A stretch of 64,000 bases of DNA from positions 32,001 to 96,000 of IMG/VR virus record IMGVR_UViG_3300005077_000489. One strand, given 5' to 3'. Of this stretch, positions 1-64,000 are shown one piece after another. The translations under genes and the position numbers were made by a program. Numbering within the stretch: position 1 is the first letter of the stretch; every line of letters begins with the position of its first letter. The notes beneath the pieces are model-generated. The model was not told where the DNA came from. It did not search any database and was given only the letters and a program-made list of their open reading frames with translations. The DNA is from a virus. Lineage: Duplodnaviria; Caudoviricetes.

Positions 1-31
1 AGGAATTGAAAGATAAGAATGGAGGAAAATA

Positions 32-1063
32 ATGTCGGAAGTATTTTTACCAAATAAAGGTGTAGACATAGGTACATCATATATTGTTGTTGCCAAGCAG
101 AAGGATGACGGTAATGTCTCTTTCGTGTCTGAAAGAGATGCTTTTTTTACTATAGAGCCCAAGACCGCACAGCAGGCTAAGCTAATAGAGAATATGTTAA
201 TAAAACGTGGTGCATTTACTTTAAAATCAGATGGTAAATTTTACGTTGTCGGTCAGTGTGCTATCGATTTGGCTAATGAGCGTAATTCTGAGGTATCTAG
301 ACCACTAAAACGTGGGGTACTGACAGCAGATAATATTGATAGTTTCGGAATGTTGGCTGTAGTTATCGAGGCTCTAGTTGGTAGAGCAACTGTTGATGGG
401 GAGACTTGCACATATTGTTATCCTGCAGACCCTGTGGATGCTACCTACAATGTGATTTATCACAAGAATAGATTGAATGAAATTTTTAAAGATTTAGGAT
501 ATAGCCCTATAAGCGTTCTGGAAAGTGAGGCATTAGCTTACTCGGAATTGTTAGAAGATGAATTGACCGGTATAACTATCAGTTGTGGTGCAGGCATGTT
601 TAATACCACAGTGTCTTATTTAGGAGAGTCCATAGACTCTTTTTCTATTTCGCGGGGAGGAGATTGGATTGATTCCATGGTCGCTAGAAACTTTAATTTA
701 CCGGAATCGGTTATACAAGCCGAGAAAGAAGATGGTTTAGATTTGCTAATAAATTATGATAAAGGTTCCTTATCAGGTAGAATCAAGAAGAATTTAATAG
801 ACTTTTATGAGGAATTAATAAATTATTATGTGGCTGTGCTTTCAGCCAAACTTAAAAATATAGAAAATTTACCTAAGTTTAAAAATCCTCTAAATGTTGT
901 TATCTCTGGTGGTACTTCTTTAGCCACTGGTTTTATCGATAAGTTTATAGTAGCTATGAATAATAATACTTTTCCGTTCGTGATAGGGGAGGTAAGGCAC
1001 GCTGAATCACCTTTAACTTCAGTGGCTAATGGTTGTTTAATCTATAGCCAGTTGGAGTCGTAA
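32..1063 (+). CDS. Actin-like ATPase (FtsA/MreB/ParM superfamily)
   Basis: Phosphate-1 GVDIGTSYIVV, phosphate-2 ISCGAGMFN, adenosine motif VVISGGTSLA and C-terminal ANG connect motif; GGAGG RBS upstream. Confidence 0.85.
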   Translation: MSEVFLPNKGVDIGTSYIVVAKQKDDGNVSFVSERDAFFTIEPKTAQQAKLIENMLIKRGAFTLKSDGKFYVVGQCAIDLANERNSEVSRPLKRGVLTADNIDSFGMLAVVIEALVGRATVDGETCTYCYPADPVDATYNVIYHKNRLNEIFKDLGYSPISVLESEALAYSELLEDELTGITISCGAGMFNTTVSYLGESIDSFSISRGGDWIDSMVARNFNLPESVIQAEKEDGLDLLINYDKGSLSGRIKKNLIDFYEELINYYVAVLSAKLKNIENLPKFKNPLNVVISGGTSLATGFIDKFIVAMNNNTFPFVIGEVRHAESPLTSVANGCLIYSQLES

Positions 1064-1077
1064 TAAGGAGAGAAGCC

Positions 1078-1368
1078 ATGAATATAGAAGAAACTGTAGT
1101 AATAAATGGATTCGCGTGGATCGATGATGAAACTGGTGAGTTGGTGTGGGCATATAGGGAAGAGTTTGATGGAGTGAAACCCTCAGATAGACCTGCCGGG
1201 GCGACGCCGGTAATTATAGAAATTACTCCTTCTGACGAGTGGGTGACCAAACAACAATCCGGTGGTGATAAGGAATTTTTGGGAGACTTACAAAAGCAAT
1301 TGATTTATTTTAAGGATGAGTTAGATAAAATACAACGTTCTATGAGAGTGGAGGCGGAGAATGGCTAA
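1078..1368 (+). CDS. Hypothetical protein
   Basis: 96-aa ORF with AAGGAG RBS, packed in the operon. Confidence 0.7.
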   Translation: MNIEETVVINGFAWIDDETGELVWAYREEFDGVKPSDRPAGATPVIIEITPSDEWVTKQQSGGDKEFLGDLQKQLIYFKDELDKIQRSMRVEAENG

Positions 1369-1651
1369 TTATGTAAGATCAGAGAGTCTTGGAGAACCAT
1401 ATGGAGAAGACCGGAGTGAAATGACGCCTACAAGGAGAAAACATATCCATAAGCATCGGAAGTGGGCTGATACTTATGGTCCAAAACTACCGTATGACTT
1501 CGGTATTTTTAAACCTAAGTTGGGTAAACACACCAGGGAATTTATTATAGAATGCGAATGTGGTCATCATATGTATGTTAGTAAAATAACTAAAGCCATA
1601 ATATGTTCCCGTTGTAATACTCTCTGTAATGTGGAGATTGGTGATGAGTGA
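1361..1651 (+). CDS. Hypothetical protein with C-terminal zinc ribbon
   Basis: CECG...CSRC; overlaps neighbouring genes. Confidence 0.65.
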   Translation: MANYVRSESLGEPYGEDRSEMTPTRRKHIHKHRKWADTYGPKLPYDFGIFKPKLGKHTREFIIECECGHHMYVSKITKAIICSRCNTLCNVEIGDE

Positions 1652-2144
1652 AGATTATATAAAATATATATTTGATGTAATAGACGGAAAGGTTAAGTTT
1701 GATAAAATTGACCAAAAGAAGCGAGGGAGGAAACCTGGTTATAAGCACTCCGCTGTAACTAGAGAGAAAATAGCGGATAGAATGCGGAACAGAGTAAAAT
1801 CTGATGAGATAAGAGATAAGATTTCAAGTTCATTAAAAGGGAGGTCTAAACCAGAGGAAGTGAAAGATAAGATTTCTAAGGCAAAGACAAAACATACTAT
1901 TTCTGCAGATTTATTAAATCAATACACCGGAAGAATAAAAGAAAAAGACGTGTCTATGTCTACGGCAGAGTGGCTAGAAAGGTGCGGTCATAGCCGAAAG
2001 GAGATTAAGCGTTGGATTGAGGAGAACTATGAGGCATTTAATGACTGTGATGATATTTGTACCGAAAGTTATTTAAAGGCTTTATCTATAAAAGAAGAAG
2101 CGATTTTGGAAGAATATAGTCAACATCCTGAAGACTGGAGATAA
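1644..2144 (+). CDS. NUMOD3-repeat DNA-binding protein (no nuclease domain recognised)
   Basis: Repeats HSAVTREKIA / KSDEIRDKISSSLKG / KPEEVKDKISKAK. ATG 1644 has GGAG upstream; the track starts at 1629. Confidence 0.6.
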   Translation: MSEDYIKYIFDVIDGKVKFDKIDQKKRGRKPGYKHSAVTREKIADRMRNRVKSDEIRDKISSSLKGRSKPEEVKDKISKAKTKHTISADLLNQYTGRIKEKDVSMSTAEWLERCGHSRKEIKRWIEENYEAFNDCDDICTESYLKALSIKEEAILEEYSQHPEDWR

Positions 2145-2148
2145 GCGT

Positions 2149-2823
2149 ATGTCAGAGGATAAAAAAGAAAAGCGTGTTTGGTCCTATCAATTAAAGGAGC
2201 AGAAACAACGTGCCAAGAAGGCTGGTAAGAAGGTAGTTAATGAAAGTTTTAATCCTAAATCTAAGGAGAACTTGATTCAATATTCCAGACCTAAATTAGA
2301 GAAGGAAAAGGAAAAAATAAAAAAAGATATAGTAAAAGACCCCAGTATTGATATAGACGAGGAAATGTTAGAAATAATTATTCCCACCAAAAGTATATTT
2401 AGTCCAGAAGAATCCAAACGTTTTTTCTTAATGTTCAAATTACATATAAAAGAACTTTCAGAAAATGATTCAAAACTAACAGTCTCAGATATGAAGGCTG
2501 TAGCTAAATTATGCAAAAACACTATACTAGAAGATAGGTTATTGGAGGTAGCTAAGAAATCGAAAGATGGTGAGGCTATAACGAGTATGATGGCTTCCAT
2601 CGATAAGCTAAATAAGGACACAGAAAAATTAACTGAAAAACTTGCTACGGATAGAAAGCAGAGGATAGACCCTAGAGCAGGTAAAGATATAACAGTTAAT
2701 GATATTTTGTTTTTAGTGGATGAAGAGAGACAAAAAGGTATAGATAAACTTAGGATTTATAAAGAGGAAGAAGATAAGATAAAGGATAAGGTTAAGAGTT
2801 CTATAGAGGAAATGATTACGTAA
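2149..2823 (+). CDS. Probable terminase small subunit
   Basis: Abuts terL; helical, charged 224-aa protein; assigned by position only. Confidence 0.45.
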   Translation: MSEDKKEKRVWSYQLKEQKQRAKKAGKKVVNESFNPKSKENLIQYSRPKLEKEKEKIKKDIVKDPSIDIDEEMLEIIIPTKSIFSPEESKRFFLMFKLHIKELSENDSKLTVSDMKAVAKLCKNTILEDRLLEVAKKSKDGEAITSMMASIDKLNKDTEKLTEKLATDRKQRIDPRAGKDITVNDILFLVDEERQKGIDKLRIYKEEEDKIKDKVKSSIEEMIT

Positions 2824-4617
2824 ATGGGTAATTTTTTAAATGATGCAACACGGTCGGAAGTAGAGATGTGGCGTAAATTTCCGGGTTACGCTGCTAATAG
2901 ATTATTGTACTTACCCACCTCAGAGAACAGATTTGCTCAATATAATATGATACCAGTACAACGTGTAGTTGCTAATAAGGTTTGGCGTGGTACTAGTGGT
3001 ATCGTAGTGGCTTGCCGTGGTTGGGGAAAAACCAGGATGGCTGCCGTATTGGCAATACTTAAAGCATGGTTGTGGCCCGGTCGAAGAGTCGGATGCCTCT
3101 CAGCATCTTTTCGTCAGTCGAAACAGATATTTGAAGAGATAGAAAAAATTTGGGCTGGTTCACCTCTACTACAACAATCTACTACTCGTCACCCTATCAT
3201 GTCTAATGATGCTTGTAAATTAGACTTTAAGTCTATTCCAGGCTCAGACCCCTCCACTATTCGGGCTCTCCCCCTCGCAGATGGAACCAAAATAAGAGGA
3301 CAACGTTTTCACACCATCATCGTGGATGAGTGCGTACATGTGCCGGAAGACGTTTTTAATATGGTTATTCGACCAATGGCTGCTACTCATCAGGACCCTA
3401 TTAGAGCTATGTGGGTTGGTGAGGAGAAAGAGAAAATATGGGAAGATTCTTCTTTATCAGAAGATGAGAAACTTATACAGATAAAAATGTTGGATGAAGG
3501 TACAGATAACCAAATAATTATGTTAACATCCGGTTATTATTCTTTCAATTATGTATATAAATTATATTGCAGTTATAGTGATCGTATGCATGGTAGATTC
3601 ACTAATATGGATGAAAGCATACGTTCGGAGTTTTCTGGATTTCAAGAGGATAATCCAGAAGATTATGCTACTTTCCAAATCCCATACCAGGCTCTAACCA
3701 GTGATAGGTCTACGAAGCACTTCTTTGATTTAAGAGGGTTAGAGCGTGCTAAGACAGACATGAATCGGTTACAGTTCAGGATGGAATATGAGGCGGCTTG
3801 GATACAAGATACCGGTGGGTGGTTTAAAACATCTGACATAGAAGCCTGTAGTCCTACCAAATTAGGTTTTAATTTGCCAGTACAAACCAGGGGGACGCTA
3901 GGGAAAGAATACGTTTTGGGGTTAGACCCGGCTCGCCACAGAGACGCATTTGCTTTTGTAATAGCAGAATATGACCCTACTTTTGGTGCTAAGTTCGTCT
4001 ATGCTGAGCAACATTTTGGGGATGCAGCGTACACACCTAAAATGGTTAAGAGAATCTTTGAATTAGCTAACGAATTTAATATAGTAAGAATAGGAATGGA
4101 CCAAGGCGGCGGCGGTATTCAAGTTGCTGACTATTTGGCTGAGGGTACACTAGACAGTTTACCTATATATAACATGGAAGAAGAGAAGTATCGTGGTCTC
4201 CGCGGGCAGCATATTTTGAAGGTAGTAAATTTTAATTCTTCTTGGATAGAAGAAGTGCATAACCGTGCATATAATTTATTACAGAGACGCCAAATGGCAT
4301 TTCCTGCTCTTAGCATAGAGGGTGGTATAACAGATAATCAACAAGGTCTTTTTAAGTCTATATACGATACTGTAGAACGTATGAAGACACAGATATTGAG
4401 TATAGAACCTTCTCAGACACGTTTAGGCGGAAGATTAAAATTTGATTTACCTGAGGAGGGCGGTGGTCTGGACCAACACAAAGACTTATATTCGGCTTGG
4501 TTAATTGTTTGTGATATTATATATCAATTTTTAGAGAGAAAGAACGTAGCACAATTTAGAATGCCACAAATAGGGATTATTACTCCTCGTAGGGGTAGAT
4601 ATGGAATGTGGCTTTAA
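2824..4617 (+). CDS. terL: Terminase large subunit
   Basis: Walker A CRGWGKT, Walker B IIVDE, nuclease motifs VLGLDPA, GMDQGGGG and DLYSA. Confidence 0.93.
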   Translation: MGNFLNDATRSEVEMWRKFPGYAANRLLYLPTSENRFAQYNMIPVQRVVANKVWRGTSGIVVACRGWGKTRMAAVLAILKAWLWPGRRVGCLSASFRQSKQIFEEIEKIWAGSPLLQQSTTRHPIMSNDACKLDFKSIPGSDPSTIRALPLADGTKIRGQRFHTIIVDECVHVPEDVFNMVIRPMAATHQDPIRAMWVGEEKEKIWEDSSLSEDEKLIQIKMLDEGTDNQIIMLTSGYYSFNYVYKLYCSYSDRMHGRFTNMDESIRSEFSGFQEDNPEDYATFQIPYQALTSDRSTKHFFDLRGLERAKTDMNRLQFRMEYEAAWIQDTGGWFKTSDIEACSPTKLGFNLPVQTRGTLGKEYVLGLDPARHRDAFAFVIAEYDPTFGAKFVYAEQHFGDAAYTPKMVKRIFELANEFNIVRIGMDQGGGGIQVADYLAEGTLDSLPIYNMEEEKYRGLRGQHILKVVNFNSSWIEEVHNRAYNLLQRRQMAFPALSIEGGITDNQQGLFKSIYDTVERMKTQILSIEPSQTRLGGRLKFDLPEEGGGLDQHKDLYSAWLIVCDIIYQFLERKNVAQFRMPQIGIITPRRGRYGMWL

Positions 4618-4629
4618 AGGAATATTATA

Positions 4630-6621
4630 ATGGAAGAGAAAGATTATATAAATGCTAAACAAGAATTACTGGATTTCGGTGAAGCAGAATTGGTGGGTTC
4701 TTATCGAGGTTCAGAAGAGGGTCAAAGAAAGTTAGTATTTAAGAAGAAATCATTAGCATATTTGAGAAGTGAGGAGCAGCCTAATACCTTTTTCCACGGC
4801 GTGCCTCCTAATATGAAATATAAATTGAAACAGCATGCTGCTATTATGTACCGAGATACGTTGATGCGGTCTGACCTGGACTTGGCTAAACCAGATGTTG
4901 TAAATGAAGCTCCGCATGCCTTATACATGAAGGTTAGGGGTTATTATAGGTCCAAGGACGTATTCGGTGCTTTTATTGATGCTTTAGTTAATTTAACTAT
5001 ATCTGGTTTTGAAAATGATTGCGAAGACCCAAAAATAAAAGAATTCTATGACAATTGGTGCCAAGATATAGATATAGAACAAGTACTAGATTGGGTACTG
5101 CAAGAGTTTTATACCTCGGGATTAGTAAGAACTTATAAAGTTTTGGGTAAGTATGAACCACAAATAAATACATTAAAGAAGGTAGTGAAGCCGCCTGAAC
5201 CCAATGCTCCTAAGAAGGCTAAAGCTGAGAGTTATAAGGAATATCAAAAATTAAGAAATATGTGGGAAGCCGGTACTGTTCTAGAAGTACAACCCGGAGA
5301 GAATTATAAGGAATATTCGGAGCGTAAGAAAAGGTGGTCTAAAGGATATGTACCTATTGGCTATACTGTATTAAATCCTACTGAGTTCGAGATTAAGGGT
5401 GCATTGGTTTTTAATCAAACTAGGGTGGTTATGACACCTAATGAGGAACTTGTGGAACTTCTGAAAAAAGAAGATACTAGTACAGAATTAACAGACGGAG
5501 AAAAGGCTATAATAGATAATATACCTCCTGAGATAAAATCTGCCATAAGGAACAATAAGGAGTTTGAACTTGACCCTATGTACGTAGGTGAGGTTGATTA
5601 TCGTAGAATGCCTTTTGAACGCTATCCTATTCCTAAAGCCGCTAGAGCATTAGAGGTTCTTGATTACAAAGAAGCTTTACGTGAAGCGGATTATAGTACT
5701 ATAGACGGTATCACTTCTGAGGTCTTAGTAATCACAATAGGTGATAAAGATAACCCGGTTACAGATCTTGAGGAACTGCGAATTGTGGCTGAGTTATTCG
5801 ATACCCCGCAAAAGGCTTATCAAGTAGTATGGAATCACACACTTAAAGTGGAGCGGATAGAAGCGAAAAATATAGACCAGATTTTTGGTGCTAAAAAATT
5901 TGAACAAGCAGAAAAAGATCTTTCTGGTTCTCTAGGAATACCACGCGGGTTAATAGACGGAGTTATGATAGGAGAAACTAATAAAGATGCTTTGCTGCTG
6001 TCTAGCAAGTCTTTAGCGGCAGAGATATCATACGCTAGGAGGCAAGTCTCCCGGTGGATTTATAAAGAGTACAAACAGATAGCAGAAGCATATGATTTTG
6101 ATAGGTACCCGGCGGTAAGATGGAATGAAATGATACTTAAAGATGAACTGGCTATGAAGACCTTGGTACAAGGCTTAGTAGATAGACGTATTATTTCTTA
6201 CCATACAGCGATTAAACTACTAGGGCATGACCCAGAGTTCGAAAAACAAATGCTTTCTAGTGAATTAAAGGATGTGGAAAACGGTAAGTACGGAATTATT
6301 GGTTCTCCTTTCCAACAAAACAAGGGTGGCGATAATGTACAGGATACGCAGAAAGCTCCTAAGGGTTCTCCTTCTAGTGGTCGTCCCCCGAATCAACCAG
6401 CACCAAAGACACCAAGTCCCGCTACGCCAGACGGCAAGGTGAAAGAAGTTATAAAGAAAGAGACCAAAGAAGTAAAAGAGGTGCACCGTAAAGCAGCGGG
6501 GCTAGAAGAATTGGATAGCCTGACTTTGGAAGAAATAGAACGTATGCAAAAGGTTTTAGAATTAGCAAAACATAGAAAGGAAGAACAATTAGGTAACTTA
6601 ATGGAAGATACAGAGGTTTAA
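4630..6621 (+). CDS. Portal protein
   Basis: Directly after terL; 663 aa; portal-like segments (DYSTIDG, LSGSLGIPRGLIDG, LVDRRIIS); Pro-rich C-terminal tail. Confidence 0.8.
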   Translation: MEEKDYINAKQELLDFGEAELVGSYRGSEEGQRKLVFKKKSLAYLRSEEQPNTFFHGVPPNMKYKLKQHAAIMYRDTLMRSDLDLAKPDVVNEAPHALYMKVRGYYRSKDVFGAFIDALVNLTISGFENDCEDPKIKEFYDNWCQDIDIEQVLDWVLQEFYTSGLVRTYKVLGKYEPQINTLKKVVKPPEPNAPKKAKAESYKEYQKLRNMWEAGTVLEVQPGENYKEYSERKKRWSKGYVPIGYTVLNPTEFEIKGALVFNQTRVVMTPNEELVELLKKEDTSTELTDGEKAIIDNIPPEIKSAIRNNKEFELDPMYVGEVDYRRMPFERYPIPKAARALEVLDYKEALREADYSTIDGITSEVLVITIGDKDNPVTDLEELRIVAELFDTPQKAYQVVWNHTLKVERIEAKNIDQIFGAKKFEQAEKDLSGSLGIPRGLIDGVMIGETNKDALLLSSKSLAAEISYARRQVSRWIYKEYKQIAEAYDFDRYPAVRWNEMILKDELAMKTLVQGLVDRRIISYHTAIKLLGHDPEFEKQMLSSELKDVENGKYGIIGSPFQQNKGGDNVQDTQKAPKGSPSSGRPPNQPAPKTPSPATPDGKVKEVIKKETKEVKEVHRKAAGLEELDSLTLEEIERMQKVLELAKHRKEEQLGNLMEDTEV

Positions 6622-6635
6622 TATGGAGGAGTGGT

Positions 6636-7943
6636 ATGCCAGAAGTATGTGGTGCTTGGACAAAAACAGAAGACACATTTTTGATAGAAAATGCACATAA
6701 AGGTATCAAATGGTTAATAGAGAAGACGGGTCGTACTAAGGATTCTATTACTAAAAGAGCATCTAACTTGCGTGTATCTCTTAGGTCTGTTGTTTTTCTA
6801 AAGCCTTTTACTAAAGAAGAAGACCAATTTATAATAGATAATTATGATTCGCTTTCGTGGAAACAAATTAGTGAGAAATTAGGTTTTAAGATGACTACTG
6901 TTAGGAAACGAGCGAAAAAGTTGGGTTTAAGTGGTGATAGAGATAAATTTATTGATAGGGCTAGAAAAGAAAGAGATGCTATCTGGACTGAAGAAGAAGA
7001 TACTATTTTGAAAAATAATATACATACCAATTATGTGGATATACAAAGGTTACTACCCAAGAAGCGATCTATCGGTGCGATACAAGTTAGATTTTATAAG
7101 TTAGGTATAAATGTTTATAGAGGCGGAACGCAGTGGACAGAGAAGGAATTAGAAATTGTTACCAACAATTATGAGTTAATGACTTTTAGGGAAATAAATA
7201 ATTTATTACCATATAGAAGTTTTGAGTCAGTTAAATTGAAGGGACGATCTCTTATAAAAGAAAATAATGTTGATAGGTCTGCCGTAATACATAGGGCTCT
7301 TTCTAAATATAGAGTAAACAAAGATTATTTTAAGATTTTGACACGTGAAAATTGTTATTGGTTGGGTTTCATTGCAGCAGATGGTTGTGTACAGCCCAGA
7401 GATAAAGGTATAAAATTTGGTTTGTCTATAAAGGATCACTGGCATTTGGAAAGATTTTGTTATTGTGTAGATTTTAATGGCCCCGTATACACGGCAAGAC
7501 GAAGAGTTAGATTACCACAAGGAAACTACGGTACTTATGAAATATCTAGCCTAACTATTAATGCGGTTCCTGAGTGGCTGGAAGATCTTGAGAAACATGC
7601 TAATATTGTTCCCAAGAAATCCCTTGTGTTAAAAGCACCTAACATATATAAGAAAGATTTAGTTTTTAGTTACATTTGCGGTTATATAGATGGTGATGGT
7701 TCTATTACTACTGAGGAAAAGAGGGATAATGTCAAAATTCAGATAATGGGCACTGAATCTGTTATGTCATATATTAAATATTGGTTTGATAAGGAGTTTG
7801 TTACCCATAAGAGATTAGCTTCTATTTATAAACGCGGGAACATCTTCGCCTATAGTTTATCTGGTAAAAGAGCCAAAGAAATAATTTCATATATAAAATC
7901 TTTAGGTGTACCTAAATTATCAAGAAAATGGGATAAGATATAA
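6636..7943 (+). CDS. Free-standing LAGLIDADG homing endonuclease with N-terminal Myb/SANT-like repeats
   Basis: WLGFIAADGCV and YICGYIDGDGSI; repeats WTKTEDTFL, FTKEEDQFI, WTEEEDTIL, WTEKELEIV. Confidence 0.85.
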   Translation: MPEVCGAWTKTEDTFLIENAHKGIKWLIEKTGRTKDSITKRASNLRVSLRSVVFLKPFTKEEDQFIIDNYDSLSWKQISEKLGFKMTTVRKRAKKLGLSGDRDKFIDRARKERDAIWTEEEDTILKNNIHTNYVDIQRLLPKKRSIGAIQVRFYKLGINVYRGGTQWTEKELEIVTNNYELMTFREINNLLPYRSFESVKLKGRSLIKENNVDRSAVIHRALSKYRVNKDYFKILTRENCYWLGFIAADGCVQPRDKGIKFGLSIKDHWHLERFCYCVDFNGPVYTARRRVRLPQGNYGTYEISSLTINAVPEWLEDLEKHANIVPKKSLVLKAPNIYKKDLVFSYICGYIDGDGSITTEEKRDNVKIQIMGTESVMSYIKYWFDKEFVTHKRLASIYKRGNIFAYSLSGKRAKEIISYIKSLGVPKLSRKWDKI

Positions 7944-7960
7944 TTTGGAGGTAGATTGGA

Positions 7961-9262
7961 ATGAAATTAGGAAAATATAGATTTTTTGCTAGGAGTGGTT
8001 ATCTAACAACATTTGCTTCTTTAGATTTGGCTATTAATGATAAGATCTCCAGTGGTCTTTCAGAGCATGTTATGTTTCCAGAGACTATGACTCCAGATAT
8101 TGTTCCATTCTCTGGTAAGATGGTAGAGAGCGGAGCCAACCTAAATAGAGCTTATTTTGCTGTTGATGAACTTGTAAAGGCTTATGATACTATACCATAT
8201 AAACCGTTGGACCTTGAACATGATTTAGAACGTATTATTGGACATATCTGGTCCCATTCATATGTGAATAGGGTTACTAATAAAAAGTTGGATAAAGAGT
8301 ATTTGGCTGGATTATCAATGGAGGAATTAAAGAAATTACAAGTAGACGTAATGATAGGAGGTATAACCTACATAGACAGATTTCCAGAACTAGAAAGTCC
8401 AATAAAAAGAAAGAGTTATGCTTTAAGTATGGAGTGTTACTTCAACAATTATGACTTGATACTCGAAAATGGCGTGAGAGTTACATTAGATGAAGCCATG
8501 TCTCTAGGATTAGAGAGCCTTATAGATATATTGATGGGTGAATTTGATAGTGAGGAATCTCTCATAAAGGCACATAAATTAACTGTAATTATGGCAGACG
8601 GTAAGCCTACTACTATGTCTGTATTTAAATATTTACAGGAAATCATCTTCAGTGGAGTAGCTTTTGTTCTCGCACCAGCGTGCCCTAGCTGTTCGGTGGT
8701 TTTAACTGGCTATGATAACTGTGATTGTAAAGAAAAACAAGCTGCTTCCATTAATAAAGACGAACTTCCTATATTAGACCTCACAAAATTAGATAGTTAT
8801 ATGTCAAAATGGAGAGACTCAAAGGAAGGAAAACCGATGAATGTACAAGTAAAAGAAGATTTAAAGGATAAGGCAGATGTGAGTCCTGCTATGCCTACAG
8901 GTGTAGATACAGTTCCTAATGACTTTACTACGAATCCTACTCCTTGCCCTAATTATAAAGTTAGAGCCGCCGAGGCTGGCACTCCTGAGGATAGTTGGTG
9001 TACCTATGCTGATACTAAATGTGATGTTGCTGGTAATAGGACATTACATGATTGTCTGCGGTGGTCCAAGGATGCAGAAACAGGTAGGTGGTTTTATGAT
9101 ACGCGTAGTACAAAAGGGGAGACAGATTCGGTAGAAGACGAATTAGTTAATGACCCTAAAGAAGAAGCTTCTATAAAGAATAAATATAAGGCTCTCAATA
9201 ATTTTATAGATAGCAAACTCCTAGAAATAGAAGCTAGACGTGTAGCTTCCGAGGAGGAGTAA
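7961..9262 (+). CDS. Prohead maturation protease (probable)
   Basis: NLNRAYF..DEL, KPLDLEH...IIGHI, LSMEC and FSGVAFVLAPACP pattern of phage prohead proteases; position after portal. Confidence 0.7.
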   Translation: MKLGKYRFFARSGYLTTFASLDLAINDKISSGLSEHVMFPETMTPDIVPFSGKMVESGANLNRAYFAVDELVKAYDTIPYKPLDLEHDLERIIGHIWSHSYVNRVTNKKLDKEYLAGLSMEELKKLQVDVMIGGITYIDRFPELESPIKRKSYALSMECYFNNYDLILENGVRVTLDEAMSLGLESLIDILMGEFDSEESLIKAHKLTVIMADGKPTTMSVFKYLQEIIFSGVAFVLAPACPSCSVVLTGYDNCDCKEKQAASINKDELPILDLTKLDSYMSKWRDSKEGKPMNVQVKEDLKDKADVSPAMPTGVDTVPNDFTTNPTPCPNYKVRAAEAGTPEDSWCTYADTKCDVAGNRTLHDCLRWSKDAETGRWFYDTRSTKGETDSVEDELVNDPKEEASIKNKYKALNNFIDSKLLEIEARRVASEEE

Positions 9263-9263
9263 A

Positions 9264-9599
9264 ATGGGAAATTATGATTATGGCGGAAGGAAAGCAGAAG
9301 GAGCTAAACCCTTTTCCGGTTATGCTTGTAAATATGTAACTATTTCTGGGACTAGTTCTGATTACAGTTTGAGAGACAATACTACACTGTTTGATATCAT
9401 TAGTAATCCCGTACAAGTTCTGATAAGAAACGGCTCCCAGAATATTATGGTAAAATTTAATAATTTGGAGTGTGATCTAGTGAGAATTAGTGCCAATGCA
9501 GACTTTGGTGTAGATAGCTTTGTTATTAATGATATATATGTAACTGTATCAGGGGTATCTGATGCAAGCATGGATATTTTTACATTAGGCTGGAATTAG
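9264..9599 (+). CDS. Small beta-rich putative virion protein, paralogue of 12405..12713
   Basis: DYSLRDNTTLFD...VKFN...DIYVTVSG...LGWN matches the paralogue. Confidence 0.6.
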   Translation: MGNYDYGGRKAEGAKPFSGYACKYVTISGTSSDYSLRDNTTLFDIISNPVQVLIRNGSQNIMVKFNNLECDLVRISANADFGVDSFVINDIYVTVSGVSDASMDIFTLGWN

Positions 9600-9602
9600 T
9601 CA

Positions 9603-11549
9603 ATGGGTATCTATCATTCTCGTCCGATAAGCGGCAGTGGGTCTATTCCTGTAGAAGTTTTAGGGAATGCTACAGAAGAAAATCCGGTCCTTGCACGAAA
9701 TGACCCCGCCGTATCTGCACTTGTTCTTTCTCTTGGGGCTGAGTCGGTTGCGGCTACTGAAGAGGTGGCTGGTGCGTCTCTCACAGGAGGAGCTGCTACC
9801 GTTTCTGATTCTGGAACCGGCAATACGATAGAGATTCATCCGAACGACGGCATCACGGCGAATACCAATCAGATCACCCTGAACCACCTTGCTGCTATTG
9901 CCGGAAACGTAGGATTGAGTAGCTTAAACACAGTGCTTGGTATTGGAGACCTTCTCGCTGCTCTTGGCACAATGGAAAACCACACAGAAGTGCTTTGGAA
10001 CAATATGGGCGGTGGAGTTGGGGAGTCTGCTATTAAGTCGTCTGCCAGCTTCACTTGGGACGAGGATAGTAAGCAGCTTACCATTCGCGGCAAGATCCAC
10101 TTGGAAAGCCCTATCGGAGAAACAGAAGAAACGGGAAATATCCTGGTAAACACTCTTGCTCCGATGTTGACCACCGGTGAGTCAAATATTCTTGTAGGCG
10201 GGGCTGGTGCTGCCGTCACAGAGGGCAGTCGGAACGTTGTTCTCGGTGGTGATGCCTTTGCTTCTGAAGACACGGGGTCTGACAACATCGTGCTCGGGGC
10301 TGGTGCGGCTAATCAGCAAACAGGGATTTTCGGGACTGTAGCGATAGGCACGGATGCCCTTAGCTGGAATACCGCAGCCGGATGTTTTGCTATTGGATTT
10401 GAAGCTCTCAGAGAACACACTACTGGTGCATATAGTATGGGGCTTGGCTATCAAGCCGGGAAGTATCAAACCGGGGAGGGTGTTTTAGCTATAGGCTACC
10501 AAGCACTCCTCGGTGTTGAGGGCTCCAGCACTGGATCAACCAATATAGCAATCGGCAACGGCGTCTTCAAGGGGATGACAACAGGGACGGTGAACCTCGG
10601 AATCGGTGACAATGTTGGGGAAGCCTTAACCACTTCGGAGAAAAATACGCTCATTGGCATCAACGTAATGGCGAATAGTACCTCCAGTAGTTCAGAAAAC
10701 GTAATGATTGGGAACAATATTGCAGATGTATATGGCGGAAATAGGTCTTGGAATGTTTTTGTTGGTTATGGGGCTGGACACGGCGATGCAGGCGGACTCT
10801 CAAATACGGTTGTTGGACATGGTGCGGGAGCTGGTTCAGGCGCTTTGGTTGAATGTGTTGCAATCGGAAGAGGCGCAATAAATCGAAATAGCGACAGCAC
10901 CGGAGCCGTGGCAGTTGGTGCTTATTCCTGCGAAAAGTCTGCCACTGTAGTCGGCAGAACTGCCGTAGGCACGGCTACAGGGTGTAACAACACCGGTAAC
11001 AATAACACCTTTGTTGGGTATAATTCAGGTTTAGGGGTTGAGGGGTCATCCACAGGTGGAAACAATACAACTCTTGGCTTTGAGACTCTGAAGGCACTCA
11101 CCTCGGGGGCAGGTAACTGTGTCGGCGGCTACCAGGGTATGAACGCCTTAACTACGGGCGACAGCAACACTTCGTGGGGCAGTCAGGCTGGAATCAAAGC
11201 AAACGGCGATTCTGACGGCAATATTTTTCTCGGATACATGGCCGGTCCGTCGTCTGCTGCGGCAATCGACAACGCTTTGTATATCCACAACGCTGAGGGG
11301 GCACCCACGATCTACGGCGATCTGGCCAACAAGTACGTCGGATTCGGGGGGATAGAAGACCCAGCAAGTCCGGTGGACATAAACGGTATTTTAACACTTA
11401 GGGCAACTACAGAACCAGAAGAGTCTCCTGCAACGGATAGTGTTTATTTATATCTTACTGCATCGGGTACTAGTCCAAGTAAAGACTTGTCTATATGGGC
11501 TAAATTTGAGGACGGTTCTGCCGAGATAATTAAAACTGTTACGGTATAA
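9603..11549 (+). CDS. Fibre/adhesin with Gly-rich N-x-x-x-G beta-roll repeats (YadA-head-like)
   Basis: Many (S/T)NI(A/V)(I/L)G..A-type repeats; GC-rich core. Confidence 0.7.
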   Translation: MGIYHSRPISGSGSIPVEVLGNATEENPVLARNDPAVSALVLSLGAESVAATEEVAGASLTGGAATVSDSGTGNTIEIHPNDGITANTNQITLNHLAAIAGNVGLSSLNTVLGIGDLLAALGTMENHTEVLWNNMGGGVGESAIKSSASFTWDEDSKQLTIRGKIHLESPIGETEETGNILVNTLAPMLTTGESNILVGGAGAAVTEGSRNVVLGGDAFASEDTGSDNIVLGAGAANQQTGIFGTVAIGTDALSWNTAAGCFAIGFEALREHTTGAYSMGLGYQAGKYQTGEGVLAIGYQALLGVEGSSTGSTNIAIGNGVFKGMTTGTVNLGIGDNVGEALTTSEKNTLIGINVMANSTSSSSENVMIGNNIADVYGGNRSWNVFVGYGAGHGDAGGLSNTVVGHGAGAGSGALVECVAIGRGAINRNSDSTGAVAVGAYSCEKSATVVGRTAVGTATGCNNTGNNNTFVGYNSGLGVEGSSTGGNNTTLGFETLKALTSGAGNCVGGYQGMNALTTGDSNTSWGSQAGIKANGDSDGNIFLGYMAGPSSAAAIDNALYIHNAEGAPTIYGDLANKYVGFGGIEDPASPVDINGILTLRATTEPEESPATDSVYLYLTASGTSPSKDLSIWAKFEDGSAEIIKTVTV

Positions 11550-11582
11550 TAATATAATTTACAAAGAGAAAGGAGAGGAATT

Positions 11583-11897
11583 ATGTCAAAGGTTTTTATT
11601 CATTTAGTTCTTAATACTGTTGATACTGAAGGGGTAAATACTGTTTTACAAACAGTAGTAAACGAGGAAGTGGAGGAGCAAGTAGATGCTGCTACAAGTA
11701 TGTCTGCGAAGATATTGTCTATAATTGCTAATAAGGATAAATTTCTAACATTTCCAGTAGAGAATGGTCTCGCATCTGTAAAGGGTTCTACTATTGAATG
11801 GTTCCAAGTGATAAATGTGGCGGAGATGAAAGAAGAAAAAATAGAGAAGGATAAATCTTATACCGTGCTGCCGCCCCGAAGGATTTTTGAGGAATAA
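11583..11897 (+). CDS. Hypothetical protein
   Basis: GAGGA RBS, 104 aa. Confidence 0.65.
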   Translation: MSKVFIHLVLNTVDTEGVNTVLQTVVNEEVEEQVDAATSMSAKILSIIANKDKFLTFPVENGLASVKGSTIEWFQVINVAEMKEEKIEKDKSYTVLPPRRIFEE

Positions 11898-11909
11898 GGT
11901 GTTAATATT

Positions 11910-12392
11910 GTGACTGAACGTTCTGTAGGAATAAATACCACCAACGCTACTGATTATGTTGCTGCCTTTATAGCGTCTGAACAAGCGGACGGGCATTCGA
12001 GACAGATTCAAATTATTGCATTTACCGGGGGGAAAATTGATTCTACAGTTGGTTCTCAGACTCGAAGTGTAACTAGTAATGATAGTGATAATTTAGAATA
12101 TATTTCGGATACTGTCGCCGTGGGCGATGACTGTTACTTAGGTTGCTACATTAAACACTCTGAGCCTAGCGGTTCTTGTGTGGTTACCCCATTATTGTGT
12201 GACGCCGGTGGCGGGGTAATAGGCGTACTAGAACCTAAAAAGTCTGTTGCTATTCCCGTTGCGAGTGGCTCTCATTATTTATCCACTTGCTTAACTTGGC
12301 AAATTATGGGTACTGGGGCATGGCGTGTCTATCCCCATATTAATAAGTTATCGGAGTCTAATAGTGTGGATGTCTGGCTTTACAGTTACTAA
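11910..12392 (+). CDS. Hypothetical beta-rich putative virion protein
   Basis: 160-aa ORF within the structural cluster. Confidence 0.6.
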   Translation: MTERSVGINTTNATDYVAAFIASEQADGHSRQIQIIAFTGGKIDSTVGSQTRSVTSNDSDNLEYISDTVAVGDDCYLGCYIKHSEPSGSCVVTPLLCDAGGGVIGVLEPKKSVAIPVASGSHYLSTCLTWQIMGTGAWRVYPHINKLSESNSVDVWLYSY

Positions 12393-12404
12393 GAGGGGAA
12401 TAAA

Positions 12405-12713
12405 ATGGACTCAATACAAGATTATAGACGTTCTAGTATTAAATATTCCTCAGTAAGTATTACATTAGCAGAAGACGTTATAGACTGGAGTTTGAGGGAG
12501 CATACGACTCTTTTCGACAAAACGACTATAGGGCGAGAAATAGTTCTAAGAAACACTGCTCCTATATTTGTTAAATTAAATTCAGTAATCAATGATACTA
12601 TAGAACTATTTGAGTATGAAGGTTTAAATATGGTGGGGTATCCGGTGGAAGATATATATATTTCAGGTGCCACAGGAGCGATCATCAGAATATTATTGCT
12701 GGGTTATAATTAA
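12405..12713 (+). CDS. Small putative virion protein, paralogue of 9264..9599
   Basis: DWSLREHTTLFD...VKLN...DIYISG...LGYN. Confidence 0.6.
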   Translation: MDSIQDYRRSSIKYSSVSITLAEDVIDWSLREHTTLFDKTTIGREIVLRNTAPIFVKLNSVINDTIELFEYEGLNMVGYPVEDIYISGATGAIIRILLLGYN

Positions 12714-12716
12714 AAA

Positions 12717-12857
12717 ATGGCTAGACCTAAGATAGTAATCATAGATAATAAATTAGGTAAGAAACCCAAGAGGCTGGACCTTAGTGCTTTTAATAAAGAA
12801 GGTTTACTAAAAAGATTGTACTTATTCTTTAAGTTTATACTAAAGGATACTTATTAG
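12717..12857 (+). CDS. Small basic ORF (46 aa), not in track
   Basis: ATG 3 nt after the previous stop; MARPKIVIIDNKLGKKPKRLDLSAF...KDTY*. Confidence 0.4.
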   Translation: MARPKIVIIDNKLGKKPKRLDLSAFNKEGLLKRLYLFFKFILKDTY

Positions 12858-12983
12858 AGAAGTTTAATTAATTATCTCTAGGCGGTTGGGTGTTACCCGG
12901 GTATGGTTAAACCTTAGTGTTTTGCAATAATGGGAATCTCCTGACTAAAAGTCCACGATTTTGAGATCCTAGGAAGAAGAATT

Positions 12984-13904
12984 ATGAATATACTTTATAA
13001 CTTATATAAACAATATAATTTTATGGATGCTACTATTGTTCAAGGAATGAGATCTTTGGGTCATCATGTATTTAGTGTCAATGAGGTAGCTAGTAATTAT
13101 GCAGAGCCTTATAATGGAGAGGATTATAGCCTTTATTTCCATTCTGGGCGTCTACCCTTCTCACCAAATCAAGCATCAATTCCTTCCGACTTGAAGGATG
13201 TTCCACGTATTCTTGTTTGGGGGCACGACTCAGGGATAACAAAAGAGCATCAATGGTTTCCTGATATATTAGGGTGGGATGCCTGCTTTATTCGTGATCT
13301 CCGCGAAAATTGTGGATCAAATGTTTTTCCAATTCACTACGGGATAGAAGATCGTTATTATTGTGAAACAAAAGAACTACGAAAACCACTCAGGGACAGG
13401 TCTATTGATATTTTCTTTAGAGGACAGTTATATAAGCACAGAGCCCAAATTCTTGCTGAGATCCAAAAAGAGTTTGGAAATACCTATATCCTATCAATTA
13501 ATGATAGGAGTCTTGATGACACAGATGACTTATGGACCCCGCAAATGAAAGATGGTAGAGGTATTCATCAAATTTCTTACTACCAGCAGATGGCAGATTC
13601 TAAAATAGTTCTCTCACTTTTAGGACTAGGACCTGACTGTGCGAGACATTGGGAGGCATTGGCATCTGGGGCAGTACCCCTTATTCAATTTATGCCAATT
13701 ATATATGTTAAGCCGTGGTTGAAAAATACGCAGGAGTATTTTTATTTTACTGGAATTGATGATTGTCTGTATATCATATCAGAATTACTAGAAAATCTTG
13801 ACCTGGCTCAATCTGTAGCTAATGCTGGCTTTGAATCCGGCATGCAGAATCATACAACCGCAAGTCGGGCAGAATATATCCTCGGATGTTTGGGGGTTAA
13901 ATAA
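12984..13904 (+). CDS. Glycosyltransferase (GT-B, CgeB/YkvP-like)
   Basis: IFFRG..Y.HRAQIL; C-terminal SKIVLSLLGLGPDCARHWEALASGAVPL and HTTASRAEYIL. Confidence 0.75.
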   Translation: MNILYNLYKQYNFMDATIVQGMRSLGHHVFSVNEVASNYAEPYNGEDYSLYFHSGRLPFSPNQASIPSDLKDVPRILVWGHDSGITKEHQWFPDILGWDACFIRDLRENCGSNVFPIHYGIEDRYYCETKELRKPLRDRSIDIFFRGQLYKHRAQILAEIQKEFGNTYILSINDRSLDDTDDLWTPQMKDGRGIHQISYYQQMADSKIVLSLLGLGPDCARHWEALASGAVPLIQFMPIIYVKPWLKNTQEYFYFTGIDDCLYIISELLENLDLAQSVANAGFESGMQNHTTASRAEYILGCLGVK

Positions 13905-16900
13905 TGCCTTTTATTCGGGATTCTATATGGGTTTATGAATCGGTAACAACCGATGCTGGTATTACTATTCCAATGCCAGCATATCAAGAGAACGATCTTA
14001 TCCTTGTTTTTGCTGCCTCTGATACAGGTGCAACAACATGGGGTTGTTCTGGGTTTACTCAACTCTATGCACGTGCTAACACCGTTTATACAGTGTGCTA
14101 TTACAAGATTGCAACCTCTAGTGAGAGTGACGTTGCGGTAACAGGTTCAAAAAACGAAACGTACAATGGGTGTGTTATTACTATTGGTGATGTTGATACT
14201 TCTTACCCATTTGGAAACCCGGCCGTTTATTCTGAAGCGGGTCTGACAACCGGTACTCGTTATAATATGCCCCAAATTACAACTGATAGAGATAATTGTC
14301 TAATAATATATTTTATGGCTCTTGCTGTGGTGTCCGCTCCCACCTTTATTCAGGGACCGGTTAATTATTTGATCGGAGGTGATGGTGCAGCAGAGTCTAT
14401 GGGGGTAGGGTGGGGATTTCAAAAAGCCCAGGGATCAACCGCAAGTAATGTTTATTCTGCGACCTACGCTTCGGCGGCTGGTGCTAGAGCAGTTATTGAA
14501 ATTGCTGCCCCAGCCACAGGAGCATTAGTAATTCCTTCATATGTTGCTTCCGATTCTTGTAGATTATTGAATCTTATTCATGGTACTACGGCTTGGAACG
14601 GTGATACGGCATTGGCGGCTACGGCAGACTCAAACTTTGGAACCAGTCTAGGTGGGAAAACAGCGAACGATGCAACGGTAGCTGCAGCACAAGATATAGG
14701 AATAATGTCCTTTCACGCTATGGGGGGACTTACAAACGCGAATACAGTCGGACAAATCAGTGGTGCAGAGTTGGTATTTGCTGTTGGTAACCGTCCTAAT
14801 GTAGGTACAAAAAACATTCTGTGCCACGTCAGACCTACTACTCCTGCTCACAGCCAGAGATTTGCCTCGGTTGTTAGCGGACGCGGGTTTTGGTTTGGTA
14901 TGCGTTCAAACACTACCGGAACATCGGATCATATGATTTGGCAGGTTCATGGTTCTGATGCTCCTTGGTCTCCTTCTGAACACGTTCCTATTATTATCAA
15001 TTCAGCGGCAGCGAATGCAAAAGATACTGCTGGGACACTTACTACATCCGCCATTACAGCATTCGGTTTTTGGAATAGTGGAATTTCCAACCTTACTTGT
15101 CAGATGTCCGTAGGTATGCTGTGGTTAATGGATGTAACGGTCATTGCAGGAGGAAACGCGGCTTATCCAATGACAATTCCAGACATTGCTTATATTTGTG
15201 GTGCCAAAGGTAAAGAACGGTATAGTGTAAAACAGCAGGGAGTTTCCCAGATGCTCTGTTTACAACAAATACAATTTGGTAACGGGGGTACAAATCCCAT
15301 ATACCTTAAATTAGAAAATACTGCTATCGAGTTCCCCAAGCAATATGATGCTGCTTCTAAGGTTGTTAATTATAATTCTACAGATAATATGGTAGGTATT
15401 ACTTACTACCCTGGTCCAAATGATACCATTATTCATCGTAATAGTTTGGTTTCAAGTCCTTCTAAATATTTCTGGGGACTACATTCCTCAGCGACTACTT
15501 CGGGTGTCTATGATTTTTCCGGGCTTACCTTAATTGGTGCGGGTCAAATAACACTTATTTCTGGTGTTGCCCTAGATGGCTTAGTTTTTATGGGTTGTGA
15601 CGAAGTACCGGCAGTAGGGGCTGTACTAACTAACTGCGAATTTAATGCTACCGTCGGGAGCGGTTCCCTTTCTGTTTCGTCGTCCGCGGAGATGTCTTCT
15701 ATATCTTCTTGTATTTTTTCTGATAATACATATGGGATACGCCTAACTAGTAGTTCTGCTGATACGTATTCTTTCGATAATATCCAATTTAACAATAATA
15801 CTAATGACCTTTACATAGGGGCTACAACCGGTACTGTTACGATTAATGTAGTAGGGGGAGATACGCCTACATATACTTCTGCTGGTGCTGATGTTGTAGT
15901 AAACAATTTAAAAACATTAACGTTAACTGGGTTAGTTCCTGATAGTGAAGTAAGGATTTATGGTTCTTCACAAGGAGGAACCACTAGTGGTACGCTAAGT
16001 AGTTTTAGCGAAACATTATCTTTATTTGGTGAGGGACTGGGCGATATGTCCTTCCGGCAGATATTACCATTTTCGGAAGCGGGGGAGTCTGTTCGGGTTA
16101 AGGTAAAATCCCCAGAGTTAGGAATTTTGAAGATAGACCATGCTTCTATAGGGGTTCAGGATACCGGCATTAATACTGTTTCTACTCCAGTAGAGATAAA
16201 GTGGGGCGGTAGCTCTGGTGTCACGCTGAGTGGCGGTACAATGGGTGCATCCTCTTCTTCTTATAGTACCACGTTAGATACACAAGATTCGGGGTGGGTT
16301 GGAGATAGTATAAGACAAATAGTTACATTCAGTAATGGGGGAACTCAAGTACGTGTAAGGGTCATTTCTTCTTCTTCTTATGGTACTGATATAGATCACA
16401 TGTCTATAGGAGAACAGGATACCGGTATAAATACTACGGAAACTCCTACAGAATTAAAGTTCGGTGGTAGCTCGGGTGTCAGTTTAGATGCTGGCTCCTC
16501 TTCTGAGTGGAGTGATTGGACTGATTTTCCCTCATCCGGCAGTACAGCTTATGTAATCATAATCGACTATGCGTCATCAAACGGTGGAATTGCTTATACT
16601 AGTGGGGCGAGTGTTAGTAGATACTATAAGGATGCTACTGCCACATGGGACCAGGCATCCGTTACAGGCTTCACAGGACCAGGAACTTATACATATACTT
16701 TTTATTCAATTGAAGTTAGGAGTGTGACCGGTTCTGCGGTGGAATCTTGGAGCGACTGGACTACATTTAATTCTGTTGAGGGTAACCAAATAATAATTTT
16801 TGATATGGCTGCTACCAACTCTGGTATTGCTTATGCTACCGGGTCAAGTGTTGATGCTTATTTTAAAGATGAGACTGATAGCTGGAACCAGTCTAGTGTC

Positions 16901-17182
16901 ACAGGCTTCACAGGACCAGCAGATTATAATTATGGTATAAGTGAGGTAGAGGTTTATTATGAGAACACAACTACCAGCGGGGAGATAGTTGAGTTGGGAG
17001 GGGTCGAAAACTCTAGTTCTAGTTTCCAATACTTATATAATTATACTGATAATACCTATGTGGATATAGTGATACATCATTTAAACTATCAATATTTTAG
17101 GATGGATAGTTATGAATTACCAGAGGCAGATACTTCACTTCCTATAAGTCAAGTAGTAGATAGAAGCTATTTGAATTCATAG
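13904..17182 (+). CDS. Large virion structural/fibre protein with beta-helix segment and nested internal duplication
   Basis: 1092 aa, Ser/Thr/Gly-rich; beta-helix-like FSDNTYGI..FDNIQFNNNTNDLY; duplicated domain at 16050-16950. Confidence 0.65.
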   Translation: MPFIRDSIWVYESVTTDAGITIPMPAYQENDLILVFAASDTGATTWGCSGFTQLYARANTVYTVCYYKIATSSESDVAVTGSKNETYNGCVITIGDVDTSYPFGNPAVYSEAGLTTGTRYNMPQITTDRDNCLIIYFMALAVVSAPTFIQGPVNYLIGGDGAAESMGVGWGFQKAQGSTASNVYSATYASAAGARAVIEIAAPATGALVIPSYVASDSCRLLNLIHGTTAWNGDTALAATADSNFGTSLGGKTANDATVAAAQDIGIMSFHAMGGLTNANTVGQISGAELVFAVGNRPNVGTKNILCHVRPTTPAHSQRFASVVSGRGFWFGMRSNTTGTSDHMIWQVHGSDAPWSPSEHVPIIINSAAANAKDTAGTLTTSAITAFGFWNSGISNLTCQMSVGMLWLMDVTVIAGGNAAYPMTIPDIAYICGAKGKERYSVKQQGVSQMLCLQQIQFGNGGTNPIYLKLENTAIEFPKQYDAASKVVNYNSTDNMVGITYYPGPNDTIIHRNSLVSSPSKYFWGLHSSATTSGVYDFSGLTLIGAGQITLISGVALDGLVFMGCDEVPAVGAVLTNCEFNATVGSGSLSVSSSAEMSSISSCIFSDNTYGIRLTSSSADTYSFDNIQFNNNTNDLYIGATTGTVTINVVGGDTPTYTSAGADVVVNNLKTLTLTGLVPDSEVRIYGSSQGGTTSGTLSSFSETLSLFGEGLGDMSFRQILPFSEAGESVRVKVKSPELGILKIDHASIGVQDTGINTVSTPVEIKWGGSSGVTLSGGTMGASSSSYSTTLDTQDSGWVGDSIRQIVTFSNGGTQVRVRVISSSSYGTDIDHMSIGEQDTGINTTETPTELKFGGSSGVSLDAGSSSEWSDWTDFPSSGSTAYVIIIDYASSNGGIAYTSGASVSRYYKDATATWDQASVTGFTGPGTYTYTFYSIEVRSVTGSAVESWSDWTTFNSVEGNQIIIFDMAATNSGIAYATGSSVDAYFKDETDSWNQSSVTGFTGPADYNYGISEVEVYYENTTTSGEIVELGGVENSSSSFQYLYNYTDNTYVDIVIHHLNYQYFRMDSYELPEADTSLPISQVVDRSYLNS

Positions 17183-17228
17183 TCCCTAGTTCTCAGAGAC
17201 GGACAGTTCTATTCCTAGAAGAACTTAC

Positions 17229-17296
17229 AGTCTGGGGCTACAGACTGGCTACGCGAGTAGCGGAAGCCCCCACCTTTAGGTGCGGGGAGTAGTCAC
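17229..17296 (+). mobile_element. Miniature non-autonomous IS200/IS605-family element, copy 1
   Basis: Preceded by TTAC; hairpin CAGTCTG-gggcta-CAGACTG; ends GAAGCCCCCACCTTTAGGTGCGGGGAGTAGTCAC, typical of IS605/TnpB-type right ends; second copy at 39590. Confidence 0.7.
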
Positions 17297-17301
17297 TTAG
17301 A

Positions 17302-17318
17302 TTAACTATCTTTGTTTT
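17302..17318 (+). promoter_or_regulatory. Candidate phage late-promoter motif TTAACTATCTTTGTTTT
   Basis: 16/17 identical to 37631..37647; core also at 26775; all lie upstream of structural genes. Confidence 0.35.
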
Positions 17319-17448
17319 CCCTAATAGAAGTCGGGATAGGTGTCATTCTCTATTTTCCAAGGAATAAATCTAAGACAACAAGTAAATATAATTTAATATC
17401 CTGACTTAATAAAGGTATTATAATTTTATTTATGGAGGTTTTAACACT

Positions 17449-18810
17449 ATGGCGATTATTACAGACCCTGATAATTTGAATCAGCATAGTGAAGTCGGGA
17501 TTTCTACCAATAACAAAACTATTGCTTGTAGTACTTCTGGTAACTTAACTACTGATGGAGTGGGTTTGCAGTGTCTTTATTCATTTCTGAAGGAAGAATG
17601 GAAGAATGATACTTTATTAATCAAATATCCTTTTCCTATGTTGGCTATTACGGAAGAGAAATTTGAGTTAATCAATGGTTGGGATTTCGCTAACTCTACG
17701 ACTAAAGAATTGATTAGAACAGGAGGTTGGGCTCTTAAGGATACGGGTGGAAGCACTCTGGAAGAGTATGCTGGTATTATAACCCTAGGTAGTTTAGATT
17801 CCGGCGATCAAGTTTATTATCAGCAATCTGCTGCTGGGGCTGCGACTAATATGGTATTAACTGGTCCCGCAAATCAAGCAGTTAAAACTTATGGTGATGT
17901 AACGCACGGTAACTTTGATTATCGCACATATTTTAAAATTTTCTGTCGTGAGTATCAAAAGATATATGCTTCTGCCCAGCTGAGCGACATCGGTGTTACC
18001 ACCATGACATACCAAGTGTACCGTTTCCCTGTTACTAACAGTGCTGATACAAAAATTACACACAATGATGCTACTGTGTCAGGTAGTTCTCCTTATGATG
18101 GAATGAGTCTTACTTGGTCCGGTTCTGCTTTTCAAAGAGATATCGGCGGGACCAGCAGGAATTTTCATGTGCTCATCGACGGTAACGATGGGACAGCCGA
18201 GCAGATTTACGAGTTTGTTCAATATCGACTGCGACAGAACGAGGATATTGATGAAGGTACCGGGGAAAAGATAGGAAAAGTTACCAATGACCTTTTAAGA
18301 TTCGTTGGTGATACTCTCTATACGCGGTTAGATAGTAATGGCGGGGTATTTATTGATAATTTTCAAACGGTTGACCGGAACCGTTTGGTTTTTGTCGATG
18401 ATACCGGGACTGAACGAACATTCCCATATGTTGCTGTTCTTACCTTGCAGTTTGGTGATAACCTAGTAAATGATGCCCAAGCTATTTATCGTGTCTTTTT
18501 TACTAACGATGATGCTGGTGATAATAATGGTTATGATTTTGGTACTTCAAACGCTATCACTGTCGATGATAATGATGATGTTCCTATGACTGGTAGTGTT
18601 TCTGGTGCCTCTTCTACGCAGTTGACTTTTGATTATGATAACAATGATCAAAGAGGGACTGGAAGTGCGGGGACTGAAGCACCTATTACTGTTGTTGCAC
18701 TGGGGCTGTCTACAGCACAGTATGTTATTGCTACCGGAACAATTGCACGAAGTATCAGTAACACCATATCTCTCGTGTCAAGCCTTGAGAGAAACTATAT
18801 CAATCCATAA
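17449..18810 (+). CDS. Putative virion structural protein
   Basis: GGAGG RBS; 453 aa, beta-rich; LYSFLKEEWK segment resembles VYSRWKDWV in 20613..21212. Confidence 0.6.
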   Translation: MAIITDPDNLNQHSEVGISTNNKTIACSTSGNLTTDGVGLQCLYSFLKEEWKNDTLLIKYPFPMLAITEEKFELINGWDFANSTTKELIRTGGWALKDTGGSTLEEYAGIITLGSLDSGDQVYYQQSAAGAATNMVLTGPANQAVKTYGDVTHGNFDYRTYFKIFCREYQKIYASAQLSDIGVTTMTYQVYRFPVTNSADTKITHNDATVSGSSPYDGMSLTWSGSAFQRDIGGTSRNFHVLIDGNDGTAEQIYEFVQYRLRQNEDIDEGTGEKIGKVTNDLLRFVGDTLYTRLDSNGGVFIDNFQTVDRNRLVFVDDTGTERTFPYVAVLTLQFGDNLVNDAQAIYRVFFTNDDAGDNNGYDFGTSNAITVDDNDDVPMTGSVSGASSTQLTFDYDNNDQRGTGSAGTEAPITVVALGLSTAQYVIATGTIARSISNTISLVSSLERNYINP

Positions 18811-18868
18811 TATTGATATTACTAGATTTTTAGGAAATTAAACTTTTTTGGTTTTCTAAGGAACAAAC

Positions 18869-18898
18869 TTAAGCATCTCCTGTCTAATGTATTATACT
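18869..18898 (+). promoter_or_regulatory. Possible sigma70-type promoter for the endonuclease gene
   Basis: TTAAGC-18 bp-TATACT in an AT-rich intergenic region; weak match. Confidence 0.25.
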
Positions 18899-18941
18899 TA
18901 AATTTTTTTTAAAAAAAATATTATTAGGCAGGAGATAAAAA

Positions 18942-19991
18942 ATGAGAGGAAATGAATATTTCGCAGGATTATTTGATGGAGAGGGTACTGTCGGGGTTTA
19001 CGTTATTACGAATAGCAAAAAGTCTGAGAGTGGTAAAAAAAATTACTGGATGGCGAAGATGTCTATAGTAGGTACTTATAGACCCCAAATAGAAGCGGCG
19101 TACAACCATTTTAAAGTGGGTAGTTTAAGCACGCAAAAAAGGCAAGCATTACAGAAATTACCAAAGGGAAAAACAATAGACCCTAAATTATGTAGACAAG
19201 GCTGGAGATGGTCTGTTCAAGCAAAGAAAGATGTTGCAGAAGTAATAGAAAAAATACTACCTTATTTAATGGAGAAAAAAGAGCAAGCAGAAATAGTTTT
19301 AAAATTTTGTAAAGGTGAATTAGACGGAGAAATGGCAAGTAGATTATGTAAAGAGGCTAAGAGATTTGAATATAGTGCTGATTTAGGGGAGTCTCCTAGG
19401 AAATCTACAGGTTCTTGTTCTGAACACAATCCTTTAGCCAAATTAACTTATGAACAAGCACAAGAAATTAGACAGCGTGTTCATAATGGAGAAAAGCAGA
19501 TAAAGATAGCTAGAGAATTAGGTGTTAGTAAGACACAAATTAGTAGAATAGTAAATAATATTACATATGTTTATCCACCTATGTCTTACAATAAAGGTGA
19601 GAAGCCTATTCCAGATGTCTTACCGCCGCCGGAAAAGACAGCGGGTTCTGGAAGAGCAAAATTGACATATGAGCAGGCTCAGGAAATAAGATTAAGAGTT
19701 AAGCGGGGTGAAAGACAGTTTATGATTGCACATGAGTTAGGTATTACTAGAACGCAGGTTAGTAAAATAGTAAATAACCAAACTTATGTTAGTCCTAATT
19801 TTGAAATTATTGAACCTCCTGATAAGGGAGGCGTTAATATAGCGGCAAAATTAACTTATGAAGAAGCGGATATAGTTAGGCAAAGGGTAAAAAATGGAGA
19901 AAAAGTAAAAGACCTTGCAATGGAGTTAAATATGACTACCACGGCTATTTATAACTTAATAAACAGTAGAACATATATAAGGAAAGGATAA
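18942..19991 (+). CDS. LAGLIDADG endonuclease with three C-terminal HTH repeats
   Basis: YFAGLFDGEGTV; three AKLTYE(Q/E)A..(I/V)R.R...GE....(I/L)A.EL repeats. Confidence 0.8.
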   Translation: MRGNEYFAGLFDGEGTVGVYVITNSKKSESGKKNYWMAKMSIVGTYRPQIEAAYNHFKVGSLSTQKRQALQKLPKGKTIDPKLCRQGWRWSVQAKKDVAEVIEKILPYLMEKKEQAEIVLKFCKGELDGEMASRLCKEAKRFEYSADLGESPRKSTGSCSEHNPLAKLTYEQAQEIRQRVHNGEKQIKIARELGVSKTQISRIVNNITYVYPPMSYNKGEKPIPDVLPPPEKTAGSGRAKLTYEQAQEIRLRVKRGERQFMIAHELGITRTQVSKIVNNQTYVSPNFEIIEPPDKGGVNIAAKLTYEEADIVRQRVKNGEKVKDLAMELNMTTTAIYNLINSRTYIRKG

Positions 19992-19993
19992 TA

Positions 19994-20341
19994 ATGAGCA
20001 ATTACAAAATAAAAAAATTACTAACTATTCTGGGGGATGTGGCAAAATTTGATATTACTATAGGAGTTACTGAGCAGCTCCCTGTGGATTGCCTCTTTGT
20101 ATTGAAAGATAAAGAATTATATGACCGGGTAGAGGCACAAGTACAACATCTTGATGAATTACCTTATTTGTTTAAAGAGAATTTAACTACAGAAGAACTT
20201 ATTGCTAGTTTGTTGGGTACAATAGGGAAAAGTCTTAATTTGATTATTAATTTAAGCTATAATATGTTATTGGACCGCGATTGTTTAATATTGTTTCAGA
20301 GTGCTACATTAGTAGACTTAATTTATAATGATAAGATTTAG
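19994..20341 (+). CDS. Hypothetical protein
   Basis: AAGGA RBS, 115 aa. Confidence 0.55.
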   Translation: MSNYKIKKLLTILGDVAKFDITIGVTEQLPVDCLFVLKDKELYDRVEAQVQHLDELPYLFKENLTTEELIASLLGTIGKSLNLIINLSYNMLLDRDCLILFQSATLVDLIYNDKI

Positions 20342-20355
20342 GGAGGGGTAGTAAC

Positions 20356-20565
20356 GTGGAGTCAGATATCATTGCTGGGGTATTTGGTAGATTATTTAAT
20401 TTATTTGCAGAGGAACCTGAAGAAAACAGAGTTATTTCTTATGAAGTTTGGAAGATGACTAAAGATTATAACTTTGATTATTTTTTAATGGGTTGTGATG
20501 ATGCACTGATAAAGTTGGGGATAGGAGAGCGGGATATAGACGGTCTCATGAACTATAAAGAATAA
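20356..20565 (+). CDS. Hypothetical protein
   Basis: GGAGG RBS, 69 aa. Confidence 0.55.
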   Translation: MESDIIAGVFGRLFNLFAEEPEENRVISYEVWKMTKDYNFDYFLMGCDDALIKLGIGERDIDGLMNYKE

Positions 20566-20612
20566 TTTATGGGTATATCTGATATTTGATATCAAAAAGG
20601 AAGTTTTAGAAA

Positions 20613-21212
20613 ATGCCAGTTATTTTTGACGGTCCAAATAGATTAATTATTGTGGCATCAGGCACCCTTAGTATAGAGATGAGCGACGTATATTCTCGGT
20701 GGAAAGATTGGGTTCAGACTTCGGATAACTCAAAATATTTGAAGGCTTTTTCTGTCGTCGGCGGGGAACCTACTGTTCAAGGTCAAACTATTACCCCTTA
20801 TTTTTTCTTGGAAAATGATTGGAAGGTCGATGCCTATTCGCAAGACCCTTATCAATTCCACCCACTTGATGTGGAGGGTATTGTTTTATCTAGTGACGGC
20901 GGTAGCCCTTGGTATCAATCATCTTCCTGGCCCCTTACAATAGTTAGAAATATTGTTCCTATTAAAACGGAGACAGTTATTTCATCGGATGCCCAACTTG
21001 TTATTGATGATATATTCTCTTATAGCGTGGAGTCTGGCTTTTCCTTTGAATCCGCTATACGGGTTTTGCTGTCTGTTATGGTAGGAAAATCTGTTGTTAT
21101 AGATGGGGAACCTGTGGTTATGAAATTTAGAGATATAAATGATACTAAGGATAGAGTTGTAGCAGAGGTAGAAGTGAGTGATAGAATAAATGTAACCTTG
21201 GATGGTTCTTAG
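20613..21212 (+). CDS. Putative virion structural protein
   Basis: MPVIFDGPNRLII...VYSRWKDWV; related to 17449..18810; structural context. Confidence 0.55.
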   Translation: MPVIFDGPNRLIIVASGTLSIEMSDVYSRWKDWVQTSDNSKYLKAFSVVGGEPTVQGQTITPYFFLENDWKVDAYSQDPYQFHPLDVEGIVLSSDGGSPWYQSSSWPLTIVRNIVPIKTETVISSDAQLVIDDIFSYSVESGFSFESAIRVLLSVMVGKSVVIDGEPVVMKFRDINDTKDRVVAEVEVSDRINVTLDGS

Positions 21213-21214
21213 TT

Positions 21215-21493
21215 ATGCTATGTTCTTCTAGGTATATTAATATATTTTCTAGTGTTACAGTGTCTAGTGGCGGCGGACTACCGCAAGGCTTGACTCTTGA
21301 TGACATTCCAGACGGGTCTTACTATGGGCGTGTAGCTCGCTCTGAATTAACTCCAAGTGGTACTATCATAGATTTAGACATAAATGGTATGATTGTTACA
21401 TTGACTTTTCCTGACACGCTCATTAAGAGTAGTTATATGCCGGTGCTTACTAAAACTACTGTAACTGGGGTTATGATAAGTGAGGATTCTTAA
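21215..21493 (+). CDS. Hypothetical protein
   Basis: 92-aa ORF abutting the previous gene. Confidence 0.45.
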   Translation: MLCSSRYINIFSSVTVSSGGGLPQGLTLDDIPDGSYYGRVARSELTPSGTIIDLDINGMIVTLTFPDTLIKSSYMPVLTKTTVTGVMISEDS

Positions 21494-21594
21494 GGCTCTG
21501 TAATTACCCTTATTAAAGTTATATTATAGTCCTTATATAAAAAAAACTAATAATTGTTAGAATTCAGTTATTAGTTTGTTATAGGAGGATTAAT

Positions 21595-21687
21595 ATGCAG
21601 CAATTTTTATTAGGTATTGAATGTGGTTTAGCAATAGGAAGAATAATTTTAATAATAATAGAAGAATTGAAGAAGGAGACAAAATAA
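21595..21687 (+). CDS. Small hydrophobic peptide (30 aa), not in track
   Basis: AGGAGG RBS; MQQFLLGIECGLAIGRIILIIIEELKKETK*. Confidence 0.45.
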   Translation: MQQFLLGIECGLAIGRIILIIIEELKKETK

Positions 21688-21691
21688 TATT

Positions 21692-22471
21692 TTGGGATCG
21701 TTAGAAAAGGAACCATTTAGCATAATAATAGATATGATGGAGGAAGGTGTGTCTACTGTATTTTTCAGCGATTTGCACGTAGGAGATGGCAAGAGTAAAC
21801 ATAAAGAATTACTTGCCTACCTCGTAGAGCATCAAAAAGACATAGATAAAATAGTAATTGTCGGTGATTTCGTTGATACATGGGTAGCCGACCTCAATAC
21901 TATTTTATCTGAAGCACAACCTTTCCTAGAATTCTTGGCAACTAATTATAAAAACAAGGTACATTGGATTCTTGGTAATCATGACGCTGATTTCTTATCT
22001 CTTAAAAATGTCTTTCCTTTCATACATAAATCTCTTAGATTCCCCATTGGTGATAAAATTGCTGTTGCATTACATGGTAATGTGCTAGATGACAACCCTT
22101 ATTTAAAAACTCGTTTGTCTCGTTATGTTGTGTGGTTTATAAATAAATTTGATAAAGGGGCGTATGTGGATACCAGGAGGTCATTAGTAAGTTTATCTGA
22201 AAGGATACAGAATGACCCTTATGATAAAATCCTAGAAGAATACGAACATAAAATTGTTGCTGTGTTTGACGGCAAGTATGATTTCGTAATTACAGGACAC
22301 AGCCACCAACCCGCCATAAAGAAGATTAATAATTTAGTTTACTTAAATTGTGGTGATCAAATACAACACAGTACTGTTCTAATAGGTAAGCCAGAAGGGT
22401 TCTTTTTGTATGATTACATAAATCAAAAAATCCTGGCTAAATACATTTTTGATGAAAACGATAAAACCTAA
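21692..22471 (+). CDS. Calcineurin-like metallophosphoesterase (LpxH-like)
   Basis: All five motifs: FSDLHVG, GDFVD, GNHD, LHG, GHSH. Confidence 0.85.
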   Translation: MGSLEKEPFSIIIDMMEEGVSTVFFSDLHVGDGKSKHKELLAYLVEHQKDIDKIVIVGDFVDTWVADLNTILSEAQPFLEFLATNYKNKVHWILGNHDADFLSLKNVFPFIHKSLRFPIGDKIAVALHGNVLDDNPYLKTRLSRYVVWFINKFDKGAYVDTRRSLVSLSERIQNDPYDKILEEYEHKIVAVFDGKYDFVITGHSHQPAIKKINNLVYLNCGDQIQHSTVLIGKPEGFFLYDYINQKILAKYIFDENDKT

Positions 22472-23036
22472 ATATTACAGCCGCGGGGATATGGTTTATA
22501 ATTATGCCCCCGCCTATGTGGGCTTCAGCCTGCGAGATAATAATATATTCTCAAAGGGTGTCTGTCTGCTTACTGCTGACGAAGCAGATGTTATAAAAGT
22601 CTCACATACTTTTATTGTTGTTGATAAGAATAGAATTATAGAAGCCTCTACCCATGGAGTTGTTTATACCGATATAAATAGATATTTTGATGACCCACAT
22701 GTTCTCGTATTTTTTAAGAAGCCTAAAAATTTGAATGTTTATATGGTTTCTCGGATAATTAGCCGTGCGGAAAGTCATTTGGGAAAGCAATACGATTATA
22801 GTTTAATACTGTTTTATTTAACTTATTTTGAGCGCCTGGGTTTCCTACGAAAATATCCTTCCATTTTTAATAATCCTTCCTCTTTCCTGTGTTCGGAGCT
22901 GGTGGCGGACGCACTCAGTCAAGTAAAAGAATTTTCTAACCTATTCCCATTATCAGACTATCATGTTTCTAAGATAAGTCCTATGGATTTGTTTAAGAGT
23001 CCAATTTTTAAAGAGTGGAAGTTTATTGATGATTAA
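22449..23036 (+). CDS. Permuted papain-like amidase (YiiX/YaeF, peptidase C92-like)
   Basis: SHTFIV..IIEAS..GV, HLGKQYDY, FLCSELVADA (His before Cys). Confidence 0.8.
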   Translation: MMKTIKPKYYSRGDMVYNYAPAYVGFSLRDNNIFSKGVCLLTADEADVIKVSHTFIVVDKNRIIEASTHGVVYTDINRYFDDPHVLVFFKKPKNLNVYMVSRIISRAESHLGKQYDYSLILFYLTYFERLGFLRKYPSIFNNPSSFLCSELVADALSQVKEFSNLFPLSDYHVSKISPMDLFKSPIFKEWKFIDD

Positions 23037-23349
23037 TCATTTACCACAGGATATAGGGAATAACGTAATACAAGGTATAAATAATTTCGCTGATATCAGT
23101 AACTACGAATTAACGGTATCAGGTGAGTGGATACCTATTACGTTGAATACCGAAGGTTCACTACAAATACTACTCCAGCCGAGAGACCGTATAGATTGGT
23201 ATATTAGTACTATATCGGGTGGGGCGGAATATTTTAGCCCCAGGGACGGTGCTGCTCTGCAAGCACCTATAGTTACTACATCCGGTACCATCATATGTTG
23301 GGTTAGTGCTGATCAACCAACTGTTTTTGAGTTGCTTAGTGGGAGTTAA
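23026..23349 (+). CDS. Hypothetical putative virion protein
   Basis: 107 aa, overlaps the previous gene, SG-rich. Confidence 0.5.
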   Translation: MMINHLPQDIGNNVIQGINNFADISNYELTVSGEWIPITLNTEGSLQILLQPRDRIDWYISTISGGAEYFSPRDGAALQAPIVTTSGTIICWVSADQPTVFELLSGS

Positions 23350-23352
23350 TAG

Positions 23353-26300
23353 ATGGACGGGATTAAGTTAATATATCCGAGCATTTCCGATTACTATACT
23401 CGTAACCAAATAGACACATTATTTTCTACTATATCAGGTGGCACAGGAGAGGTGACCTATGTAATGCTGGTCACCACTTCTGGAGATATTGTTTCACAGA
23501 TTCCGTCCCTGTCTGGTTATGCTACCCAGAGTTGGGTTTCCACAAACTATATCGATAGCACCGAATTAACTACCACTTCTGGAGATATAATAAATTATAT
23601 AGACCAAGAAATTTCTACTATCTCGGGCGGCGGCGATGTAACTTATGAGATGTTACTCACCACCAGCGGGGATATTATAGATTATATAGACGAGCAAATA
23701 ACCGCTGTCTCTGGAAGCAGCGGTATCTCTGAAGAACAACTAGTAACTACTTCCGGTGATATTGTTGCACAGATTCCTTCTTTAACGGGATATGCAACGC
23801 AAACCTGGGTATCTGATAATTATATAGACAGTATAGAATTAACTACTTCCTCTGGGGATATAGTTGCACAGATACCCTCTTTAGTTAATTATATAACACA
23901 AGAGCAGTTAACTACTACGAGTGGAGATATAGTATTACAAATTCCTACCGATTATATTACAAATGAGCAATTAACTACTACCTCTGGGGATATAATCATA
24001 TATGTAGACCAACAAATTTCTACGATAAGTGGAGGTAGTGGGGATGTAACATTAGAAATGTTAACCACAACTAGTGGTGATATTGTGGACCAAATTCCTT
24101 CCATTACAGGTTATGCTACACAGAGTTGGGTTTCTGAAAACTATATAGACAATAATGAAATGACCACAATTAGTGGAGATGTTATCGCTTATATAGACCA
24201 GGAAATTTCCACGGTGAGCGGTGGTAGCGGTATTACGCAAGAGCAATTAACTACTACTTCGGGGGACATAGTAGATCAGATTCCTAGTTTGTCGGGCTAT
24301 GCTACACAGAATTGGGTAACTACTGTAAGTGGTGACATTATTTCTCAGGTACCAACTACTGCTTCAGAAATAAGTGCAAGACTGTCCGGTTACTATGTTT
24401 ATTCTCCAGACGGGTCTGCTAATTTACAGGTGGACAGCATTACGCCTGTAATGACCAGCAATACGGCCCCGTCCCCTTTTGTAGTTAGTGTAGATAGTTA
24501 CTATGATGCTAATTACGTGGCTTTTAAAGCGTTCAATCAGGATGGTGGCTCCACATTTTGGAATTCTCAGCACGTACTTCCCCATTGGATAAAAGTTGAC
24601 TTGGGGTCAGCAAGGAAAATAACGAAGTATAGATGGCGTGCTGTTAACCGCTCATTTCATGAGAGTAGATCACCGTCAACATGGACTATTGAGGGTAGTA
24701 ATGATAACCTTGCTTGGGATGGGCTCGATTCTCGATCTGGTGTAGGAACTCCTGGTATGAATCAATGGACTTCCTATTATACCTTTACCAACAATTCCTT
24801 TTATAGGTACTATAGGATGTACATAACAGCCAACACTCTGATGGTTGATGGCTACATCGAATTAGGTGAATTACATTTTGTGGAAGCTCACCTTGTTCTT
24901 ATTTCTACTTTTAACTATCTGGAGGTAGATACAGATACTAGTGTTTCGGGAGCCCTGATTACTTTAGATACTAATGTGTATGAACACATCATTACTACCA
25001 GCGGTGTCTTAGCAGGGCAAATTCCGTCCCTCGAAACCTATGTTACAGAAGAAAAATTAACAACTGTTAGTGGAGATATTGTTTCACAGATTCCGTCTCT
25101 AACTGGTTATGCGACCGAGAGTTATGTCTCCGAAAACTATATAGACACTAGTGAGATGACCACAATTAGTGGAGATCTACAGTTGCAGATACCCTCTTTA
25201 TCTGGTTATGCGACTGAGATCTATGTCTCCGAAAACTATATAGACACTAGTGAGATGACCACAATTAGTGGAGATCTTATCTCTTATATCGATACAGAGA
25301 TTTCCACAATATCTGGTGGGGGAGATGTAACTACAGATATGCTTACCACTACATCAGGTGACATAGTCTCCTATATAGATGCTCAGTTGTTAACAGTTAG
25401 CGGTGGTGGGTTGGCGTGTGCTGCCTGTACTTCTAGCGGATTAGTAGTTGATAATGCAATAATTGCACCTTCAGGCATATTTACTGAGGGAATACAAGTA
25501 GGGAGTGGTACAGTTAGAATTACGGGAGATGGGATCACTTTTCCAGATAATAGCATAATTACTGTGGCTCCTCCTCAGTTTGACCTATTTGATACTGGAT
25601 TGACTTTGAATCTTTTTTCTGACGCTTCTGGTAGTGAGATAGAAAATTTAGGTTACTTCGGTTCTGATGCAAATTTCGAAAAGGTAGGAACTTGGACTAA
25701 TGGGACTCAGGGGGATGCACCAGTGTGGGTTAATAGTGGTGGGTCTTCTTCCGTAGTTCGTCTTATGGCACACCACACCAACACAAATCCCGGAGCATCT
25801 TTTTCTTCAGCTAATCTATCTGATGGGTCGGCTTCTTTCGCCATAACGGACACTAATTTAAATTTGCAGTCTTTGTTTGGTATGGATACGCAGCCCTCTT
25901 CTTTGGGAAAGCGTTTTAAGATAGATGCGGGTTCTAATGCTTCTAGTAGGAACTGGATCACGGGATACATTGGCAATGTTGCTAAGGCTGGAGACACATA
26001 TACACTAGATATATATAATGGTCCCTATTCTGCTACAAGGAGTTGGCATAAGTATTCACTAGGGTCGTGGAATGGTTCAGACATTTTATGGTGGATCTAC
26101 CCAGCATTCTTTGATTATGACCATGATAATTTAAGAGGTTACGCTACTTCTTGTTGGTTTTATGAGTATGATGCCACTGCAGACTGGTCCAATTTAATTA
26201 CTAAGATGTATGCAGTGTTAACTGGTGTCGAGGACGTTGGTATAGGATTCTGTTTTCAACATACCAATGTCGATTATACGATTCAGTGGAATTCCTCTTA

Positions 26301-26625
26301 TGTAACTAATGGTCTAGATGTAATAGCTATTTCCAATGCTATTAAAACTGGTAGGTGGTTCCATTTTGCACTTATTCAGAATAGATGGCAAGCATCTAGA
26401 ACTTTGATGATAAATGGTGAAGTAATCGGAGTAGGTACAGCAAGGACATCATCGTGCTGTATGGGATTGTTTGCATTTGCAGGTCAGGGTAATGGAGGAG
26501 GTGGACTTCCCTCTGGCTCCAAAATCGCCTTTCCTAGATACTGGAAAGGAGACACTAGCCCAGCACAGATCCGAGGCGTCTATGAGTATGAACGAAATTT
26601 GATGGGGCTCAGACCTAATCACTAA
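23353..26625 (+). CDS. Fibre/adhesin: TTSG-repeat stalk, F5/8C (discoidin) domain, C-terminal LamG/ConA-like domain
   Basis: Many TTSGDI/TISG repeats; discoidin W..Q...PHWIKVDLG...SPSTWTIEGSND...W...YRYYRMYI at about 24430-24890; WFHFALI...LMING near the C-terminus. Confidence 0.75.
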   Translation: MDGIKLIYPSISDYYTRNQIDTLFSTISGGTGEVTYVMLVTTSGDIVSQIPSLSGYATQSWVSTNYIDSTELTTTSGDIINYIDQEISTISGGGDVTYEMLLTTSGDIIDYIDEQITAVSGSSGISEEQLVTTSGDIVAQIPSLTGYATQTWVSDNYIDSIELTTSSGDIVAQIPSLVNYITQEQLTTTSGDIVLQIPTDYITNEQLTTTSGDIIIYVDQQISTISGGSGDVTLEMLTTTSGDIVDQIPSITGYATQSWVSENYIDNNEMTTISGDVIAYIDQEISTVSGGSGITQEQLTTTSGDIVDQIPSLSGYATQNWVTTVSGDIISQVPTTASEISARLSGYYVYSPDGSANLQVDSITPVMTSNTAPSPFVVSVDSYYDANYVAFKAFNQDGGSTFWNSQHVLPHWIKVDLGSARKITKYRWRAVNRSFHESRSPSTWTIEGSNDNLAWDGLDSRSGVGTPGMNQWTSYYTFTNNSFYRYYRMYITANTLMVDGYIELGELHFVEAHLVLISTFNYLEVDTDTSVSGALITLDTNVYEHIITTSGVLAGQIPSLETYVTEEKLTTVSGDIVSQIPSLTGYATESYVSENYIDTSEMTTISGDLQLQIPSLSGYATEIYVSENYIDTSEMTTISGDLISYIDTEISTISGGGDVTTDMLTTTSGDIVSYIDAQLLTVSGGGLACAACTSSGLVVDNAIIAPSGIFTEGIQVGSGTVRITGDGITFPDNSIITVAPPQFDLFDTGLTLNLFSDASGSEIENLGYFGSDANFEKVGTWTNGTQGDAPVWVNSGGSSSVVRLMAHHTNTNPGASFSSANLSDGSASFAITDTNLNLQSLFGMDTQPSSLGKRFKIDAGSNASSRNWITGYIGNVAKAGDTYTLDIYNGPYSATRSWHKYSLGSWNGSDILWWIYPAFFDYDHDNLRGYATSCWFYEYDATADWSNLITKMYAVLTGVEDVGIGFCFQHTNVDYTIQWNSSYVTNGLDVIAISNAIKTGRWFHFALIQNRWQASRTLMINGEVIGVGTARTSSCCMGLFAFAGQGNGGGGLPSGSKIAFPRYWKGDTSPAQIRGVYEYERNLMGLRPNH
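25123..25277 (+). repeat. Exact 56-bp direct repeat (25123..25178 and 25222..25277, period 99 bp)
   Basis: TATGTCTCCGAAAACTATATAGACACTAGTGAGATGACCACAATTAGTGGAGATCT occurs twice. Confidence 0.9.
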
Positions 26626-26774
26626 GGACAAGTTACTCCAACCCCGTCAGGAGGGTGGACAATTCGATTGGTTCATACAGAGTTAGTTTTTATAGTAAGA
26701 TACAAAAATAAAAATTACAATATTATGTTTTAGATAGAAAATTATAGACCGAAAGCGGGATTAATTGATGTTAT

Positions 26775-26808
26775 TTAACTAACCTAATTAACTAACCTAA
26801 TTAACTAA
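26775..26808 (+). repeat. 13-bp tandem repeat TTAACTAACCTAA x2.6 upstream of the scaffold/capsid genes
   Basis: Units start at 26775, 26788 and 26801 (partial). Confidence 0.85.
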
Positions 26809-26921
26809 GGTAGAATATAGTTATATATTTTAAGGTGGAATCGGATAGGACGGATAATATGGGGGCGAATCGTAATGGTTCTAATTTTAAATGTTAGGCA
26901 CTCTATAATGGAGGGTTAAGT

Positions 26922-27662
26922 ATGAAAAGCAAAGTAGATCGCCAACAGATCAAACTCAGTGCTAAAAGTAAGGTAGCTGAAGTTTTATCTCAGGAAGACC
27001 TAGCGGCTCAGAAGGCTAAGATTGAAGAGCTCTTTGTCGAGATGGAAACTGATATGGCTGAACTTAAAGTAGCTAAGGAGGCGGCTACCGAGGGCAATGA
27101 TAAGTTGTCCCAAGTAGTTGAAGATCTAAAATCTGAAAAGAAAGAACTTGAGGCGACTGTTAAAACTCTCAATGATGAAAAAGATACTCTGCAGAAACAA
27201 TTAGATGAGTCAGCGAAGAAATTGGCTGATATAGAGTCTAAAGTTACTGACATGGAAAAGGAAGCCGCGTCTCAAAAGCGAATTAAAGAGCTTGAAGAGG
27301 CCGGTGTATTTTCTGGTGAAAAGCAAATCAGTAGAGTAAAGAATATGGATGATGAAGAGTTTGCTTCTTATAAGGAAGAGCTTTTAGAACTCCGTAGATC
27401 TTGGGAAGCTAAAACAGCACCTAAAGATAAACCATCTGAGGATAATAAAACAGAAGGTGGTGATGAGGGCAAGAAGGCGAAAGCTAGTGTTGACAACCCT
27501 GAAGATGATGACGATGAAGTAAAGTTGACAAAGAAGACCTTAGCAGAGATTATGGAACTCAGAAAGACTATGGCTTCTATGAATTTGCCTACTAATGATG
27601 CTCCTGACGCGGAGCAGGTTAAAGAGTATGCAAACATTTGGGAAGAGGAGGAAGGTAAGTAA
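26922..27662 (+). CDS. Probable capsid scaffolding protein
   Basis: Long coiled coil, acidic, ends EYANIWEEEEGK; two genes upstream of the major capsid gene. Confidence 0.65.
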   Translation: MKSKVDRQQIKLSAKSKVAEVLSQEDLAAQKAKIEELFVEMETDMAELKVAKEAATEGNDKLSQVVEDLKSEKKELEATVKTLNDEKDTLQKQLDESAKKLADIESKVTDMEKEAASQKRIKELEEAGVFSGEKQISRVKNMDDEEFASYKEELLELRRSWEAKTAPKDKPSEDNKTEGGDEGKKAKASVDNPEDDDDEVKLTKKTLAEIMELRKTMASMNLPTNDAPDAEQVKEYANIWEEEEGK

Positions 27663-28186
27663 TGTTTATTATACGTATGCCTGGAATAGAAAATTCCTTT
27701 TGTAAACATGATGCTACACAAAGCACCGCACCTGTTGCCGCTTCTCCAATCGTATGTCCTCAGGGTGCAGTAGTTACTGTTGCTGGTTGCGACGGTGAAA
27801 CCACTGTTGTAAAGCAAATGACTTCTTGTACTCAGGTTCCTTTTGGTTTCTTAATGCAAGAAATCAGGACGGAATATAATCATGAGTATATTCCTCATGG
27901 TGGGATGAAAGCAAGCGATTGGGGCAGGCAGATGACTTTTATTGGTGCTCCAGTTGGTGTTGCACATCATGGTATTGCTAGTACTAATGTCTATGATACT
28001 GATGTGCAGGTTAACGCTGGTGACTTTTTGTATGCATCAGCTAGTGGAACTCTAGTTGTTTCTGGTGGTTGGGGTTACTGTGACAGTGGTTGGAATAATC
28101 TTAATCCTATCGCTGTAGCAATGAATACTCTTACTACTACTAGACTATCGCAAGGTAGATATTTGCACATTAAGTTGCTTATCTAA
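27662..28186 (+). CDS. Probable head decoration/cement protein
   Basis: 174-aa beta-rich protein between scaffold and capsid; PFGFLMQ, AGDFLYASASGTL. Confidence 0.6.
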   Translation: MFIIRMPGIENSFCKHDATQSTAPVAASPIVCPQGAVVTVAGCDGETTVVKQMTSCTQVPFGFLMQEIRTEYNHEYIPHGGMKASDWGRQMTFIGAPVGVAHHGIASTNVYDTDVQVNAGDFLYASASGTLVVSGGWGYCDSGWNNLNPIAVAMNTLTTTRLSQGRYLHIKLLI

Positions 28187-28210
28187 TCGGGTTATGGAGG
28201 TAATGTAATT

Positions 28211-29281
28211 ATGGATCTTGAAAAGAAACGTAGACTTTTTCAAGCGACCGCGGAAGACACACCCGAAGGTAGGAAAGCTTTCAGGGCGTTTGCTGCCTCT
28301 CTGACTGGCCCGATTCTGAAGGGACTTGAAGAGCAATCTTATATGCGAAGTCTTTTTACAGTCGAGAGGTTGGGACCGGGTGCCCAGCCCACATACCCTA
28401 TCGCTGATGAATTTGATAGCCCAATTTGGATTTTACCCCATATTGGGTATGTAGCACAAGACTACATCGAATACATAGCGGAAGAGGTATCAATTCCTAC
28501 CTTTACTGTGCAAGCCGCCAAAGATTGGTTGCTTAGATATGCACGTGAAGGACGTACTGACGTTGTTCAAAGAGCTCAACAGGCTGTTTCTAAGTCGTTG
28601 GCATCTTATGAGGAAGAAGCAGGTTGGAGAACTATCATACCTGCGGCTACTTCTGCATTTAATGGTGCAGGGGTTCTTCCGCCTAGGCCAGCTCCTATTT
28701 ATGAAATGGCTGCGGGCGACCCAGCTTCGGGTTATCTTTCTAAAGAGCTCTTAAATAGAATGATTGTCGGTATGCAACGCTTAGGCCGTAATCTACAGGA
28801 GCTTTGGATTTCTCCTGAAGATATGGCTGATATTCGCGAGTACACTGATATTGATGTTGATCAGGTTACTCGCAGGGAGATTTTCCAAGCTGCTGGTTTA
28901 GGTAGCATTTGGGGAGTTCGCTTTAGAGTGGTGGATGCATTAGGTGTCCGCGGAAAATATAATATCAATGACAAAACATCTGAGTATGGTCCTTTTAAGG
29001 GCAACGCCGGTTCTAATGCTTATAATGATTATACTATCAGTAATGGTAACATTGTTGATATAAATGGTAATCTTTCGACAGCAGGCGAGACTCAGATTTA
29101 TGGATTTGATAATTCTGATATTTCTTTGGTTATGCCTATTAAGCAGGAGTACCAAGCATTTGATGACCCAACCCTACATCGTAAACAGAAACAAGGTTTC
29201 TATGGATGGATGGAGTTTGGTATGGCTTGTCTAGATGCAAGGTTCCTTTGCATGGCAGTAATCGACAGATATACTCCATAA
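28211..29281 (+). CDS. Major capsid protein (HK97 fold, probable)
   Basis: 356 aa after scaffold/decoration; LFTVERLGPGAQPTYPI and QKQGFYGWMEFGMACLD segments. Confidence 0.75.
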   Translation: MDLEKKRRLFQATAEDTPEGRKAFRAFAASLTGPILKGLEEQSYMRSLFTVERLGPGAQPTYPIADEFDSPIWILPHIGYVAQDYIEYIAEEVSIPTFTVQAAKDWLLRYAREGRTDVVQRAQQAVSKSLASYEEEAGWRTIIPAATSAFNGAGVLPPRPAPIYEMAAGDPASGYLSKELLNRMIVGMQRLGRNLQELWISPEDMADIREYTDIDVDQVTRREIFQAAGLGSIWGVRFRVVDALGVRGKYNINDKTSEYGPFKGNAGSNAYNDYTISNGNIVDINGNLSTAGETQIYGFDNSDISLVMPIKQEYQAFDDPTLHRKQKQGFYGWMEFGMACLDARFLCMAVIDRYTP

Positions 29282-29307
29282 GCGGGTAAATAAGGAGGTA
29301 CTAAACT

Positions 29308-29511
29308 ATGTTTTGGTTAGATCGTTCTGGAAAAACCCGCAAGACTGAAGTGACCGGATGGAAGTCTGGTCTACGACAAGGTCATTGGGGGAAATATGGA
29401 AATTGGGTTATGTTTAATTTGAACCCACTTACACAAGAAGTGGTTGTTTCAGATGAAGCAGTTTATATGGGAGATGGTGAATACTGGACGTGGCATATAC
29501 GCTGGTCCTGA
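29308..29511 (+). CDS. Small Trp-rich hypothetical protein
   Basis: AAGGAGG RBS, 67 aa. Confidence 0.6.
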   Translation: MFWLDRSGKTRKTEVTGWKSGLRQGHWGKYGNWVMFNLNPLTQEVVVSDEAVYMGDGEYWTWHIRWS

Positions 29512-29563
29512 TTCATTAATATATTCAATAACTTATATTAATTTATTAAAGTAAATTATAGTT

Positions 29564-29590
29564 AGGGGGACATATTTGTCCCCCTTTTTG
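29564..29590 (+). terminator. Rho-independent terminator after the capsid genes
   Basis: AGGGGGAC-atattt-GTCCCCCT followed by a T run. Confidence 0.8.
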
Positions 29591-29656
29591 TTTAACCTGT
29601 AATAACTTTCCTTCTAACTTCTTGTAGGAACTGTAACCGTTAGGAGGATTTTTATT

Positions 29657-30058
29657 ATGTCAAACGATTTTAATGATCTAGACAATAAGCCAGTAAAGAA
29701 AGACAAGGCTATATGGGAAGTGCCGGATGATGCTCCTAAGTGGCAACACTGGCTTGCTAAGTTTATTAATTCTATTCCTATTGTATTATTTATATTTGTT
29801 ACTTACTATTTAATTAATTTGTTTGGGCAAAATCCTGAATTGGAGGGATACAGAAATGCTTATATGAATTTAGTGGTTAGCACGGTCCCCTATAGTGCTC
29901 TGGCTTTTATAGGCATATTGTCTTTGACTACATGGTTATTTCCTTATTTTAATTATAAACAAATTAAAAATGATGCTCCTATAGTTAGAGCAGCATGCTT
30001 CATTTTTTGGGGCATGGTTTCTTTAGGGGTTGCCATAGTGATAGCAAGTGTAGGTTAA
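29657..30058 (+). CDS. Probable holin
   Basis: Three hydrophobic segments; directly precedes the endolysin. Confidence 0.6.
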   Translation: MSNDFNDLDNKPVKKDKAIWEVPDDAPKWQHWLAKFINSIPIVLFIFVTYYLINLFGQNPELEGYRNAYMNLVVSTVPYSALAFIGILSLTTWLFPYFNYKQIKNDAPIVRAACFIFWGMVSLGVAIVIASVG

Positions 30059-30059
30059 A

Positions 30060-30656
30060 ATGTTTAAGTACGTCTTAGCTATATGTTTTGTATGTACTTT
30101 TTCCTTAGTAACCAAGGTCACCAATCTCGCTATGCCTTACCCTACCCATGGGGAGGAGTCCTCAGTAAATAAAGTTTTGAGTAGGTTGGATTACTATTGT
30201 ACGATGTTAGAAAAAATGGCTGCACCTTATGTGATGCAAAATCAGTGGAAAGACCCTAAGAAGGGTATTGACTGCTCTGGGTCCATGGCTTTTATATTTA
30301 ATAACGCATTAAATGACGTATTTAAGATGTCCGGAATTCCTTTTCCGCGAGTAACTTCTAGAGAAATGGCTAATGGTGCATGGCCCGGTGCAAGAATAAA
30401 GGACAAGATAAAAGCATGGGACTTAGCAACTTTTCCTACTCTAGATTTCTGGACTTATAGTGCCAAGAGACCACAGGGACACACAGCCTTGAATAGGGAG
30501 AAAGAAGGCGAAGATAAGTTGGTATTTGCTGAGGCTTCTTACGGTAAAAAACACTTCAAACGTAGTAACATGTTCAGAGGTAAAGATATTTGGTATAACT
30601 GGAACGGTATACTGATTCCTGAATTAGACCCAGAGAAATGGAGGCTCCAAAAGTGA
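30060..30656 (+). CDS. NlpC/P60-family endolysin with N-terminal signal/anchor
   Basis: GIDCSGSM (Cys), PQGHTAL (His); hydrophobic N-terminus. Confidence 0.7.
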   Translation: MFKYVLAICFVCTFSLVTKVTNLAMPYPTHGEESSVNKVLSRLDYYCTMLEKMAAPYVMQNQWKDPKKGIDCSGSMAFIFNNALNDVFKMSGIPFPRVTSREMANGAWPGARIKDKIKAWDLATFPTLDFWTYSAKRPQGHTALNREKEGEDKLVFAEASYGKKHFKRSNMFRGKDIWYNWNGILIPELDPEKWRLQK

Positions 30657-30967
30657 TATTTGATTCCGGACAGATTATATCCACGCTGGCAGTATTAATG
30701 TTTTGGGTGCTAATCGCGGGCGGCGGCTACCTGTATTCTAAGCTAAAGTATTATGAGTATATAGCTAATACTAAACAAATAAGAATTGAGGAGTTAAAAA
30801 AGGAGTTAGCAGTATCGGAGCAAAAACTATTAAATTGTAATGCACAAGTTGATCTATCTAAAAAAAACTTAAAAGCAATTGAAGCCTATTATAAAAAGAA
30901 AGTTCCCTTCGTGATAACAGGGAAAGAACCGAAAGACGAGGAGTTATTTAACATTGAACCTAAGTAA
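30638..30967 (+). CDS. Probable inner-membrane spanin
   Basis: N-terminal TM helix plus coiled coil; overlaps the lipoprotein gene. Confidence 0.6.
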   Translation: MEAPKVIFDSGQIISTLAVLMFWVLIAGGGYLYSKLKYYEYIANTKQIRIEELKKELAVSEQKLLNCNAQVDLSKKNLKAIEAYYKKKVPFVITGKEPKDEELFNIEPK

Positions 30968-31358
30968 TATTATAATATTATTGGTATGTCTAGTTGTCTT
31001 TACCGGGTGCAAAAGTAATAATGGTTTTGTGAGGAATGAACCAATACCATTACAGCCACAACCTAAACGGGTCGCAGTACATAAAAATGAAGATAAATCG
31101 AAATACCCGAATACTCATTGGATAGAGAAGGACCGGGGTCCTATAAAAATAAAACCCGATGAAAAGGGCGAGGGTCTTTATTGGCGAGCCCCGAAAGAAG
31201 GTGCTATTGCTTGGCCTTATGATTCGTGGGAAGCTTTCTTAAAATCTTATCAGAACTATTTAGATTGGGCAGATAATACAGAAACATTAATTAAAAACTA
31301 TAATGATGCTGTGGAGGGGAAAACTAAAGAAGCGGAAAAACCCTGGTACAGACCATGA
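30954..31358 (+). CDS. Probable outer-membrane spanin lipoprotein
   Basis: Signal peptide with lipobox VFTG-C; Pro-rich mature part. Confidence 0.65.
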   Translation: MNLSNIIILLVCLVVFTGCKSNNGFVRNEPIPLQPQPKRVAVHKNEDKSKYPNTHWIEKDRGPIKIKPDEKGEGLYWRAPKEGAIAWPYDSWEAFLKSYQNYLDWADNTETLIKNYNDAVEGKTKEAEKPWYRP

Positions 31359-31792
31359 GCGAGGAACGTACTACTAAATTATTACATGAGTTAGAAGACC
31401 TTATAGGACTACTAGCACAACAGACAGATAGTCGTGCTACCAATCTCCAAGCTAAGTGGGAAGAAAAGTGGGATAAGTTAGAAAATTCTGTTGATAGTAT
31501 CGCGGATGAAGTATATAAACTAAAGAAGAAAAAATGGGATTGGTTTAAATTTATTGTCATAGGAATTCTGTTAATAGTTGGTATCACGGCATTTGAAACG
31601 TGGCGGGATGGAATGTATAAATTAAGTAGCTTCGACTCTGAGGTTAAGGCACTCAATTCTAAATTTGATGCCTTAAAGGAACGAATTGTTTTTAGAGGCG
31701 ACTTAATCGACAAGATTAGGGAATTGGAGAAGTCAAGGACAAAGGAGATAAAAGAGTTAATAGAGGAGTATCACAAGAAGAAGCCGAAATGA
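31355..31792 (+). CDS. Membrane protein with coiled coils
   Basis: Central TM helix WFKFIVIGILLIVGITAF; ATGA overlaps on both sides. Confidence 0.6.
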   Translation: MSEERTTKLLHELEDLIGLLAQQTDSRATNLQAKWEEKWDKLENSVDSIADEVYKLKKKKWDWFKFIVIGILLIVGITAFETWRDGMYKLSSFDSEVKALNSKFDALKERIVFRGDLIDKIRELEKSRTKEIKELIEEYHKKKPK

Positions 31793-32175
31793 AGATATTA
31801 ATTGTTGAAAATGATGTTATTGTGGGTAAGATATGGAGAAAGTGGCTATCTAGGTTACATGAAGTTAGAAGTGCTGAATCAGCAGCTACCGCTCTAGAGG
31901 CTATAGATGAGGAATTACCTGACTTGGTTATTTTAGATTTACGTCTTAATGGACCAAACCCCGCGTCATCTGGTCTTAGAGTATTTAATTATTTACGAGA
32001 GAAGGCAAATAACATTCCCGTCATATTTATTACAGGGTTAGAATATAATGTAGAATTATATCAAGAAGCGAAAAAGATTAGTGAGAATGATTCTGGTGCT
32101 GGAATAAACACGGAACTTGTTCGGAAGCCTATTTCTATACATAAGTTAACGGAATTAGTTGATAAGGTAGCGTAG
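31789..32175 (+). CDS. Single-domain response regulator (CheY-like receiver)
   Basis: MKILIVEND, LVILDLRL (phospho-Asp), FITG, VRKP. Confidence 0.9.
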   Translation: MKILIVENDVIVGKIWRKWLSRLHEVRSAESAATALEAIDEELPDLVILDLRLNGPNPASSGLRVFNYLREKANNIPVIFITGLEYNVELYQEAKKISENDSGAGINTELVRKPISIHKLTELVDKVA

Positions 32176-35036
32176 TGGACCCACTAACATATATAAATGT
32201 GTTAATTATAGACGACGAAGAAGAAATAGTATCTTTATTTTCTAAGATGCTGTCAAGGTCTACTTTTCCCTTTTTTTCTGTTACTACTTGTTACGATTTG
32301 GAGTATCTTAACTGTAATATTAACAGTAGTGTTGACGTGGTCTTGCTAGATTTGAATCTAAAATCTTCGCGGGGACTAGAAACTTTAAAACGTTTTTTAT
32401 TAATGTGCCCAAAAACCCCAGTTGTCGTTATTACAGGAAGTACAGAAGTAGGTTTAGCCTACGAGTGTTTTCAATTAGGTGTTAGTGACTTCATAATAAA
32501 ACCTAACGTAAGCGATATTCTTTTACAAAAGGTTTGTGTATATTCTATTATTCGTCATAAGGCTTTAGCAGAACTAGAACAAACGCAAGCTAAATTATCT
32601 GGATTCATGGATGCAGCTCCGATAGGGTTAGGTACGGCAGCATACAGAAGAATTATATCTGTAAATTCTTTTCTGTGTAAAATGTTGGGGTATAGCGAGG
32701 AAGAGTTGGTAGGACAAGATGCCAGAATCATATATTCTGATGAGGAGGAATATCAAAGAGTAGGGAATCTAAAGTATAATAATTTTAGAGAGCAGAAAAA
32801 AGTAGCAATAGAGTGCAAGTGGAAAAAGAAAACAGGAGAAATAATAGACATCTATTTGTGTTCAAATTTCATCAATAGTGAGGATTCCTCCGCTAACGTT
32901 ATTTTTACTGCGATGGATATTACAGAGCTTAACGAAGCAAAGAAACAGATAGAGAAGGCGAGGGATAAAGCACAGAATTATTTGAATATTGCTGGAACTA
33001 TGATATTAGCTCTCAATAACAAAGCTGAGGTAGTGCTAATTAATAAAAAGGGATGTGAGATAGTCGGACTACCACAAGAAGAGGTTTTAGGAAAGAATTG
33101 GATAAATAATTTTGTGCCTTTGGAGTCTCGTGAAGAAACCTGGTTAATTTTTAATACCTTAATGTTTTCTAAAGAGGTAATAGAAGACCATGCCCATATA
33201 AACTGGATAGAGTGCAAAGGCGGCGGTAGAAGACTTATAAAGTGGCAAAATACAATAGGTAAGACTAATGGATACATCCTCAGCTCTGGGGAGGACATAA
33301 CTGATGCTCATTATATGCAAGAAGAACTACGTAAGAGCGAAGCAAAATATAGAAGTGTGGTGGAAACTGCGGGCGAAGGAATAATTATAACACAGAATGA
33401 GGTTGTTAAATTAATAAATAAAAGTATTACAGACTTATTTGGATATACTGAAGAGGATATGGTTGGTCATAGTATGTATGAATTCTTACACCCAGATTCT
33501 GTTGATGAAGTCAAGTCTAATCATTTAAAGAGAATGGCGGGGGAGATATTAGATAGTAAGAATTATGTCATAAAGGGTTTTGATAAAAGTAGAAATATTA
33601 AATATGTGGATTACCGAGTAACAACTGTAGATTGGGGAGGTAGCCCTGCCTCCTTGGGTTTTGTTAGTGATATAACCGAGAAGTTGACATTGGAACAGAG
33701 GCAGCATCTTATTATTGATATACTGCGTGTATTAAATGAGCCTTATTCAGGCAAACAAACTGTTAAAACTATTTTGGAGAAAATACGGGAATTTACCGGA
33801 GCCGATGCTGTGGCTATACGTTTAAAAGATGGTCATGATTATCCTTATTTTGTCTACAAAGGGTTTTCTAAAGAATTTATAGATGCAGAAAACTATTTGT
33901 GTAAGTATGGAGCAGACTCGGGGTGCCTAGTTACAGAACCTAGTGGTAAGCCTGTATTAGAGTGTATGTGTGGTTGTGTAATAAGGGGGTATGTGGATAA
34001 GTCCTTGCCTTTTTTTACTGAAAATGGTAGTTTCTGGATCAATGGTTCTACTTCATTACGTCAGATAACACCAAAGGAGCTGATGGGTAACACTAGGAAT
34101 ACGTGCAATACGGAGGGCTACGAATCTATAGCTATAATTCCCTTAAAAGCCGGTGAAGAGATTATTGGTACATTACAGATTAATGATAAGAGGGAATATT
34201 ACTTTAGTAAAGAATTAATAGAGTTTATGGAGCGGCTAGCTGCTAGTATTGGTGTGGCTGTAAAGAGAGTATGGACTGAAGAAGCTTTAACAAGAATAGA
34301 AATTGCTAAGACACAAGATTTACTAGAGGCGTCACGCTTTTTGAATGCAGGAATAGCACATGAACTTAGGACTCCTTTGCAAGCTATATTAAATTCTTTT
34401 GAATACATAAAAACCGTGTCTTCGGAGGAATGTGCCGATCAAGAAAGCCAGTGTAATTGCAAAGCAGAAGTTTCTGAAATAGCTTCAGAGGGTATAGATA
34501 GAACTGATTATGCTATACAAGTGCTTGACTCATTAGCAGAATATTCAAAAATTGCCTCTAGTAGTGAAAAACATTTAATTAACCTTTTTATAGAATTGAA
34601 GACAATATTGACAACTTTAAGGTATACTGACCAGTTTAAGTCATTTACTGACGATACACTTAAATTAGAAGGTAAGCCTATCGGTTGTTCGATTAGAATG
34701 AATCGTGTTGATTTTCAGCAATTAATTGTCAATTTGTGTAAGAACGCCAGAGAGGCAATACAACACGATGACCCTGTCATTGGTATCACATTATACACAG
34801 ATAATAATGATGCCATAATAAGAGTTAGGGATAATGGTAGAGGAATATCACATAAGATAGGTAATAAGATATTTGAGCCATTCTTTTCTACCAAGGATAA
34901 TCCCGAATCACAAAGTCAGGGGCTCGGTCTGGCTATCGTAAAGAATATAGTTACCGCTTATGGAGGAACTGTAGATTATAATAGTCGCCCGGGCGACACG
35001 GAGTTTATAGTTAGATTTCCGTGTGATAAAGAATAG
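32175..35036 (+). CDS. Hybrid sensor histidine kinase (REC-PAS-PAS-PAS-GAF-HisKA-HATPase)
   Basis: REC LIIDDEEE..LLDLNL..IIKP; PAS segments; H box IAHELRTPL; N box NLCKNAREA; G1 DNGRGI; F box IFEPFFSTK; G2 GLGLAIV. Confidence 0.92.
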   Translation: MDPLTYINVLIIDDEEEIVSLFSKMLSRSTFPFFSVTTCYDLEYLNCNINSSVDVVLLDLNLKSSRGLETLKRFLLMCPKTPVVVITGSTEVGLAYECFQLGVSDFIIKPNVSDILLQKVCVYSIIRHKALAELEQTQAKLSGFMDAAPIGLGTAAYRRIISVNSFLCKMLGYSEEELVGQDARIIYSDEEEYQRVGNLKYNNFREQKKVAIECKWKKKTGEIIDIYLCSNFINSEDSSANVIFTAMDITELNEAKKQIEKARDKAQNYLNIAGTMILALNNKAEVVLINKKGCEIVGLPQEEVLGKNWINNFVPLESREETWLIFNTLMFSKEVIEDHAHINWIECKGGGRRLIKWQNTIGKTNGYILSSGEDITDAHYMQEELRKSEAKYRSVVETAGEGIIITQNEVVKLINKSITDLFGYTEEDMVGHSMYEFLHPDSVDEVKSNHLKRMAGEILDSKNYVIKGFDKSRNIKYVDYRVTTVDWGGSPASLGFVSDITEKLTLEQRQHLIIDILRVLNEPYSGKQTVKTILEKIREFTGADAVAIRLKDGHDYPYFVYKGFSKEFIDAENYLCKYGADSGCLVTEPSGKPVLECMCGCVIRGYVDKSLPFFTENGSFWINGSTSLRQITPKELMGNTRNTCNTEGYESIAIIPLKAGEEIIGTLQINDKREYYFSKELIEFMERLAASIGVAVKRVWTEEALTRIEIAKTQDLLEASRFLNAGIAHELRTPLQAILNSFEYIKTVSSEECADQESQCNCKAEVSEIASEGIDRTDYAIQVLDSLAEYSKIASSSEKHLINLFIELKTILTTLRYTDQFKSFTDDTLKLEGKPIGCSIRMNRVDFQQLIVNLCKNAREAIQHDDPVIGITLYTDNNDAIIRVRDNGRGISHKIGNKIFEPFFSTKDNPESQSQGLGLAIVKNIVTAYGGTVDYNSRPGDTEFIVRFPCDKE

Positions 35037-35053
35037 GTTAGGAGGATTTTGTT

Positions 35054-35659
35054 ATGGAGTGTAAAATAAGAAATATTACAAATGGCTACGGCTGGGTCTT
35101 GAAGCACCAAGTAGGACCTAATGAGAGCTTGGATTTAAGAAAGATTTTTGCTGGTTTCTGCCAACCTAAGGTAAGTTCCAGAGAGGATTTAACAAAACTT
35201 AAAGCTGCAGAGAAACGTGGTAGTAAGATTCCATTTAAAGCGGCGTGGTCCCCAGACCAGTTTGATGCATTCGTTGATTGGGTGCAGAATGAGGTTGCTA
35301 CGGATAGGCGTAAATGGGTATTCGAGTTTTCTGATATTGATAACGGGGAGGAGCCGGTTCAAAAGGTAAAGGCTACTAGAGCACCCGTCGATTCTACTAA
35401 GATTAGGAAATCCGAAAACAAAAAATCTACATCGGGGACTAGAGCAGTGAGGCGTAAAATCTCTAAGGATGAATATACGGCTAAGCAAATAGCTTGGTTT
35501 GAATATAACGACCAAAATAAGAAGGTTATATCTGAGTGTAGTGATGTACGCAAATTGAAAATGGCTCTTAAGTTAGCCAGAAATTTAGCGGGTCAAGAGC
35601 GTGTCAGAATATTAATAGAGGAAAGAATAGTAGATTTAGGGACAGAAGGAATTAGTTAA
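35054..35659 (+). CDS. Hypothetical protein (possible head-associated protein)
   Basis: AGGAGG RBS, 201 aa. Confidence 0.55.
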   Translation: MECKIRNITNGYGWVLKHQVGPNESLDLRKIFAGFCQPKVSSREDLTKLKAAEKRGSKIPFKAAWSPDQFDAFVDWVQNEVATDRRKWVFEFSDIDNGEEPVQKVKATRAPVDSTKIRKSENKKSTSGTRAVRRKISKDEYTAKQIAWFEYNDQNKKVISECSDVRKLKMALKLARNLAGQERVRILIEERIVDLGTEGIS

Positions 35660-36219
35660 TGACTCTTGTACCAACAGAGTTTTTGGATGCTTTTACTGAG
35701 GACCAAAGGCAATTAATTAACGATCTAAGTCGTTCAATAAAAATTGGATTGAGTCCAACTAAGGAAGATTGCCCTAATTGCTATTATGATGGTATGGCTG
35801 GGTCCTCAGCAGCTATTCATACATCTTTTGTTGGTTCAATAACTGTTTTTGCCGGGACTGCAGACGAGAGGACTTATACTGCAGTCCCTTTTAATAACAT
35901 ATGCCCAATATGCAGGGGTAAGGGTTACCTAGTTAGTTCTAATGAGAAGACTCTTTCTGCACATGTGTGGTGGTATAGTAACGATAAGGTAGGTCAGAGT
36001 TATCCAGATTCACCCGTAGGTTATTCAGGACAGAATGTTGTTAAAATAAAAAGTCATAGCGATAATTATAGTGACTTCAAAAATGCTCTCTATTTTGTAA
36101 TAGACGGGGTAACAGTGTTGCCTAGTTCTACCCCTGTCCTACGCGGGATGGGTACGTCCGAAGGTATAGTGGAAATCTTTTGTAAAACATCTGACTCCAG
36201 TAAGGATGTAAAGAAGTGA
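35659..36219 (+). CDS. Probable head-tail joining protein with zinc finger
   Basis: CPNC...CPICRGKG; position before neck/tail genes. Confidence 0.5.
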   Translation: MTLVPTEFLDAFTEDQRQLINDLSRSIKIGLSPTKEDCPNCYYDGMAGSSAAIHTSFVGSITVFAGTADERTYTAVPFNNICPICRGKGYLVSSNEKTLSAHVWWYSNDKVGQSYPDSPVGYSGQNVVKIKSHSDNYSDFKNALYFVIDGVTVLPSSTPVLRGMGTSEGIVEIFCKTSDSSKDVKK

Positions 36220-36223
36220 TAAT

Positions 36224-36829
36224 ATGCAGGCTATAAAAGAAATAACGGACGACTTAAAGAAATCGATTTTCGAATATATGCGTTCCGACGGTCCCGGCGG
36301 AATGCGTATCATAAATGCCTTTTTAGATGAATTTAAAGAACTTAGTGACAGATCTCCGCAGGATGATCCGACTAATTTAAAAAATCACATGCCTTTTATT
36401 GTTAAGCATCTAAAAGAAACGTGGGATTCCAGTCTAAATATAGCCGATGATGGAACTATATCTATCGGGGTGTGTAAAGACGAAGTTTTAGGTATAGAGG
36501 AAGATAGAGAAAAACTAAAGCATAATCCTACCCCGATAGTTTGGACAGTTTATTTGATACGTGGTATTGGGGGACGTTACGCTTTTGTAAATCCACAAAC
36601 ATATTTTTTAAAGCATGGTAGTCCTATGCCCCCGCAATACTTTGGTGGATTTCTTATAAACAGAGGAGACTGGGAGAGAGAGGGTTGGAGCGAAGCCGTA
36701 GGATCTTTTGAACAGTATGAGCATCCTGCGTCTGGTGCATCTCCTATACCTTTTTATAAGAATATATTAAGCCGCATAGATTTACGTTCCATAATTGCGG
36801 AGGCTATAGGGGCGGCGGAAAAGAGATGA
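36224..36829 (+). CDS. Probable neck/tail-completion protein
   Basis: Position in the head-tail module only. Confidence 0.4.
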   Translation: MQAIKEITDDLKKSIFEYMRSDGPGGMRIINAFLDEFKELSDRSPQDDPTNLKNHMPFIVKHLKETWDSSLNIADDGTISIGVCKDEVLGIEEDREKLKHNPTPIVWTVYLIRGIGGRYAFVNPQTYFLKHGSPMPPQYFGGFLINRGDWEREGWSEAVGSFEQYEHPASGASPIPFYKNILSRIDLRSIIAEAIGAAEKR

Positions 36830-37623
36830 AATTAACTAGACAAGAAGATATAAGTGTTTATTTATACATAAAGGATATGGTAATAGGACCGCGGTATTAT
36901 GAGTCTACCATAGGAGACTCGTTAACACAAGTAGAAACAAACCTATGGAATATAGATTATGATGAGGAATTGGATATACACCCATTTCAAAGACCCGAAT
37001 ACTCTGGTCTTGGACGTGGCTTGTTATATTTTGATCATTTAGGGGAGACATGTTTGTTTGGTATAGAACAAGTTAGTTCTCTACGAGTGTATCAGGGTGC
37101 CACTGTAGCATCTGGTTATCGTGTTAATTATTTAAAAGGACAAATTGAAACTTCACAGGATTTGAGTAACTATTTGGTAGACTATGAATGGAATTATGTA
37201 GCTGTTATAGATGCGTGGCCTTATGAAGATGTTCCTGCTCTACCTATAATCAGTATAGAAATGCAAAGCGGTGATAAATCACCTCTACAGATAGGTGGCG
37301 GAGATATCAGAAATGCATCCTGGAACCTGGAGATATTTGCTAATAATAAGGGCGAGCGGGATGATCTATTAGATACTATTTATAATGAATTATATTTACG
37401 CAGATGCAGTATATATTCCTTGTCCAAAGGTCTCCCTCTGGATATGAAAGGATTTTATAATTTAGAATTTGATAGTTCTATTAATAATGAATATAAATAT
37501 TTACATTTTGAGAATATAGAGAAACGTCTCACTGGTTTACCACGTTGGGGATTTTATAGTCAGGAACTTATAAACAGATATAGAGCACAAATTACTTTTG
37601 ATACCATTGCCTATAAGTTATAA
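36826..37623 (+). CDS. Probable tail terminator/completion protein
   Basis: LPIISIE...WNLEIFANNKGERDDLLDTI...YRAQITF; precedes the major tail gene. Confidence 0.55.
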   Translation: MKLTRQEDISVYLYIKDMVIGPRYYESTIGDSLTQVETNLWNIDYDEELDIHPFQRPEYSGLGRGLLYFDHLGETCLFGIEQVSSLRVYQGATVASGYRVNYLKGQIETSQDLSNYLVDYEWNYVAVIDAWPYEDVPALPIISIEMQSGDKSPLQIGGGDIRNASWNLEIFANNKGERDDLLDTIYNELYLRRCSIYSLSKGLPLDMKGFYNLEFDSSINNEYKYLHFENIEKRLTGLPRWGFYSQELINRYRAQITFDTIAYKL

Positions 37624-37630
37624 CAATTAT

Positions 37631-37647
37631 TTAACTAACTTTGTTTT
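37631..37647 (+). promoter_or_regulatory. Candidate phage late-promoter motif TTAACTAACTTTGTTTT
   Basis: Matches 17302..17318 (16/17) and the repeat core at 26775. Confidence 0.35.
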
Positions 37648-37795
37648 AAACAGTGAATGAACTTTCTATAAGGAAAGGGATAGGATTTCACCTTGATTAA
37701 TCGATATGGATGTCTATGCCCCCATAGCGTAAAACGTAAGTTTTTTGGCATCCAGTCTATAAATTAGGACCTTTTCGTTAGGAGGAAAAAATAAT

Positions 37796-39526
37796 ATGGC
37801 TAAACGAAATCGTATTCTTTACGCTTCCCAGGCTGTGCATGCTAATGGTCATATCCTTTATCGTGTGCAGACTTTGGGAAGTAATACGACCTTTACCTCT
37901 GAAGACGTATTTGAACTTGGACACCTTGATAGGGTTGATGTTGTTGACGATGTCCCCGCCGTAGCAGTGGCAATCGATACCAACGACTTCGGTGCACCTG
38001 AAACTATGGCAACACTAGCTGGTCTGAACCCGTCACGTATGACTGGTTCCCCTAGTTCTAGTGGGTCTTATTTACGTACAGATATTTCTTGTACCGGTTC
38101 CGGAGTTAGATACTATCATGGTGTGGCTCTCTCTCATTTTAGTGATGCTTATACCAAGATTTGGGCTCCCGTCCAAAACGAGGCTTCTTTGGGCACTCTA
38201 GATGATGACGTTCAAATGACATTATTTATGGATAAGGTTTATGTTAACTCCATGACTCTTACGTATAATGTTGGAGCCACTGCCACAGAGAATTACGCGG
38301 GTGAAACCGATAATAAGATGTGGTTGGTCAACGGCGGGAAATTTGTATCCCAGGAAGAATGGGATATTTTATCACCGTCCAACAGTCAAGAGTTGTATTT
38401 AGGTATACCCAATTCTGCTAGTATCCCAGCATTGAGTAATTGTAAGACTGCTTTCTTATGCTTTACTGATACTGGCGAAGAAGGTATTATGGTTAAAGCT
38501 TCAACAGATAAGTATGGTACTGTATACCCAGTTCGTACTGCCGCCGCAAGTGGTGTATTCGGTTATACCTCGGCTACACAGACCCTAACTTTACCTACTA
38601 ATGCTGCTACATTGTGGCCTTATGCATCCAAGGGGTATAAGATTGTGGCTGTTTATGCTGCTAGTCAGTACGCTGCTTTGAACGGTAATACTGCTGCTTC
38701 TGATCCTGCAAAGGATTCGAAAAGAGTATATGCTAAGTATTTTGAGTTAGTATCCTCAACAGATGCTCCCGATGCCCCTGCAAACTCTCTTCCAGAGGAT
38801 GTTGGTGCTGTAAGGCAGGGTCAAGTTGAAGTATATCTAGTTGACCCAGACTTGCTGTCTGGAAAGACTAATGCCGATTGGTCTATGTTACTTCGTATGC
38901 AGTCCGTTACTATTACTGCTAATCCGACAAGAACGCCATTGAATGAGTTGGGGCATTTACGTCCTTATGCTCGTCCGATGAATTTCCCTGTTGAAATTAC
39001 CACTAATACTACAGCGACTGCTTCCGACCTTGAGTTATGGGCGACATTTGCCGGTTATACCCCCGCTGATTATGACGCTGGTGGGTCCGGAACTGATATC
39101 GCCTTGACTAATCTAATGTCTAAAAATAATCTTATTCTTATAATTAAGATTTTCCAACAGACAGATGATGAGGCCGGTGGAAGTGGTATGGATAGAAAAG
39201 CTATGCTTCCTACCATGGCTGGTAAAGAGTATTATGATTGGGACGGTGCTGGTACATACCCGTCTTATAATCCGGCTAGTGCTGGAATGGTTGGTTCATG
39301 CGTTGAACCACCGAGGGAACGACCCCTTAAGACTGTTATAGTCCCTGGTTTGAAGATTACTGCCGAGAACTTCCAAAACGCAGCCGGAGGCGGCGGAGGC
39401 GGAGGTGCTGGTGCTACTCAGGAATTTAATTTCCGTTCGACCAACGAACTATATGTAGTAAAGGGTGATGTTGATATTCAGGACGTTAATTGTGTAGAGG
39501 TTAATGCTTCTGCAGACTTGTTCTAA
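37796..39526 (+). CDS. Major tail (tube) protein
   Basis: AGGAGG RBS; RVQTLG..TFTSEDVFELG and RMQSVTITAN..R..LNELG tube-like segments; followed by a strong hairpin and tail chaperones. Confidence 0.7.
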   Translation: MAKRNRILYASQAVHANGHILYRVQTLGSNTTFTSEDVFELGHLDRVDVVDDVPAVAVAIDTNDFGAPETMATLAGLNPSRMTGSPSSSGSYLRTDISCTGSGVRYYHGVALSHFSDAYTKIWAPVQNEASLGTLDDDVQMTLFMDKVYVNSMTLTYNVGATATENYAGETDNKMWLVNGGKFVSQEEWDILSPSNSQELYLGIPNSASIPALSNCKTAFLCFTDTGEEGIMVKASTDKYGTVYPVRTAAASGVFGYTSATQTLTLPTNAATLWPYASKGYKIVAVYAASQYAALNGNTAASDPAKDSKRVYAKYFELVSSTDAPDAPANSLPEDVGAVRQGQVEVYLVDPDLLSGKTNADWSMLLRMQSVTITANPTRTPLNELGHLRPYARPMNFPVEITTNTTATASDLELWATFAGYTPADYDAGGSGTDIALTNLMSKNNLILIIKIFQQTDDEAGGSGMDRKAMLPTMAGKEYYDWDGAGTYPSYNPASAGMVGSCVEPPRERPLKTVIVPGLKITAENFQNAAGGGGGGGAGATQEFNFRSTNELYVVKGDVDIQDVNCVEVNASADLF

Positions 39527-39538
39527 GTCTTGACTTAT

Positions 39539-39578
39539 TATACTAGGCTGACTGCACAAAAGTGGTCAGCCTAGTATA
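39539..39578. terminator. Perfect 14-bp inverted repeat after the major tail gene
   Basis: TATACTAGGCTGAC-12 nt-GTCAGCCTAGTATA. Confidence 0.7.
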
Positions 39579-39589
39579 TCTTGTATTAC

Positions 39590-39659
39590 AGTCTGGGGCT
39601 ACAGACTGGCTACGGCAACATAGCAGAAGCCCCCGCCTTTAGGCGTGGGGAGTAGTCAC
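39590..39659 (+). mobile_element. Miniature non-autonomous IS200/IS605-family element, copy 2
   Basis: TTAC then AGTCTGGGGCTACAGACTGGCTACG...GAAGCCCCCGCCTTTAGGCGTGGGGAGTAGTCAC; compensatory stem changes relative to copy 1. Confidence 0.7.
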
Positions 39660-39743
39660 AAGATTGCTGATTACCACGTTCTTTAACGGCGAGTAAGCAA
39701 TCACGGAACGGTAAGTGTTATAGGAAACGAGGGGAGGTTACTC

Positions 39744-40721
39744 ATGCTTTATGAATTAAACAATACAGATTTTTCATCTGTAGACCCAAATCTACCAATT
39801 ATTTTTTTACAAATTACCAAAACAGGCGGATTAGCCTATTCACAAGCACTGCAATTTATATATAGAGAAAGATTCTGGTGGGGAAACCCCGAAGAGTTGG
39901 CAAAGGCTGTTAATAAAGGTCCATGTACTGTTTTTGCTGGGCATTTTAATCTGGCTTACCCCTGTTATCAGAAAATAGAAAAAAGATTTAATCATGTAAC
40001 ATTACTACAACACCCTATTTCTAGGACGTTAGCAAATTATGAGAATATTCTTATAAATCCGAGACACCCTAGTCATAATATTTGTAAAGAGATGTCATTG
40101 AAAGAAATTTTTAAGCAAGACTATTTTAGGAAAACATTTGGGTATGATGACTTGATCGGTATCTTGTCTTCTATGCGTTTTATAGGTAATAGGACCTGTA
40201 ATTTAACGCAGCAATCCAAGTTTAATCTGTCTAATTTTTTTACCTTCTTTGGTATTGCCGATTATTATACTGAGTTCTTAGACATCTCCAACCGTGTCTT
40301 TGGTTGGCCTGAATACGATTATAAGTCCTTCGATACATTATCAGAGATGAATCACGAAGATTATGCTGATTCAGAGACCCTGTCTCTTATGTCTGATGCA
40401 TACAGGCATGATATAAAATTTTATAATTTTGCTGTGGACTTGTACGAGAAAAACAGATACGCCTGGTTGGGTAAGAGTGATTTATTAGCAGAAGATGCAT
40501 TAGAATTACGAGAAATAAATATTTTTGAAGAAAGGCCGTCCCGTATTGAAGTGGGTAGCCTTGCGTCTAATAAAGAGGAAGAGATACCAGAAGGAGAAAT
40601 AATAGGAGTGGTTGACGAAGCTGCGGCGACTACCCCGGTAGATAGTAGTAAAGTTTCGTTATTCAAACGAATTCTTCTGTGGTTTGGCAGGATATTTAAT
40701 AAGAAAGGAGGAGAGGTGTAA
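39744..40721 (+). CDS. Sulfotransferase-fold protein, possibly catalytically altered
   Basis: IIFLQITKTGG (cf. FLHIPKTGG), FAGHF, TLLQHPISR (cf. RDP..R), DIKFYNFA. Confidence 0.7.
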   Translation: MLYELNNTDFSSVDPNLPIIFLQITKTGGLAYSQALQFIYRERFWWGNPEELAKAVNKGPCTVFAGHFNLAYPCYQKIEKRFNHVTLLQHPISRTLANYENILINPRHPSHNICKEMSLKEIFKQDYFRKTFGYDDLIGILSSMRFIGNRTCNLTQQSKFNLSNFFTFFGIADYYTEFLDISNRVFGWPEYDYKSFDTLSEMNHEDYADSETLSLMSDAYRHDIKFYNFAVDLYEKNRYAWLGKSDLLAEDALELREINIFEERPSRIEVGSLASNKEEEIPEGEIIGVVDEAAATTPVDSSKVSLFKRILLWFGRIFNKKGGEV

Positions 40722-40723
40722 TT

Positions 40724-40996
40724 ATGGCACTAGAAGAGAATAAGTATCAAAAAGATAGTAGAAAAAAATTAGAATATGAATTAGAAAAGATCCAAAAACG
40801 TGCTCAAGGTCAAATACTAGACTATGTTGAAGTAGCCCTTGGAGACCCAGAAAAATTTAAGCCTACTCGGGCTAAAATTAATAGATCAATAAATGAGTTC
40901 ACAAGAGCAATCAAAAAAGAGCTAGAAAGATCTTATACTATAGAATATCAGGCTATAAGTGAAGATATAATTGTAGTGGCTAATAAGTCACGCTAA
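40724..40996 (+). CDS. Hypothetical protein
   Basis: GGAG RBS, 90 aa. Confidence 0.6.
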   Translation: MALEENKYQKDSRKKLEYELEKIQKRAQGQILDYVEVALGDPEKFKPTRAKINRSINEFTRAIKKELERSYTIEYQAISEDIIVVANKSR

Positions 40997-41016
40997 GTAA
41001 AGGAGGAGATAGGATT

Positions 41017-41703
41017 ATGGCAGACAAGAAGAATAAAGAAGAGAAAGAACTCATGGATATTTTTGAAGACAAGCGTTCATTCATCCATAATGGTGAAAAG
41101 TATTATATTGACAATGCTGATTTTAACACCATTCGCGGTGCCGACTGGCATTATGCACAGACCTTTAATGAGGCTATGTCACTCGGTATTATGACGGTTG
41201 CCCAGATGCAGAATGTTTTGATAGCCCGCGGAGTGATCGGAAAGGAGTGGGAGGAAAAGCGACAAAAGATACTTACAACTATCGATGAGAAGACTGCGGA
41301 ATTAAATGAAGCTAAAGATAGAGATTCAAAACTACAGTTAGCTACTGAATTGAAAGAGTTAAGAGATGAATTATTCAGGCACAACCAGATTGCTTCCAGT
41401 CCGACATCCCAGGCTGCAGAGAATCTAGCAGACGACGCCCGTGTAGAGTTTCTTACTTCTGCTATGATAAAGGATTCCGACGGTAAGAGTGTATGGCAGT
41501 CTTACGAAGATTTTAAGACTAGCGAAGGCGAGAAAATGGCTCTAGCAATGAGGTCTCGTTATGAGGTGATGCTTTATCTCTCTGGAATGTCCAGTAATTT
41601 CATGGACTTACTACCAGAATCTAAAGCGATGAAGGATTTAGAGGAAGAAGATAGGTTGTTGGAAGACGCACCTAAGGATGAAGGTCCTAAAAAGAAAAAG
41701 TAA
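41017..41703 (+). CDS. Probable tail assembly chaperone
   Basis: Helical acidic protein between tail tube and tape-measure genes. Confidence 0.5.
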   Translation: MADKKNKEEKELMDIFEDKRSFIHNGEKYYIDNADFNTIRGADWHYAQTFNEAMSLGIMTVAQMQNVLIARGVIGKEWEEKRQKILTTIDEKTAELNEAKDRDSKLQLATELKELRDELFRHNQIASSPTSQAAENLADDARVEFLTSAMIKDSDGKSVWQSYEDFKTSEGEKMALAMRSRYEVMLYLSGMSSNFMDLLPESKAMKDLEEEDRLLEDAPKDEGPKKKK

Positions 41704-41723
41704 TTTCTGTATGGTGTCTAATT

Positions 41724-41748
41724 AGGGTAGCCCGGGCGGCTACCCTTT
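41724..41748 (+). terminator. GC-rich hairpin (weak terminator/attenuator)
   Basis: AGGGTAGCC-cgggc-GGCTACCCT followed by only TT. Confidence 0.45.
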
Positions 41749-41768
41749 CCACATAAAAGGAGGGGCAT

Positions 41769-42878
41769 ATGTCTATAGCCTGGTCTATAGAGGAACTACA
41801 ATCGCACATTGATGAAGTTACAACGGGCGAAAAAATTATTCCTATAGAACTGTCAGGTAGGGACACCCCTCATTATATACTAGTAAAATACCCAAATAGA
41901 AAAATTTTAAGATTATCAGAAATTGAATATGATAAGTATATATATACTGCTGCCCGGTTAGGTGTAAGAACTGAAGCAGAGATGGAAAAGCTTATTCGTG
42001 AAAAGGGTATTTGGACCGAGGATGATGATGAAATTGTTGCTGAATTAATGGAGAGACTAAATAAGTGGAAGAATAAGATAGTTAATCCGGATGTGACTGA
42101 GAATACTAAAAAGCTAGGATTGGAGTTGATCGCCAAAACAGAGGAGGATATATATCAAGCAGAAAAGAAGAAAGATGTTGCGATGCAAAATACTGCTGAA
42201 CGGCGTGCACGCTCCGCTAAATATGACTTTCTAGTTTGGGCATCTAGCTACAGACCAGAGACGGATGAAAGACTTTATGATAATTATCTAACCTACTGTG
42301 AAGAGGTAGATAGTGAATTAAGGAATAAACTTTTAGGTGAATTCATAAAATTCTATCTGGTCGGTCATACGACTGAAGAAATTCGTTATATTGCTAGAAG
42401 TAATCTTTGGAGGATACAATACGTTTCGGCACAAAAGGCTAATATGCCTTTATTCCCAAATTCAATAAGGGAGCTGACTCCGTTCCAATTGAATTTGATT
42501 TGGTGGTCATCTTATTATCAGTCTATTTATGAACTGTTGCCCGATGATCAACCTGAAGATTACATTATAGAAGATGATGAATCTCTTGATAAATATATGG
42601 AAGACTTGCATAAGGAACGGTCTAAGGACAGAGCCACAAGGCGGGCGGAAAAGAAATACGGTGCTAATACGGCGATGAAGATGCAAACAGCCTTAGTTAT
42701 GAAATCTAATCCTGATTATTGGGATTATGACTACGATGCTGCTAATCCTATTACTAAAAAAGGTCAGTCCAACATTACTTTAATGGACGACCCTAAAAAT
42801 AAGGCTCAAGCCTTTAAGAAAACAAAAGGCATACAACGTAGTCGAAAATATACCGCCCCTAAAAATGAAGACGAATAG
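41769..42878 (+). CDS. Probable second tail assembly chaperone
   Basis: Immediately upstream of the tape-measure gene; GGAGG RBS; 369 aa. Confidence 0.5.
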   Translation: MSIAWSIEELQSHIDEVTTGEKIIPIELSGRDTPHYILVKYPNRKILRLSEIEYDKYIYTAARLGVRTEAEMEKLIREKGIWTEDDDEIVAELMERLNKWKNKIVNPDVTENTKKLGLELIAKTEEDIYQAEKKKDVAMQNTAERRARSAKYDFLVWASSYRPETDERLYDNYLTYCEEVDSELRNKLLGEFIKFYLVGHTTEEIRYIARSNLWRIQYVSAQKANMPLFPNSIRELTPFQLNLIWWSSYYQSIYELLPDDQPEDYIIEDDESLDKYMEDLHKERSKDRATRRAEKKYGANTAMKMQTALVMKSNPDYWDYDYDAANPITKKGQSNITLMDDPKNKAQAFKKTKGIQRSRKYTAPKNEDE

Positions 42879-42902
42879 AAGAGGTTATGGAGTTCTTAGA
42901 CT

Positions 42903-45900
42903 GTGGCAGAAGAATACACCTTTAATATAAAGTTAAAAATAGATGTGGATGATTCTAAGGTATATAAACTAAAAGAATTGTCTGACAAGACTAATGATGT
43001 ACTACGTAACATAAATATGTCCCATGTGAAGGGACTTGGCTCTAGTATGTCTTTTGGGACCAGTGATAAAGACATTCAAGTTTTTAATCGTATCAAACAG
43101 GAAGTACAGAACCTAGAGGGTTATATAGATAGATTAAAGTCTGATCGAATGTTTACTCCCGCCTATATTGATGATGCCACTAAAAAGTTTTCCAAAGATT
43201 ATGATAGAAAGCAACTCAAAGAAGATTTAAAAAAAGAAATGCAGATGGAGCGGGATAGGTTATACCACTCCATTACCCATGCTACAGACAGTATGAAACG
43301 TAGTTTAGAGCAGCAGAGAAAAGAATTTATCGACTTACATAATACCTTAAAGCAAATTAAAAAACCTACCGATATATCTACATTTTCTGGTGAGCGTGTA
43401 ACTCTCAGACCAGAAAGAAGTCTGAAGGAAATGACAGCCCCTGATATTTTTACTCGTGATCTGGAATTAATGATAAATAAATTACTCTTAAAACCGAAGG
43501 CAGAATTAGGGAAAGAAATATTAAAAGTAAAAGAATACATGGATGACGTCTATTCAGAGATTAATACTGCCTTAGATAAGGTGGGTTATGAGTCACATCG
43601 TAGGGCTCAAGAAGAGGTTGGTAGGCTCCGCTTGAAAATAGAGGGACTTGCTACCGCAGGGGATATAGACCAGATAACACGTAATGTAGAATCTTCATTA
43701 AAAAGCGGGGATTTATTAAACCAAGTTAAAAAAATGCGTGAAGAGATAGTGAAAGCATCCACCGAGTTTGCTAAGGAACTGGGTGATGAGACGGATAAAA
43801 CTAGAAAGTCCTTTGCTAATTTTCAACGTAGTATTATTTTTGCCTTTAACAAACCGCAGTTCTTTGACCCCGCTGGAGAACTGTTCAGGGATGTGCAGTC
43901 ACTCAGCCAACGTAAAGGAATTGGTTCCCCTTACGGCGGTCGTTACGTTGGTGCTCCTAGGATTAAGTTTGATGAGGGCGGAATAGCCAAATATGAACTA
44001 TTTGATGTAAAGGCATTGGCAAGAGAAACTGCTAAATTAATGTCAGTAGCCGGGTTAAAGCAAGCCTTGAAGGCTGACCTAGATAGTTCCCTGCAAGATG
44101 CCTTGAACAAATATTTGGATGCTAATAAAATTTCTAAGAAAATAGAAACACTAGTTTCTTATTCTATTAAAGACCTGCAAAAGATACAACTAGATTTGCT
44201 CCGCTTTGCCGAAAAAGAAGTGGCTAGGCGAATTGGTGATGAAGAAACCAAGAGGCGTATAGAAGTATTTAATAAATATTTAGAGAGTATAACAAAACAG
44301 GCACTAGTCCTCCCTTCTATCGCTAAAAGTTCGCGTGGTGCTTCTATTATAAGAGACCCCGAACGTGGAGAATATCTGACTCTCGGTAGATATCTAGAAA
44401 CTAAACCAGGTATTAATGAATTGGATGATAGATTTATCAGACCTTTGTTAGACTATGTTAAACGTATGAATTATCGTACACAAGATATTCCGTCGCAAGT
44501 GAAAAATATTCAACGTACTGTTAAGGATTTCTGGGTAAGATCCCGCCCACAAGAAGAGCATGGTGTTGGGGTTGGTATGGAGTTAGCCGCCAGAGAAATG
44601 GTCGGTAGGATGAAGACAGCTTTTGATACGGTTGGCTCCTTCCTGGAACAGACTAGAGGACCTAAGGCTAGAAGAGCATTAACCGGAATAGATGAACTTA
44701 AGCAGCAATTCATGGTCGATTATGAGAAAGCACTGCGAGAGGCTGTGCGTGCTACTCACGAACGTGTTGCTAAAGAAGAAATAGTTACCGGGGCTAAAAG
44801 ATTACCCCCTGATTTGGAATCTCGTTTTAGGGAAGCCTTGAATTCTTTACAAGGAAAGGGTCCTAGATACCAATTATTACCAGAGCAAGTTGTTGGTTTT
44901 CTAAGGAAGGAATCTGAGAAAGTAGCACGTCAGATAGAATCTTTACCCATTGATAAATTAGAAGATGAATTAAATCGTATTGGACAGAGAGAGAAGAATG
45001 TAGTAGGTGGTACCGATTATGATGCTAGAGCATGGCAACGTGTCCTAGAGGAATTCAGTAGATACCGAAACGTAGATTTTTACAATATGTTAAATCGTGC
45101 TGCTTCTTATTCGAAAGATAGTATAAATGAATTGGAGAAGATACGTAATAGTTTATCTTCAGCCGGTCGCTTAGGAAATGAATCTTATTTTCAAGAATTA
45201 TTGCAACAACAATTTAAGAAGGTTTTTGACCCTATAAAAGAGAAGGTACCTGAAGAGCACGAAGCCATGCAGAAGCATGAGGTCTACGGTCGCCATAAGG
45301 TAATAACAATCCAGCCAAAAATACCTGGAATAGATGCCGGGCCTAGTTCCTACGGTGTTCCTGTCGATTTACAAGCTCTCAGAAGATTTATTGTTCAGAG
45401 AAATCTTGACATGGAAGAACTCTTTGAGAAGGAATATCTGAGGGGTACTGAAGCAGCCATGCGTAAATTAGGTACAACTATTGAGCGTCTTGCTACGGTT
45501 GGATTAAACGAAGCGGCAGCCGCAGGTAAACGAGATTTTGGTGATAAATTCATGGAATCTTTTTTCAGGGGTAAGAGATTACAACCTTTTGCTTCTTATG
45601 ACCCTAGGGAGACCGAGGCTTTTGGTTATTCTATAAACCCAGCTCGCCCCACCGGGGCAGCATGGGACTCCTTGGCTGGTCCAGAGTTTAATGCTATACG
45701 TTCTCGCAAAGCTCATAAATTTATCCGTAGCGGAGAGTGGGGACCGTACGGGACTGGTTTAAATGTTACTACAGTTCTTAAAGATGTTTCTGCTGGTTAT
45801 GAAGATTTATATGAGATAGGTAAAAGGTTACAGGAATTAGCTACGTTTAAATTTAAAAAACTTGTGGTTCCTAACTTGAAAGGCACAGAGGAAGAATTAA

Positions 45901-48900
45901 AAAATAGCGTTGTAAAGTATCTGCAAGAGGTTGGTCATGATATTTTTGGTGCTCCAATTAAATCTAAAGAACTAGCTGATGAAACTTATATAAAGGATAT
46001 AGTTAAGAGATGGGCACAGTCTCCTCAGGGTCCTATAGAAGAAAATATTGTTGAATTAATAAATACCTATTTGGGTCATGAAGCACGTAAGATTTCTACC
46101 GGTCAAGTTCTTAAGGGTGTAGCCTCTACAGCCTTTACTAGATTCGGTACAGAAGTAGAGGAATCGGTCAGGGAAAAAGCTAAAAAAGGATTGTATCCAA
46201 AGATAAAATTTATGGATGTGGGTGAATTATCAGATGTTCCTAAATCATTTGAAGAATTGATATCTGAGTTATTGTTGGTTCGAAAAGATTTAGACCCAGC
46301 AAAAGTTTCTAAGGCTCTAGAGATGATAAAAGGAACTCAAAATATGATTATGATGTCTTCTGACCATTTAAAACAATTAAAAATTAGTCCTATAGAATAT
46401 GGTACTGGTAGAATAATGGGGGAGGATGCTCCGAGCCTAGAGGAGCGTCGTAATTTTGTTGGTAACTTACTTGGTATAAATTTGACCTCAAAAGAAGCTC
46501 TAAGGAGTGCAGGAGATATTACTGCTCAAGTTAAAATGTTAGAGCAAGATATGGAGAGAATAAGAAGGCTATATAAAGAATCTACTGGTGGAGATTTAAA
46601 TAAAGAGGTTCCAGTAGACCTACGGATACTAGCCTCCGGGATAGGGAAGAAGTCACGTATGATCGGGGGTAACTTAGCAGAGATTATCGCAAATAATATT
46701 ATAGGAAACCTACGTTCCAGACCTTTAGAAGGTGAGACGTTAATGGAACAGATACAAAGGTCTCCCCTTGCTAAGGTTCTTGTGGAGAACACCGCCTCTG
46801 GTCGCGAAGTTATGAAATTGGCAGAACTATATAAGGGGGCTTTAGGATTACGTGGGAAGTATGGCGAAGAGTTTATATATAAACAAAATGATGCATTAGA
46901 AAAAGCGGTTGCAGGAATGATGCATGTTATGATTATGAAAGAACCTAAAGGGTGGGTACCTAAAGGTGCGGCCGAATTAGAAGCTGGTTTGTCAAAGATG
47001 ACAATAGATCCGCATGGATGGTTTGGTCTTAAGAAATTGTTTGATCCACAAGGTGCGTTGACACGTGAATTTACCATGCGGGCTTTTCCTGAAGCACGGG
47101 AAGCTGGTGCTTTCTTATCGGCATTTCGTTCATTTGCTAAATTACGTGAAGAAGAGATGACCAGAGCAGTGAAGACGGGAAAAGTTAGAATGGTCGGTGA
47201 AAAGCAATTAGTTGATGAAGACAGAGAAGATTATATTGCTCCTCTTAAAAGAAAGGCGACGGTAGCCGATCTGTCTAGAACTATTTTTGATCCATTTAAA
47301 TACGGACCTTCTATGGCTTTGGAGTTACCGGAGCCATCCGAGGATATGAAACGTTTGATAGAGGAAGAGATTAAAGAAGGAATAAAAAAAGGTATACAAG
47401 TAATGCCGGTCAAACGTTTGGTTGAAATTCCAGAGATTAGTGCACGACAGTATGTGACTTCAGAGACCGGTGAAGTATTACCCTCTACGGTATCCAGGTA
47501 TCTCTCAGAACTGGTGGATGCCACAAGAAAGTATCATATATTAGGTAGCCGAACTAATGATATAAATAAATTAGATATGCAGCGAGAGTTCGTTGGGACC
47601 GCTATTGGAGACTTCTATAATAGGATACATCCTATCAGGGACTTGAGCGTAAAACTTGATTTGCTCAGTAAACTGGAAGAGCAGGTTTTTTCCTTAGTGG
47701 GAAGTAAACCTATGCCACAGTTTTCCGGGAAATCTTCTGTCATCGCTGACGCACAGGACCCGACTAAAGTATGGTTTCCTACTATGTACAGCCGCCTCGA
47801 CGACGAAACAAAGAAATCTTTAGAAGAGGATATGCGTAAAGGTATTTCTATAAAAGATGCTTATAATAAATATTTTAAGGAGTTGGAACAATCAGTTTCT
47901 AATATAAATTTCAGGGCTCGTTTTCTTCGCGACCTTATAACGGGACCTGTAATTTATACTAAAGGAAAAGAGGATATTGGGCGTGAAGTAAAAACAGATA
48001 TATCAGAGGGTAATGATCCCCGCTATCAAAATATTAACCTAGTCCAAGATAAGATGTTATCAGATATTATCACTAACTTCAAACAGTACGAAGCTGAAAC
48101 AGATGCCTACGGGAAAACTATCGGAATAAAGTCTCGTTCTTTATTGGACTTACAGTATAATGAAATAAGACGTAATCTAAAAGAATATTATGATGAATTA
48201 TCTAATATGATATTCGGTAGAGGTATCCTGTCTGATGTAGTTTTGAAGAAGAAGATACCTGCTCTCTACCTGACAGCTCAACAACGACCTTATGACCCTA
48301 GCGAAGCAATAAAATCTGCTATAGACAAGTTAAACAAATTCAAAACAGAGGTTCCCAATGCTGAAGAATTGAAGACGGACTTAGATAAGGCTCTTCGAGA
48401 TGTAGAAACTTTCAAAGTAACAAAACCATCCCAGTGGGTCCGTCCCGGAGAAGTTCGTATAGGCGAGAGAGACCTAAAGGAATTACAAAAAGCGGGAATG
48501 GCTACTCCTGAGTTACAAAAGAGTGTGGATAGTGTTTATGCCTTGATAAATAGGCAGCCTACTACAGATGAATTTAGTTACAAGGCGATGCGGCTTACAG
48601 TGGATGATGCTCTAAAAGACCTGTCTGGAATAGCAGTAGTTCCCGGGTTACCAATAGGCGACTATCCAGTTAGTTCTAAGATGGAAGAGGCTTACAAAGC
48701 GTTAGAGGATTTACGTAGCAAAAAAGTTAAGGCTATAGAAGAAGAACTTTCTAAGTCTAAAGGTAAAATGACTTCTACTGTCACTAAGTTGCAGAGGGAT
48801 ATAGATGAGATAGACCGAGCGTCCAAGGACTTGCGGCCTATGTACCATGAAGCCTCTTTGGGTTTAGATTATGACGGAGATATGATTTCTATTCATGCTG

Positions 48901-51900
48901 CTACTGTAAAAGAAGCAAATGAGGAATTGAAGAGAATTCATGATATGCAGATGAAAGAGTATGGAACCACTAGAAGATTTTTGCATGAACAACTTAGTTA
49001 TGTTCCAGAATCAAAACGTTCTATGGGTGCCAAAGGTACTGAATTATCCGATGAAGAAATTATGGCTGTAGAAAAAATGCGAAGAAGTGCCTCTCCTACA
49101 TGGCAAGAGATGGACATTGTGAGTGACATTTCTAAGCAAGCTAAGAAGAATTTGTTAGATATCCATGCTACTACTCTTCCCGAGATAGCAGAAGATTCAT
49201 TAAAGCACTTTGTACACAAGGTTGATATGGGACAAGGTTATGAGGCTTTTAACCGTATAGGTTTCTTGTATCGTGGTGCCACGGCTAAGGATTTGGGTAT
49301 TACCCCTAAATTACATGAAACTTATAATTTATTATTAGGAGAGTTTTTGCGTGATACAATCCAAAAAGTCATAGGTGGAAAACACGGTTCGGCTGGTTCG
49401 GATATGAGTCCTATAGTGCAACAAGCTTTTTTCACTGGAAATATAGACGCGGTAGTAGATGCCCTGGACAAAGGGGATGGCGGTTGGGGAAGTTTTAAAG
49501 GTCAATCTGGTAGTAATCAACCACTATTTCAAGAGATAGAAGATAATTTAAGAGAATATCGTTTAAGATATCTGAAGCCAATGTCTAGAGATCAAGTAAA
49601 GAAGGAAGCCGAGTCCTATGGTATTTCCACATTTATGAAAGGTAGGGAACAACTAATAGAAGAGATAGTAGGTAAAACCTCTTTCAGAGCGATGTTTGAG
49701 AATGTATTTGACCAAGTAAGACGTATGGCAGTGGCTAATATAAAAGAATTATATCGTACAGGATTGGCAGGAGATTCTTCCTTATCTAAAAAGGGCTCCA
49801 TGGGCCTCGCCAAATTATTGGCTGGTACTGAGGGGTTCGAAGGAGAGACACTACAGACCTTAGGATTAAGAACTAAATTTAAATTTAATGAAGGAGACTT
49901 TGAGGCATTTGTAGACAAACAAGATGTTACTGATAAGATAATGGGAGTGTTGAAGGATAAATTAGGTAATGTCTCCAAACAGGAGATGGCTTTTCAAATA
50001 GCCGCAGCTGGAGAAGGGATTGCCAAGGTTCTACGTGGAGAACCCGGGAAACTAAAGACAGAGATAATAGAGCCAGGGTTTAGTACCGCTGGATTATATC
50101 GCGGTTTACAACCCATGTATAAACTGAAATCTTCCGGCGGGGCGGAGATGGCTGTTAGTTCTTATTCTAAACGCTCCGAAGGAGAAAATCAGTATACCCC
50201 CGGTGGTCCTGCCCTTTCTTATGCAGAAGTATTAGATTATGTATTGCGTAATAAGGCAGGAAAAAATATAGAAGTAGGTCCTTCTTTAGGTACCTTCACT
50301 AACCCGAGAGAGCAAAAAGCCTATGAATTTGTAAGTCCTGCTATTCAAGCCTACGAGGATTTTGAAAAAGCATATAATAAGATTATGTTGGTAATGGACA
50401 AGAACCTGTATGCCTTGGAGGGATTGCTCGCACAAGTACAGACTTTTGGTAAGGAAACCGCGGGTTTTAAAGGTGAATCTGCCAGAGCTGGTCGTTACGT
50501 AATGTATGATAAGGATACGCAACAAGTCTTCCTGGATTCTGCTGTAAAGTCTGCTTTTGAGGATAATAAGCGTGCTCTTTCTTTGGCTAGAAATGCTGGT
50601 GAGGCTAAAGAGGCGGAAGATAAACTTTTTGATACTGTTAGAAGAGTAAATGAATTATTAAAAAGGGGTGCAGCTTTAAAGTTTATAGATATTGATGAAA
50701 GCAGGAGAGCAGACAACCTCAGAAGTACCATAGATAAACTAGCTGACCCTTCTTCTAGATGGTCATTAAAAGTAGATAGTCTACTAGAGAGAATGGTCTA
50801 TGATAAGAAAGAATTCGGGACATTAATACGTAAGTGGTTAGCAGATGTCGGTCGGGGTGATTTATTAGATAGGAGTAATGTGGAGATAACAGCCGAGTTA
50901 AGGAAGCACAAGGGTATAAGGAAGGAAGCTCTAGAAGAAGCAGCATCTTATATAATTTCTGGTAAGGGTAATATAGCAATTGGTTTGAGACCCTTGATTA
51001 GAGATGCACGTTCCGTGGATATAAAGGAAGAGATATCCAAGGGTCTTATAGGGAAGATAAGATCGGAGGACTTCTCAAAATCTTTCTCACCCTTATTTAT
51101 GGAAAGTTGGAAAGAAGCTGTCATGCGTAATGCACAAACATTAAGTGCTTCGGACTGGAGAAGTATTTATAAGGCTCATCCAGTGTTACGAGATATGCAG
51201 GCTCCTGGTACTTCGTCATATGAAGACGTTATTAAACAGTTACGTTCCGAGGGTATTTATGGTGGTAGTCGTGGGGTCACCCATTTTATAAATAATATAT
51301 TGAAAGAAAGACAAGGACAAATTTTAGAGCACCTTGGCGTGGAGAAACCTGAAGATTGGGAAACCCTTAGACTAAGCCAAGTGGAAAATAAAATGAAATC
51401 CGGTATATTAGAGGCGGCGGAATCTACAAGGTGGCCATTCAGACCCCGTGCCGGTGGAGGGGTATATTTAGAGGATATATTGGACAAACCGGTTCACAAA
51501 GTTAGAGAAGATGTGGAAAACATATTTGATAGTGCTTTTGACCTATCCCCGGAAGACTGGAAACAAATATTTAACTTTGATGAAAAGGCACAAAAAATAG
51601 CGATGAATGCTGAAGAGCCCCTGAAGGCTTTATATGAAGCCGGTATGTACGGTGAAAATCGTGGATACACAAGATACATTAATATGATATTTAAGAAACG
51701 TATGGAGCATATTCTAAATGAATTAGGGCAGGAAGCCCCTGATTTCTATACCATGCGTTTCCAAAAATCTAAACAAGAGTTTCTTAGTTCTCTCGAAGAA
51801 GCAGCATTGGATAATTTATTAAAAGGAACTCCGTCAACCGGAGGACCTTTTGGTGGTAAGCGGTTTACTCCCGGAGAGGCTTTTGGGGAGCGGGCACCAG

Positions 51901-54900
51901 AGAACATAAGGAGAGCATCTAGAGGTTTCGTTCCTGCTGATTACCCTCATATTAAACCTATTTATGATTTTCCTAAATTCTTAGATACAGAATCTTCGGT
52001 ACAATACAAAAGTCATGGTGACCAAGTAAAAATGAGTGCTGTACCTCTAAGGTGGGGTAATATAGAAATAGGTTATGGTACTAAAAACAAACCATTAGAT
52101 CCAGCTACAGCTAATGCTAGATATAGGCCTTTTATAGAAGCTACCCAGGACCTAGTCCCAGTAATGAAAGATTGGGTAAAAGAGAACAAGCATCGCATAG
52201 ATTTATATGGTGAGTTTGGCGGGTTAAAAGATAAATTAGTATGGTTTGATGCTAAGGTAGCAAACAAAACTTTGAGTCCTGATGATTTTAAAAAGTTAGC
52301 TGAAGAGTTAAATCTGAAAACTACTGAAGAATTATATAGAGGACCAGTAACGAAAGAGATAGTTGACAAAGTATATCGTCAAGTCACTCCCTTCAGAAAA
52401 TTAGAAGAAGGCGTTGTGGCTAAAGGATTGGAGATTGATGAAAGAACAGGCTTCCCTAGAATGGCTAAGTTTAAGACTAAGCCTTATCTAGTGGGGGAAG
52501 AGACGCGTTATCCTTGGCAAGACTGGGGTAGTGCAGAAAGGAAAATAGAGGAGAGGCATAAGAAACTTATGGAGAGAGCATTTTCTCCATTTGATAACAT
52601 TGAAGAAGGGATAGAACAGGACCCTACAAGATCTTTTACACCCACGGAAGCCCAGCGTAGAGAAGGCTTATATCCAGAAAATTGGCCGGTTGTAGAAACT
52701 ACCAAAAAACGTGTTGAAGAGTATCTTAAAGGTTTAGATGATAAATTTTATCAGTCTGCCGAGAGAGCGAAAGAATTTCCTAAAGGTACTAAGTTCTTAG
52801 TACAAGCCCCGGGTGTAGAGCCCATTCCTTCCTATGCTAAGGATGCTGTGGTTATTTCTAAAGAAGAATTAAGGAAAACCATCTTTGGTAAAGGGATGCC
52901 AGACTTACCTTATGACCCTGTTCTTGTATTAAATTCTAGAAGACAGGTTCCTAGGTACCCTGAAGCAATTCCTATTTCTAAGGAACGCGGTTTTATGTTT
53001 CCTGGCGAGGCTAAAGAGGGTGATGTAGGTAGGTTTGTCATACACCAGCATGATGCCTTAAGGGCGGGTCCCCACCATGACATGCGTATTGAGTTAGGTG
53101 GTCAATTACAGTCTTGGGCAGTTCCAGAATTTATTCCGGAAAAGATGGGTGAACGTAGGTTAGCCATAGGTCCTACGGCACACCATGCCATTGACTACTA
53201 TCAGAAGGGAGATTACGATATTCCCAAAGGTTTTTATGGTGCCGGTCATATGTCAACATTTGATACGGGTAAAGCTACTGTAGAAAGTGTAAAAGAAGGT
53301 TATGTTACTGTACGATTAGAGGGAGTAAAAGGACTAGCTGATGGTACTTATTCTATCATAAAATATGAACCTAAAGGAGAAGATACAAGAAAAGGACAGT
53401 GGTTAGTGTCTAAGGTTAGACCATTGTCAGAAAGAGACCCAGAAAGAGCAAAGAAATTATACGGTTTTAGTCCATCCATAGAGTTAGATGACGAATTGGG
53501 GGCAGGAGAGGGTAGGTATGGACAGGGTAATATAAGGTTATTTACCCCTGGTAATAGAGCAGAGATGCGGGCTTTTATGAATGTATTACAACATGAAAAA
53601 GGACACGCAGCAATAGATTTTGCAGCACCTAATATTGCTAGGGATATAATGGCTGGAAAACAATTTCCTGGTGTTGATACCAAGAAACTGCAAAGTTATT
53701 ATATGCAGAAGTATGGGGACCGCGGAGATGATGAGGAGGCAGCAGCGAATGCATTAGAAGAGGCTATTGCAGGCGGGCTACGTACAGACGAAGACCAAGA
53801 AATATTAGACGAAATTAGCAAACTGCAAGATGTCATAGGTGAAAAAGCCGGAATGGCATTTGCAGGTACATCACCACAGAACGAACTTTCCTATATTAGA
53901 AAACTATTCTCACCAGTACAACAACCGTACACAGTTTATACAGATGCAGGCTCTAGAGGTAACCCCGGTCCTGGGGGTGCTGGTGCCGTAGTATTTGACC
54001 CACAAGGTAAGAAGGTTTCAGAACTTAGTAGATACTTAGGAGAAACCACAAGTATGGCTGCAGAATATCAAGGGCTTATTATGGGATTAGAAGAAGCCCT
54101 TAAACATTCTGCCAAAAACATTCAACTTAAGTCTGATTCACAAGTAATGGTGGGGCAGATGAGAGAGGAGTTTAGAGTTAAGAATGAACAAATAAAAGAA
54201 TTAAAAAGACAAGCAGACTTACTTAAAGCACAATTCGAAGGTTTTAATATAGACTATATTCCCAGAGAACAAAATAAATTAGCAGATAAATTGGCTAACA
54301 GGGCTATGGACTCATATCTTAAGTCATATTCGCCTGCCGAAGATGACGTAGACCGTTTTGGTAGTCCTATTATTTATGATTATAATAAATTGACAAGTAG
54401 CCCTAATTGGCTTCCCCGCGGTATGACTGCTAAGGCTGTTTCCGCTGCTGTAAATGGACAATTTATAGGTGCGGCATCTTATTCAACTGCCTCTCCTGAA
54501 TACACAGGGTTTGGGGAATTATCTATAAAACCGGAATATAGGCGTAGTAGTAGAGTTGCTGGTAATTTGATGGAGAAGGTAATAATAGATTTAATCAATA
54601 GTGGTAACTTCAAACATACACGTCCTCTCACCCCAGTCGCTGATACTCCAGAAGCCATCTCTTTTTGGGAGAGTATAATAAAAAGAACACAGAAGCCTTC
54701 AAGAAATATAAAAGAGGCATTCTTAGCAAATAATGTGACTCCTGATGATCTTTCCATGGTTGCTGGTAGATTACAGGCTGAAATAGACATAACCAAGGCA
54801 TCTAAGTTTACTGATGTAATAAAGAGGATCATTGAAGAACCTCATAATTTAGGGGAAGAACTTTCTAAACTGACAGAGACTAATCAAGCAAAAGTAATTA

Positions 54901-57900
54901 GAGCTACCCAGGCAGTGTTGGCTAAAACAAATGATGCCTCTTATCCAAAGATAGGTATTAAACCTACTGCTTTTTCTGAGGGATTGGATTTTAAGTCTAA
55001 ACTCCGCTCTGAAATAACATCATTATATAATTACGGTAAAGAAGGTGCCAAACTATTTTTTGGGTCTTCTGGTTCTGGTTCTTCCATAACTGAATTTACA
55101 AAGAATATAGCAAGGGGTATATGGGATGACCTAGGTAGATTGGGAAAATTCTCATTAGGTACAATGCGCGGTTTGAGGGCGTATGCACCTGTAGAAGATT
55201 TAGTTCGTAGTGGTGAGATAAAGATTGATGACACCCCATTTAGAGCCCGGGGGCTAACGTCCGAGAGAGTCAGAAACTATTTAGGTAGAGGATATGCTGT
55301 TGGTATGGGTGGGGGCGGTAATATATATATGCCTCCTGATATTATACAATCATATCAGAATGCCACTGGCGGACTTAAACAACAGTATGGTCAATCTATA
55401 ATGAAAACTTATTTTCATGAAAAAAGGCATCTTGATATCGATGCTGCTCCAGAGAAAATAAAGGAAAAGTGGAGACAACTTGCATCTGACAAGAATACTG
55501 ATATAGGTAAATTAGTTAGTAGCTTTATAAATGAGGCTATGCTTAGCACTTCCAGGGACGTATATAAGAAACAATTTGAGGATGCTCAAAAGAAATATGG
55601 AGAAAATATAGGTTCCGATTTCTTAAATTCTTTTGCTGCTAGGTGGGAAGCCTTACAAGAGATAATTGCTGGTCATCCGGAGATGCGTTCTGCTAGTAGT
55701 AATCAACAGTTAGTACAAAAAATTCGCAGTGATTTCTATGGAGATGTAAATAAGCCTATACCTGGATTTGGTCCCAGTGCTAGTGCCTTTTCTCCTAATT
55801 TAACAGATTATAAAAATTTCAAGAACATTAAAAAGGGCTACGAAGAAGAGTCGGATACTGGACTATTACATAAGAAAAAGGTAGCTTTAAAATTTGGGAT
55901 TCCGCCATTAAAAGGTCTGTTGGGAGAAGATATCGATATTTCGGAATCTCTACAATATTTAATGCATCCGGCTATGAGGGAAAGAAGACTTATGGGACTC
56001 CCCCAAAGAATGATAGATTCAAGAAATCCTTACTTAGCTGGGATGTTACGTAAAGGTTTTGGTGCTGGTGCTGGCTTATCCCTAGAAGGAGAACTAGGAG
56101 TAGGTCCTTACAAAGTAGAATTAGGTGGTGTAGGCTTTGGCAGATATGGTAAGAAAGATGAGGAATTTTTTGCTGATAAACCCAGTGAGATAATAGGACT
56201 TTCTAGTTTGGAACCCGTCAAACGTCCAATTGATTACGTGGGTTTGAGCCCCGGTGCCGAACACGGTTTGTTGGCCGCCCTTAGGGCAAATACTAACGCT
56301 CTACTACGTTCATCTTTTATTACGAAGGATATGCCCGTTGGGTTACTTCCTACTATTATGCAGGACATAACTAAAGCGTACAGGGTTCCTGCTACTGATG
56401 AGACCCTAGGCAGTGCTTTTAGAAAATTTTTTGGCGGCACTTACGACCTTGCAAAGGGTACTATGAAAGGTGCTATAGGTCTTCCTTATACATTAATAAA
56501 ATCTCCTTTGGATATATTTAAATCCGGTAAGGATACAGATTCCAGGTTTTGGACTGGTGTTGGTCAACAATTCAATGGTATTTCTGCGGGATTATCAGAA
56601 CTTTCTACATACAAGAGTGGTGCTTTCTTGGATACAGATTTAAAAAGTGCCTATTCAACCAAATCAAAATCTATTTATGATATAAAGAATATTGTAGATA
56701 TGGAGTACGATAAATTAGTAAGAAAGTTAGAATTTGGTTTGGCAGTGATGGAACCCGCAGATTTAAAGCGTAATATATCTGATGTATTTACGGCTTATTC
56801 GGACACGATGGATAATATGTTTAAAAACCCGTCTAAAGCCTTAGCCGAGGAGGCTGCTAAACAAAAAGCAATACTGGAATCAGTATTGGGAAACCAATGG
56901 GAGACTCCCCCAGCGACACAGCGATTAATACGTGGTGGTGCAACGCTGGGTCATGGGGTGTCTTCTATTTATAATCGATTACTGAAAACTTTGGAAGAAA
57001 TAGGTTATGCTACGGGTGGTGTCGGAAAGGGAGTAGGCTATTTAGCAACACACCCTAAAGACATATTACCCGGAATTATGTCTTCTATCCGAGGACTATT
57101 ACCAGGGAAGGATATTACTGGTGTCGGGTTGTTGGGTGAAACTTCCAGACAATTAGAGCAAATCTATGGTACCGGGATGTTAAGAACTTCTGATGTAGTA
57201 AAGTTAGCCGGGTACGGTGTATCACCAGAACAAAAAGTTGGGGGGTTACTCTCGCGTGCTTCAAAATATCAACCTGTGACAGCCGCGGACCGTGCTATGA
57301 GAGAAGTTCTTGGTCTCAGGGAAACCGGTGCAATTGTGGGAGATATCACTAATACAAAAGGAATCTTGGGTGCTCTAGGGCATGTTGTGGTCAAACCCAT
57401 ATCTGCTATTGGTGAAACTATGACAGATATGGGTAAGGCGTTTGGTTCCTTTAATTTAGTAGAGATGGTAAAAGCTCCTCTAATCGGTCTCTTAAAGCTA
57501 GCCCCAGTGATCGGTCATACCGTTGCGGGTGTTCAAGAATTTAGGGAAGAAGTAGAGAAGGGTGCTTCCCCTTACACATCATTTGTTAGCGAAGTCGGAG
57601 AACAAATCATAGAGGGAATTACTATTGCATTAGGTGCCGCCGCAGGTACTAGAGTTGGTCGTCCTGCAGCCGCCGGGTTAGCTAGTATAGGTGGTAGGGG
57701 TCCTATGGCAGCCGCTAAATATTTACCAATTGCCACTGGTATAATAGGTAGTATTCTAGGAGGAATTGGTGGTGGTAGAATAGGGGAGTCTTTTGAAAAA
57801 GGTATGTTCTCTATGGTGGGACAGACCTCTCCTAAGTCTGTAGCACGTTCTATTTGGGAGCAAGAACGTGATAAGCGATCTCTAGAGGAAGAGGGTCTAG

Positions 57901-60900
57901 ATAAAATACTACCGGATTACCTGGATGAATCCAAAAAAGAAGAATTAGCCAATATGCAAAAATGGTTGGTCCGTGGTGGCGTAGTTGGCGGACTATATGG
58001 TGGTATGAAGGTTCCTCTTCAAGGTGGAACACTTTCACGTTTAGTCTCTATGGTCGCGGGTCCTACTCTAGGTTATCTCGGTGCCAAAAAATTAGGAGAT
58101 GTCACGATGGGTCGTGCTTCAGAGAAGGCTAGAGAAGACTATATGGAAAAGACTCTTGGATTTCGATCTTTTTCTCCATTATCTTCACAAGAGAAATGGG
58201 ATATTCCTAGGGAAATACGCGGGGTTACGTCTGAGAAACTCAAAGGAAAAACCTTAGATGAAATAATTTCTACTTTCAAAGAGTTACAATCTGAAACGTT
58301 TAGTGGTAGCAACTTAGATAAGCAGAAACTGTTGACATCACAGAAGGCTGTTACCCAGTTTATGTCCGAGATCTATCTTAGCAGAATTGAAGAGTTGAGA
58401 GATCAACTGAATGTCGCTGCTAAAAGTGGTAATCAGAATTTAATGGCAAAACTCCGAGCAGAGATTGATAGGTATATAGTTTTTTATATAGGGAATGTAC
58501 TCAAGTCTTCTACTGGTGCACACGCAGCCGCCGATGCTTTTAGGGTGCGGTCTATCGGTGGTTTTGTAGGTTCAGAGGACTATGAAGCACGTTCTACAGG
58601 TCGTCCCCAATCTTTCGATGAGGTTATAAGTCTCGATAAATTCTTGGAGAGGGGTCTTAGCGGTGTATCTAGGAAGGCTGTAAATCTATTAAGGAATTTA
58701 TCTGATACGGGTGCTTCTCCAAGGTCTATATATCAAGAAATAATGCCAGGAATTCTGAAGTCTTCTACGAATATCCCAAGAGACGTTACGGCTGTGCATA
58801 CATATTTGAAATCTGTAGTTCATGAACTAGGACAAACCCCAGATGTTAATATAGACCAGTACCGTTATTGGAAGTCATTGGAAGAATATTTCCGGGCCAC
58901 CGCAAAGCAATACAGAGGAAGTAGTCGGTTCGACTTTGGAGATCTACGTTCTGCTGCTCCGATAACACCAGTTGGTTTACGACCGGAGGACCAGGAGACC
59001 TTTAATGCAAAAACTGTAGATTACTATAAAAAAATGTTGCAGGCCAACCCAATGTTTAAGGAGGGTGCTACTGTACCACTAGAACTTAAAGTTACGGATG
59101 AGGCTGGTAATGCTTTAAAAAATATAAGAGTTGACTTAACAAAAACAAAACACGCGGCGGACGGCGTTTCCATGTCCATAACAGATATGAATAAAGTTAT
59201 GGCACAGAAAAACACTCTGTTTGGTGCAGTAGAACTAACTTCTAGATTTATTTTGGCGGGAGCAACTGTGGGTGGGTTAGTTAATGAACTAAGGACTATG
59301 GCTTCCACTATTGCTCAAGTAGAGTCTGGTATGATGGAACTAAGAAAGGTTATGGAACCCTCTATAACCAACTTTGACGAGATACGTAACTCTGCTCTTA
59401 ATATGGCTAAAGAAATGGGTGTTGGTATTAATGATGTCATACAATCTATGGTAGTTTTCGGGCAACAGGGTGATACACAAGCACAAGTAATAGAGAAAGC
59501 GAGAACATCTGTTATGGCTGCCGCTATAACTGATATGAAAGCTGCAGAAGTCACTGAATATCTTACATCTGCGGTAAAGCAATATGGAGAAGAGATAAAG
59601 GAAACACAACGTTTTCTGGATTCTTGGATAAAGGTTGACGTACAGCATGCCATAACGGCTACTGAATTATCCAAAGCAATGCTGCGTGTTGGTTCCGCTG
59701 CTAAAGAAGCTGGAGTCGGTTTCCATGAATTAAATGGTATTGTGACTGGTATTGGCTCTGTTACTAGACAAACCGGTAGAGAAGTTGGTACTGCTCTACG
59801 TTTTATTTTTAGGAATCTCCAAACTACTCAAGTTAAAAACTATTTGCGTAATATACTAAATATTGATACGTTGTTACCGAGCGGTTCTATAAAACCGGCT
59901 ATGAAGATATTTGATGAATTACAGGCAAAATGGCAGAATTTCTCTGATGCTCAAAGGATGCATGTTGCACAATTGGTTTCCGGTGCTAGACATTATAATG
60001 CTTTTCTAGCAATGATGAATAACTACTCAGAAGTATTAACTGCTACACAAGATTCTATACACTCTGAAGGTTATGCTCAAGCTCGTTTGAATATGCAAAT
60101 GGATACGCTAACTAAGAAACTAGCACAAGTCAGAGCGGCTTCAGAAAGATTATATGTTGACTTTGGTAAACTAGCCCTGGGTCCAATGAAACTCGTAGCG
60201 GATGCCACAACTTCTATGATTACTGCTTTTACTCTAATCCCTGATACTGTAAAACAAGCTATATTAGCATTAGGTACTTTTGCCGCTTTTTCCGGTAAAA
60301 TAGAAAGTGTTATTTCCGGTTTGCAAAATTTTGGGGTGGCTAGCGGTATGTCAGATACCTTTTCTAATTTTATGTCTTTTGCTACCTCCCCAATTTCTTC
60401 AGTAATGAAAGCGTTCTCTTCTGTTCAGGGGGTCTCTGGGTTATCAGAGGTAACAACTACATTAGGAAAGATGGCATTCATTGGTATCTCTGCTGGTAGA
60501 TCTTTTAATAGTTTGTTCAGCAGTATAGGCAAAGGCGCAGGAATTGCCCTTGGTTCTGTGTCACTACTCGCTGCTGCAGTTGGAGCTCTGAGTGATTCAC
60601 ACACAGGAATGTTTAAATTGGCTGGTGCTTTCGGGCTTATAGGAGCTTCTGCTCTTATTAGCAGCGGTATTATAGGGTCCCTAAGCGGCTCCACTACAGG
60701 TTTTATTGGTTCCTTAGCACCTCTGGCTGTAATTGCTACTGTTATCTATAAAAACTGGGATAAGTTATCAGACGTTTTTGGCGGAGTAGGAAATAGTATA
60801 GAACGTTTACAGAAACAGACTGAAGGTATAGGGAGTATCACTAGCAAGCGTTTAGAAATTAGTGAAATAACTACAATATTTGGTAAGGCGAACTTATTAG

Positions 60901-63900
60901 GGAGAGGTCTCAGGGAAGCCAGAGTATCATTATCATCTTCCCAAGGCTTAGCAGAGGAACGCGACAGAGTCTTAGGAAGTATGGGCGAAGAGAGTTCTTA
61001 TAAGTCTTTAGTGTCCAGACAGATAGAATTCAATGATTTACAGAGCAAGGCTCTTAATAAAAGTATAGAATTATTACCCCAATTAGCCGATGGTTATGAT
61101 GCCTTTGGTAATGCCATAATGAATACAAATATAAATGCCAGAATCCTCCTGGAGACTATGGATGACCAATTGCGTGTAGCACAAGACATGGAAAAAGTTG
61201 ACTTAGCTAAGTTAATGACAGAAAAATTATTTCCTGTCGATTCGGTAGGGAAAACAATAAGAGATAGTTTACGTTCTATTTTGAGTATAATTCCTAGTGC
61301 GGGAGAACAATGGGCGGAAGCATTATTCCCTTCCTCTGCCTTTGAGAAACAGCAGCGTTTACTAACAAAGATGGGTGGGCAGAGAGAAATGGCTTCTCTA
61401 TATGGTAATATACCGATGCCACCCTTTATGTCTAATTCTCTAAAACAAATGCATCGGGAATTAACAAAAGTAAATTCCGAATTAGATGTGGAACTTAAGA
61501 AAATAGGAGATAGATTACTTTCCGTAAGCAGGGAGACTTCCCCCAAACAATTCCTAGATATGTTGGCACAACCGGAGTTCGATAAATATTTAGAAGTGTC
61601 TGGTGGTAGAAATATGCATATTCAAAGGCAATTAGCTGATGAATTCTTTGGTGGAAATGTAGGAGAATTGCAACGTGCATTACTACCTACTACCAGTGAG
61701 CCAAGAGCACTATGGAGACGCCGCGAGTTTGGTATCACTGGTGGCGGTATAGCGGATGCTTTGGGATTACCTAGTTCTTATAGAGTTAAATCTCCAGTAA
61801 GAGACCCGTTTGGTAGTGCTTACAGGGAGCTATCCAGTCCTACAAGATATATGTTAGAACAGTTCAATCCACAAATAGTTTCTATTGGTCAGTGGTTAAA
61901 TGATGGATATAATGCTTTAGGGCAAACTGTTACGGAGTCTTTTATAGGGGCACTAAAAACAGCCTTCAAAGCCCTTGATGTTACTGAACGAATCTCTAGA
62001 GAAGTCGGGGTAACATTATCAATGATAGGAGAACAAGGTGGATTACGACAAACATTTGTTTTGATTGGTAAAGATATTCAAGCGATAGCACTTACTATAA
62101 AAGAGTCCTTTCTCAGAAGTATTGATGATTTGGGGGCAATGGTTTCTCGCGGTGCCAGAGCAATAGCAGGGGACGAAATAGCTAATGCATTTAATAAGTG
62201 GGTAGAAGAAGCAACCAAGAATACAAAAATTGCCATAGACTCATGGATAATATGGTCTAAATCTGCAGGACAAGCAATACAACGCTCTTCTTTTGGGAGA
62301 GAATATAGTAATATCACCGCAGGTGGTAATCTGGGAGACATATATTCCAGGGCTAGTACTAAGGGTATGTTGGGAGATGTATATGCTGGTTTTGGAAATG
62401 TACGAACTGCTATTAGTGACCAGTGGTGGACCGGGAAAACATTTCCTATACAGGGTTATAGACCACCAGAATATAATTGGTGGCGTAGTGGGTATGAAAG
62501 GCGTATAGGTATAAATAAACCTGAACAAGTTTTTAGTGTAGATGTAGCATCTCTATTTACCAAGGGTTTAGGTTCTGACTTCTTGTCTACTATTCTTACC
62601 TCAATAAGCCCGTCACTTAATTTGCTTATTCGATCTAGGTATCAAGCAACTCCGCAAGAAACATATGCTAGGGAGCAAGCGGAGATGGCACGCGGAGAAG
62701 CACCGGGTTACTACACTCCTCCTAGAGAGATGTACCTTAGAAGAGACTTGAATGCTCTTGGAGTAACCGCTGTCTTAGATGAAATAAGTGTTGCATTAAC
62801 ATCCTTCTCTACTATGTGGAGAGACTACGGCGATATAATGCGGCAAGAGTACGGTTTTATACCTGAAGGACTAAAGACATTAAAGAATATGTGGCTACTT
62901 GGTGTCAAAGAGACTGGTTATAGTGCATATGAGACAACTACACAAGAGGTTCTTCCTAATATGATGAAGATATATCCTCCACTTCATCTTACATATAATT
63001 TGATGAAGCCAATGAAAGAATTCGTAGAGTATTTGACCTTTATTCCTGCAGCTATAAAAACTGTGGCTGGTGAAGTAGTAAAAGCTGGTGGAGTATATAT
63101 GCAGGGTAGAAAAGAAGTCGGAATAGAACTAGAACCAATATTTTCTATCTTAGAGAAATATCTTGGAGGAGTTGCTGCCCCCGCTGGGTTCCTCTCTGTA
63201 GACATAATGCGACTCTTGTCCAGGATATTTGTTGATTATCCGAAGGATGAGATTACTAAAAGAATAGTGGAGAAGGAAATTGCACCAGGGGAATTTGGAC
63301 CTAGGAAATCTTTCGGTCAGCTAAGTTTCAGAGAATTATTTACATATTTAGTTACAGGAGTTCGACCCTCTGCTCCTGGTACTGTTCCTACTGTAGTAAC
63401 TCCTGGTGTACGTGCTCCTACACCTGCCGAAAGGGCGGAAGAGACGGCAAGGAGACAAGCAATAACAGATGAGAATTGGAGAAGGCGAAGAGACCGCGGT
63501 GAAAGAATAGTTGACGATTGGATGGAAAGTTGGAGAAATGCTACTGTGAGTACCAGTAGGGCACTTGCTTCTTGGTCTGATATAGTTATGGCTTTCTCCA
63601 ATGATGTAGGAATTTCTATAAAAGATGTGTCTGGTATGGCGAGAGAATACATATCGCAAGTTCAGGGTAATCAAACTAAATATACCAAACAAGTACGTTC
63701 TTTTGTAGAGCAAGCATATGACAATTTATTGAATACTTCTATTAAAGCATATCAGAACGTACAAACGGCACCTATTAGAGAAATGTATGATAAAATAGTA
63801 GGACAAATTTCTGACAGGATTTCTACCGCTACAGAAGGTATAGACACTACTGCTCTGAGAGAGGGTATAAGTAAGTATATGAATAAGGCGGTAGAAGGGG

Positions 63901-64000
63901 GTAGAACGGGTACCACGGAGCTCTCCAAAATATTACAAGAACAGGGTATAGATGTTTCTAAGTTATCTGCTGATAGATTACAACCTATAGTTGATCTTAT
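42903..64000 (+). CDS. Giant tape-measure polyprotein (at least 7030 aa, incomplete at window end) with RNA polymerase, ligase, phosphoesterase, RNase H, GNAT and zincin domains
   Basis: GTG 42903 with GGAG 10 nt upstream; MAEEYTFNIKLKIDVD start. No stop found in the many segments hand-translated up to 64000, and the track lists no terminated long ORF here. Domains are listed below. Confidence 0.9.
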   Translation, partial: MAEEYTFNIKLKIDVDDSKVYKLKELSDKTNDVLRNINMSHVKGLGSSMSFGTSDKDIQVFNRIKQEVQNLEGYIDRLKSDRMFTPAYIDDATKKFSKDYDRKQLKEDLKKEMQMERDRLYHSITHATDSMKRSLEQQRKEFIDLHNTLKQIKKPTDISTFSGERVTLRPERSLKEMTAPDIFTRDLELMINKLLLKPKAELGKEILKVKEYMDDVYSEINTALDKVGYESHRRAQEEVGRLRLKIEGLATAGDIDQITRNVESSLKSGDLLNQVKKMREEIVKASTEFAKELGDETDKTRKSFANFQRSIIFAFNKPQFFDPAGELFRDVQSLSQRKGIGSPYGGRYVGAPRIKFDEGGIAKYELFDVKALARETAKLMSVAGLKQALKADLDSSLQDALNKYLDANKISKKIETLVSYSIKDLQKIQLDLLRFAEKEVARRIGDEETKRRIEVFNKYLESITKQALVLPSIAKSSRGASIIRDPERGEYLTLGRYLETKPGINELDDRFIRPLLDYVKRMNYRTQDIPSQVKNIQRTVKDFWVRSRPQEEHGVGVGMELAAREMVGRMKTAFDTVGSFLEQTRGPKARRALTGIDELKQQFMVDYEKALREAVRATHERVAKEEIVTGAKRLPPDLESRFREALNSLQGKGPRYQLLPEQVVGFLRKESEKVARQIESLPIDKLEDELNRIGQREKNVVGGTDYDARAWQRVLEEFSRYRNVDFYNMLNRAASYSKDSINELEKIRNSLSSAGRLGNESYFQELLQQQFKKVFDPIKEKVPEEHEAMQKHEVYGRHKVITIQPKIPGIDAGPSSYGVPVDLQALRRFIVQRNLDMEELFEKEYLRGTEAAMRKLGTTIERLATVGLNEAAAAGKRDFGDKFMESFFRGKRLQPFASYDPRETEAFGYSINPARPTGAAWDSLAGPEFNAIRSRKAHKFIRSGEWGPYGTGLNVTTVLKDVSAGYEDLYEIGKRLQELATFKFKKLVVPNLKGTEEELKNSVVKYLQEVGHDIFGAPIKSKELADETYIKDIVKRWAQSPQGPIEENIVELINTYLGHEARKISTGQVLKGVASTAFTRFGTEVEESVREKAKKGLYPKIKFMDVGELSDVPKSFEELISELLLVRKDLDPAKVSKALEMIKGTQNMIMMSSDHLKQLKISPIEYGTGRIMGEDAPSLEERRNFVGNLLGINLTSKEALRSAGDITAQVKMLEQDMERIRRLYKESTGGDLNKEVPVDLRILASGIGKKSRMIGGNLAEIIANNIIGNLRSRPLEGETLMEQIQRSPLAKVLVENTASGREVMKLAELYKGALGLRGKYGEEFIYKQNDALEKAVAGMMHVMIMKEPKGWVPKGAAELEAGLSKMTIDPHGWFGLKKLFDPQGALTREFTMRAFPEAREAGAFLSAFRSFAKLREEEMTRAVKTGKVRMVGEKQLVDEDREDYIAPLKRKATVADLSRTIFDPFKYGPSMALELPEPSEDMKRLIEEEIKEGIKKGIQVMPVKRLVEIPEISARQYVTSETGEVLPSTVSRYLSELVDATRKYHILGSRTNDINKLDMQREFVGTAIGDFYNRIHPIRDLSVKLDLLSKLEEQVFSLVGSKPMPQFSGKSSVIADAQDPTKVWFPTMYSRLDDETKKSLEEDMRKGISIKDAYNKYFKELEQSVSNINFRARFLRDLITGPVIYTKGKEDIGREVKTDISEGNDPRYQNINLVQDKMLSDIITNFKQYEAETDAYGKTIGIKSRSLLDLQYNEIRRNLKEYYDELSNMIFGRGILSDVVLKKKIPALYLTAQQRPYDPSEAIKSAIDKLNKFKTEVPNAEELKTDLDKALRDVETFKVTKPSQWVRPGEVRIGERDLKELQKAGMATPELQKSVDSVYALINRQPTTDEFSYKAMRLTVDDALKDLSGIAVVPGLPIGDYPVSSKMEEAYKALEDLRSKKVKAIEEELSKSKGKMTSTVTKLQRDIDEIDRASKDLRPMYHEASLGLDYDGDMISIHAATVKEANEELKRIHDMQMKEYGTTRRFLHEQLSYVPESKRSMGAKGTELSDEEIMAVEKMRRSASPTWQEMDIVSDISKQAKKNLLDIHATTLPEIAEDSLKHFVHKVDMGQGYEAFNRIGFLYRGATAKDLGITPKLHETYNLLLGEFLRDTIQKVIGGKHGSAGSDMSPIVQQAFFTGNIDAVVDALDKGDGGWGSFKGQSGSNQPLFQEIEDNLREYRLRYLKPMSRDQVKKEAESYGISTFMKGREQLIEEIVGKTSFRAMFENVFDQVRRMAVANIKELYRTGLAGDSSLSKKGSMGLAKLLAGTEGFEGETLQTLGLRTKFKFNEGDFEAFVDKQDVTDKIMGVLKDKLGNVSKQEMAFQIAAAGEGIAKVLRGEPGKLKTEIIEPGFSTAGLYRGLQPMYKLKSSGGAEMAVSSYSKRSEGENQYTPGGPALSYAEVLDYVLRNKAGKNIEVGPSLGTFTNPREQKAYEFVSPAIQAYEDFEKAYNKIMLVMDKNLYALEGLLAQVQTFGKETAGFKGESARAGRYVMYDKDTQQVFLDSAVKSAFEDNKRALSLARNAGEAKEAEDKLFDTVRRVNELLKRGAALKFIDIDESRRADNLRSTIDKLADPSSRWSLKVDSLLERMVYDKKEFGTLIRKWLADVGRGDLLDRSNVEITAELRKHKGIRKEALEEAASYIISGKGNIAIGLRPLIRDARSVDIKEEISKGLIGKIRSEDFSKSFSPLFMESWKEAVMRNAQTLSASDWRSIYKAHPVLRDMQAPGTSSYEDVIKQLRSEGIYGGSRGVTHFINNILKERQGQILEHLGVEKPEDWETLRLSQVENKMKSGILEAAESTRWPFRPRAGGGVYLEDILDKPVHKVREDVENIFDSAFDLSPEDWKQIFNFDEKAQKIAMNAEEPLKALYEAGMYGENRGYTRYINMIFKKRMEHILNELGQEAPDFYTMRFQKSKQEFLSSLEEAALDNLLKGTPSTGGPFGGKRFTPGEAFGERAPENIRRASRGFVPADYPHIKPIYDFPKFLDTESSVQYKSHGDQVKMSAVPLRWGNIEIGYGTKNKPLDPATANARYRPFIEATQDLVPVMKDWVKENKHRIDLYGEFGGLKDKLVWFDAKVANKTLSPDDFKKLAEELNLKTTEELYRGPVTKEIVDKVYRQVTPFRKLEEGVVAKGLEIDERTGFPRMAKFKTKPYLVGEETRYPWQDWGSAERKIEERHKKLMERAFSPFDNIEEGIEQDPTRSFTPTEAQRREGLYPENWPVVETTKKRVEEYLKGLDDKFYQSAERAKEFPKGTKFLVQAPGVEPIPSYAKDAVVISKEELRKTIFGKGMPDLPYDPVLVLNSRRQVPRYPEAIPISKERGFMFPGEAKEGDVGRFVIHQHDALRAGPHHDMRIELGGQLQSWAVPEFIPEKMGERRLAIGPTAHHAIDYYQKGDYDIPKGFYGAGHMSTFDTGKATVESVKEGYVTVRLEGVKGLADGTYSIIKYEPKGEDTRKGQWLVSKVRPLSERDPERAKKLYGFSPSIELDDELGAGEGRYGQGNIRLFTPGNRAEMRAFMNVLQHEKGHAAIDFAAPNIARDIMAGKQFPGVDTKKLQSYYMQKYGDRGDDEEAAANALEEAIAGGLRTDEDQEILDEISKLQDVIGEKAGMAFAGTSPQNELSYIRKLFSPVQQPYTVYTDAGSRGNPGPGGAGAVVFDPQGKKVSELSRYLGETTSMAAEYQGLIMGLEEALKHSAKNIQLKSDSQVMVGQMREEFRVKNEQIKELKRQADLLKAQFEGFNIDYIPREQNKLADKLANRAMDSYLKSYSPAEDDVDRFGSPIIYDYNKLTSSPNWLPRGMTAKAVSAAVNGQFIGAASYSTASPEYTGFGELSIKPEYRRSSRVAGNLMEKVIIDLINSGNFKHTRPLTPVADTPEAISFWESIIKRTQKPSRNIKEAFLANNVTPDDLSMVAGRLQAEIDITKASKFTDVIKRIIEEPHNLGEELSKLTETNQAKVIRATQAVLAKTNDASYPKIGIKPTAFSEGLDFKSKLRSEITSLYNYGKEGAKLFFGSSGSGSSITEFTKNIARGIWDDLGRLGKFSLGTMRGLRAYAPVEDLVRSGEIKIDDTPFRARGLTSERVRNYLGRGYAVGMGGGGNIYMPPDIIQSYQNATGGLKQQYGQSIMKTYFHEKRHLDIDAAPEKIKEKWRQLASDKNTDIGKLVSSFINEAMLSTSRDVYKKQFEDAQKKYGENIGSDFLNSFAARWEALQEIIAGHPEMRSASSNQQLVQKIRSDFYGDVNKPIPGFGPSASAFSPNLTDYKNFKNIKKGYEEESDTGLLHKKKVALKFGIPPLKGLLGEDIDISESLQYLMHPAMRERRLMGLPQRMIDSRNPYLAGMLRKGFGAGAGLSLEGELGVGPYKVELGGVGFGRYGKKDEEFFADKPSEIIGLSSLEPVKRPIDYVGLSPGAEHGLLAALRANTNALLRSSFITKDMPVGLLPTIMQDITKAYRVPATDETLGSAFRKFFGGTYDLAKGTMKGAIGLPYTLIKSPLDIFKSGKDTDSRFWTGVGQQFNGISAGLSELSTYKSGAFLDTDLKSAYSTKSKSIYDIKNIVDMEYDKLVRKLEFGLAVMEPADLKRNISDVFTAYSDTMDNMFKNPSKALAEEAAKQKAILESVLGNQWETPPATQRLIRGGATLGHGVSSIYNRLLKTLEEIGYATGGVGKGVGYLATHPKDILPGIMSSIRGLLPGKDITGVGLLGETSRQLEQIYGTGMLRTSDVVKLAGYGVSPEQKVGGLLSRASKYQPVTAADRAMREVLGLRETGAIVGDITNTKGILGALGHVVVKPISAIGETMTDMGKAFGSFNLVEMVKAPLIGLLKLAPVIGHTVAGVQEFREEVEKGASPYTSFVSEVGEQIIEGITIALGAAAGTRVGRPAAAGLASIGGRGPMAAAKYLPIATGIIGSILGGIGGGRIGESFEKGMFSMVGQTSPKSVARSIWEQERDKRSLEEEGLDKILPDYLDESKKEELANMQKWLVRGGVVGGLYGGMKVPLQGGTLSRLVSMVAGPTLGYLGAKKLGDVTMGRASEKAREDYMEKTLGFRSFSPLSSQEKWDIPREIRGVTSEKLKGKTLDEIISTFKELQSETFSGSNLDKQKLLTSQKAVTQFMSEIYLSRIEELRDQLNVAAKSGNQNLMAKLRAEIDRYIVFYIGNVLKSSTGAHAAADAFRVRSIGGFVGSEDYEARSTGRPQSFDEVISLDKFLERGLSGVSRKAVNLLRNLSDTGASPRSIYQEIMPGILKSSTNIPRDVTAVHTYLKSVVHELGQTPDVNIDQYRYWKSLEEYFRATAKQYRGSSRFDFGDLRSAAPITPVGLRPEDQETFNAKTVDYYKKMLQANPMFKEGATVPLELKVTDEAGNALKNIRVDLTKTKHAADGVSMSITDMNKVMAQKNTLFGAVELTSRFILAGATVGGLVNELRTMASTIAQVESGMMELRKVMEPSITNFDEIRNSALNMAKEMGVGINDVIQSMVVFGQQGDTQAQVIEKARTSVMAAAITDMKAAEVTEYLTSAVKQYGEEIKETQRFLDSWIKVDVQHAITATELSKAMLRVGSAAKEAGVGFHELNGIVTGIGSVTRQTGREVGTALRFIFRNLQTTQVKNYLRNILNIDTLLPSGSIKPAMKIFDELQAKWQNFSDAQRMHVAQLVSGARHYNAFLAMMNNYSEVLTATQDSIHSEGYAQARLNMQMDTLTKKLAQVRAASERLYVDFGKLALGPMKLVADATTSMITAFTLIPDTVKQAILALGTFAAFSGKIESVISGLQNFGVASGMSDTFSNFMSFATSPISSVMKAFSSVQGVSGLSEVTTTLGKMAFIGISAGRSFNSLFSSIGKGAGIALGSVSLLAAAVGALSDSHTGMFKLAGAFGLIGASALISSGIIGSLSGSTTGFIGSLAPLAVIATVIYKNWDKLSDVFGGVGNSIERLQKQTEGIGSITSKRLEISEITTIFGKANLLGRGLREARVSLSSSQGLAEERDRVLGSMGEESSYKSLVSRQIEFNDLQSKALNKSIELLPQLADGYDAFGNAIMNTNINARILLETMDDQLRVAQDMEKVDLAKLMTEKLFPVDSVGKTIRDSLRSILSIIPSAGEQWAEALFPSSAFEKQQRLLTKMGGQREMASLYGNIPMPPFMSNSLKQMHRELTKVNSELDVELKKIGDRLLSVSRETSPKQFLDMLAQPEFDKYLEVSGGRNMHIQRQLADEFFGGNVGELQRALLPTTSEPRALWRRREFGITGGGIADALGLPSSYRVKSPVRDPFGSAYRELSSPTRYMLEQFNPQIVSIGQWLNDGYNALGQTVTESFIGALKTAFKALDVTERISREVGVTLSMIGEQGGLRQTFVLIGKDIQAIALTIKESFLRSIDDLGAMVSRGARAIAGDEIANAFNKWVEEATKNTKIAIDSWIIWSKSAGQAIQRSSFGREYSNITAGGNLGDIYSRASTKGMLGDVYAGFGNVRTAISDQWWTGKTFPIQGYRPPEYNWWRSGYERRIGINKPEQVFSVDVASLFTKGLGSDFLSTILTSISPSLNLLIRSRYQATPQETYAREQAEMARGEAPGYYTPPREMYLRRDLNALGVTAVLDEISVALTSFSTMWRDYGDIMRQEYGFIPEGLKTLKNMWLLGVKETGYSAYETTTQEVLPNMMKIYPPLHLTYNLMKPMKEFVEYLTFIPAAIKTVAGEVVKAGGVYMQGRKEVGIELEPIFSILEKYLGGVAAPAGFLSVDIMRLLSRIFVDYPKDEITKRIVEKEIAPGEFGPRKSFGQLSFRELFTYLVTGVRPSAPGTVPTVVTPGVRAPTPAERAEETARRQAITDENWRRRRDRGERIVDDWMESWRNATVSTSRALASWSDIVMAFSNDVGISIKDVSGMAREYISQVQGNQTKYTKQVRSFVEQAYDNLLNTSIKAYQNVQTAPIREMYDKIVGQISDRISTATEGIDTTALREGISKYMNKAVEGGRTGTTELSKILQEQGIDVSKLSADRLQPIVDL
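45750..46720 (+). other. RNA polymerase beta-like double-psi barrel (within the giant ORF)
   Basis: GLNVTTVLKDVSAGYEDLYEIGKR (cf. GQN..VAFMPWNGYNFEDS); KISTGQVLKGVA (cf. KMAGRHGNKGVI, both Lys, same spacing); VPVDLRILASGIGKKSRMIGGNLAE (cf. [22 protein letters not shown]). Confidence 0.8.
47400..48900 (+). other. RNA polymerase beta-prime-like barrel with catalytic aspartates (within the giant ORF)
   Basis: LSNMIFGRGILSDVVLKKKI (cf. [21 protein letters not shown]); LINRQPT at 48543 (cf. LLNRAPT); LGLDYDGDMISIHA with DYDGD at 48867-48881 (cf. YNADFDGDQMAVHV). Confidence 0.88.
51920..52500 (+). other. ATP-dependent ligase-type nucleotidyltransferase, RNA-ligase-like (within the giant ORF)
   Basis: Motif I QYKSHG (Lys at 52008), III LYGEF, IIIa VWFD, IV EEGVVAK, V MAKFKT; no OB domain recognised after motif V. 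Confidence 0.8.
53025..53420 (+). other. LigD-type 3'-phosphoesterase domain (within the giant ORF)
   Basis: FVIHQHDALRAGPHHDMRIELGGQLQSWAVP...RRLAI..TAHHAIDY...IPKGFYGAG..STFDTG aligns with the LigD PE consensus FVVQKH..RLHYDFRLE..GVLKSWAVP..KRLA..EDHPLDY..IP.G.YGAG.V..WD.G. Confidence 0.9.
53430..53800 (+). other. Zincin-like metallopeptidase domain 1 (within the giant ORF)
   Basis: VLQHEKGHAA at 53592-53606; downstream EEAAANA. Confidence 0.55.
53925..54315 (+). other. RNase HI domain (within the giant ORF)
   Basis: YTDAGSRGNPGPGGAG, AEYQGLIMGLEEAL, KSDSQVMVGQM, IPREQNKLADKLAN; four acidic residues at 53943, 54063, 54135, 54285. Confidence 0.93.
54400..54700 (+). other. GNAT-like acetyltransferase domain (within the giant ORF)
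   Basis: VNGQFIGAA..., LSIKPEYRRSSRVAGNLM (motif A-like), EAISFWES. Confidence 0.55.
55250..55680 (+). other. Zincin-like metallopeptidase domain 2 (within the giant ORF)
   Basis: GNIYM strand, then TYFHEKRHL at 55416-55430; downstream EALQE. Confidence 0.45.
59230..60240 (+). other. TP901-family tape-measure core (within the giant ORF)
   Basis: VESGMMELRKVM..FDEIRNSALNMAKEMGV..DVIQSM..FGQQG..., ELSKAMLRVGSAAKEAGVGFHELNG, VGTALRFIF, AQLVSGARHYNAFLAMMNNY; further TMP-like LLPQLADGYDAFGNAI near 61070. Confidence 0.88.

Follow-up and report, generated by a model that had tools for sequence, protein, structure and literature searches.

In staphylococci and Bacillus, the LytSR genes adjoin those of the holin/antiholin-like LrgAB/CidAB, and a coupling of cell state (membrane potential) to murein-hydrolase access has been proposed for the system; its sensor LytS spans the membrane several times, and LytR controls lrgAB transcription as a LytTR-type DNA-binding regulator (PMC2996381). 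Lysis inhibition in phages is known from T4, with its holin T and antiholins RI and RIII (PMC11413866, PMC8385771, PMC6832632), and from the Vibrio phage ICP1 (PMC7182436). Clostridioides difficile phage phiCDHM1 carries agrB, agrD, and the kinase gene agrC, which were taken as evidence of phage signalling (PMC3901668). Among bacterial-type sensors, Hik2/Chloroplast Sensor Kinase (CSK) has a GAF domain that binds a redox-active Fe-S cluster (PMC6949291).

We analyzed a 64,000-nucleotide stretch of DNA (the window) from the 211-kb virus record of an uncultured freshwater phage, in which genes for a 145-residue membrane protein (MP145), a stand-alone receiver, and a soluble sensor histidine kinase follow the lysis genes. 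As in classical HisKA pairs with single-domain receivers (CheY, Spo0F, DivK, CpdR), the kinase has HisKA/HATPase_c with all boxes, and the receiver, of (beta-alpha)5 type according to Pfam, has the Asp, Thr, and Lys residues and no output domain; DivK, Spo0F, and CheY-type proteins are among the solved structures that match its sequence best. Unlike these pairs, the phage trio is virus-encoded, its receiver carries Glu-Asn where an acidic pair is usual and has two clade-specific insertions, the pair stays tied to a private membrane protein as well as to lysis genes, and the sensor head is exchanged among siblings. The locus resembles LytSR-LrgAB/CidAB in having two-component genes directly beside holin-type membrane protein genes. 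It differs in that LytTR domains are absent from the phage record, the soluble kinase is built on PAS and GAF domains, and the output would have to be post-translational; the sequence relation is limited to the transmitter and receiver folds.

As in the lysis inhibition of T4 and ICP1, we propose that phage-encoded sensing could shift lysis time via membrane or periplasmic contacts with the holin, and MP145 joins the periplasmic and cytoplasmic domains that RI plus RIII supply between them in T4. Nevertheless, no homology of the block to T4 RI, RIII, or T was found and the T4 and ICP1 systems use neither kinase nor receiver, such that phosphorylation would be a signal path for lysis control not described before. 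With phiCDHM1 the locus has in common a bacterial-type sensor histidine kinase gene in a phage genome, but here it is part of a full kinase-receiver pair with a private membrane protein, found clade-wide and within the late region. The phiCDHM1 kinase belongs to the membrane-bound AgrC (HPK10) type and is encoded in an accessory region; to our knowledge, that phage has no response regulator. Like Hik2/CSK, for which redox sensing is a feature, the phage protein is a soluble histidine kinase with conserved GAF cysteines, although their pattern (C-x20-C-x-C-x44-C) is different, the similarity is limited to the GAF fold, and a cofactor is only putative. We found no published description of a phage trio behind lysis genes in the literature searched, within which the initial annotation's view that sensor kinases are rare in phage structural operons also holds.

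Organization of the gene block and the lysis genes

On the 3' side of the capsid-gene terminator, the genes are arranged in the order holin candidate, endolysin, i- and o-spanin candidates, MP145, receiver, and kinase (Table 1). The open reading frames and junctions initially annotated were confirmed in the sequence, with ATGA overlaps at 31355 and 31789 and a TAGTG with one common G at 32175; the pair does lie inside the virion module, chained to the lysis genes with the capsid gene on one side and tail genes on the other. The kinase gene is separated from the next gene, at 35054, by 17 nt containing an AGGAGG ribosome-binding site. Because genes in this densely packed genome generally overlap start to stop (e.g. 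at 35659), these junctions do not point specifically to a functional coupling.

Table 1 Features of the lysis and signalling block (window coordinates).
Feature	Position	Strand	Description
Terminator-like hairpin	29564-29585	+	9 pairs, 6 G-C, T tract; closes capsid-gene unit, block begins after
Motif TAACTTTCCTTCT	29603-29615	+	~45 nt upstream of holin-candidate start
Holin candidate	29657-30058	+	133 aa; charged N-terminus, 3 hydrophobic segments
Endolysin, NlpC/P60 (predicted)	30060-30656	+	198 aa
i-Spanin candidate	30638-30967	+	109 aa
o-Spanin candidate	30954-31358	+	134 aa; lipoprotein
MP145, membrane protein	31355-31792	+	145 aa
Stand-alone receiver (REC)	31789-32175	+	128 aa
Soluble sensor histidine kinase	32175-35036	+	953 aa
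Kinase N-terminal receiver domain	32193-32534	+	Response_reg, aa 9-119; PF00072, 60.2 bits
Kinase PAS domains (three)	32607-33683	+	~aa 145-503; PAS, PAS_9, PAS_3, PAS_4, PAS_8
Kinase GAF-fold domain	33687-34274	+	Cysteines 576, 597, 599, 644
Kinase transmitter core	34326-35024	+	DHp, H-box HELRTP (His729), Cys-rich loop, catalytic ATP-binding domain
Terminator-like hairpin, strong	39539-39578	+	17 pairs; directly 3' of 576-aa ORF at 37796-39526

The block is flanked by two strong hairpins. At the place matching the first, a hairpin with a T run is also found in L009, L013, and L014, with different stem sequences. The second probably ends a transcription unit in which five virion-type genes are combined with the lysis genes and the trio. 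The motif TAACTTTCCTTCT, which is aligned in four relatives immediately 3' of the terminator, may serve the block as a promoter or regulatory site. It shows no enrichment elsewhere in the window (15 matches with up to two mismatches versus 15.9 expected) and therefore represents no general promoter consensus.

The holin candidate shares 27-43% identity among relatives and matches no family in Pfam or PHROG; its position and membrane topology fit the holin annotation, and these are the two features by which it is identified. A profile built from six endolysin orthologs matches solved NlpC/P60 structures (E 1.3e-6), five of the six match PF00877 (best E 7.7e-6), and residues D71-C72-S73-G74 and H141 are invariant. 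The product, whose first 25 residues form a hydrophobic segment (N-terminal signal or signal-anchor), is thereby predicted to be a divergent NlpC/P60 cysteine peptidase endolysin, an assignment that was made initially and is recognizable only via the ortholog profile. The i-spanin candidate starts with a membrane helix, which leads into a coiled coil, and has a weak Rz-like spanin match in PHROG (phrog_739, E 0.007); its gene overlaps that of the o-spanin candidate by 14 nt, as in overlapped spanin pairs. Each of the seven o-spanin orthologs combines a signal peptide bearing a lipobox-like Cys (VFTGC, ILTGC, VGGC, LVSC, VAGC, IGGC, FNGC) with a proline-rich beginning and a W-x-x-P(W) that is conserved at the C-terminal end.

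Kinase, receiver, and MP145

Pfam assigns the kinase a REC-PAS-PAS-PAS-GAF-HisKA-HATPase_c architecture, with HATPase_c at 75.9 bits and HisKA at 25.0 bits, slightly below the 26.9 cut-off. No hydrophobic segments were found in the receiver or the kinase, in line with the kinase having been called soluble. The description of a hybrid kinase needed correction, given that its own receiver is N-terminal and no HPt was found, hence it is not of the classical C-terminal-REC type. Translation and alignment show this N-terminal receiver to be canonical (D13, D14, D59, T87, K109), and another kinase, perhaps that of a host, may provide one of the inputs by phosphorylating it. In the PAS domains, we looked by inspection for a cofactor signature and saw none. 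Of the four GAF cysteines, three are invariant and one is nearly invariant in an alignment of 22 homologs; the AlphaFold model (pLDDT 86.6) has GAF structures as its top Foldseek matches, and the domain is a candidate metal, Fe-S, or thiol redox sensor. Across 7-9 orthologs, whose cores are only 44-62% identical, neither the H-box nor any of the N, G1, F, and G2 boxes varies, and the H-E-x-x-T motif suggests that the kinase could also act as a phosphatase. Among the genes in the window, that of the kinase has the most typical codon usage (distance 0.120), showing amelioration to that of the phage.

The stand-alone receiver matches PF00072 Response_reg with 52.7 bits (cut-off 30.2). Its phospho-accepting Asp (D50), T82, and K113-P114 are invariant at 46-63% ortholog identity. 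Clade-specific insertions follow beta3 and precede beta5. In all seven orthologs, the metal-binding acidic pair reads Glu7-Asn8, with Asn in the place of the second metal-binding Asp (CheY Asp13). Asn at this position is rare and could cause altered or weak phosphorylation. The phosphorelay residues, initially reported as intact, are so in the kinase boxes and at D50, T82, and K113 of the receiver, but not in its acidic pair. A third receiver, canonical and of 148 aa, is encoded elsewhere in the record and occurs in this phage only among the relatives.

In the whole record, no output domain is present on any of the three receiver-bearing ORFs, which agrees with the earlier reading that neither protein has a DNA-binding output, and no HPt or LytTR domain was found; therefore no transcriptional output appears to be available. 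Without a DNA-binding part, the receiver would act by protein contact.

MP145 consists of a conserved N-terminal helix region of ~60 aa (predicted cytoplasmic), a membrane helix (aa 61-84), and a ~60-aa coiled coil (predicted periplasmic), i.e. an i-spanin-like topology with an added conserved cytoplasmic head; it has a weak Rz-like PHROG match (E 0.007). The family is small (11 clusters in a set of 5.8 billion proteins, 33 representatives in one of 1.84 billion), and every member examined directly precedes a receiver and a kinase. MP145 is private to this clade and to the MP145-receiver-kinase trio. Its gene overlaps the receiver gene start to stop in most cases; in L077, however, a homing endonuclease is inserted between the two, indicating that tight translational coupling is not essential. 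We propose that MP145 is an output partner or anchor of the receiver.

Conservation and sensor exchange in related phages

The trio was found at the matching position in all 12 related contexts examined (the window, L006/L011, L007, L008, L009, L013, L014/L019, L023, L003/L080, L077, L079, and a 74-kb contig), with capsid identity down to 59%, such that the synteny check suggested initially placed the pair in every relative found. The order spanins-MP145-receiver-kinase is not rearranged in any context, even where the endolysin type has changed: in L007, the NlpC/P60 enzyme is replaced by one that reads from sequence as transglycosylase-like, and the linkage of the trio is kept. Insertions of homing endonucleases and a TnpB in the region have not broken the linkage either.

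By receiver, kinase core (98/99 support), and capsid identity, the nearest relative of the window is L009, with the L009-window node unresolved in the capsid tree; all three trees show L007 as the most divergent row. The nearest kinase and receiver homologs are other huge-phage genes (31-54% identity among the matches listed), the best non-self match (49%) is in a sibling phage, and no near-identical cellular locus occurs among the matches. We infer that the trio is inherited vertically in the phage lineage. Relatives and other huge phages also encode kinases with an equally similar core (52-53%) next to a potassium channel and far from lysis genes.

The sensor heads differ among siblings, being REC+PAS+GAF, a periplasmic double-Cache, two membrane helices with PAS (L077), or PAS alone (L007). 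In P0014-P0017, the double-Cache domain lies between two membrane helices (AlphaFold pLDDT 79.7), and its Foldseek matches include the sensor domains of PctA, KinD, and DctB (E ~1e-8 to 1e-7). Siblings without the N-terminal receiver still keep the stand-alone receiver and MP145. From these exchanges, the module is seemingly built to sense. Of the cytoplasmic redox or metabolic sensing postulated in the initial annotation, a redox or metal input is plausible for this kinase with its conserved GAF cysteines, but cytoplasmic sensing does not hold for the module in general, as the double-Cache siblings show.

Possible roles of the module

We consider it very likely that the trio is an active two-component module maintained by the phage, and the phage probably reads a signal with it late in infection. 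MP145, receiver, and kinase would form the phage's own three-gene signalling unit, co-transcribed late with the lysis genes. The kinase would integrate inputs from its N-terminal receiver, three PAS domains, and cysteine-bearing GAF domain, autophosphorylate on His729, and then set the phosphorylation of receiver Asp50. The likeliest target of the receiver would be the cytoplasmic N-terminal region of MP145, or else the neighboring holin or spanins at the inner membrane, and lysis would be advanced or delayed by the state of the cell or its surroundings. Our best reading, a late phosphorelay at the inner membrane that tunes lysis, is a tentative one, and lysis timing as the output is likewise put forward with some reserve.

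Among the alternatives, we regard as unlikely that the module plugs into host phosphorelays and reshapes late host physiology (motility, envelope stress, metabolism) rather than lysis. A host kinase could phosphorylate the N-terminal receiver, or the phage kinase or small receiver could act on host regulators as kinase or phosphatase or drain their phosphate, comparable to DivK or CheY-type sinks among single-domain receivers. The N-terminal receiver implies an upstream phosphodonor and the record has one kinase only, the additional receiver of this phage suggests a wider network, and both the lack of DNA-binding output and the related kinases beside a potassium channel speak for such cross-talk. 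Nevertheless, the siblings that lack the N-terminal receiver retain the other components, so the conserved circuit appears self-contained, and a phage-private protein locked to the pair points to a phage target. Somewhat less probable still is a linkage by history only, with the trio having landed once in an insertion-tolerant head-tail gap and been carried along since. It would have a real function outside lysis, e.g. adjusting late expression, assembly, or DNA packaging to cell state via protein contacts. LAGLIDADG homing endonucleases and TnpB also occupy the capsid-tail gap in relatives, so the position of the trio may reflect insertion tolerance rather than function; the generality of gene overlaps and the five virion-type genes next in the same putative unit are also in its favor. 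The unbroken gene order, even with a change of endolysin type, and the spanin-like topology and weak Rz-like match of MP145 argue against such a purely historical linkage.

That the pair is a recent passenger or a set of decaying host genes without a role for the phage is barely credible. In public collections, a histidine kinase on a 'phage' record is often a host contaminant, and many of the database matches look like one. Here, however, the pair is present in all relatives across the range of capsid divergence, the catalytic motifs are invariant, the closest non-self match lies in a sibling phage rather than in a near-identical host locus, and the codon usage is fully phage-like.

Gene order and the lysis genes

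The window (bases 32001-96000) belongs to a linear IMG/VR virus record of 211,229 bp, estimated to be 86% complete, and its + strand carries all the long ORFs. After a strong terminator-like hairpin behind the capsid gene, the order is a 133-aa protein, a 198-aa protein, a 109-aa protein, a 134-aa lipoprotein, a 145-aa membrane protein (MP145), a 128-aa receiver and a 953-aa kinase, the last three forming what we call the trio. The positions given for these genes in the initial annotation were correct. The junctions in the block are ATGA at 31355, ATGA at 31789 and TAGTG at 32175; a 17-nt gap with AGGAGG then separates the kinase from five genes that lead to a second strong hairpin. From this layout we infer a single late transcript from ~29600 to ~39580, and the AGGAGG sites show a host using Shine-Dalgarno sequences. 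Among the virion-type neighbours, PHROGs gave a sole match, a tail protein, and for the genes downstream of the kinase the putative label "virion module" leans on the upstream capsid match. The motif TAACTTTCCTTCT was considered as a general phage promoter and rejected, as it shows no enrichment in the window.

Coordinates of the features discussed (window positions unless a record or contig is named; G000:C1 is the whole record)
Feature	Position	Strand	Remarks
648-aa ORF	9603-11549
~70-nt element, one copy	17228-17297
Tail-protein match (PHROGs)	23353-26625
Major capsid gene	28211-29281	+	phrog_2522, E 2.4e-9; Bacillus phage G major head protein, 24% identity
First strong hairpin	29564-29585		downstream of capsid gene and one small ORF
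TAACTTTCCTTCT	29603..29615	+	about 45 nt upstream of holin-candidate start
Holin candidate	29657-30058		133 aa
Endolysin	30060-30656		198 aa
i-spanin candidate	30638-30967		109 aa
o-spanin candidate	30954-31358		134 aa
MP145	31355-31792		145 aa
Receiver	31789-32175		128 aa
Kinase	32175-35036		953 aa
Four-Cys GAF of kinase	33687-34274		alignment A5
Cys-rich loop of kinase	34380-34470		kinase aa ~736-765
Second strong hairpin	39539-39578
~70-nt element, other copy	39588-39659
Long ORF	42903-63998		>7,000 codons; runs past window end
Third receiver	G000:C1:11138-11584	-	148 aa, stand-alone; 20 kb before window start; PF00072 92 bits
Third receiver, also given at	L015:1396-1842
Second kinase in a relative	L072:4138-8412		545-kb IMG/VR contig
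Selfish elements in relatives	L007:11374-12561, 13237-14244; L077:4005-4823; L079:2174-2992; L080:1716-2516, 3916-4869; L011:4027-5148

The 133-aa protein, with three hydrophobic segments and a fitting position, has no family match in Pfam or PHROGs and no charged C-terminal tail; it is a holin candidate by position and topology only. The 198-aa protein has an N-terminal hydrophobic segment and alone gave no Pfam match. Combined into a profile, six orthologs match solved NlpC/P60 peptidases (E 1.3e-6), and PF00877 is matched by five of the six. An Asp-Cys-Ser-Gly motif and a downstream His are invariant in the orthologs, the dyad being Cys72/His141, and the profile and catalytic residues together indicate a peptidoglycan hydrolase such as a lysis cassette would contain.

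The 109-aa protein combines an N-terminal membrane helix with a coiled coil and a conserved tail at the C-terminus, as do its orthologs. In the 134-aa protein and all six of its orthologs, the signal peptide closes with a lipobox-like Cys and the C-terminus is conserved. The two genes overlap by 14 nt, and the topology and lipobox are present in 7/7 orthologs; the Rz-like PHROG and T4-spanin Pfam hints were weak. These features identify the pair as the probable i-/o-spanins of the cassette, and because the genes look like a usual overlapped i-/o-spanin pair, the host is probably diderm.

The signalling proteins and MP145

The record contains one kinase and three receiver domains. Pfam resolved the kinase into Response_reg (aa 9-119; PF00072, 60.2 bits), three PAS stretches, GAF, HisKA and HATPase_c (PF02518, 75.9 bits vs a cut-off of 26.4); HisKA scored 25.0 bits, slightly below its cut-off of 26.9, and 29.6-30.2 bits in orthologs. 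The H-box A-H-E-L-R-T-P, which contains His729, is invariant in nine orthologs. The N box (NLCxN), G1 (DNGxG), F box (FxPxFSTK) and G2 (QGLGL) are likewise invariant in an alignment of the transmitter core (44-62% identity). A predicted phospho-accepting His in the H-box and the GHKL ATP-binding boxes place the protein among the class I HisKA/HATPase_c kinases. H-E-x-x-T is the HisKA phosphatase motif; since the kinase contains it, the enzyme is probably bifunctional, with kinase and phosphatase activities. In its N-terminal receiver the canonical residues D13, D14, D59, T87 and K109 are all present. Hydrophobic segments were found neither in the kinase nor in the 128-aa receiver, and HPt (PF01627) was not found at E up to 0.1 in the 211-kb record, about 86% complete.

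Several claims of the initial annotation can be judged from these results. The phospho-His and ATP boxes that it had called intact are invariant in the orthologs, and the domain and hydrophobicity search agreed that the kinase is soluble and that neither protein has a DNA-binding output. Its label "hybrid kinase" is wrong, because the receiver is N-terminal and HPt was not found in the record; by domain content, the system is a receiver-regulated kinase with a single-domain receiver. Between the two DHp helices of the kinase is a Cys-rich loop (3-5 Cys), variable in length among orthologs and almost missing in the relative L007, which may be a second metal or redox site.

The 128-aa protein matches PF00072 at 52.7 bits (cut-off 30.2), and Asp50, Thr82 and Lys113-Pro114 are invariant in 7/7 orthologs, so that profile and Asp/Thr/Lys residues are those predicted for a receiver. 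In CheY, Asp12 and Asp13 form the acidic pair after beta1 that binds Mg2+. At these places all seven orthologs have Glu7-Asn8, and because this replaces the acidic pair we consider the protein an atypical receiver. The phospho-Asp site, earlier described as intact, thus keeps its invariant Asp50, Thr82 and Lys113 but departs from the canonical pocket. Two clade-specific insertions are also present. The Asp-Asp pair is kept in the kinase's own receiver and in the third, 148-aa receiver, which is canonical (Asp-Asp, Asp, Ser, Lys) and sits among small minus-strand genes; it was not found in two near-complete relatives (96-97% complete). A metagenome search with the receiver profile returned just three close relatives of the 128-aa protein. 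Profile matches at ~30% identity were rejected as relatives, being ordinary cellular regulators that share VEND or LDLRLNGP words, and they give no measure of the rarity of the Glu-Asn pocket. Except for this atypical pocket, the kinase and receiver are by sequence ordinary members of the HisKA/HATPase_c and receiver families, and PHROGs already holds phage kinase and receiver families with no function given.

MP145 has one central membrane helix preceded by a run of four lysines. Because of the positive-inside rule, its first 60 residues are predicted to be cytoplasmic and its C-terminal coiled coil periplasmic, a topology that would resemble an i-spanin with an extra conserved cytoplasmic head; a weak Rz-like PHROG match was also obtained. 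The family is very small: 5.8 billion proteins yielded 11 clusters, and an exhaustive profile search of 1.84 billion yielded 33 representatives. Three distant members were looked up, and all three lie directly 5' of a receiver and a kinase. Because the members examined all precede this pair, the conserved unit is the trio, not the pair. Similarity to antiholins was not found in Pfam, PHROGs or the ESM Atlas; by analogy, a role as a functional counterpart of an antiholin is possible. ESM Atlas searches with MP145 and with the 201-aa protein at 35054, 3' of the kinase, turned up nothing beyond viral or bacterial clusters without names and look-alikes that are helical.

Relatives, sensor heads and possible output

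Relatives were gathered by a capsid protein search and by look-up of the best kinase homologs, including exact-protein look-ups, which yielded sibling contigs between 7 and 545 kb long. Their sources are lake and freshwater metagenomes, to judge from the runs holding contig L006 (ten DNA runs listed, all lake/freshwater metagenomes, and no RNA runs), and wetland sediment, to judge from the record name of L013 only; for the window's block no public sequencing runs are listed. Every sibling shares the order capsid, small ORF, holin candidate, endolysin, spanins, MP145 homolog, receiver and kinase, followed by the same four or five virion-type genes. The capsids are 59-81% identical to that of the window, the receivers 43-64%, the kinases 42-49% in their best aligned segment and the MP145 homologs 28-48%. 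L009 is the nearest relative for the receiver and kinase core (kinase-core pairing 98/99) and in capsid identity (80%); the node of the window's nearest relative in the capsid tree is without resolution. All three trees (capsid, receiver and kinase core) have L007 as their most divergent row. In place of the NlpC/P60 enzyme, L007 has a protein whose sequence resembles that of a lytic transglycosylase, and it has gained two LAGLIDADG homing endonucleases, yet it keeps the order of holin-like protein, spanins, MP145 homolog, receiver and kinase. In L077, from a 545-kb contig, MP145 and the receiver have a homing endonuclease between them.

The trio is therefore syntenic in every relative found, the check that the initial annotation had proposed. 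That annotation had also raised the case of a recent passenger, absent from relatives and near-identical to a host locus. The pair instead occurs in all relatives, the best non-self kinase match is 49% identical and lies in a sibling phage, and the codon usage of the kinase is phage-typical, the most typical among the window genes. The trio is not a passenger. Comparison of the orthologous loci shows that the kinase and receiver are intact, under purifying selection and inherited with the phage, always with MP145 and always after the lysis genes.

Wider searches gave little: a viral-contig scan with the kinase as a single sequence had zero matches, and a tblastn search of GenBank phage records with the kinase and receiver returned weak transmitter or receiver matches only (24-40% identity). 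Many of these were in records that were either short and unannotated or plainly bacterial, and relatives of the module were absent among them. The capsid-to-trio stretch is a hotspot for selfish elements in relatives, with LAGLIDADG homing endonucleases, some with Myb/GcrA-like DNA-binding heads, and IS605-type TnpB. A second member of this kinase family, with a core 52-53% identical, is found in larger relatives and other huge phages, namely on L072 and in the contexts of the homologs P0008 and P0019 (647-kb contig). It lies one or two genes from an RCK-domain potassium channel, amid small ORFs, archease and HNH genes; this channel is absent from the record of the window phage.

The sensor heads of the kinases differ. 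A REC-PAS-PAS-PAS-GAF head is shared by the window phage and the homologous kinases P0002 and P0011, and P0003, P0004 and P0006 have the same head minus one PAS. P0014-P0017 carry a 260-aa domain between two membrane helices (AlphaFold pLDDT 79.7), which Foldseek matched to double-Cache sensors including PctA, KinD and DctB (E about 1e-8 to 1e-7); a sequence search of this periplasmic domain against solved structures matched nothing. The L077 head consists of two membrane helices and one PAS, that of L007 of one PAS only, and a GAF-like domain directly before the transmitter is common to all others. This domain, confidently modelled as a GAF fold (pLDDT 86.6), has three invariant and one nearly invariant Cys across 22 homologs, cellular ones included. 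In Hik2/CSK, the GAF domain of the kinase holds an Fe-S cluster (PMC6949291), and by analogy the cysteines of the window kinase form a candidate metal site. Forms of this four-Cys GAF that are 42-58% identical occur in many cellular PAS kinases, e.g. one labelled Dehalococcoidales, and the variant looks like an undescribed, widespread sensor sub-family.

Phosphotransfer would proceed from His729 of the kinase to Asp50 of the receiver, which would then act through contact. We tentatively favour as its target the cytoplasmic head of MP145, or the adjoining holin or spanins, with a shift in lysis time as the result; a predicted complex of the receiver and MP145 residues 1-62 scored 0.22, below the mark of 0.32, and counts neither for nor against this target. 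Cross-talk with host phosphorelays seems somewhat unlikely as the output, and the N-terminal receiver of the kinase and the extra 148-aa receiver of the window phage speak for it. A function unrelated to lysis, with a linkage that is historical only, would fit the gap between capsid and tail genes, which tolerates insertions, and the equally related kinases that, in relatives as in other huge phages, adjoin a potassium channel; we regard it as unlikely.

Returning to lysis as the output, a more specific proposal is that the trio is a phosphorylation-driven lysis clock or lysis-inhibition switch whose sensor head is exchanged among siblings to suit the cue, a role that we consider speculative and improbable in this form. 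It would give viruses a new means of choosing the moment of lysis. In the window phage, the switch would respond to a cytoplasmic redox or metal signal, through the four-Cys GAF and phospho-input, and in siblings to an extracellular or periplasmic small molecule, through the double-Cache domain; amino acids or polyamines from lysed neighbours, for example, would allow phage-to-phage or host-to-phage communication. Once phosphorylated, the receiver would dock on the cytoplasmic head of MP145, whose periplasmic coiled coil would then retain or free the holin/spanin step.

Lysis timing determines phage burst size and fitness. To our knowledge, its sole well-understood adjustment to outside information in lytic phages is the lysis inhibition of T-even phages and ICP1, which is kinase-free. 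In T4 and ICP1 (PMC11413866, PMC8385771, PMC7182436) lysis inhibition operates without a kinase, unlike the trio, to which no homology was found. The LytSR system encoded next to lrgAB in staphylococci (PMC2996381) is transcriptional and LytTR-based, whereas LytTR was not found in the 211-kb record; LytS is moreover a multi-pass sensor and the phage kinase has no membrane segment, so we do not class the phage system as LytSR-type. In the literature, which was searched incompletely, no phage two-component system tied to lysis genes was found described, and phrases for phage-encoded histidine kinases or two-component systems gave 0 matches. The agr kinase of phage phiCDHM1 has, as far as we know, neither a regulator nor a link to lysis. 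It is an analogue as a phage-borne kinase (PMC3901668).

A clade of 200-550-kb freshwater phages retains a complete, catalytically intact pair and a private membrane protein beside its lysis genes, and the exchange of sensors among siblings, including a ligand-binding periplasmic double-Cache, would be the hallmark of a decision circuit adapted to a range of cues. Should lysis be the output, phosphorelays would be added to the known viral ways of sensing the surroundings, as a compact, portable "signal-to-lysis" device; if it is the host, the virus would be importing its own two-component wiring to rewire the cell. Whichever the output, the trio parts are small, soluble or single-pass, and could be tested in E. 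coli without phage culture.

Other features of the window

Rfam at gathering thresholds gave zero matches over the whole window. A ~70-nt intergenic element, likewise without Rfam match, occurs in two copies that are 87% identical, each 3' of a large structural ORF. One change between them appears compensatory in a G+C-rich hairpin (CCCCCACC...GGTGCGGGG vs CCCCCGCC...GGCGTGGGG), and the element may be a structured RNA or a terminator/processing element. G+C reaches 50% in the 648-aa ORF, vs about 39% elsewhere in the window, and no other long gene deviates as far in codon usage. In the part of the long ORF from 42903 that lies inside the window, third-position G+C is 0.50 in the last 11 kb vs 0.31 in the first 10 kb.

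Follow-up and report, generated by a model that had tools for sequence, protein, structure and literature searches.

What is encoded by a reading frame that opens at a GTG codon inside a phage contig and is still open more than 7,000 codons later, where the sequence under study ends? The question is raised by position 42903 of a 64,000-nucleotide stretch of an uncultured phage genome (IMG/VR record IMGVR_UViG_3300005077_000489; Caudoviricetes). This stretch, referred to here as the window, covers positions 32001-96000 of the full 211-kb record. A sequence-only reading of the window had described the frame as a tape measure protein (TMP) fused to RNA polymerase (RNAP), ligase, phosphoesterase (PE), RNase H, GNAT and peptidase domains, and the domain order that it gave proved essentially right wherever it was testable.

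Extent of the frame

In the window, the ORF listing gives 42903..63998 on the plus strand, with 7,032 codons and an open 3' end, in agreement with the proposal that the frame opens at this GTG and leaves the window. The product had been estimated at 7000 aa or more. When the frame was followed into the full record, as had been recommended, it was found to run from genome position 74903 to a TAG at 115751-115753, forming a single unbroken ORF of 13,616 codons (40.8 kb), about twice the earlier figure. The sequence contains no N. Stops that would split the frame into separate genes were looked for in all 13,616 codons and none was found. Because base composition predicts approximately 973 in-frame stops, the probability of observing none is approximately 1e-438. 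The remaining two frames have approximately 90-100 stops per 1,000 codons. Values of GC1/GC2/GC3 are even over all 40.8 kb (~0.50/0.35-0.49/0.25-0.32). The nearest upstream in-frame stop lies one codon ahead of the GTG, the sequence GGAG is found about 10 nt 5' of it, and the N-terminus is collinear with homologues from residue 1. Reassignment of a stop codon was considered and rejected; all three stop codons terminate other genes of the phage, so the standard code applies.

Homologous single frames, for which a search of large phages had been advised, occur on three other uncultured phage contigs. One of 14,711 aa lies on a 545-kb record rated 100% complete, one of 12,315 aa on a 256-kb record rated 97% complete, and the third, from a fetched fragment (an 82-kb contig), is at least 3,143 aa long and still open. 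The giant frames are collinear among independent assemblies, with 48-63% identity over aa 1-3819. Two of these homologous giant proteins from other contigs are called giant2 and giant3 below. The metagenomic origin of the contig might favour an artefact, either a chimeric contig or several genes joined through sequencing errors. This explanation is effectively refuted: besides the count of 0 stops against ~973 expected, three further independent assemblies keep both the frame and the collinearity at 48-66% identity, and a homologous frame that stays open in three other phage contigs excludes an assembly artefact. The giant frame is therefore confirmed as real and as one open frame. Its features are collected in Table 1.

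A more distant lineage (~23-28% identical) carries the RNAP-like module fused or adjacent to TMPs with the PF10145 domain. In this lineage the module and the TMP are called as separate ORFs, which connect across a single frameshift or across in-frame TAGs. The frameshift and TAGs at the same fusion indicate that gene callers routinely break such genes, and TMP-RNAP fusion genes are thus probably under-reported.

Table 1. Features of the giant ORF, in nucleotide positions of the window and residues of the predicted protein
Feature	Window position	Strand	Residues	Remarks
Giant ORF	42903..64000	+	1-13616	First 7,032 of 13,616 codons in window; end at genome 115753 (window-equivalent 83753)
N-terminal charged helical region	42903..44849	+	1-~650	33-52% identity among three giants
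Putative β-type half of RNAP-like module	44850..47102	+	~650-1400	Invariant residues
β'-type half of RNAP-like module	47139..48983	+	~1413-2027	R1884-x-P1886-T
Metal-binding motif	48867-48896	+	1989-1998	D1989-Y-D-G-D1993-x4-H1998; invariant
Predicted RNA ligase (Rnl2-like nucleotidyltransferase)	51999..52472	+	~3033-3190	PF09414, 29.6 bits (cut-off 27)
Predicted LigD-type 3'-phosphoesterase	53004..53444	+	~3368-3514	PF13298, E 4e-16, 59.5 bits
HExxH module 1	53505..53906	+	~3535-3668	HEKGH at 3564, ALEEAIAG downstream; putative minimal gluzincin
Predicted RNase HI	53925..54326	+	~3675-3808	PF13456, E 1e-23 (84 bits); PF00075, E 5e-12 (46.6 bits)
Variable slot, possible GNAT acetyltransferase	54345..54902	+	~3815-4000	
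HExxH module 2	55215..55772	+	~4105-4290	HEKRH at 4172, RWEALQEIIAGHPEM; paralogue of module 1
Tape-measure core (TP901/PhageMin_Tail type)	59241..60563	+	~5447-5887	PF10145, phrog_4211
Cluster of three hydrophobic TM-like segments	60525..60746	+	5875-5948	Directly behind the TMP core
Long helical/Gly-rich region	60750..64000 (start; continues beyond window)	+	~6250-11250	Poorly conserved, indel-rich

Tape-measure core and associated enzyme domains

The core that marks the protein as a TMP matches PF10145 at aa 5496-5690 (E 1.1e-25; 91 bits, cut-off 33.2) and phrog_4211 (E 9.7e-61), in addition to 14 other TMP PHROGs. A TP901 core had been placed at about aa 5450-5780 from the sequence, and these profiles recover it at about aa 5450-5890. 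The TM segments proposed together with it were also found, as hydrophobic TM-like segments past the core, with more of them downstream of the first cluster at aa ~8225-8294, 8787 and 10149. The C-terminal region (aa ~11500-13616), downstream of the indel-rich stretch, is conserved again. No recognisable domain was found in aa 1-~650. Pfam and PHROGs searches of aa 1-2600 and 7033-13616 yielded nothing except a weak, sub-threshold Baculo_PEP_C, and a PDB search of aa 7033-12031 gave no match.

Terminase and portal genes are located upstream of the giant ORF on the same strand. The frame had been said to follow tail tube and chaperone genes; this found no backing, as PHROG and Pfam gave no match above threshold for the eight ORFs that immediately precede the frame, and none of these matches a tail tube or chaperone family. 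Nor did PHROGs and Pfam searches of the flanking ORFs yield a gene for a tail tube, chaperone or baseplate. A 325-aa upstream ORF weakly resembles a sulfotransferase. The sheath family PF04984 is absent from the phage genome, and the phage probably has a long non-contractile tail.

Between the RNAP-like module and the TMP core lie three domains that had been proposed at about aa 3000-3200 (ligase-type nucleotidyltransferase), 3380-3500 (LigD-type PE) and 3680-3800 (RNase HI). All three are confirmed as predicted domains by profile matches over the Pfam cut-offs and by intact catalytic motifs. Ligase motifs I (K3036-S-H-G), III, IIIa, IV and V are all present, with YKSHG, GE[FW]GG, WFDAK, EGVVAK and KxKTK unchanged across three giants. 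The PE has relatives in the PDB (3p43, 3p4h and 3n9b, E 1e-14 to 4e-11; 2lj6) and conserves H-x-H-D-A...R-x4-H-H-D-x-R-x-E and H-H-x-x-D-Y, with Ala replacing Glu of the canonical VEDH segment. The RNase HI domain also matches phrog_531 and PDB entry 3hst (E 2e-24), and its D-E-D-D tetrad is conserved (TDAGS/AEY/SDS/ADKLAN). No kinase domain was detected fused beside the ligase and PE.

The same part of the chain carries two HExxH modules. Among six paralogous copies of this module, HExxH and a downstream A-x-x-E-x-x-A-G are invariant. The peptidases proposed here thus stand as far as both motifs, which are conserved; as to their identity as peptidases, the module profile matched no known peptidase family in Pfam or the PDB. 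The slot after the RNase HI domain is variable, being missing in giant3 and filled with unrelated sequence in giant2. A search of an ESM-feature atlas with this slot returned GNAT for all ten of the best family-bearing matches (score 0.91; 152-161 shared features, below 170), and no Pfam match was found in it at E <= 0.01. The GNAT acetyltransferase proposed earlier is therefore kept as a language-model lead, for a variable slot that is absent from one relative, and it is seen in this genome only.

Cysteine is nearly missing from the protein. The chain has 8 Cys in 13,616 residues (0.06%, against 1.38% in the remaining proteome), and the depletion is common to all relatives and to gp96, the TMP of Thermus phage P23-45. 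The N-terminal enzymes share it with the TMP part, and every other large protein of the phage differs in this respect. A near-total lack of Cys over 12,283 residues is consistent with a chain obliged to pass unfolded through a narrow channel or an oxidising compartment.

The RNAP-like module

Whether the first of the enzyme-like parts is a polymerase was judged separately for its two halves. For the β' half, an E. coli NADFDGD block located the DYDGD site in all three giants in a permutation test, with a score reached by 0-1 of 200 shuffles, and the family HMM compared with rpoC outscored 500 of 500 shuffles. PF00623 is the sole recurrent Pfam family, found in six of nine members, all under the family cut-off; genome-wide there are two PF00623 candidates only, which are collinear and both within the giant ORF. 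All nine predicted catalytic equivalents are strictly invariant in the lineage that is ~23-28% identical, where the proportion of invariant positions is 5%. Modelling with AF2 from an alignment of two lineages gave pLDDT 80-93 across aa ~1400-1980, with modest confidence near DYDGD itself. Foldseek with the resulting model returned RNAPs for approximately 28 of the best 50 matches, including phage virion and non-virion RNAPs, and the best 50 PDB entries re-aligned by VIA are all RNAP largest subunits in the correct register (Z 8.8-9.8), with middling Z and an rmsd of 13-15 Å. A BFVD search with the model returned crAss-like virion RNAPs. The modelled fold and these alignments show that the C-terminal half of the module is a homologue of β' of cellular RNAPs, with which it shares fold and catalytic motif. 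An EF-hand reading of DxDGD was rejected, since loop positions 6, 8 and 12 misfit while the His at +5 matches β'.

A first AF2 model (aa 940-2139, nine-row alignment) reached pLDDT 51 and was uninformative, matching just helical bundles in Foldseek and VIA. The family HMM found no RNAP among all PDB sequences, a tblastn search of 50,697 phage records with the RNAP region gave no match, and an ESM atlas search with this region gave no usable one. No second (non-virion) RNAP was found in the phage genome.

The putative β half is the best-conserved stretch of the protein (aa 751-1000 are 89% identical to giant2), and its invariant residues are E967-D968, R1062-K1063-x7-K1071-G-V and P1237-x-D1239...K1249..R1252-x7-E1260. 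The elements ED, K-x7-KGV and PxD..R-x7-E are strictly invariant, and their spacing is as in E. coli β (P ~6e-5). Searches for the barrel itself gave no candidate for PF00562 on the phage genome, no recurrent Pfam family in hmmscan and nothing in hhalign against rpoB. The E. coli β blocks GYNFED, K-x7-K and PVD-SRM and the β' block NRAPTLH, aligned over whole giants and over the 1,100 aa upstream of DYDGD, were not significant in shuffle tests, and both AF2 models left this half unfolded. The earlier assignment of a two-barrel RNAP is supported in part: for the β' half by motif, Pfam and structure, and for the β half by invariant residues only.

We infer that the module is a single-chain two-barrel virion RNA polymerase. 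The alternative is a diverged β'-like scaffold with a structural or DNA-binding role, or another metal enzyme that keeps the Asp triad. Such a protein would account for statistical and structural support being confined to the β' half, for the β barrel going undetected by PF00562, hmmscan and hhalign against rpoB, for the modest model confidence around DYDGD and for the lack of likeness to gp96 beyond the motif. It would leave unexplained why the strictly invariant residues of both lineages make up the hallmark set of RNAPs (ED; K-x7-KGV; PxD..R-x7-E; RxPT; DxDGD-x4-H) in native order and local spacing, why no other part of the protein is as well conserved as the module and why virion RNAPs are its nearest viral structures. 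A protein that is not a polymerase is accordingly regarded as quite improbable.

Proposed virion delivery and relation to known systems

The best explanation, with a probability of about 0.68, is a tail tape-measure gene that has expanded, in a very divergent huge phage, to encode a 'polyvalent' virion protein of 13,616 residues that carries enzymes. With the RNAP-like module, RNA ligase, 3'-phosphoesterase and RNase H in the front third of this protein, the infecting particle probably brings in enzymes of its own for transcription and RNA repair together with the DNA. The entire chain would be incorporated in the tail and, at infection, would be expelled into the cell envelope and cytoplasm, like other TMPs and P23-45 gp96. 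The polymerase would then transcribe the first-entering DNA, and the ligase and phosphoesterase ('heal and seal'), together with RNase H, would act on RNA or on RNA:DNA hybrids under attack by host nucleases, repairing or remodelling them. Cleavage of the chain into separate enzymes is suggested, in this explanation too, by the two paralogous HExxH modules and the [FY]-S-P motifs enriched at domain boundaries. We infer ejection, processing and enzymatic activity of the giant protein. By analogy with P23-45 and with polyvalent proteins, a single injected precursor might transcribe and repair before any gene expression, as the sequence-only reading had supposed. At 1.5 Å per residue the chain would span 1.2-2.0 µm, and the measuring part alone (aa ~5450-13616) would give a tail of about 1.2 µm. 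A tail of ~1.2-2 µm, expected if the whole chain set tail length, would be unprecedented and counts against this explanation.

One frame need not mean one working protein. The ORF may instead be a polyprotein or operon substitute. Its N-terminal enzymes would be cleaved off or separately initiated in the infected cell and work there like the usual early or middle enzymes that are not packaged in virions; of the whole chain, the TMP core and the C-terminal part alone would enter the tail. [FY]SP motifs number 11 against 2.5 expected and are enriched at domain boundaries, although giant3 shows no such enrichment. Together with the paired paralogous HExxH modules, they suggest from sequence that the chain may be cut into separate enzymes. 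The part from aa ~5450 onward would already yield a ~1.2-µm tail by itself. However, the gene lies in the late virion module, so its product would come too late for early functions unless packaged, and the N-terminal enzymes share the extreme Cys depletion seen in the TMP part, unlike other large proteins of the phage. The separately called ORFs of the distant relatives would also suit a polyprotein, but they are joined by one frameshift or in-frame TAGs, and the fusion is maintained in four genomes. Moreover, the fused RNAP of P23-45 is a virion enzyme (PMC10770324). The polyprotein is therefore considered unlikely.

A bolder version of the tape-measure explanation is put forward tentatively, as a possibility with the odds against it. 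The protein would be a self-processing delivery vehicle of ~1.5 MDa that threads, Cys-free and unfolded, through a tail of >1 µm and is cut at [FY]-S-P by its own paired zincins. It would release the virion RNAP, the heal-and-seal RNA repair pair, RNase H and an exchangeable effector, which in this phage would be GNAT.

The closest described counterpart is P23-45 gp96, a 5,002-aa TMP with an N-terminal virion RNAP at residues 327-1124 (PMC10770324). Both are giant TMPs encoded at a tail-gene position, with a DxDGD single-chain RNAP-like module N-terminal of the measuring part; gp96 is Cys-free and the giant protein nearly so (8 Cys). Neither RNAP part is similar in sequence to cellular RNAPs beyond the Asp motif. 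The giant protein is 2.7 times longer and has its module at aa ~650-2030. No significant similarity in sequence to gp96 was found: hhalign of the giant family against the gp96 family (gp96 residues 1-1200) aligned the DFDGD stretch only, with a probability of 2.2%. The PF10145 core of the giant protein is not detectable in gp96, which has an M23 peptidase, and gp96 is without RNA ligase, LigD-type PE, RNase H, paired HExxH modules and the variable GNAT slot. The giant protein may be viewed as a variant on the TMP-fused virion RNAP of P23-45, at far greater length and with a different set of domains.

The virion RNAPs of crAss-like phages, embedded in very large virion proteins (phi14:2 gp66, PDB 6vr4), would share with the module the character of a virion-delivered, single-chain two-barrel RNAP within giant proteins. 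Among viral structures they match the model best, although weakly (E 0.003-0.2). In contrast, these phages are podovirus-like, and their RNAP is a capsid or muzzle cargo, not part of a tape measure.

End-healing and end-sealing systems, such as T4 Pnk with Rnl1/Rnl2 and the bacterial LigD PE with its ligase, are likewise comparable. The giant protein has an Rnl2-like KxHG nucleotidyltransferase beside a predicted 3'-end-healing phosphoesterase, with all catalytic residues present. It differs from them in that ligase and PE form part of a structural protein of the virion, in which no kinase domain was detected. Candidate substrates are tRNA, mRNA or DNA nicks that end in 3'-phosphate or ribonucleotides.

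Polyvalent proteins, as defined by Iyer et al. (2017; PMC5512222), provide the wider frame, and the architecture and gene context of the giant protein appear to fit them. The resemblance lies in a huge multidomain protein encoded among virion genes, with unrelated enzymes, zincin-like HExxH modules and a variable effector slot (PMC5512222; PMC7824862). Autoprocessing by the zincin-like modules has been proposed for polyvalent proteins (Iyer et al., 2017, PMC5512222; PMC7824862). The carriers described are of the MuF, portal, DarB or N4-vRNAP type; the 2017 paper nowhere uses the term 'tape measure', and it states that its 2H phosphoesterases were never found associated with RNA ligases (Iyer et al., 2017, PMC5512222). 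In the giant protein, by contrast, an RNA ligase is paired with a LigD-type PE. The concept of the polyvalent protein would thereby be widened to the tail tape measure.

To our knowledge, TMP-fused virion RNAPs have so far come from one small group of Thermus phages, and we know of no report of RNA-repair or RNase H enzymes in a tape measure. The giant protein would extend the same TMP-RNAP strategy to unrelated huge phages, in which the fusion is of independent origin or else so diverged that a common origin is no longer recognisable. The putative two-barrel polymerase, conserved, Cys-free and extremely divergent, may serve the study of the minimal RNAP core. A physical question is also raised, namely how a chain of 13,616 residues fits in, and exits, a tail. 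These phages would offer a testable case of how large phages can do without the transcription machinery of the host and forestall defences that target RNA as soon as infection begins. If the self-processing vehicle were true, the DNA would be transcribed and host RNA-cleaving defences undone before any phage gene is expressed, and the protein would be the largest phage protein described.

One open frame and its surroundings

The frame that begins at GTG 42903 (+) is real in the ORF listing of the window, and is considerably longer than the at least 7000 aa claimed by the sequence-only reading. On the full IMG/VR source record (211,229 bp; CheckV completeness 86%), of which the window covers bases 32001-96000, this frame, here called the giant, ends at a TAG at genome 115751-115753 and comprises 13,616 codons (40.8 kb), free of N. 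The nearest upstream in-frame stop lies one codon before the GTG. Base composition predicts ~973 in-frame stops, of which none is present (P ~1e-438), and the other two frames contain ~90-100 stops per 1,000 codons. GC by codon position stays even over the full length. TAA, TAG and TGA each terminate other genes of the phage, which therefore uses the standard code.

Homologous, collinear frames were found in three contigs from IMG/VR and JGI metagenomes: 14,711 aa (giant2) in a 545,322-bp record rated 100% complete, 12,315 aa (giant3) in a 256,335-bp record rated 97% complete, and at least 3,143 aa, open as far as the fetched locus extends, on an 82-kb contig. Identity over aa 1-3819 is 63% and 48%, and the block around the tape measure protein (TMP) core is ~40-58% identical among the giants. 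Conservation is low, with many indels, across aa ~6250-11250 and returns in the final ~2,100 residues. No stop splits the giant, and because four divergent assemblies retain the open frame, an artefact is excluded and selection for a single continuous frame is shown.

Terminase and portal genes are located upstream of the giant. The proposal that it follows tail tube and chaperone genes found no support, as none of the eight ORFs at window 35054-42878 has a PHROG match or an above-threshold Pfam match. No sheath domain was found in the genome. Among cultured phages, the nearest terminases (~25% identity) come from the Bacillus phages Staley, Slash and Stills, presumably siphophages. Two genes before the giant, a 325-aa ORF resembles Sulfotransfer_2 below threshold, an odd match for a tail-gene position. 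Outside the window are four more very large same-strand ORFs with normal Cys content, the longest of which shares a tail protein domain (phrog_16348/17517) with a 1,090-aa ORF. Homing-endonuclease-like genes are inserted in the structural gene region as well (between the portal and the virion genes downstream of it, for example) and ~4 kb past the giant.

Features of the giant (aa, its own numbering) and of the surrounding genome
Feature	Position	Evidence or remark
RNA ligase (PF09414)	aa 3033-3176	29.6 bits, cut-off 27
LigD 3'-phosphoesterase (PF13298)	aa 3381-3485	E 4e-16; PDB 3p43, 3p4h, 3n9b
RNase H (PF13456 / PF00075)	aa 3675-3801	E 1e-23; PDB 3hst E 2e-24
TMP core (PF10145)	aa 5496-5690	E 1e-25
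TMP core by PHROG	aa 5447-5887	phrog_4211 E 1e-60 + 14 other TMP PHROGs
Duplicated segment	aa ~2740-2830 and ~2880-2960 (window ~51120-51780)	~90 residues, by eye
[FY]-S-P sites	aa 2728, 3227, 3522, 3669, 3809, 4296, 5090 (window ~51084-58175)	four more past window
325-aa ORF	window 39744-40718	Sulfotransfer_2, E 0.0018, profile 5-251 of 252
1,090-aa ORF	window 23353-26622	
Very large ORF	genome 124195-138420	4,741 aa
Very large ORF	genome 160882-170307	3,141 aa
Very large ORF	genome 170232-176795	2,187 aa
Very large ORF	genome 152538-158216	1,892 aa
Homing-endonuclease-like genes	window 6636-7940; window 18942-19988; locus L003:4198-5151	phrog_4645 / HNH with HTH

Domains around the tape measure core

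The ligase-type nucleotidyltransferase, LigD-type phosphoesterase (PE), RNase HI and TP901 tape measure core that had been read from the sequence were all recovered above curated thresholds (see table). Ligase motifs I (YKSHG), III, IIIa, IV and V, the His/His/Asp/Arg and HHxxDY residues of the PE and the D-E-D-D tetrad of RNase H are invariant in the alignment of the three giants. Three TM-like segments, also anticipated, lie immediately C-terminal to the TMP core. At the level of sequence, the giant is shown to be a single conserved ORF of the virion gene module, which combines a genuine TMP core with predicted nucleic-acid enzymes whose motifs are intact. The duplicated segment between the RNA polymerase (RNAP)-like module and the ligase has the pattern ...DW..I......YGG.RG.T.[FY]IN.I.K.R...IL..LG...P...

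Two further assignments are candidates. The presumed peptidase motifs, HEKGH 3564 and HEKRH 4172, are retained in each of the three giants and belong to two paralogous modules of ~130-190 aa each, both combining an invariant HExxH with A-x-x-E-x-x-A-G further downstream in a gluzincin-like pattern, but neither Pfam nor PDB profiles recognized them. The ten best family-bearing matches of the putative GNAT segment (aa ~3815-4000) in an ESM-feature search were all GNAT (score 0.91), but the segment has no Pfam match and occupies a variable slot, which is absent in giant3 and filled by unrelated sequence in giant2. GNAT is a candidate specific to the giant's genome.

The RNA polymerase-like module

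The proposed two-barrel RNAP region gave no Pfam or PHROG match above threshold; its family profile retrieved no RNAP from PDB sequences, and tblastn against phage records returned no match. Alignment to the family of gp96, the TMP of Thermus phage P23-45 with a fused virion RNAP, recovered the DFDGD stretch only (probability 2%). This negative is weak, because the P23-45 authors likewise saw nothing past the Asp motif until the structure was solved (PMC10770324).

Several results point to a beta' half. The NADFDGD block of E. coli rpoC has its best match at the DYDGD site in all three giants, with a score reached by 0-1 of 200 shuffles. PF00623 (Rpb1 domain 2) was the sole recurrent family among 24,736 Pfam families (six of nine members; best E 0.0086, sub-threshold), and its only two candidates genome-wide both fall within the giant, on NRQP and on DYDGD, and are collinear between profile and protein. 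When 1.84 billion representatives were searched exhaustively with HMMER, no more than six relatives emerged, one of which (P0007, ~26% identical) opened the way to a second, distant lineage whose TMP-linked proteins all bear LDFDGDxIxxH. The two-lineage family HMM scored against rpoC above 500 of 500 shuffles, at residues 456-479.

With an 18-row alignment spanning both lineages, the pLDDT of the AF2 model rose from 51 to 65.5, and aa ~1400-1980 now reach 80-93. Among the best 50 Foldseek PDB matches, ~28 were RNAP largest subunits or phage RNAPs (1 of 50 with the poor earlier model), the latter including the virion RNAP phi14:2 gp66 and the non-virion RNAPs of AR9 and PhiKZ; no E-value was below 1e-3. 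A BFVD search returned crAss-like giants and gp66. In VIA alignment, the best 50 entries were all RNAP largest subunits (beta', A', Rpb1, A190, C160, plastid), with Z of 8.8-9.8, only middling, across 211-270 aligned residues and rmsd of 13-15 A. Model residues 484-1098 aligned to E. coli beta' ~24-497 in a register that sets DYDGD onto NADFDGD.

The beta half is unfolded in both AF2 models. The genome has no PF00562 candidate, no Pfam family recurs across the beta half of family members, hhalign against rpoB found nothing, and the beta motif blocks did not exceed shuffled scores. A beta-type half is not demonstrated, although one independent test, residue invariance, supports it. The catalytic equivalents predicted beforehand from the giant alone (E967/D968, K1063, K1071, R1252, R1884 and D1989/1991/1993) are all strictly invariant in the two-lineage alignment, against a background of 5.0% of positions and 3.9% of charged ones; with each motif counted once, the chance is P ~6e-5 for the three beta motifs and ~9e-8 for all five. 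Local spacing mirrors that of E. coli (K-x7-K-G-V; P-x-D-x11-13-R-x7-E; R-x-P-T; D-x-D-G-D-x4-H), and aa 751-1000 form the best-conserved segment of the entire giant. Given the beta' evidence and the invariant predicted residues, a single-chain two-barrel RNAP is likely, not proven (probability roughly 0.75-0.8).

In the distant lineage, the RNAP-like P0008 (2,174 aa) and the PF10145 TMP P0013 (1,580 aa) adjoin on an 85-kb contig (JGI 3300002231; L023:16400-16640) and form one reading frame via a single -1/+2 shift inside A-rich GAATTTAAACAAAGTCC, with DFDGD 6 residues into the called TMP gene. The shift reflects either a sequencing indel or programmed frameshifting. On a 55-kb contig (JGI 3300009702; L024:3455-17569), three same-frame ORFs of 1,840, 311 and 2,522 aa, parted only by single in-frame TAG codons, jointly bear the RNAP-like module, DFDGD and PF10145, which suggests TAG read-through or recoding. 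These junctions indicate that the fusion is older and wider than gene calls suggest. P0011, a partial 2,529-aa member of the distant lineage from an NCBI MAG labelled Candidatus Thorarchaeota, has an exonuclease domain (RNase_T, PF00929) adjoining the RNAP-like module; the contig is binned as an Asgard archaeon, so that either the bin is questionable or archaea are hosts of this lineage.

Cysteine depletion and a possible role in infection

The giant has 8 Cys, all beyond residue 12,283 (last ~1,330), compared with 1.38% Cys in the remaining proteome and 0.9-1.6% in the phage's other giant proteins; at the background frequency, a stretch of 12,000 residues would lack Cys with a probability of ~1e-72. 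Giant2 and giant3 have 2 each, the distant lineage 0-1 and gp96 0. A CxC is shared at aa ~12284 in the giant and ~11927 in giant2. The constraint is common to the enzyme and tape parts, an argument for a single fate of the chain as a whole. In addition, [FY]-S-P occurs 11 times in both the giant (2.5 +/- 1.6 expected) and giant2 (2.4 expected), a ~4-fold enrichment not seen in giant3. Several sites coincide with conserved domain borders, downstream of the ligase, the PE and the second HExxH module and ahead of RNase H, and may be processing sites.

A virion RNAP fused to a TMP is already known from P23-45 and relatives (PMC10770324); beyond that group, none is apparent from titles and abstracts of those searched papers that have both terms. 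Gp96, which has no detectable homology to the giant family, has only an M23 peptidase in Pfam, whereas the giant's core is PF10145. The giant is 2.7 times larger and adds a heal-and-seal pair, RNase H, the two HExxH modules and an effector slot of variable content. Tape measures are nowhere mentioned in the polyvalent-protein paper (PMC5512222).

By analogy with TMP biology, gp96 and polyvalent proteins, the chain would be built into the lumen of the tail and ejected on infection. If its entire length acted as the ruler, at 1.5 A per residue, the tail would reach 2.0 um, or 1.2 um from the core onward; either would be unprecedented, and some of the chain may therefore be folded or housed in another part of the particle. 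The N-terminal, head-proximal part would exit last, with the DNA end, and its RNAP module could transcribe the first-entering genes. The ligase and PE might mend RNA or nicked ends left by host nucleases, RNase H would clear RNA:DNA hybrids, and the putative zincins may cleave the chain at linker motifs.

Follow-up and report, generated by a model that had tools for sequence, protein, structure and literature searches.

The only documented virion RNA polymerases (RNAPs) fused to a tape measure come from a small group of Thermus phages, Oshimavirus (2024). Thermus phage P23-45 carries its virion RNAP within the tape measure protein (TMP) gp96 (PDB 8H2M/8H2N); its activity was shown in 2024, virions hold the RNAP domain as part of full-length gp96, and the flat, clampless shape of the enzyme was proposed as an answer to the problem of tail-tube passage (Chaban et al. 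2024, PMC10770324). Other single-chain two-barrel enzymes, a class in which the protein described below is predicted to fall, are gp66 of phi14:2, a crAss-like phage (PDB 6VR4), and the members of the YonO/QDE-1 clade (PDB 2J7N). Of these, gp66 is also a virion-packaged polymerase within a very large protein, but, unlike the module considered here, it is not part of a TMP.

The DNA analyzed, called the window below, is a stretch of 64,000 nt (positions 32,001 to 96,000) from the record IMGVR_UViG_3300005077_000489, an uncultured Caudoviricetes phage whose genome record of 211 kb is 86% complete. A giant ORF (Table 1) starts with the GTG codon at 42903, immediately 3′ of an in-frame TAG, and its frame is open to the window end; homologue P0002 begins at the same residue. 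The original prediction placed an RNAP inside the tape measure; this was correct, because the Pfam search found PF10145 (PhageMin_Tail) in the same open frame as the RNAP motifs.

Table 1. Features of the giant tape measure ORF; nucleotide positions are those of the window, residues those of the encoded protein
Feature	Position (nt)	Strand	Basis or remark
Giant tape measure ORF	42903..64000	+	Runs past the window; ends at window-equivalent 83753; 13,616 aa in the genome
Conserved module, predicted RNA polymerase, about aa 800-2290	45300..49772	+	aa ~800-2100 from a BLAST map of 64 distant giant TMPs; aa ~2101-2290 from hhalign
Beta-like motif 1, GxGxNV..x..GYED-LYEIG, aa 950-975	45750..45827	+	E967, D968 nearly invariant; resembles beta
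Beta-like motif 2, RKISTGQVLKGV, aa 1062-1073	46086..46121	+	K1063, K1071; resembles beta GDKMAGRHGNKGV
YPKIKF..VPKSFEEL and helix, aa 1098-1126	46194..46280	+	Likelier beta counterpart (hhalign); strand and helix with pLDDT 88-91, model 2
Conserved block VPVDLRILASGIGKKSRMIGGNLAEIIANNIIGN, aa 1236-1269 (PVD..SRM of the original prediction)	46608..46709	+	R1241, S1243, G1246, K1249, R1252, E1260, N1265 conserved
Clamp-like domain, aa ~1412-1840	47136..48422	+	Modelled counterpart of the clamp region at the N-terminus of beta-prime/Rpb1; no cysteines; pLDDT 80-94
Beta-prime-like catalytic barrel, DPBB-A, aa ~1843-2000	48429..48902	+	Motifs, PF00623, model, structure matches
NRQPT	48549-48563	+	Within the beta-prime-like catalytic barrel
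VPGLP	48639-48653	+	Within the beta-prime-like catalytic barrel
Helical hairpin insertion	48666-48836	+	Within the beta-prime-like catalytic barrel
DYDGDMISIH	48867-48896	+	Within the beta-prime-like catalytic barrel
Downstream conserved block, aa ~2101-2290	49203..49772	+	Candidate bridge-helix/trigger-loop-type elements
Variable cargo enzymes	51999..54305	+	Same ORF; RNA ligase (aa 3033-3176), LigD 3′-phosphoesterase (aa 3381-3485), RNase H (aa 3675-3801)
Tape measure core, PF10145 PhageMin_Tail, aa 5496-5690	59388..59972	+	E 2e-25; relatives annotated as TP901 family TMP
Three hydrophobic, membrane-type segments, aa 5875-5950	60525..60752	+	Just after the TMP core

The likeness to P23-45 gp96 concerns the general plan of the protein: (i) a two-barrel RNAP, predicted here, shares a polypeptide with a giant TMP; (ii) the barrel with the lysines, putative here, comes before the one with DxDGD; (iii) hydrophobic and metallopeptidase-type segments lie downstream; (iv) each is proposed to transcribe the genes that enter first. 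On the other hand, the RNAP of gp96 is at the extreme N-terminus, whereas the module here begins at about aa 800; gp96 is flat and has no clamp, whereas a clamp-like domain was confidently modelled here; gp96 has 5,002 aa against the 13,616 aa of the present protein, whose cargo comprises RNA ligase, phosphoesterase and RNase H. Alignment of the family profile with gp96 residues 1-1200, a single sequence and thus a comparison of limited power, gave an hhalign probability of 0.2% (P 0.28); the sequence and profile searches of the PDB produced no match, and no gp96 chain was among the structure matches listed.

P23-45 also has a paralogous non-virion RNAP, gp64, whereas none was found in the genome considered here: a motif regex detected no second RNAP, and a profile search of the 211-kb record and of three relatives' records found one RNAP copy in each. 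Neither a T7-type RNAP nor sigma-70 turned up there (the T7-type RNAP profile was silent on control genomes as well), and the searches detected nothing similar to beta lobes, the C-terminal half of beta-prime, alpha, omega or sigma. Among sequencing runs, no RNA run holds the phage sequence and only one weak match to a DNA run was seen.

About 70 related giant TMPs, only 17-24% identical to the query, were found in metagenomes (protein clusters); they have 7,000-14,700 residues and come from contigs of up to 545 kb. In the BLAST map, only aa ~800-2100 and ~5300-6200 of the query were shared with the 64 distant giant TMPs. The polymerase and the TMP core are linked in one polypeptide in all relatives, and the four motifs have the same order and spacing in them. 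Conservation across the family extends to the polymerase but not to the cargo enzymes. We found no paper describing this family of RNAPs.

All motif coordinates of the original prediction were borne out, in one frame: GYED (aa 965-968, nt 45795), K1063 and K1071 (nt 46089 and 46113, both within RKISTGQVLKGV), PVD (aa 1237), SRM (aa 1251), NRQPT (aa 1883, nt 48549) and DYDGD (aa 1989, nt 48867). In a protein of 13,616 aa one expects by chance 0.011 occurrences of D[FYW]DGD, 0.020 of NR[AQ]P[ST] and 0.006 of the K-x7-K motif; with such low expected counts, and with the ordered combination of motifs present in none of 2000 shuffles, chance is excluded. In an alignment of 74 sequences with mean column identity of 28%, the residues conserved in at least 90% of sequences were E967, D968, R1062, K1063, T1066, K1071, G1072 and V1073 on the beta-like side, and R1884, P1886, V1913-P1914-G1915, P1917, L1988, D1989, D1991, G1992, D1993 and H1998 on the beta-prime-like side. 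The three metal-binding aspartates that had been claimed are thus present (D1989/D1991/D1993) and nearly invariant, as are E967/D968, K1063, K1071, R1884 and P1886 among the ~70 relatives.

The beta-prime-like part has the strongest matches to known enzymes. R1884-Q-P1886 and D1989-Y-D-G-D1993 correspond to the R/K-x-P strand and the DxDxD metal-binding loop and are nearly invariant in the 74 sequences; hhalign matched DYDGD..H to beta-prime 460-479 (P 2.9e-4), and the DFDGD-x4-H spacing is identical to that of cellular beta-prime. PF00623 (Rpb1 domain 2) was the only recurrent Pfam match (17 of 30 members, best E 4e-4); in a six-frame search of the whole 211-kb genome it matched only the NRQPT and DYDGD sites, collinearly with the profile, at a score of 8 bits, which is below the 25.3-bit cut-off. 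The profile search gave no match to PF00562, no Pfam RNAP model reached threshold on the polymerase module, and the Pfam, PHROG and PDB sequence searches returned no match that would cover it.

AlphaFold model 2 (mean pLDDT 71) was compared by VIA-align with 48,161 chains; Z of 8-10 is the range that the tool terms 'middling'. Pol I RPA1 (Z 9.8, 266 residues aligned), Pol II Rpb1 (Z 9.5), Sulfolobus Rpo1N (Z 9.4) and Mycobacterium tuberculosis beta-prime (Z 8.2) were matched, and the best beta-prime/Rpb1 alignments covered 240-283 residues with rmsd 3.3-5.3 Å, Z 9.2-9.9 and 14-19% identity. The same model range, 463-1071/1079 (aa 1412-2028), was aligned each time with residues 11-25 to ~447-681 of the matched chain. 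In cellular beta-prime/Rpb1 the aligned part extends from residues ~12-25 to ~35 residues past NADFDGD, and the ranges agree whether the enzyme is Pol I, II or III, archaeal or bacterial. Z was at least 8 for 291 of the 814 top Foldseek chains, and the top 50 were all RNAP largest subunits; the modelled clamp-like domain matched the archaeal RNAP clamp 3qqc_A (Z 8.8). Foldseek against the PDB gave no individually significant match (best E 0.038), and an AFDB cluster named 'DNA-directed RNA polymerase' was matched with E 1.4e-6 and probability 1.00. In the model, aa 1412-2028 correspond to the N-terminal half of beta-prime/Rpb1, clamp and catalytic barrel included, with a helical hairpin of ~55 residues inserted in the barrel, unlike in cellular beta-prime. 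The enzymes of crAss-like phages and of P23-45, to which the module had been likened, are not its nearest structural relatives; these are, instead, cellular-type beta-prime subunits with a clamp, and gp66 (6vr4_A, Foldseek E 0.72, rank 46) matched far more weakly than they did.

The same matches bear on the idea that the module, though a true nucleotidyl transferase of the two-barrel kind, does not act as a DNA-dependent transcriptase: it could copy RNA templates, as QDE-1 does, make primers or oligonucleotides, or be a DNA polymerase resembling archaeal PolD, and it might partner the cargo enzymes. Template specificity is unreadable from motifs, RNA-repair-type enzymes are present in the same polypeptide, and the matches included QDE-1 (Z 8.9) and a cluster named 'RNA-dependent RNA polymerase' (E 0.011). 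However, QDE-1 was superposed with rmsd 8.2 Å over 198 residues, in comparison with 3.3-5 Å over 240-283 residues, clamp included, for cellular beta-prime/Rpb1; no PolD chain was among the structure matches listed, and the suggested partners, in contrast to the polymerase, are the part that the family does not conserve. We consider a transferase of this kind unlikely.

For the beta-like part, the motifs GxN..FED, GxK..R.G.KGV and VxVQ are collinear with those of cellular beta: E967/D968 sit in a GYNFED-like motif, and a GxK..T....KGV motif, which in relative P0021 reads RKFTTRHGSKG, carries the two lysines K1063 and K1071, invariant in the 74-sequence alignment. The hhalign alignments to beta are collinear but weak (P 0.009-0.026), with scores of 28.2 and 24.5 when controls scored nearly as high, 24.4 and 21.8. 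The block PVD..SRM, which had been taken for a further beta motif, is a doubtful one and was probably misplaced: SRM is a two-residue insertion seen only in the query's subfamily, and hhalign puts the beta segment on aa ~1098-1116. Motifs and weak collinear profile alignments point to a putative beta-like barrel. The original prediction expected paired barrels in a structure model; beta-prime-type clamp and barrel did match bacterial and other RNAPs, but paired barrels were not seen, because both AlphaFold models gave the beta-type stretches that matter most, aa 950-971 and aa 1062-1082, a pLDDT below 50 and no strands.

The downstream block is common to the subfamilies (hhalign probability 97.8%, E 1.1e-12); a profile comparison with beta-prime gave no match to it and revealed neither a bridge helix nor a trigger loop. 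Model confidence is low in this block, and the AlphaFold model ends at aa 2149.

Another reading takes the module for an inactive remnant, retained solely to add length to the TMP or as a structural plug in it; its activity is a prediction, and the beta-type barrel absent from the confident models, as well as the unrecognized bridge helix and trigger loop, would fit a relic. Near-invariant catalytic residues in ~70 proteins of 17-24% identity, next to flanking cargo that is freely exchanged, make a relic very improbable.

The claim of a single-chain two-barrel RNAP stood, then, as far as conserved catalytic residues, PF00623 and the beta-prime/Rpb1 fold are concerned, while the beta barrel was not confidently modelled. 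We find it likely that aa ~800-2290 of the TMP represent a single-chain, cysteine-free derivative of the cellular-type beta/beta-prime catalytic core, a predicted virion-delivered RNAP. It would differ from cellular RNAPs and their phage derivatives (the AR9 and phiKZ non-virion RNAPs) in being a single chain. The cysteine count is zero across aa 1-12,283 of the giant TMP, so the enzyme, unlike cellular RNAPs, has no zinc-binding clusters in the clamp and no zinc sites at all. Along the chain, a beta-type barrel (E967/D968, K1063/K1071) would be followed by a connector, the beta-prime-type clamp, the beta-prime-type barrel, expected to supply the Mg-binding D1989/D1991/D1993, and the downstream block.

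Being part of the tape measure, the RNAP module would be built into the tail. On the model of P23-45 gp96, infection would drive the module out ahead of the DNA or with it, and it would transcribe the first-entering genes independently of the host polymerase; RNA ligase, 3′-phosphoesterase and RNase H may be co-delivered cargo. RNAP activity, virion delivery, an early-gene role and rifampicin insensitivity, all put forward in the original prediction, are predictions for this protein that draw on the P23-45 precedent (PMC10770324).

A polymerase with a clamp would, when folded, not be expected to fit the tail tube, which counts against a virion-delivered RNAP.

Alternatively, an active polymerase might be cleaved from the TMP at tail assembly, for instance by HExxH domains of the same protein, and act only in the producing cell; the module occupies residues ~800-2290 of a protein of 13,616 aa, and a clamp-bearing fold seems too bulky for the tail lumen. 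Yet the P23-45 RNAP domain was found in virions within full-length gp96, an enzyme required by the producing cell would be oddly placed in a late structural gene, and a translocated protein would agree with the lack of cysteine and with polymerase and TMP core being strictly linked throughout the family. We regard such cleavage as improbable.

Extending the reading of a virion-delivered RNAP, we put forward, with somewhat less than even confidence, that an RNAP became fused to the tail ruler on a second occasion, separate from that in the Thermus phages, the source being a cellular-type beta/beta-prime core with its clamp retained. The zinc- and cysteine-free enzyme might travel unfolded within a micrometre-scale tail and refold in the host, be the sole polymerase encoded by these 200-550-kb phages and make up the constant leading part of an interchangeable series of injected enzymes (here RNA ligase, 3′-phosphoesterase and RNase H).

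The 2024 survey used the motif filter [RK]xPx{20,100}DxDxD; the spacer in the TMP RNAP is 102 residues long and misses the filter by two, which may be part of the reason why the query's subfamily was not noticed. This would be a second lineage of TMP-fused RNAP, separate, much larger and with no detectable sequence relation to the one of Thermus phages. If true, polymerase injection through the tail would be a widespread strategy of huge siphovirus-like phages. For work on structure and evolution, the family would offer a minimal version of the cellular RNAP core, single-chain and free of cysteine, and it would sharpen the question of how a clamp-bearing enzyme of ~150 kDa passes the tail tube.

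The original prediction had placed a single-chain two-barrel RNA polymerase inside the tape measure; upon rechecking, all its motifs were found at the claimed positions in one frame (see table). This frame, opened by a GTG codon with an in-frame TAG immediately before it, continues past the window end, and P0002, the closest homologue, starts at the residue identical to ours. The same frame carries PF10145 (PhageMin_Tail) at aa 5496–5690 (E 2e-25), as well as RNA ligase, LigD 3′-phosphoesterase and RNase H domains; therefore, the motifs are truly inside a tape measure protein (TMP). In a protein of 13,616 aa, each of the three rarer motifs is expected by chance 0.006–0.02 times, and the ordered combination appeared in 0 of 2000 shuffles.

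Features of the giant TMP and its genome (window nucleotide positions unless marked genome)
Feature	Residues (aa)	Nucleotide position	Strand	Remark
Portal-like head gene		4630–6621		Upstream of giant TMP ORF
Major-head-like gene		28211–29281		Upstream of giant TMP ORF
Giant TMP ORF		42903 to beyond 64000; genome 74903–115753	+	13,616 codons in genome
GYED	965	45795	+	Beta-like motif
K1063, K1071	1063, 1071	46089, 46113	+	Within RKISTGQVLKGV
PVD; SRM	1237; 1251		+	Claimed beta-like motif
NRQPT	1883	48549	+	Beta-prime-like motif
DYDGD	1989	48867	+	Beta-prime-like motif
RNA ligase (PF09414), LigD 3′-phosphoesterase (PF13298), RNase H (PF00075/PF13456)		51999–54305		Cargo domains, giant TMP polypeptide
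Giant ORF, 4741 aa		genome 124195–138420		Outside window
Giant ORF, 3141 aa		genome 160882–170307		Outside window
Giant ORF, 2187 aa		genome 170232–176795		Outside window
Giant ORF, 1892 aa		genome 152538–158216		Outside window

The source is a linear IMG/VR virus record of 211,229 bp, 86% complete by the CheckV estimate, of which the window covers bases 32001–96000; nearly every long ORF is on the + strand. The first ∼800 residues of the TMP (window 42903–45300), ahead of the polymerase module, are Lys/Glu-rich, have no family match and are largely unconserved beyond the close subfamily. Cysteines are rare in the giant protein (8 of 13,616 residues, every one beyond aa 12,283); there are none in the polymerase module or in any of the cargo enzymes. 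Amid the phage structural genes we also saw a hybrid sensor kinase of 953 aa (window 32175–35036, +) with receiver, several PAS, GAF, HisKA and HATPase_c domains. Downstream of the TMP, outside the window, there are four more giant ORFs, the largest of which had no matches in a Pfam search, and a 408-aa RRXRR plus HNH endonuclease protein (genome 146596–147822; PF14239, E 3e-60) whose neighbours are tail-fibre-like genes with Big_1 and F5/8 type C domains.

With aa 900–2099 as query, exhaustive HMMER searching recovered five close fragments, 51–69% identical, plus four giant proteins, more distant, whose matches cover aa ∼923–1280 (E 2e-9 to 3e-4). A further ∼65 proteins came from word-index searches started from these distant members; they are mostly 7,000–8,000 aa long, mostly bear PF10145 and lie on contigs up to 304 kb, and several have the JGI annotation ‘TP901 family phage tail tape measure protein’. 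Six more loci came from scans of IMG/VR and JGI contigs, among them an open frame of 14,712 aa in a 545-kb, 100%-complete IMG/VR record. Our protein belongs to a subfamily of about nine members, 58–69% identical to it; members of the large subfamily (7,000–8,000 aa) are 17–24% identical to it. In nearly every member the motifs [FY]ED, [RK]Kxx[ST]xxxxKG, RxPx[ST] and D[FY]DGD keep their order and spacing. The 74-row alignment averages 28% identity per column; the positions conserved in at least 90% of its rows are E967, D968, R1062, K1063, T1066, K1071, G1072 and V1073 in the beta-like part, and R1884, P1886, VPG 1913–1915, P1917, L1988, D1989, D1991, G1992, D1993 and H1998 in the beta-prime-like part.

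A BLAST map showed that only aa ∼800–2100 and ∼5300–6200 are common to our protein and the large subfamily, with the first block reaching about aa 2290 by hhalign (E 1.1e-12); thus two parts are fixed, polymerase module and TMP core, and the interval between them is variable. The cargo is not conserved across the family: P0002 has a PF01743 nucleotidyltransferase in place of the ligase and phosphoesterase, and many other relatives have a PF00929 exonuclease.

The module had no significant match in Pfam or PHROGs, nor in PDB when queried with a single sequence or with a profile, nor by tblastn among 50,697 deposited phages; scores in ESM Atlas feature searches with aa 940–1300 and 1840–2250 were all ≤0.79. 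A search of sequencing runs returned a single 5% match, to a subsurface metagenome, and no RNA run.

Scans of individual members pointed to the beta-prime side. PF00623 (Rpb1 domain 2) was the sole recurrent Pfam family (17 of 30 members, best E 4e-4), and its six-frame search of the whole genome gave two matches only, the NRQPT and DYDGD sites; as these fall on profile positions 98–122 and then 139–163, the sites are collinear with the profile. Against a beta-prime profile of 59 proteobacterial sequences, hhalign placed DYDGDMISIH..EA on beta-prime 460–479 (P 2.9e-4); the DxDGD-x4-H spacing equals that in NADFDGDQMAVH.

A first AlphaFold model, made with 30 sequences, reached pLDDT 61.8; neither barrel was modelled well enough, and Foldseek found no match to it. 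The second was made with 60 sequences, rows 61–74 of the 74-row alignment being dropped, and had mean pLDDT of 71.1, with 80–94 in aa 1360–1840 and ∼63–85 in the catalytic barrel strands (aa 1850–1853, 1877–1884, 1893–1900, 1910–1915 and 1994–1999); a helical hairpin is inserted in this barrel at aa 1922–1977. Foldseek matches of the second model in PDB were not individually significant (best E 0.038), although RNAP largest subunits made up the bulk of the list. VIA-align was run against 48,161 representative chains, and RNAP chains took 14 of the top 21 places, for example human Pol I RPA1 (Z 9.8, 266 aligned, rmsd 4.7), Drosophila Rpb1 (Z 9.5), Sulfolobus Rpo1N (Z 9.4, 19% identity), M. tuberculosis beta-prime (Z 8.2), AR9 nvRNAP (Z 8.0, 272 aligned), also vaccinia and ASFV chains. 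Nearly all RNAP matches span model residues 463–1071/1079, and the chains spanning this full range align from their own residue ∼11–25 to beyond their own DFDGD. When Foldseek's top 814 chains were realigned, 291 had Z ≥8, and every one of the best 50 was a largest subunit from Pol I/II/III or from an archaeal or bacterial enzyme. Among AFDB clusters, one match was clearly significant, a 1052-aa ‘DNA-directed RNA polymerase’ covering model residues 307–1080 (E 1.4e-6, probability 1.00), with many RNAP subunits next in the list; in BFVD the matches were jumbo-phage RNAP subunits and part of a protein named ‘Minor tail protein’ from an uncultured siphovirus (E 8e-4, probability 0.99). We conclude that aa ∼1412–2028 are homologous to the N-terminal half of beta-prime/Rpb1, that is, clamp plus catalytic barrel.

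In the beta-like half, the family consensus GxGxNV..x..TFEDQIxISGxLA resembles a beta motif, and GRKLTTR[YFH]GSKGV resembles GDKMAGRHGNKGV, one member having RKFTTRHGSKG. The two best local hhalign matches of aa 950–1300 to the beta profile fell on these two motifs, in order (beta 811–824, P 0.026; beta 1063–1107, P 0.076); without the proteobacterial insertion (beta 938–1040) a single collinear alignment covered both (P 0.009). The beta scores are weak, with controls (the beta-like block against beta-prime, the beta-prime-like block against beta) scoring almost as high. In both models aa 950–971 and 1062–1082 have pLDDT <50 and no strands. Therefore, the putative beta-type barrel is supported by conserved catalytic motifs in correct order, but neither model shows its fold. 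The proposed motif PVD..SRM..G (aa 1237–1256) is doubtful, since SRM is a subfamily-specific insertion and hhalign instead aligns the corresponding beta segment with aa ∼1098–1116, a confidently modelled strand and helix; the block at aa 1236–1269 is nonetheless highly conserved within the family.

Behind the catalytic barrel, aa 2101–2290 (window 49203–49772) are conserved between both subfamilies (E 1e-12), with no recognisable counterpart in beta-prime. Here KVDMGQGYEAFNRI and IQKVIGGKHG have superficial likeness to bridge helix and trigger loop, an assignment unsupported by hhalign against the 59-sequence beta-prime profile.

The nearest known arrangement is that of Thermus phage P23-45 gp96, a flat, clampless enzyme with N-terminal polymerase and DFDGD at residues 779–783; its 1200-residue fragment is active, the full-length protein is in virions, and it transcribes a pre-early region of 9 kb, in which a paralogous non-virion polymerase is also encoded (PMC10770324). 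Our enzyme shares with gp96 the fusion to a TMP and the order of barrels; however, it has a clamp-like domain, begins ∼800 residues into the protein and is fully Cys-free. With no Cys before aa 12,283, it is without the zinc sites of cellular clamps. Also unlike P23-45, the genome had no detectable paralogue: searches with the family profile, sigma-70 PF04542, a DxDxD regex and T7-type PF00940 (the last says little, as control genomes were likewise without match) were negative, and the records of three relatives likewise showed neither a paralogue nor a T7-type polymerase or sigma factor. The family profile showed no relation to gp96 1–1200 by hhalign. Both crAss gp66 and QDE-1 matched the model much more poorly than cellular beta-prime, and no gp96 chain was among the structure matches listed. 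On this evidence, the enzyme would work like gp96, yet stand outside its family; it resembles a cellular-type core that has been fused and pared down.

Full-text literature searches turned up no account of TMP-fused polymerases other than that of P23-45. With its 102-residue spacer, our protein falls outside the filter of the 2024 survey, [RK]xPx{20,100}DxDxD.

The data directly support the presence and conservation of the motifs, their location within a TMP and, for the clamp and catalytic barrel, the fold. We infer that the module is carried in the virion within the TMP and expelled from the tail at infection, with the variable enzymes behind it as co-injected cargo. The passage of a clamp-bearing domain along the tail tube is a puzzle for this proposal; absence of Cys is consistent with translocation in an unfolded state. 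If even the ∼7,400 residues C-terminal to the TMP core set the length of the tail, it would measure well above 1 µm. Once inside, the module would transcribe the first-entering DNA independently of host RNAP, and the predicted insensitivity to rifampicin is plausible, because nothing like the rifampicin-pocket region of beta was detected upstream of aa 950.
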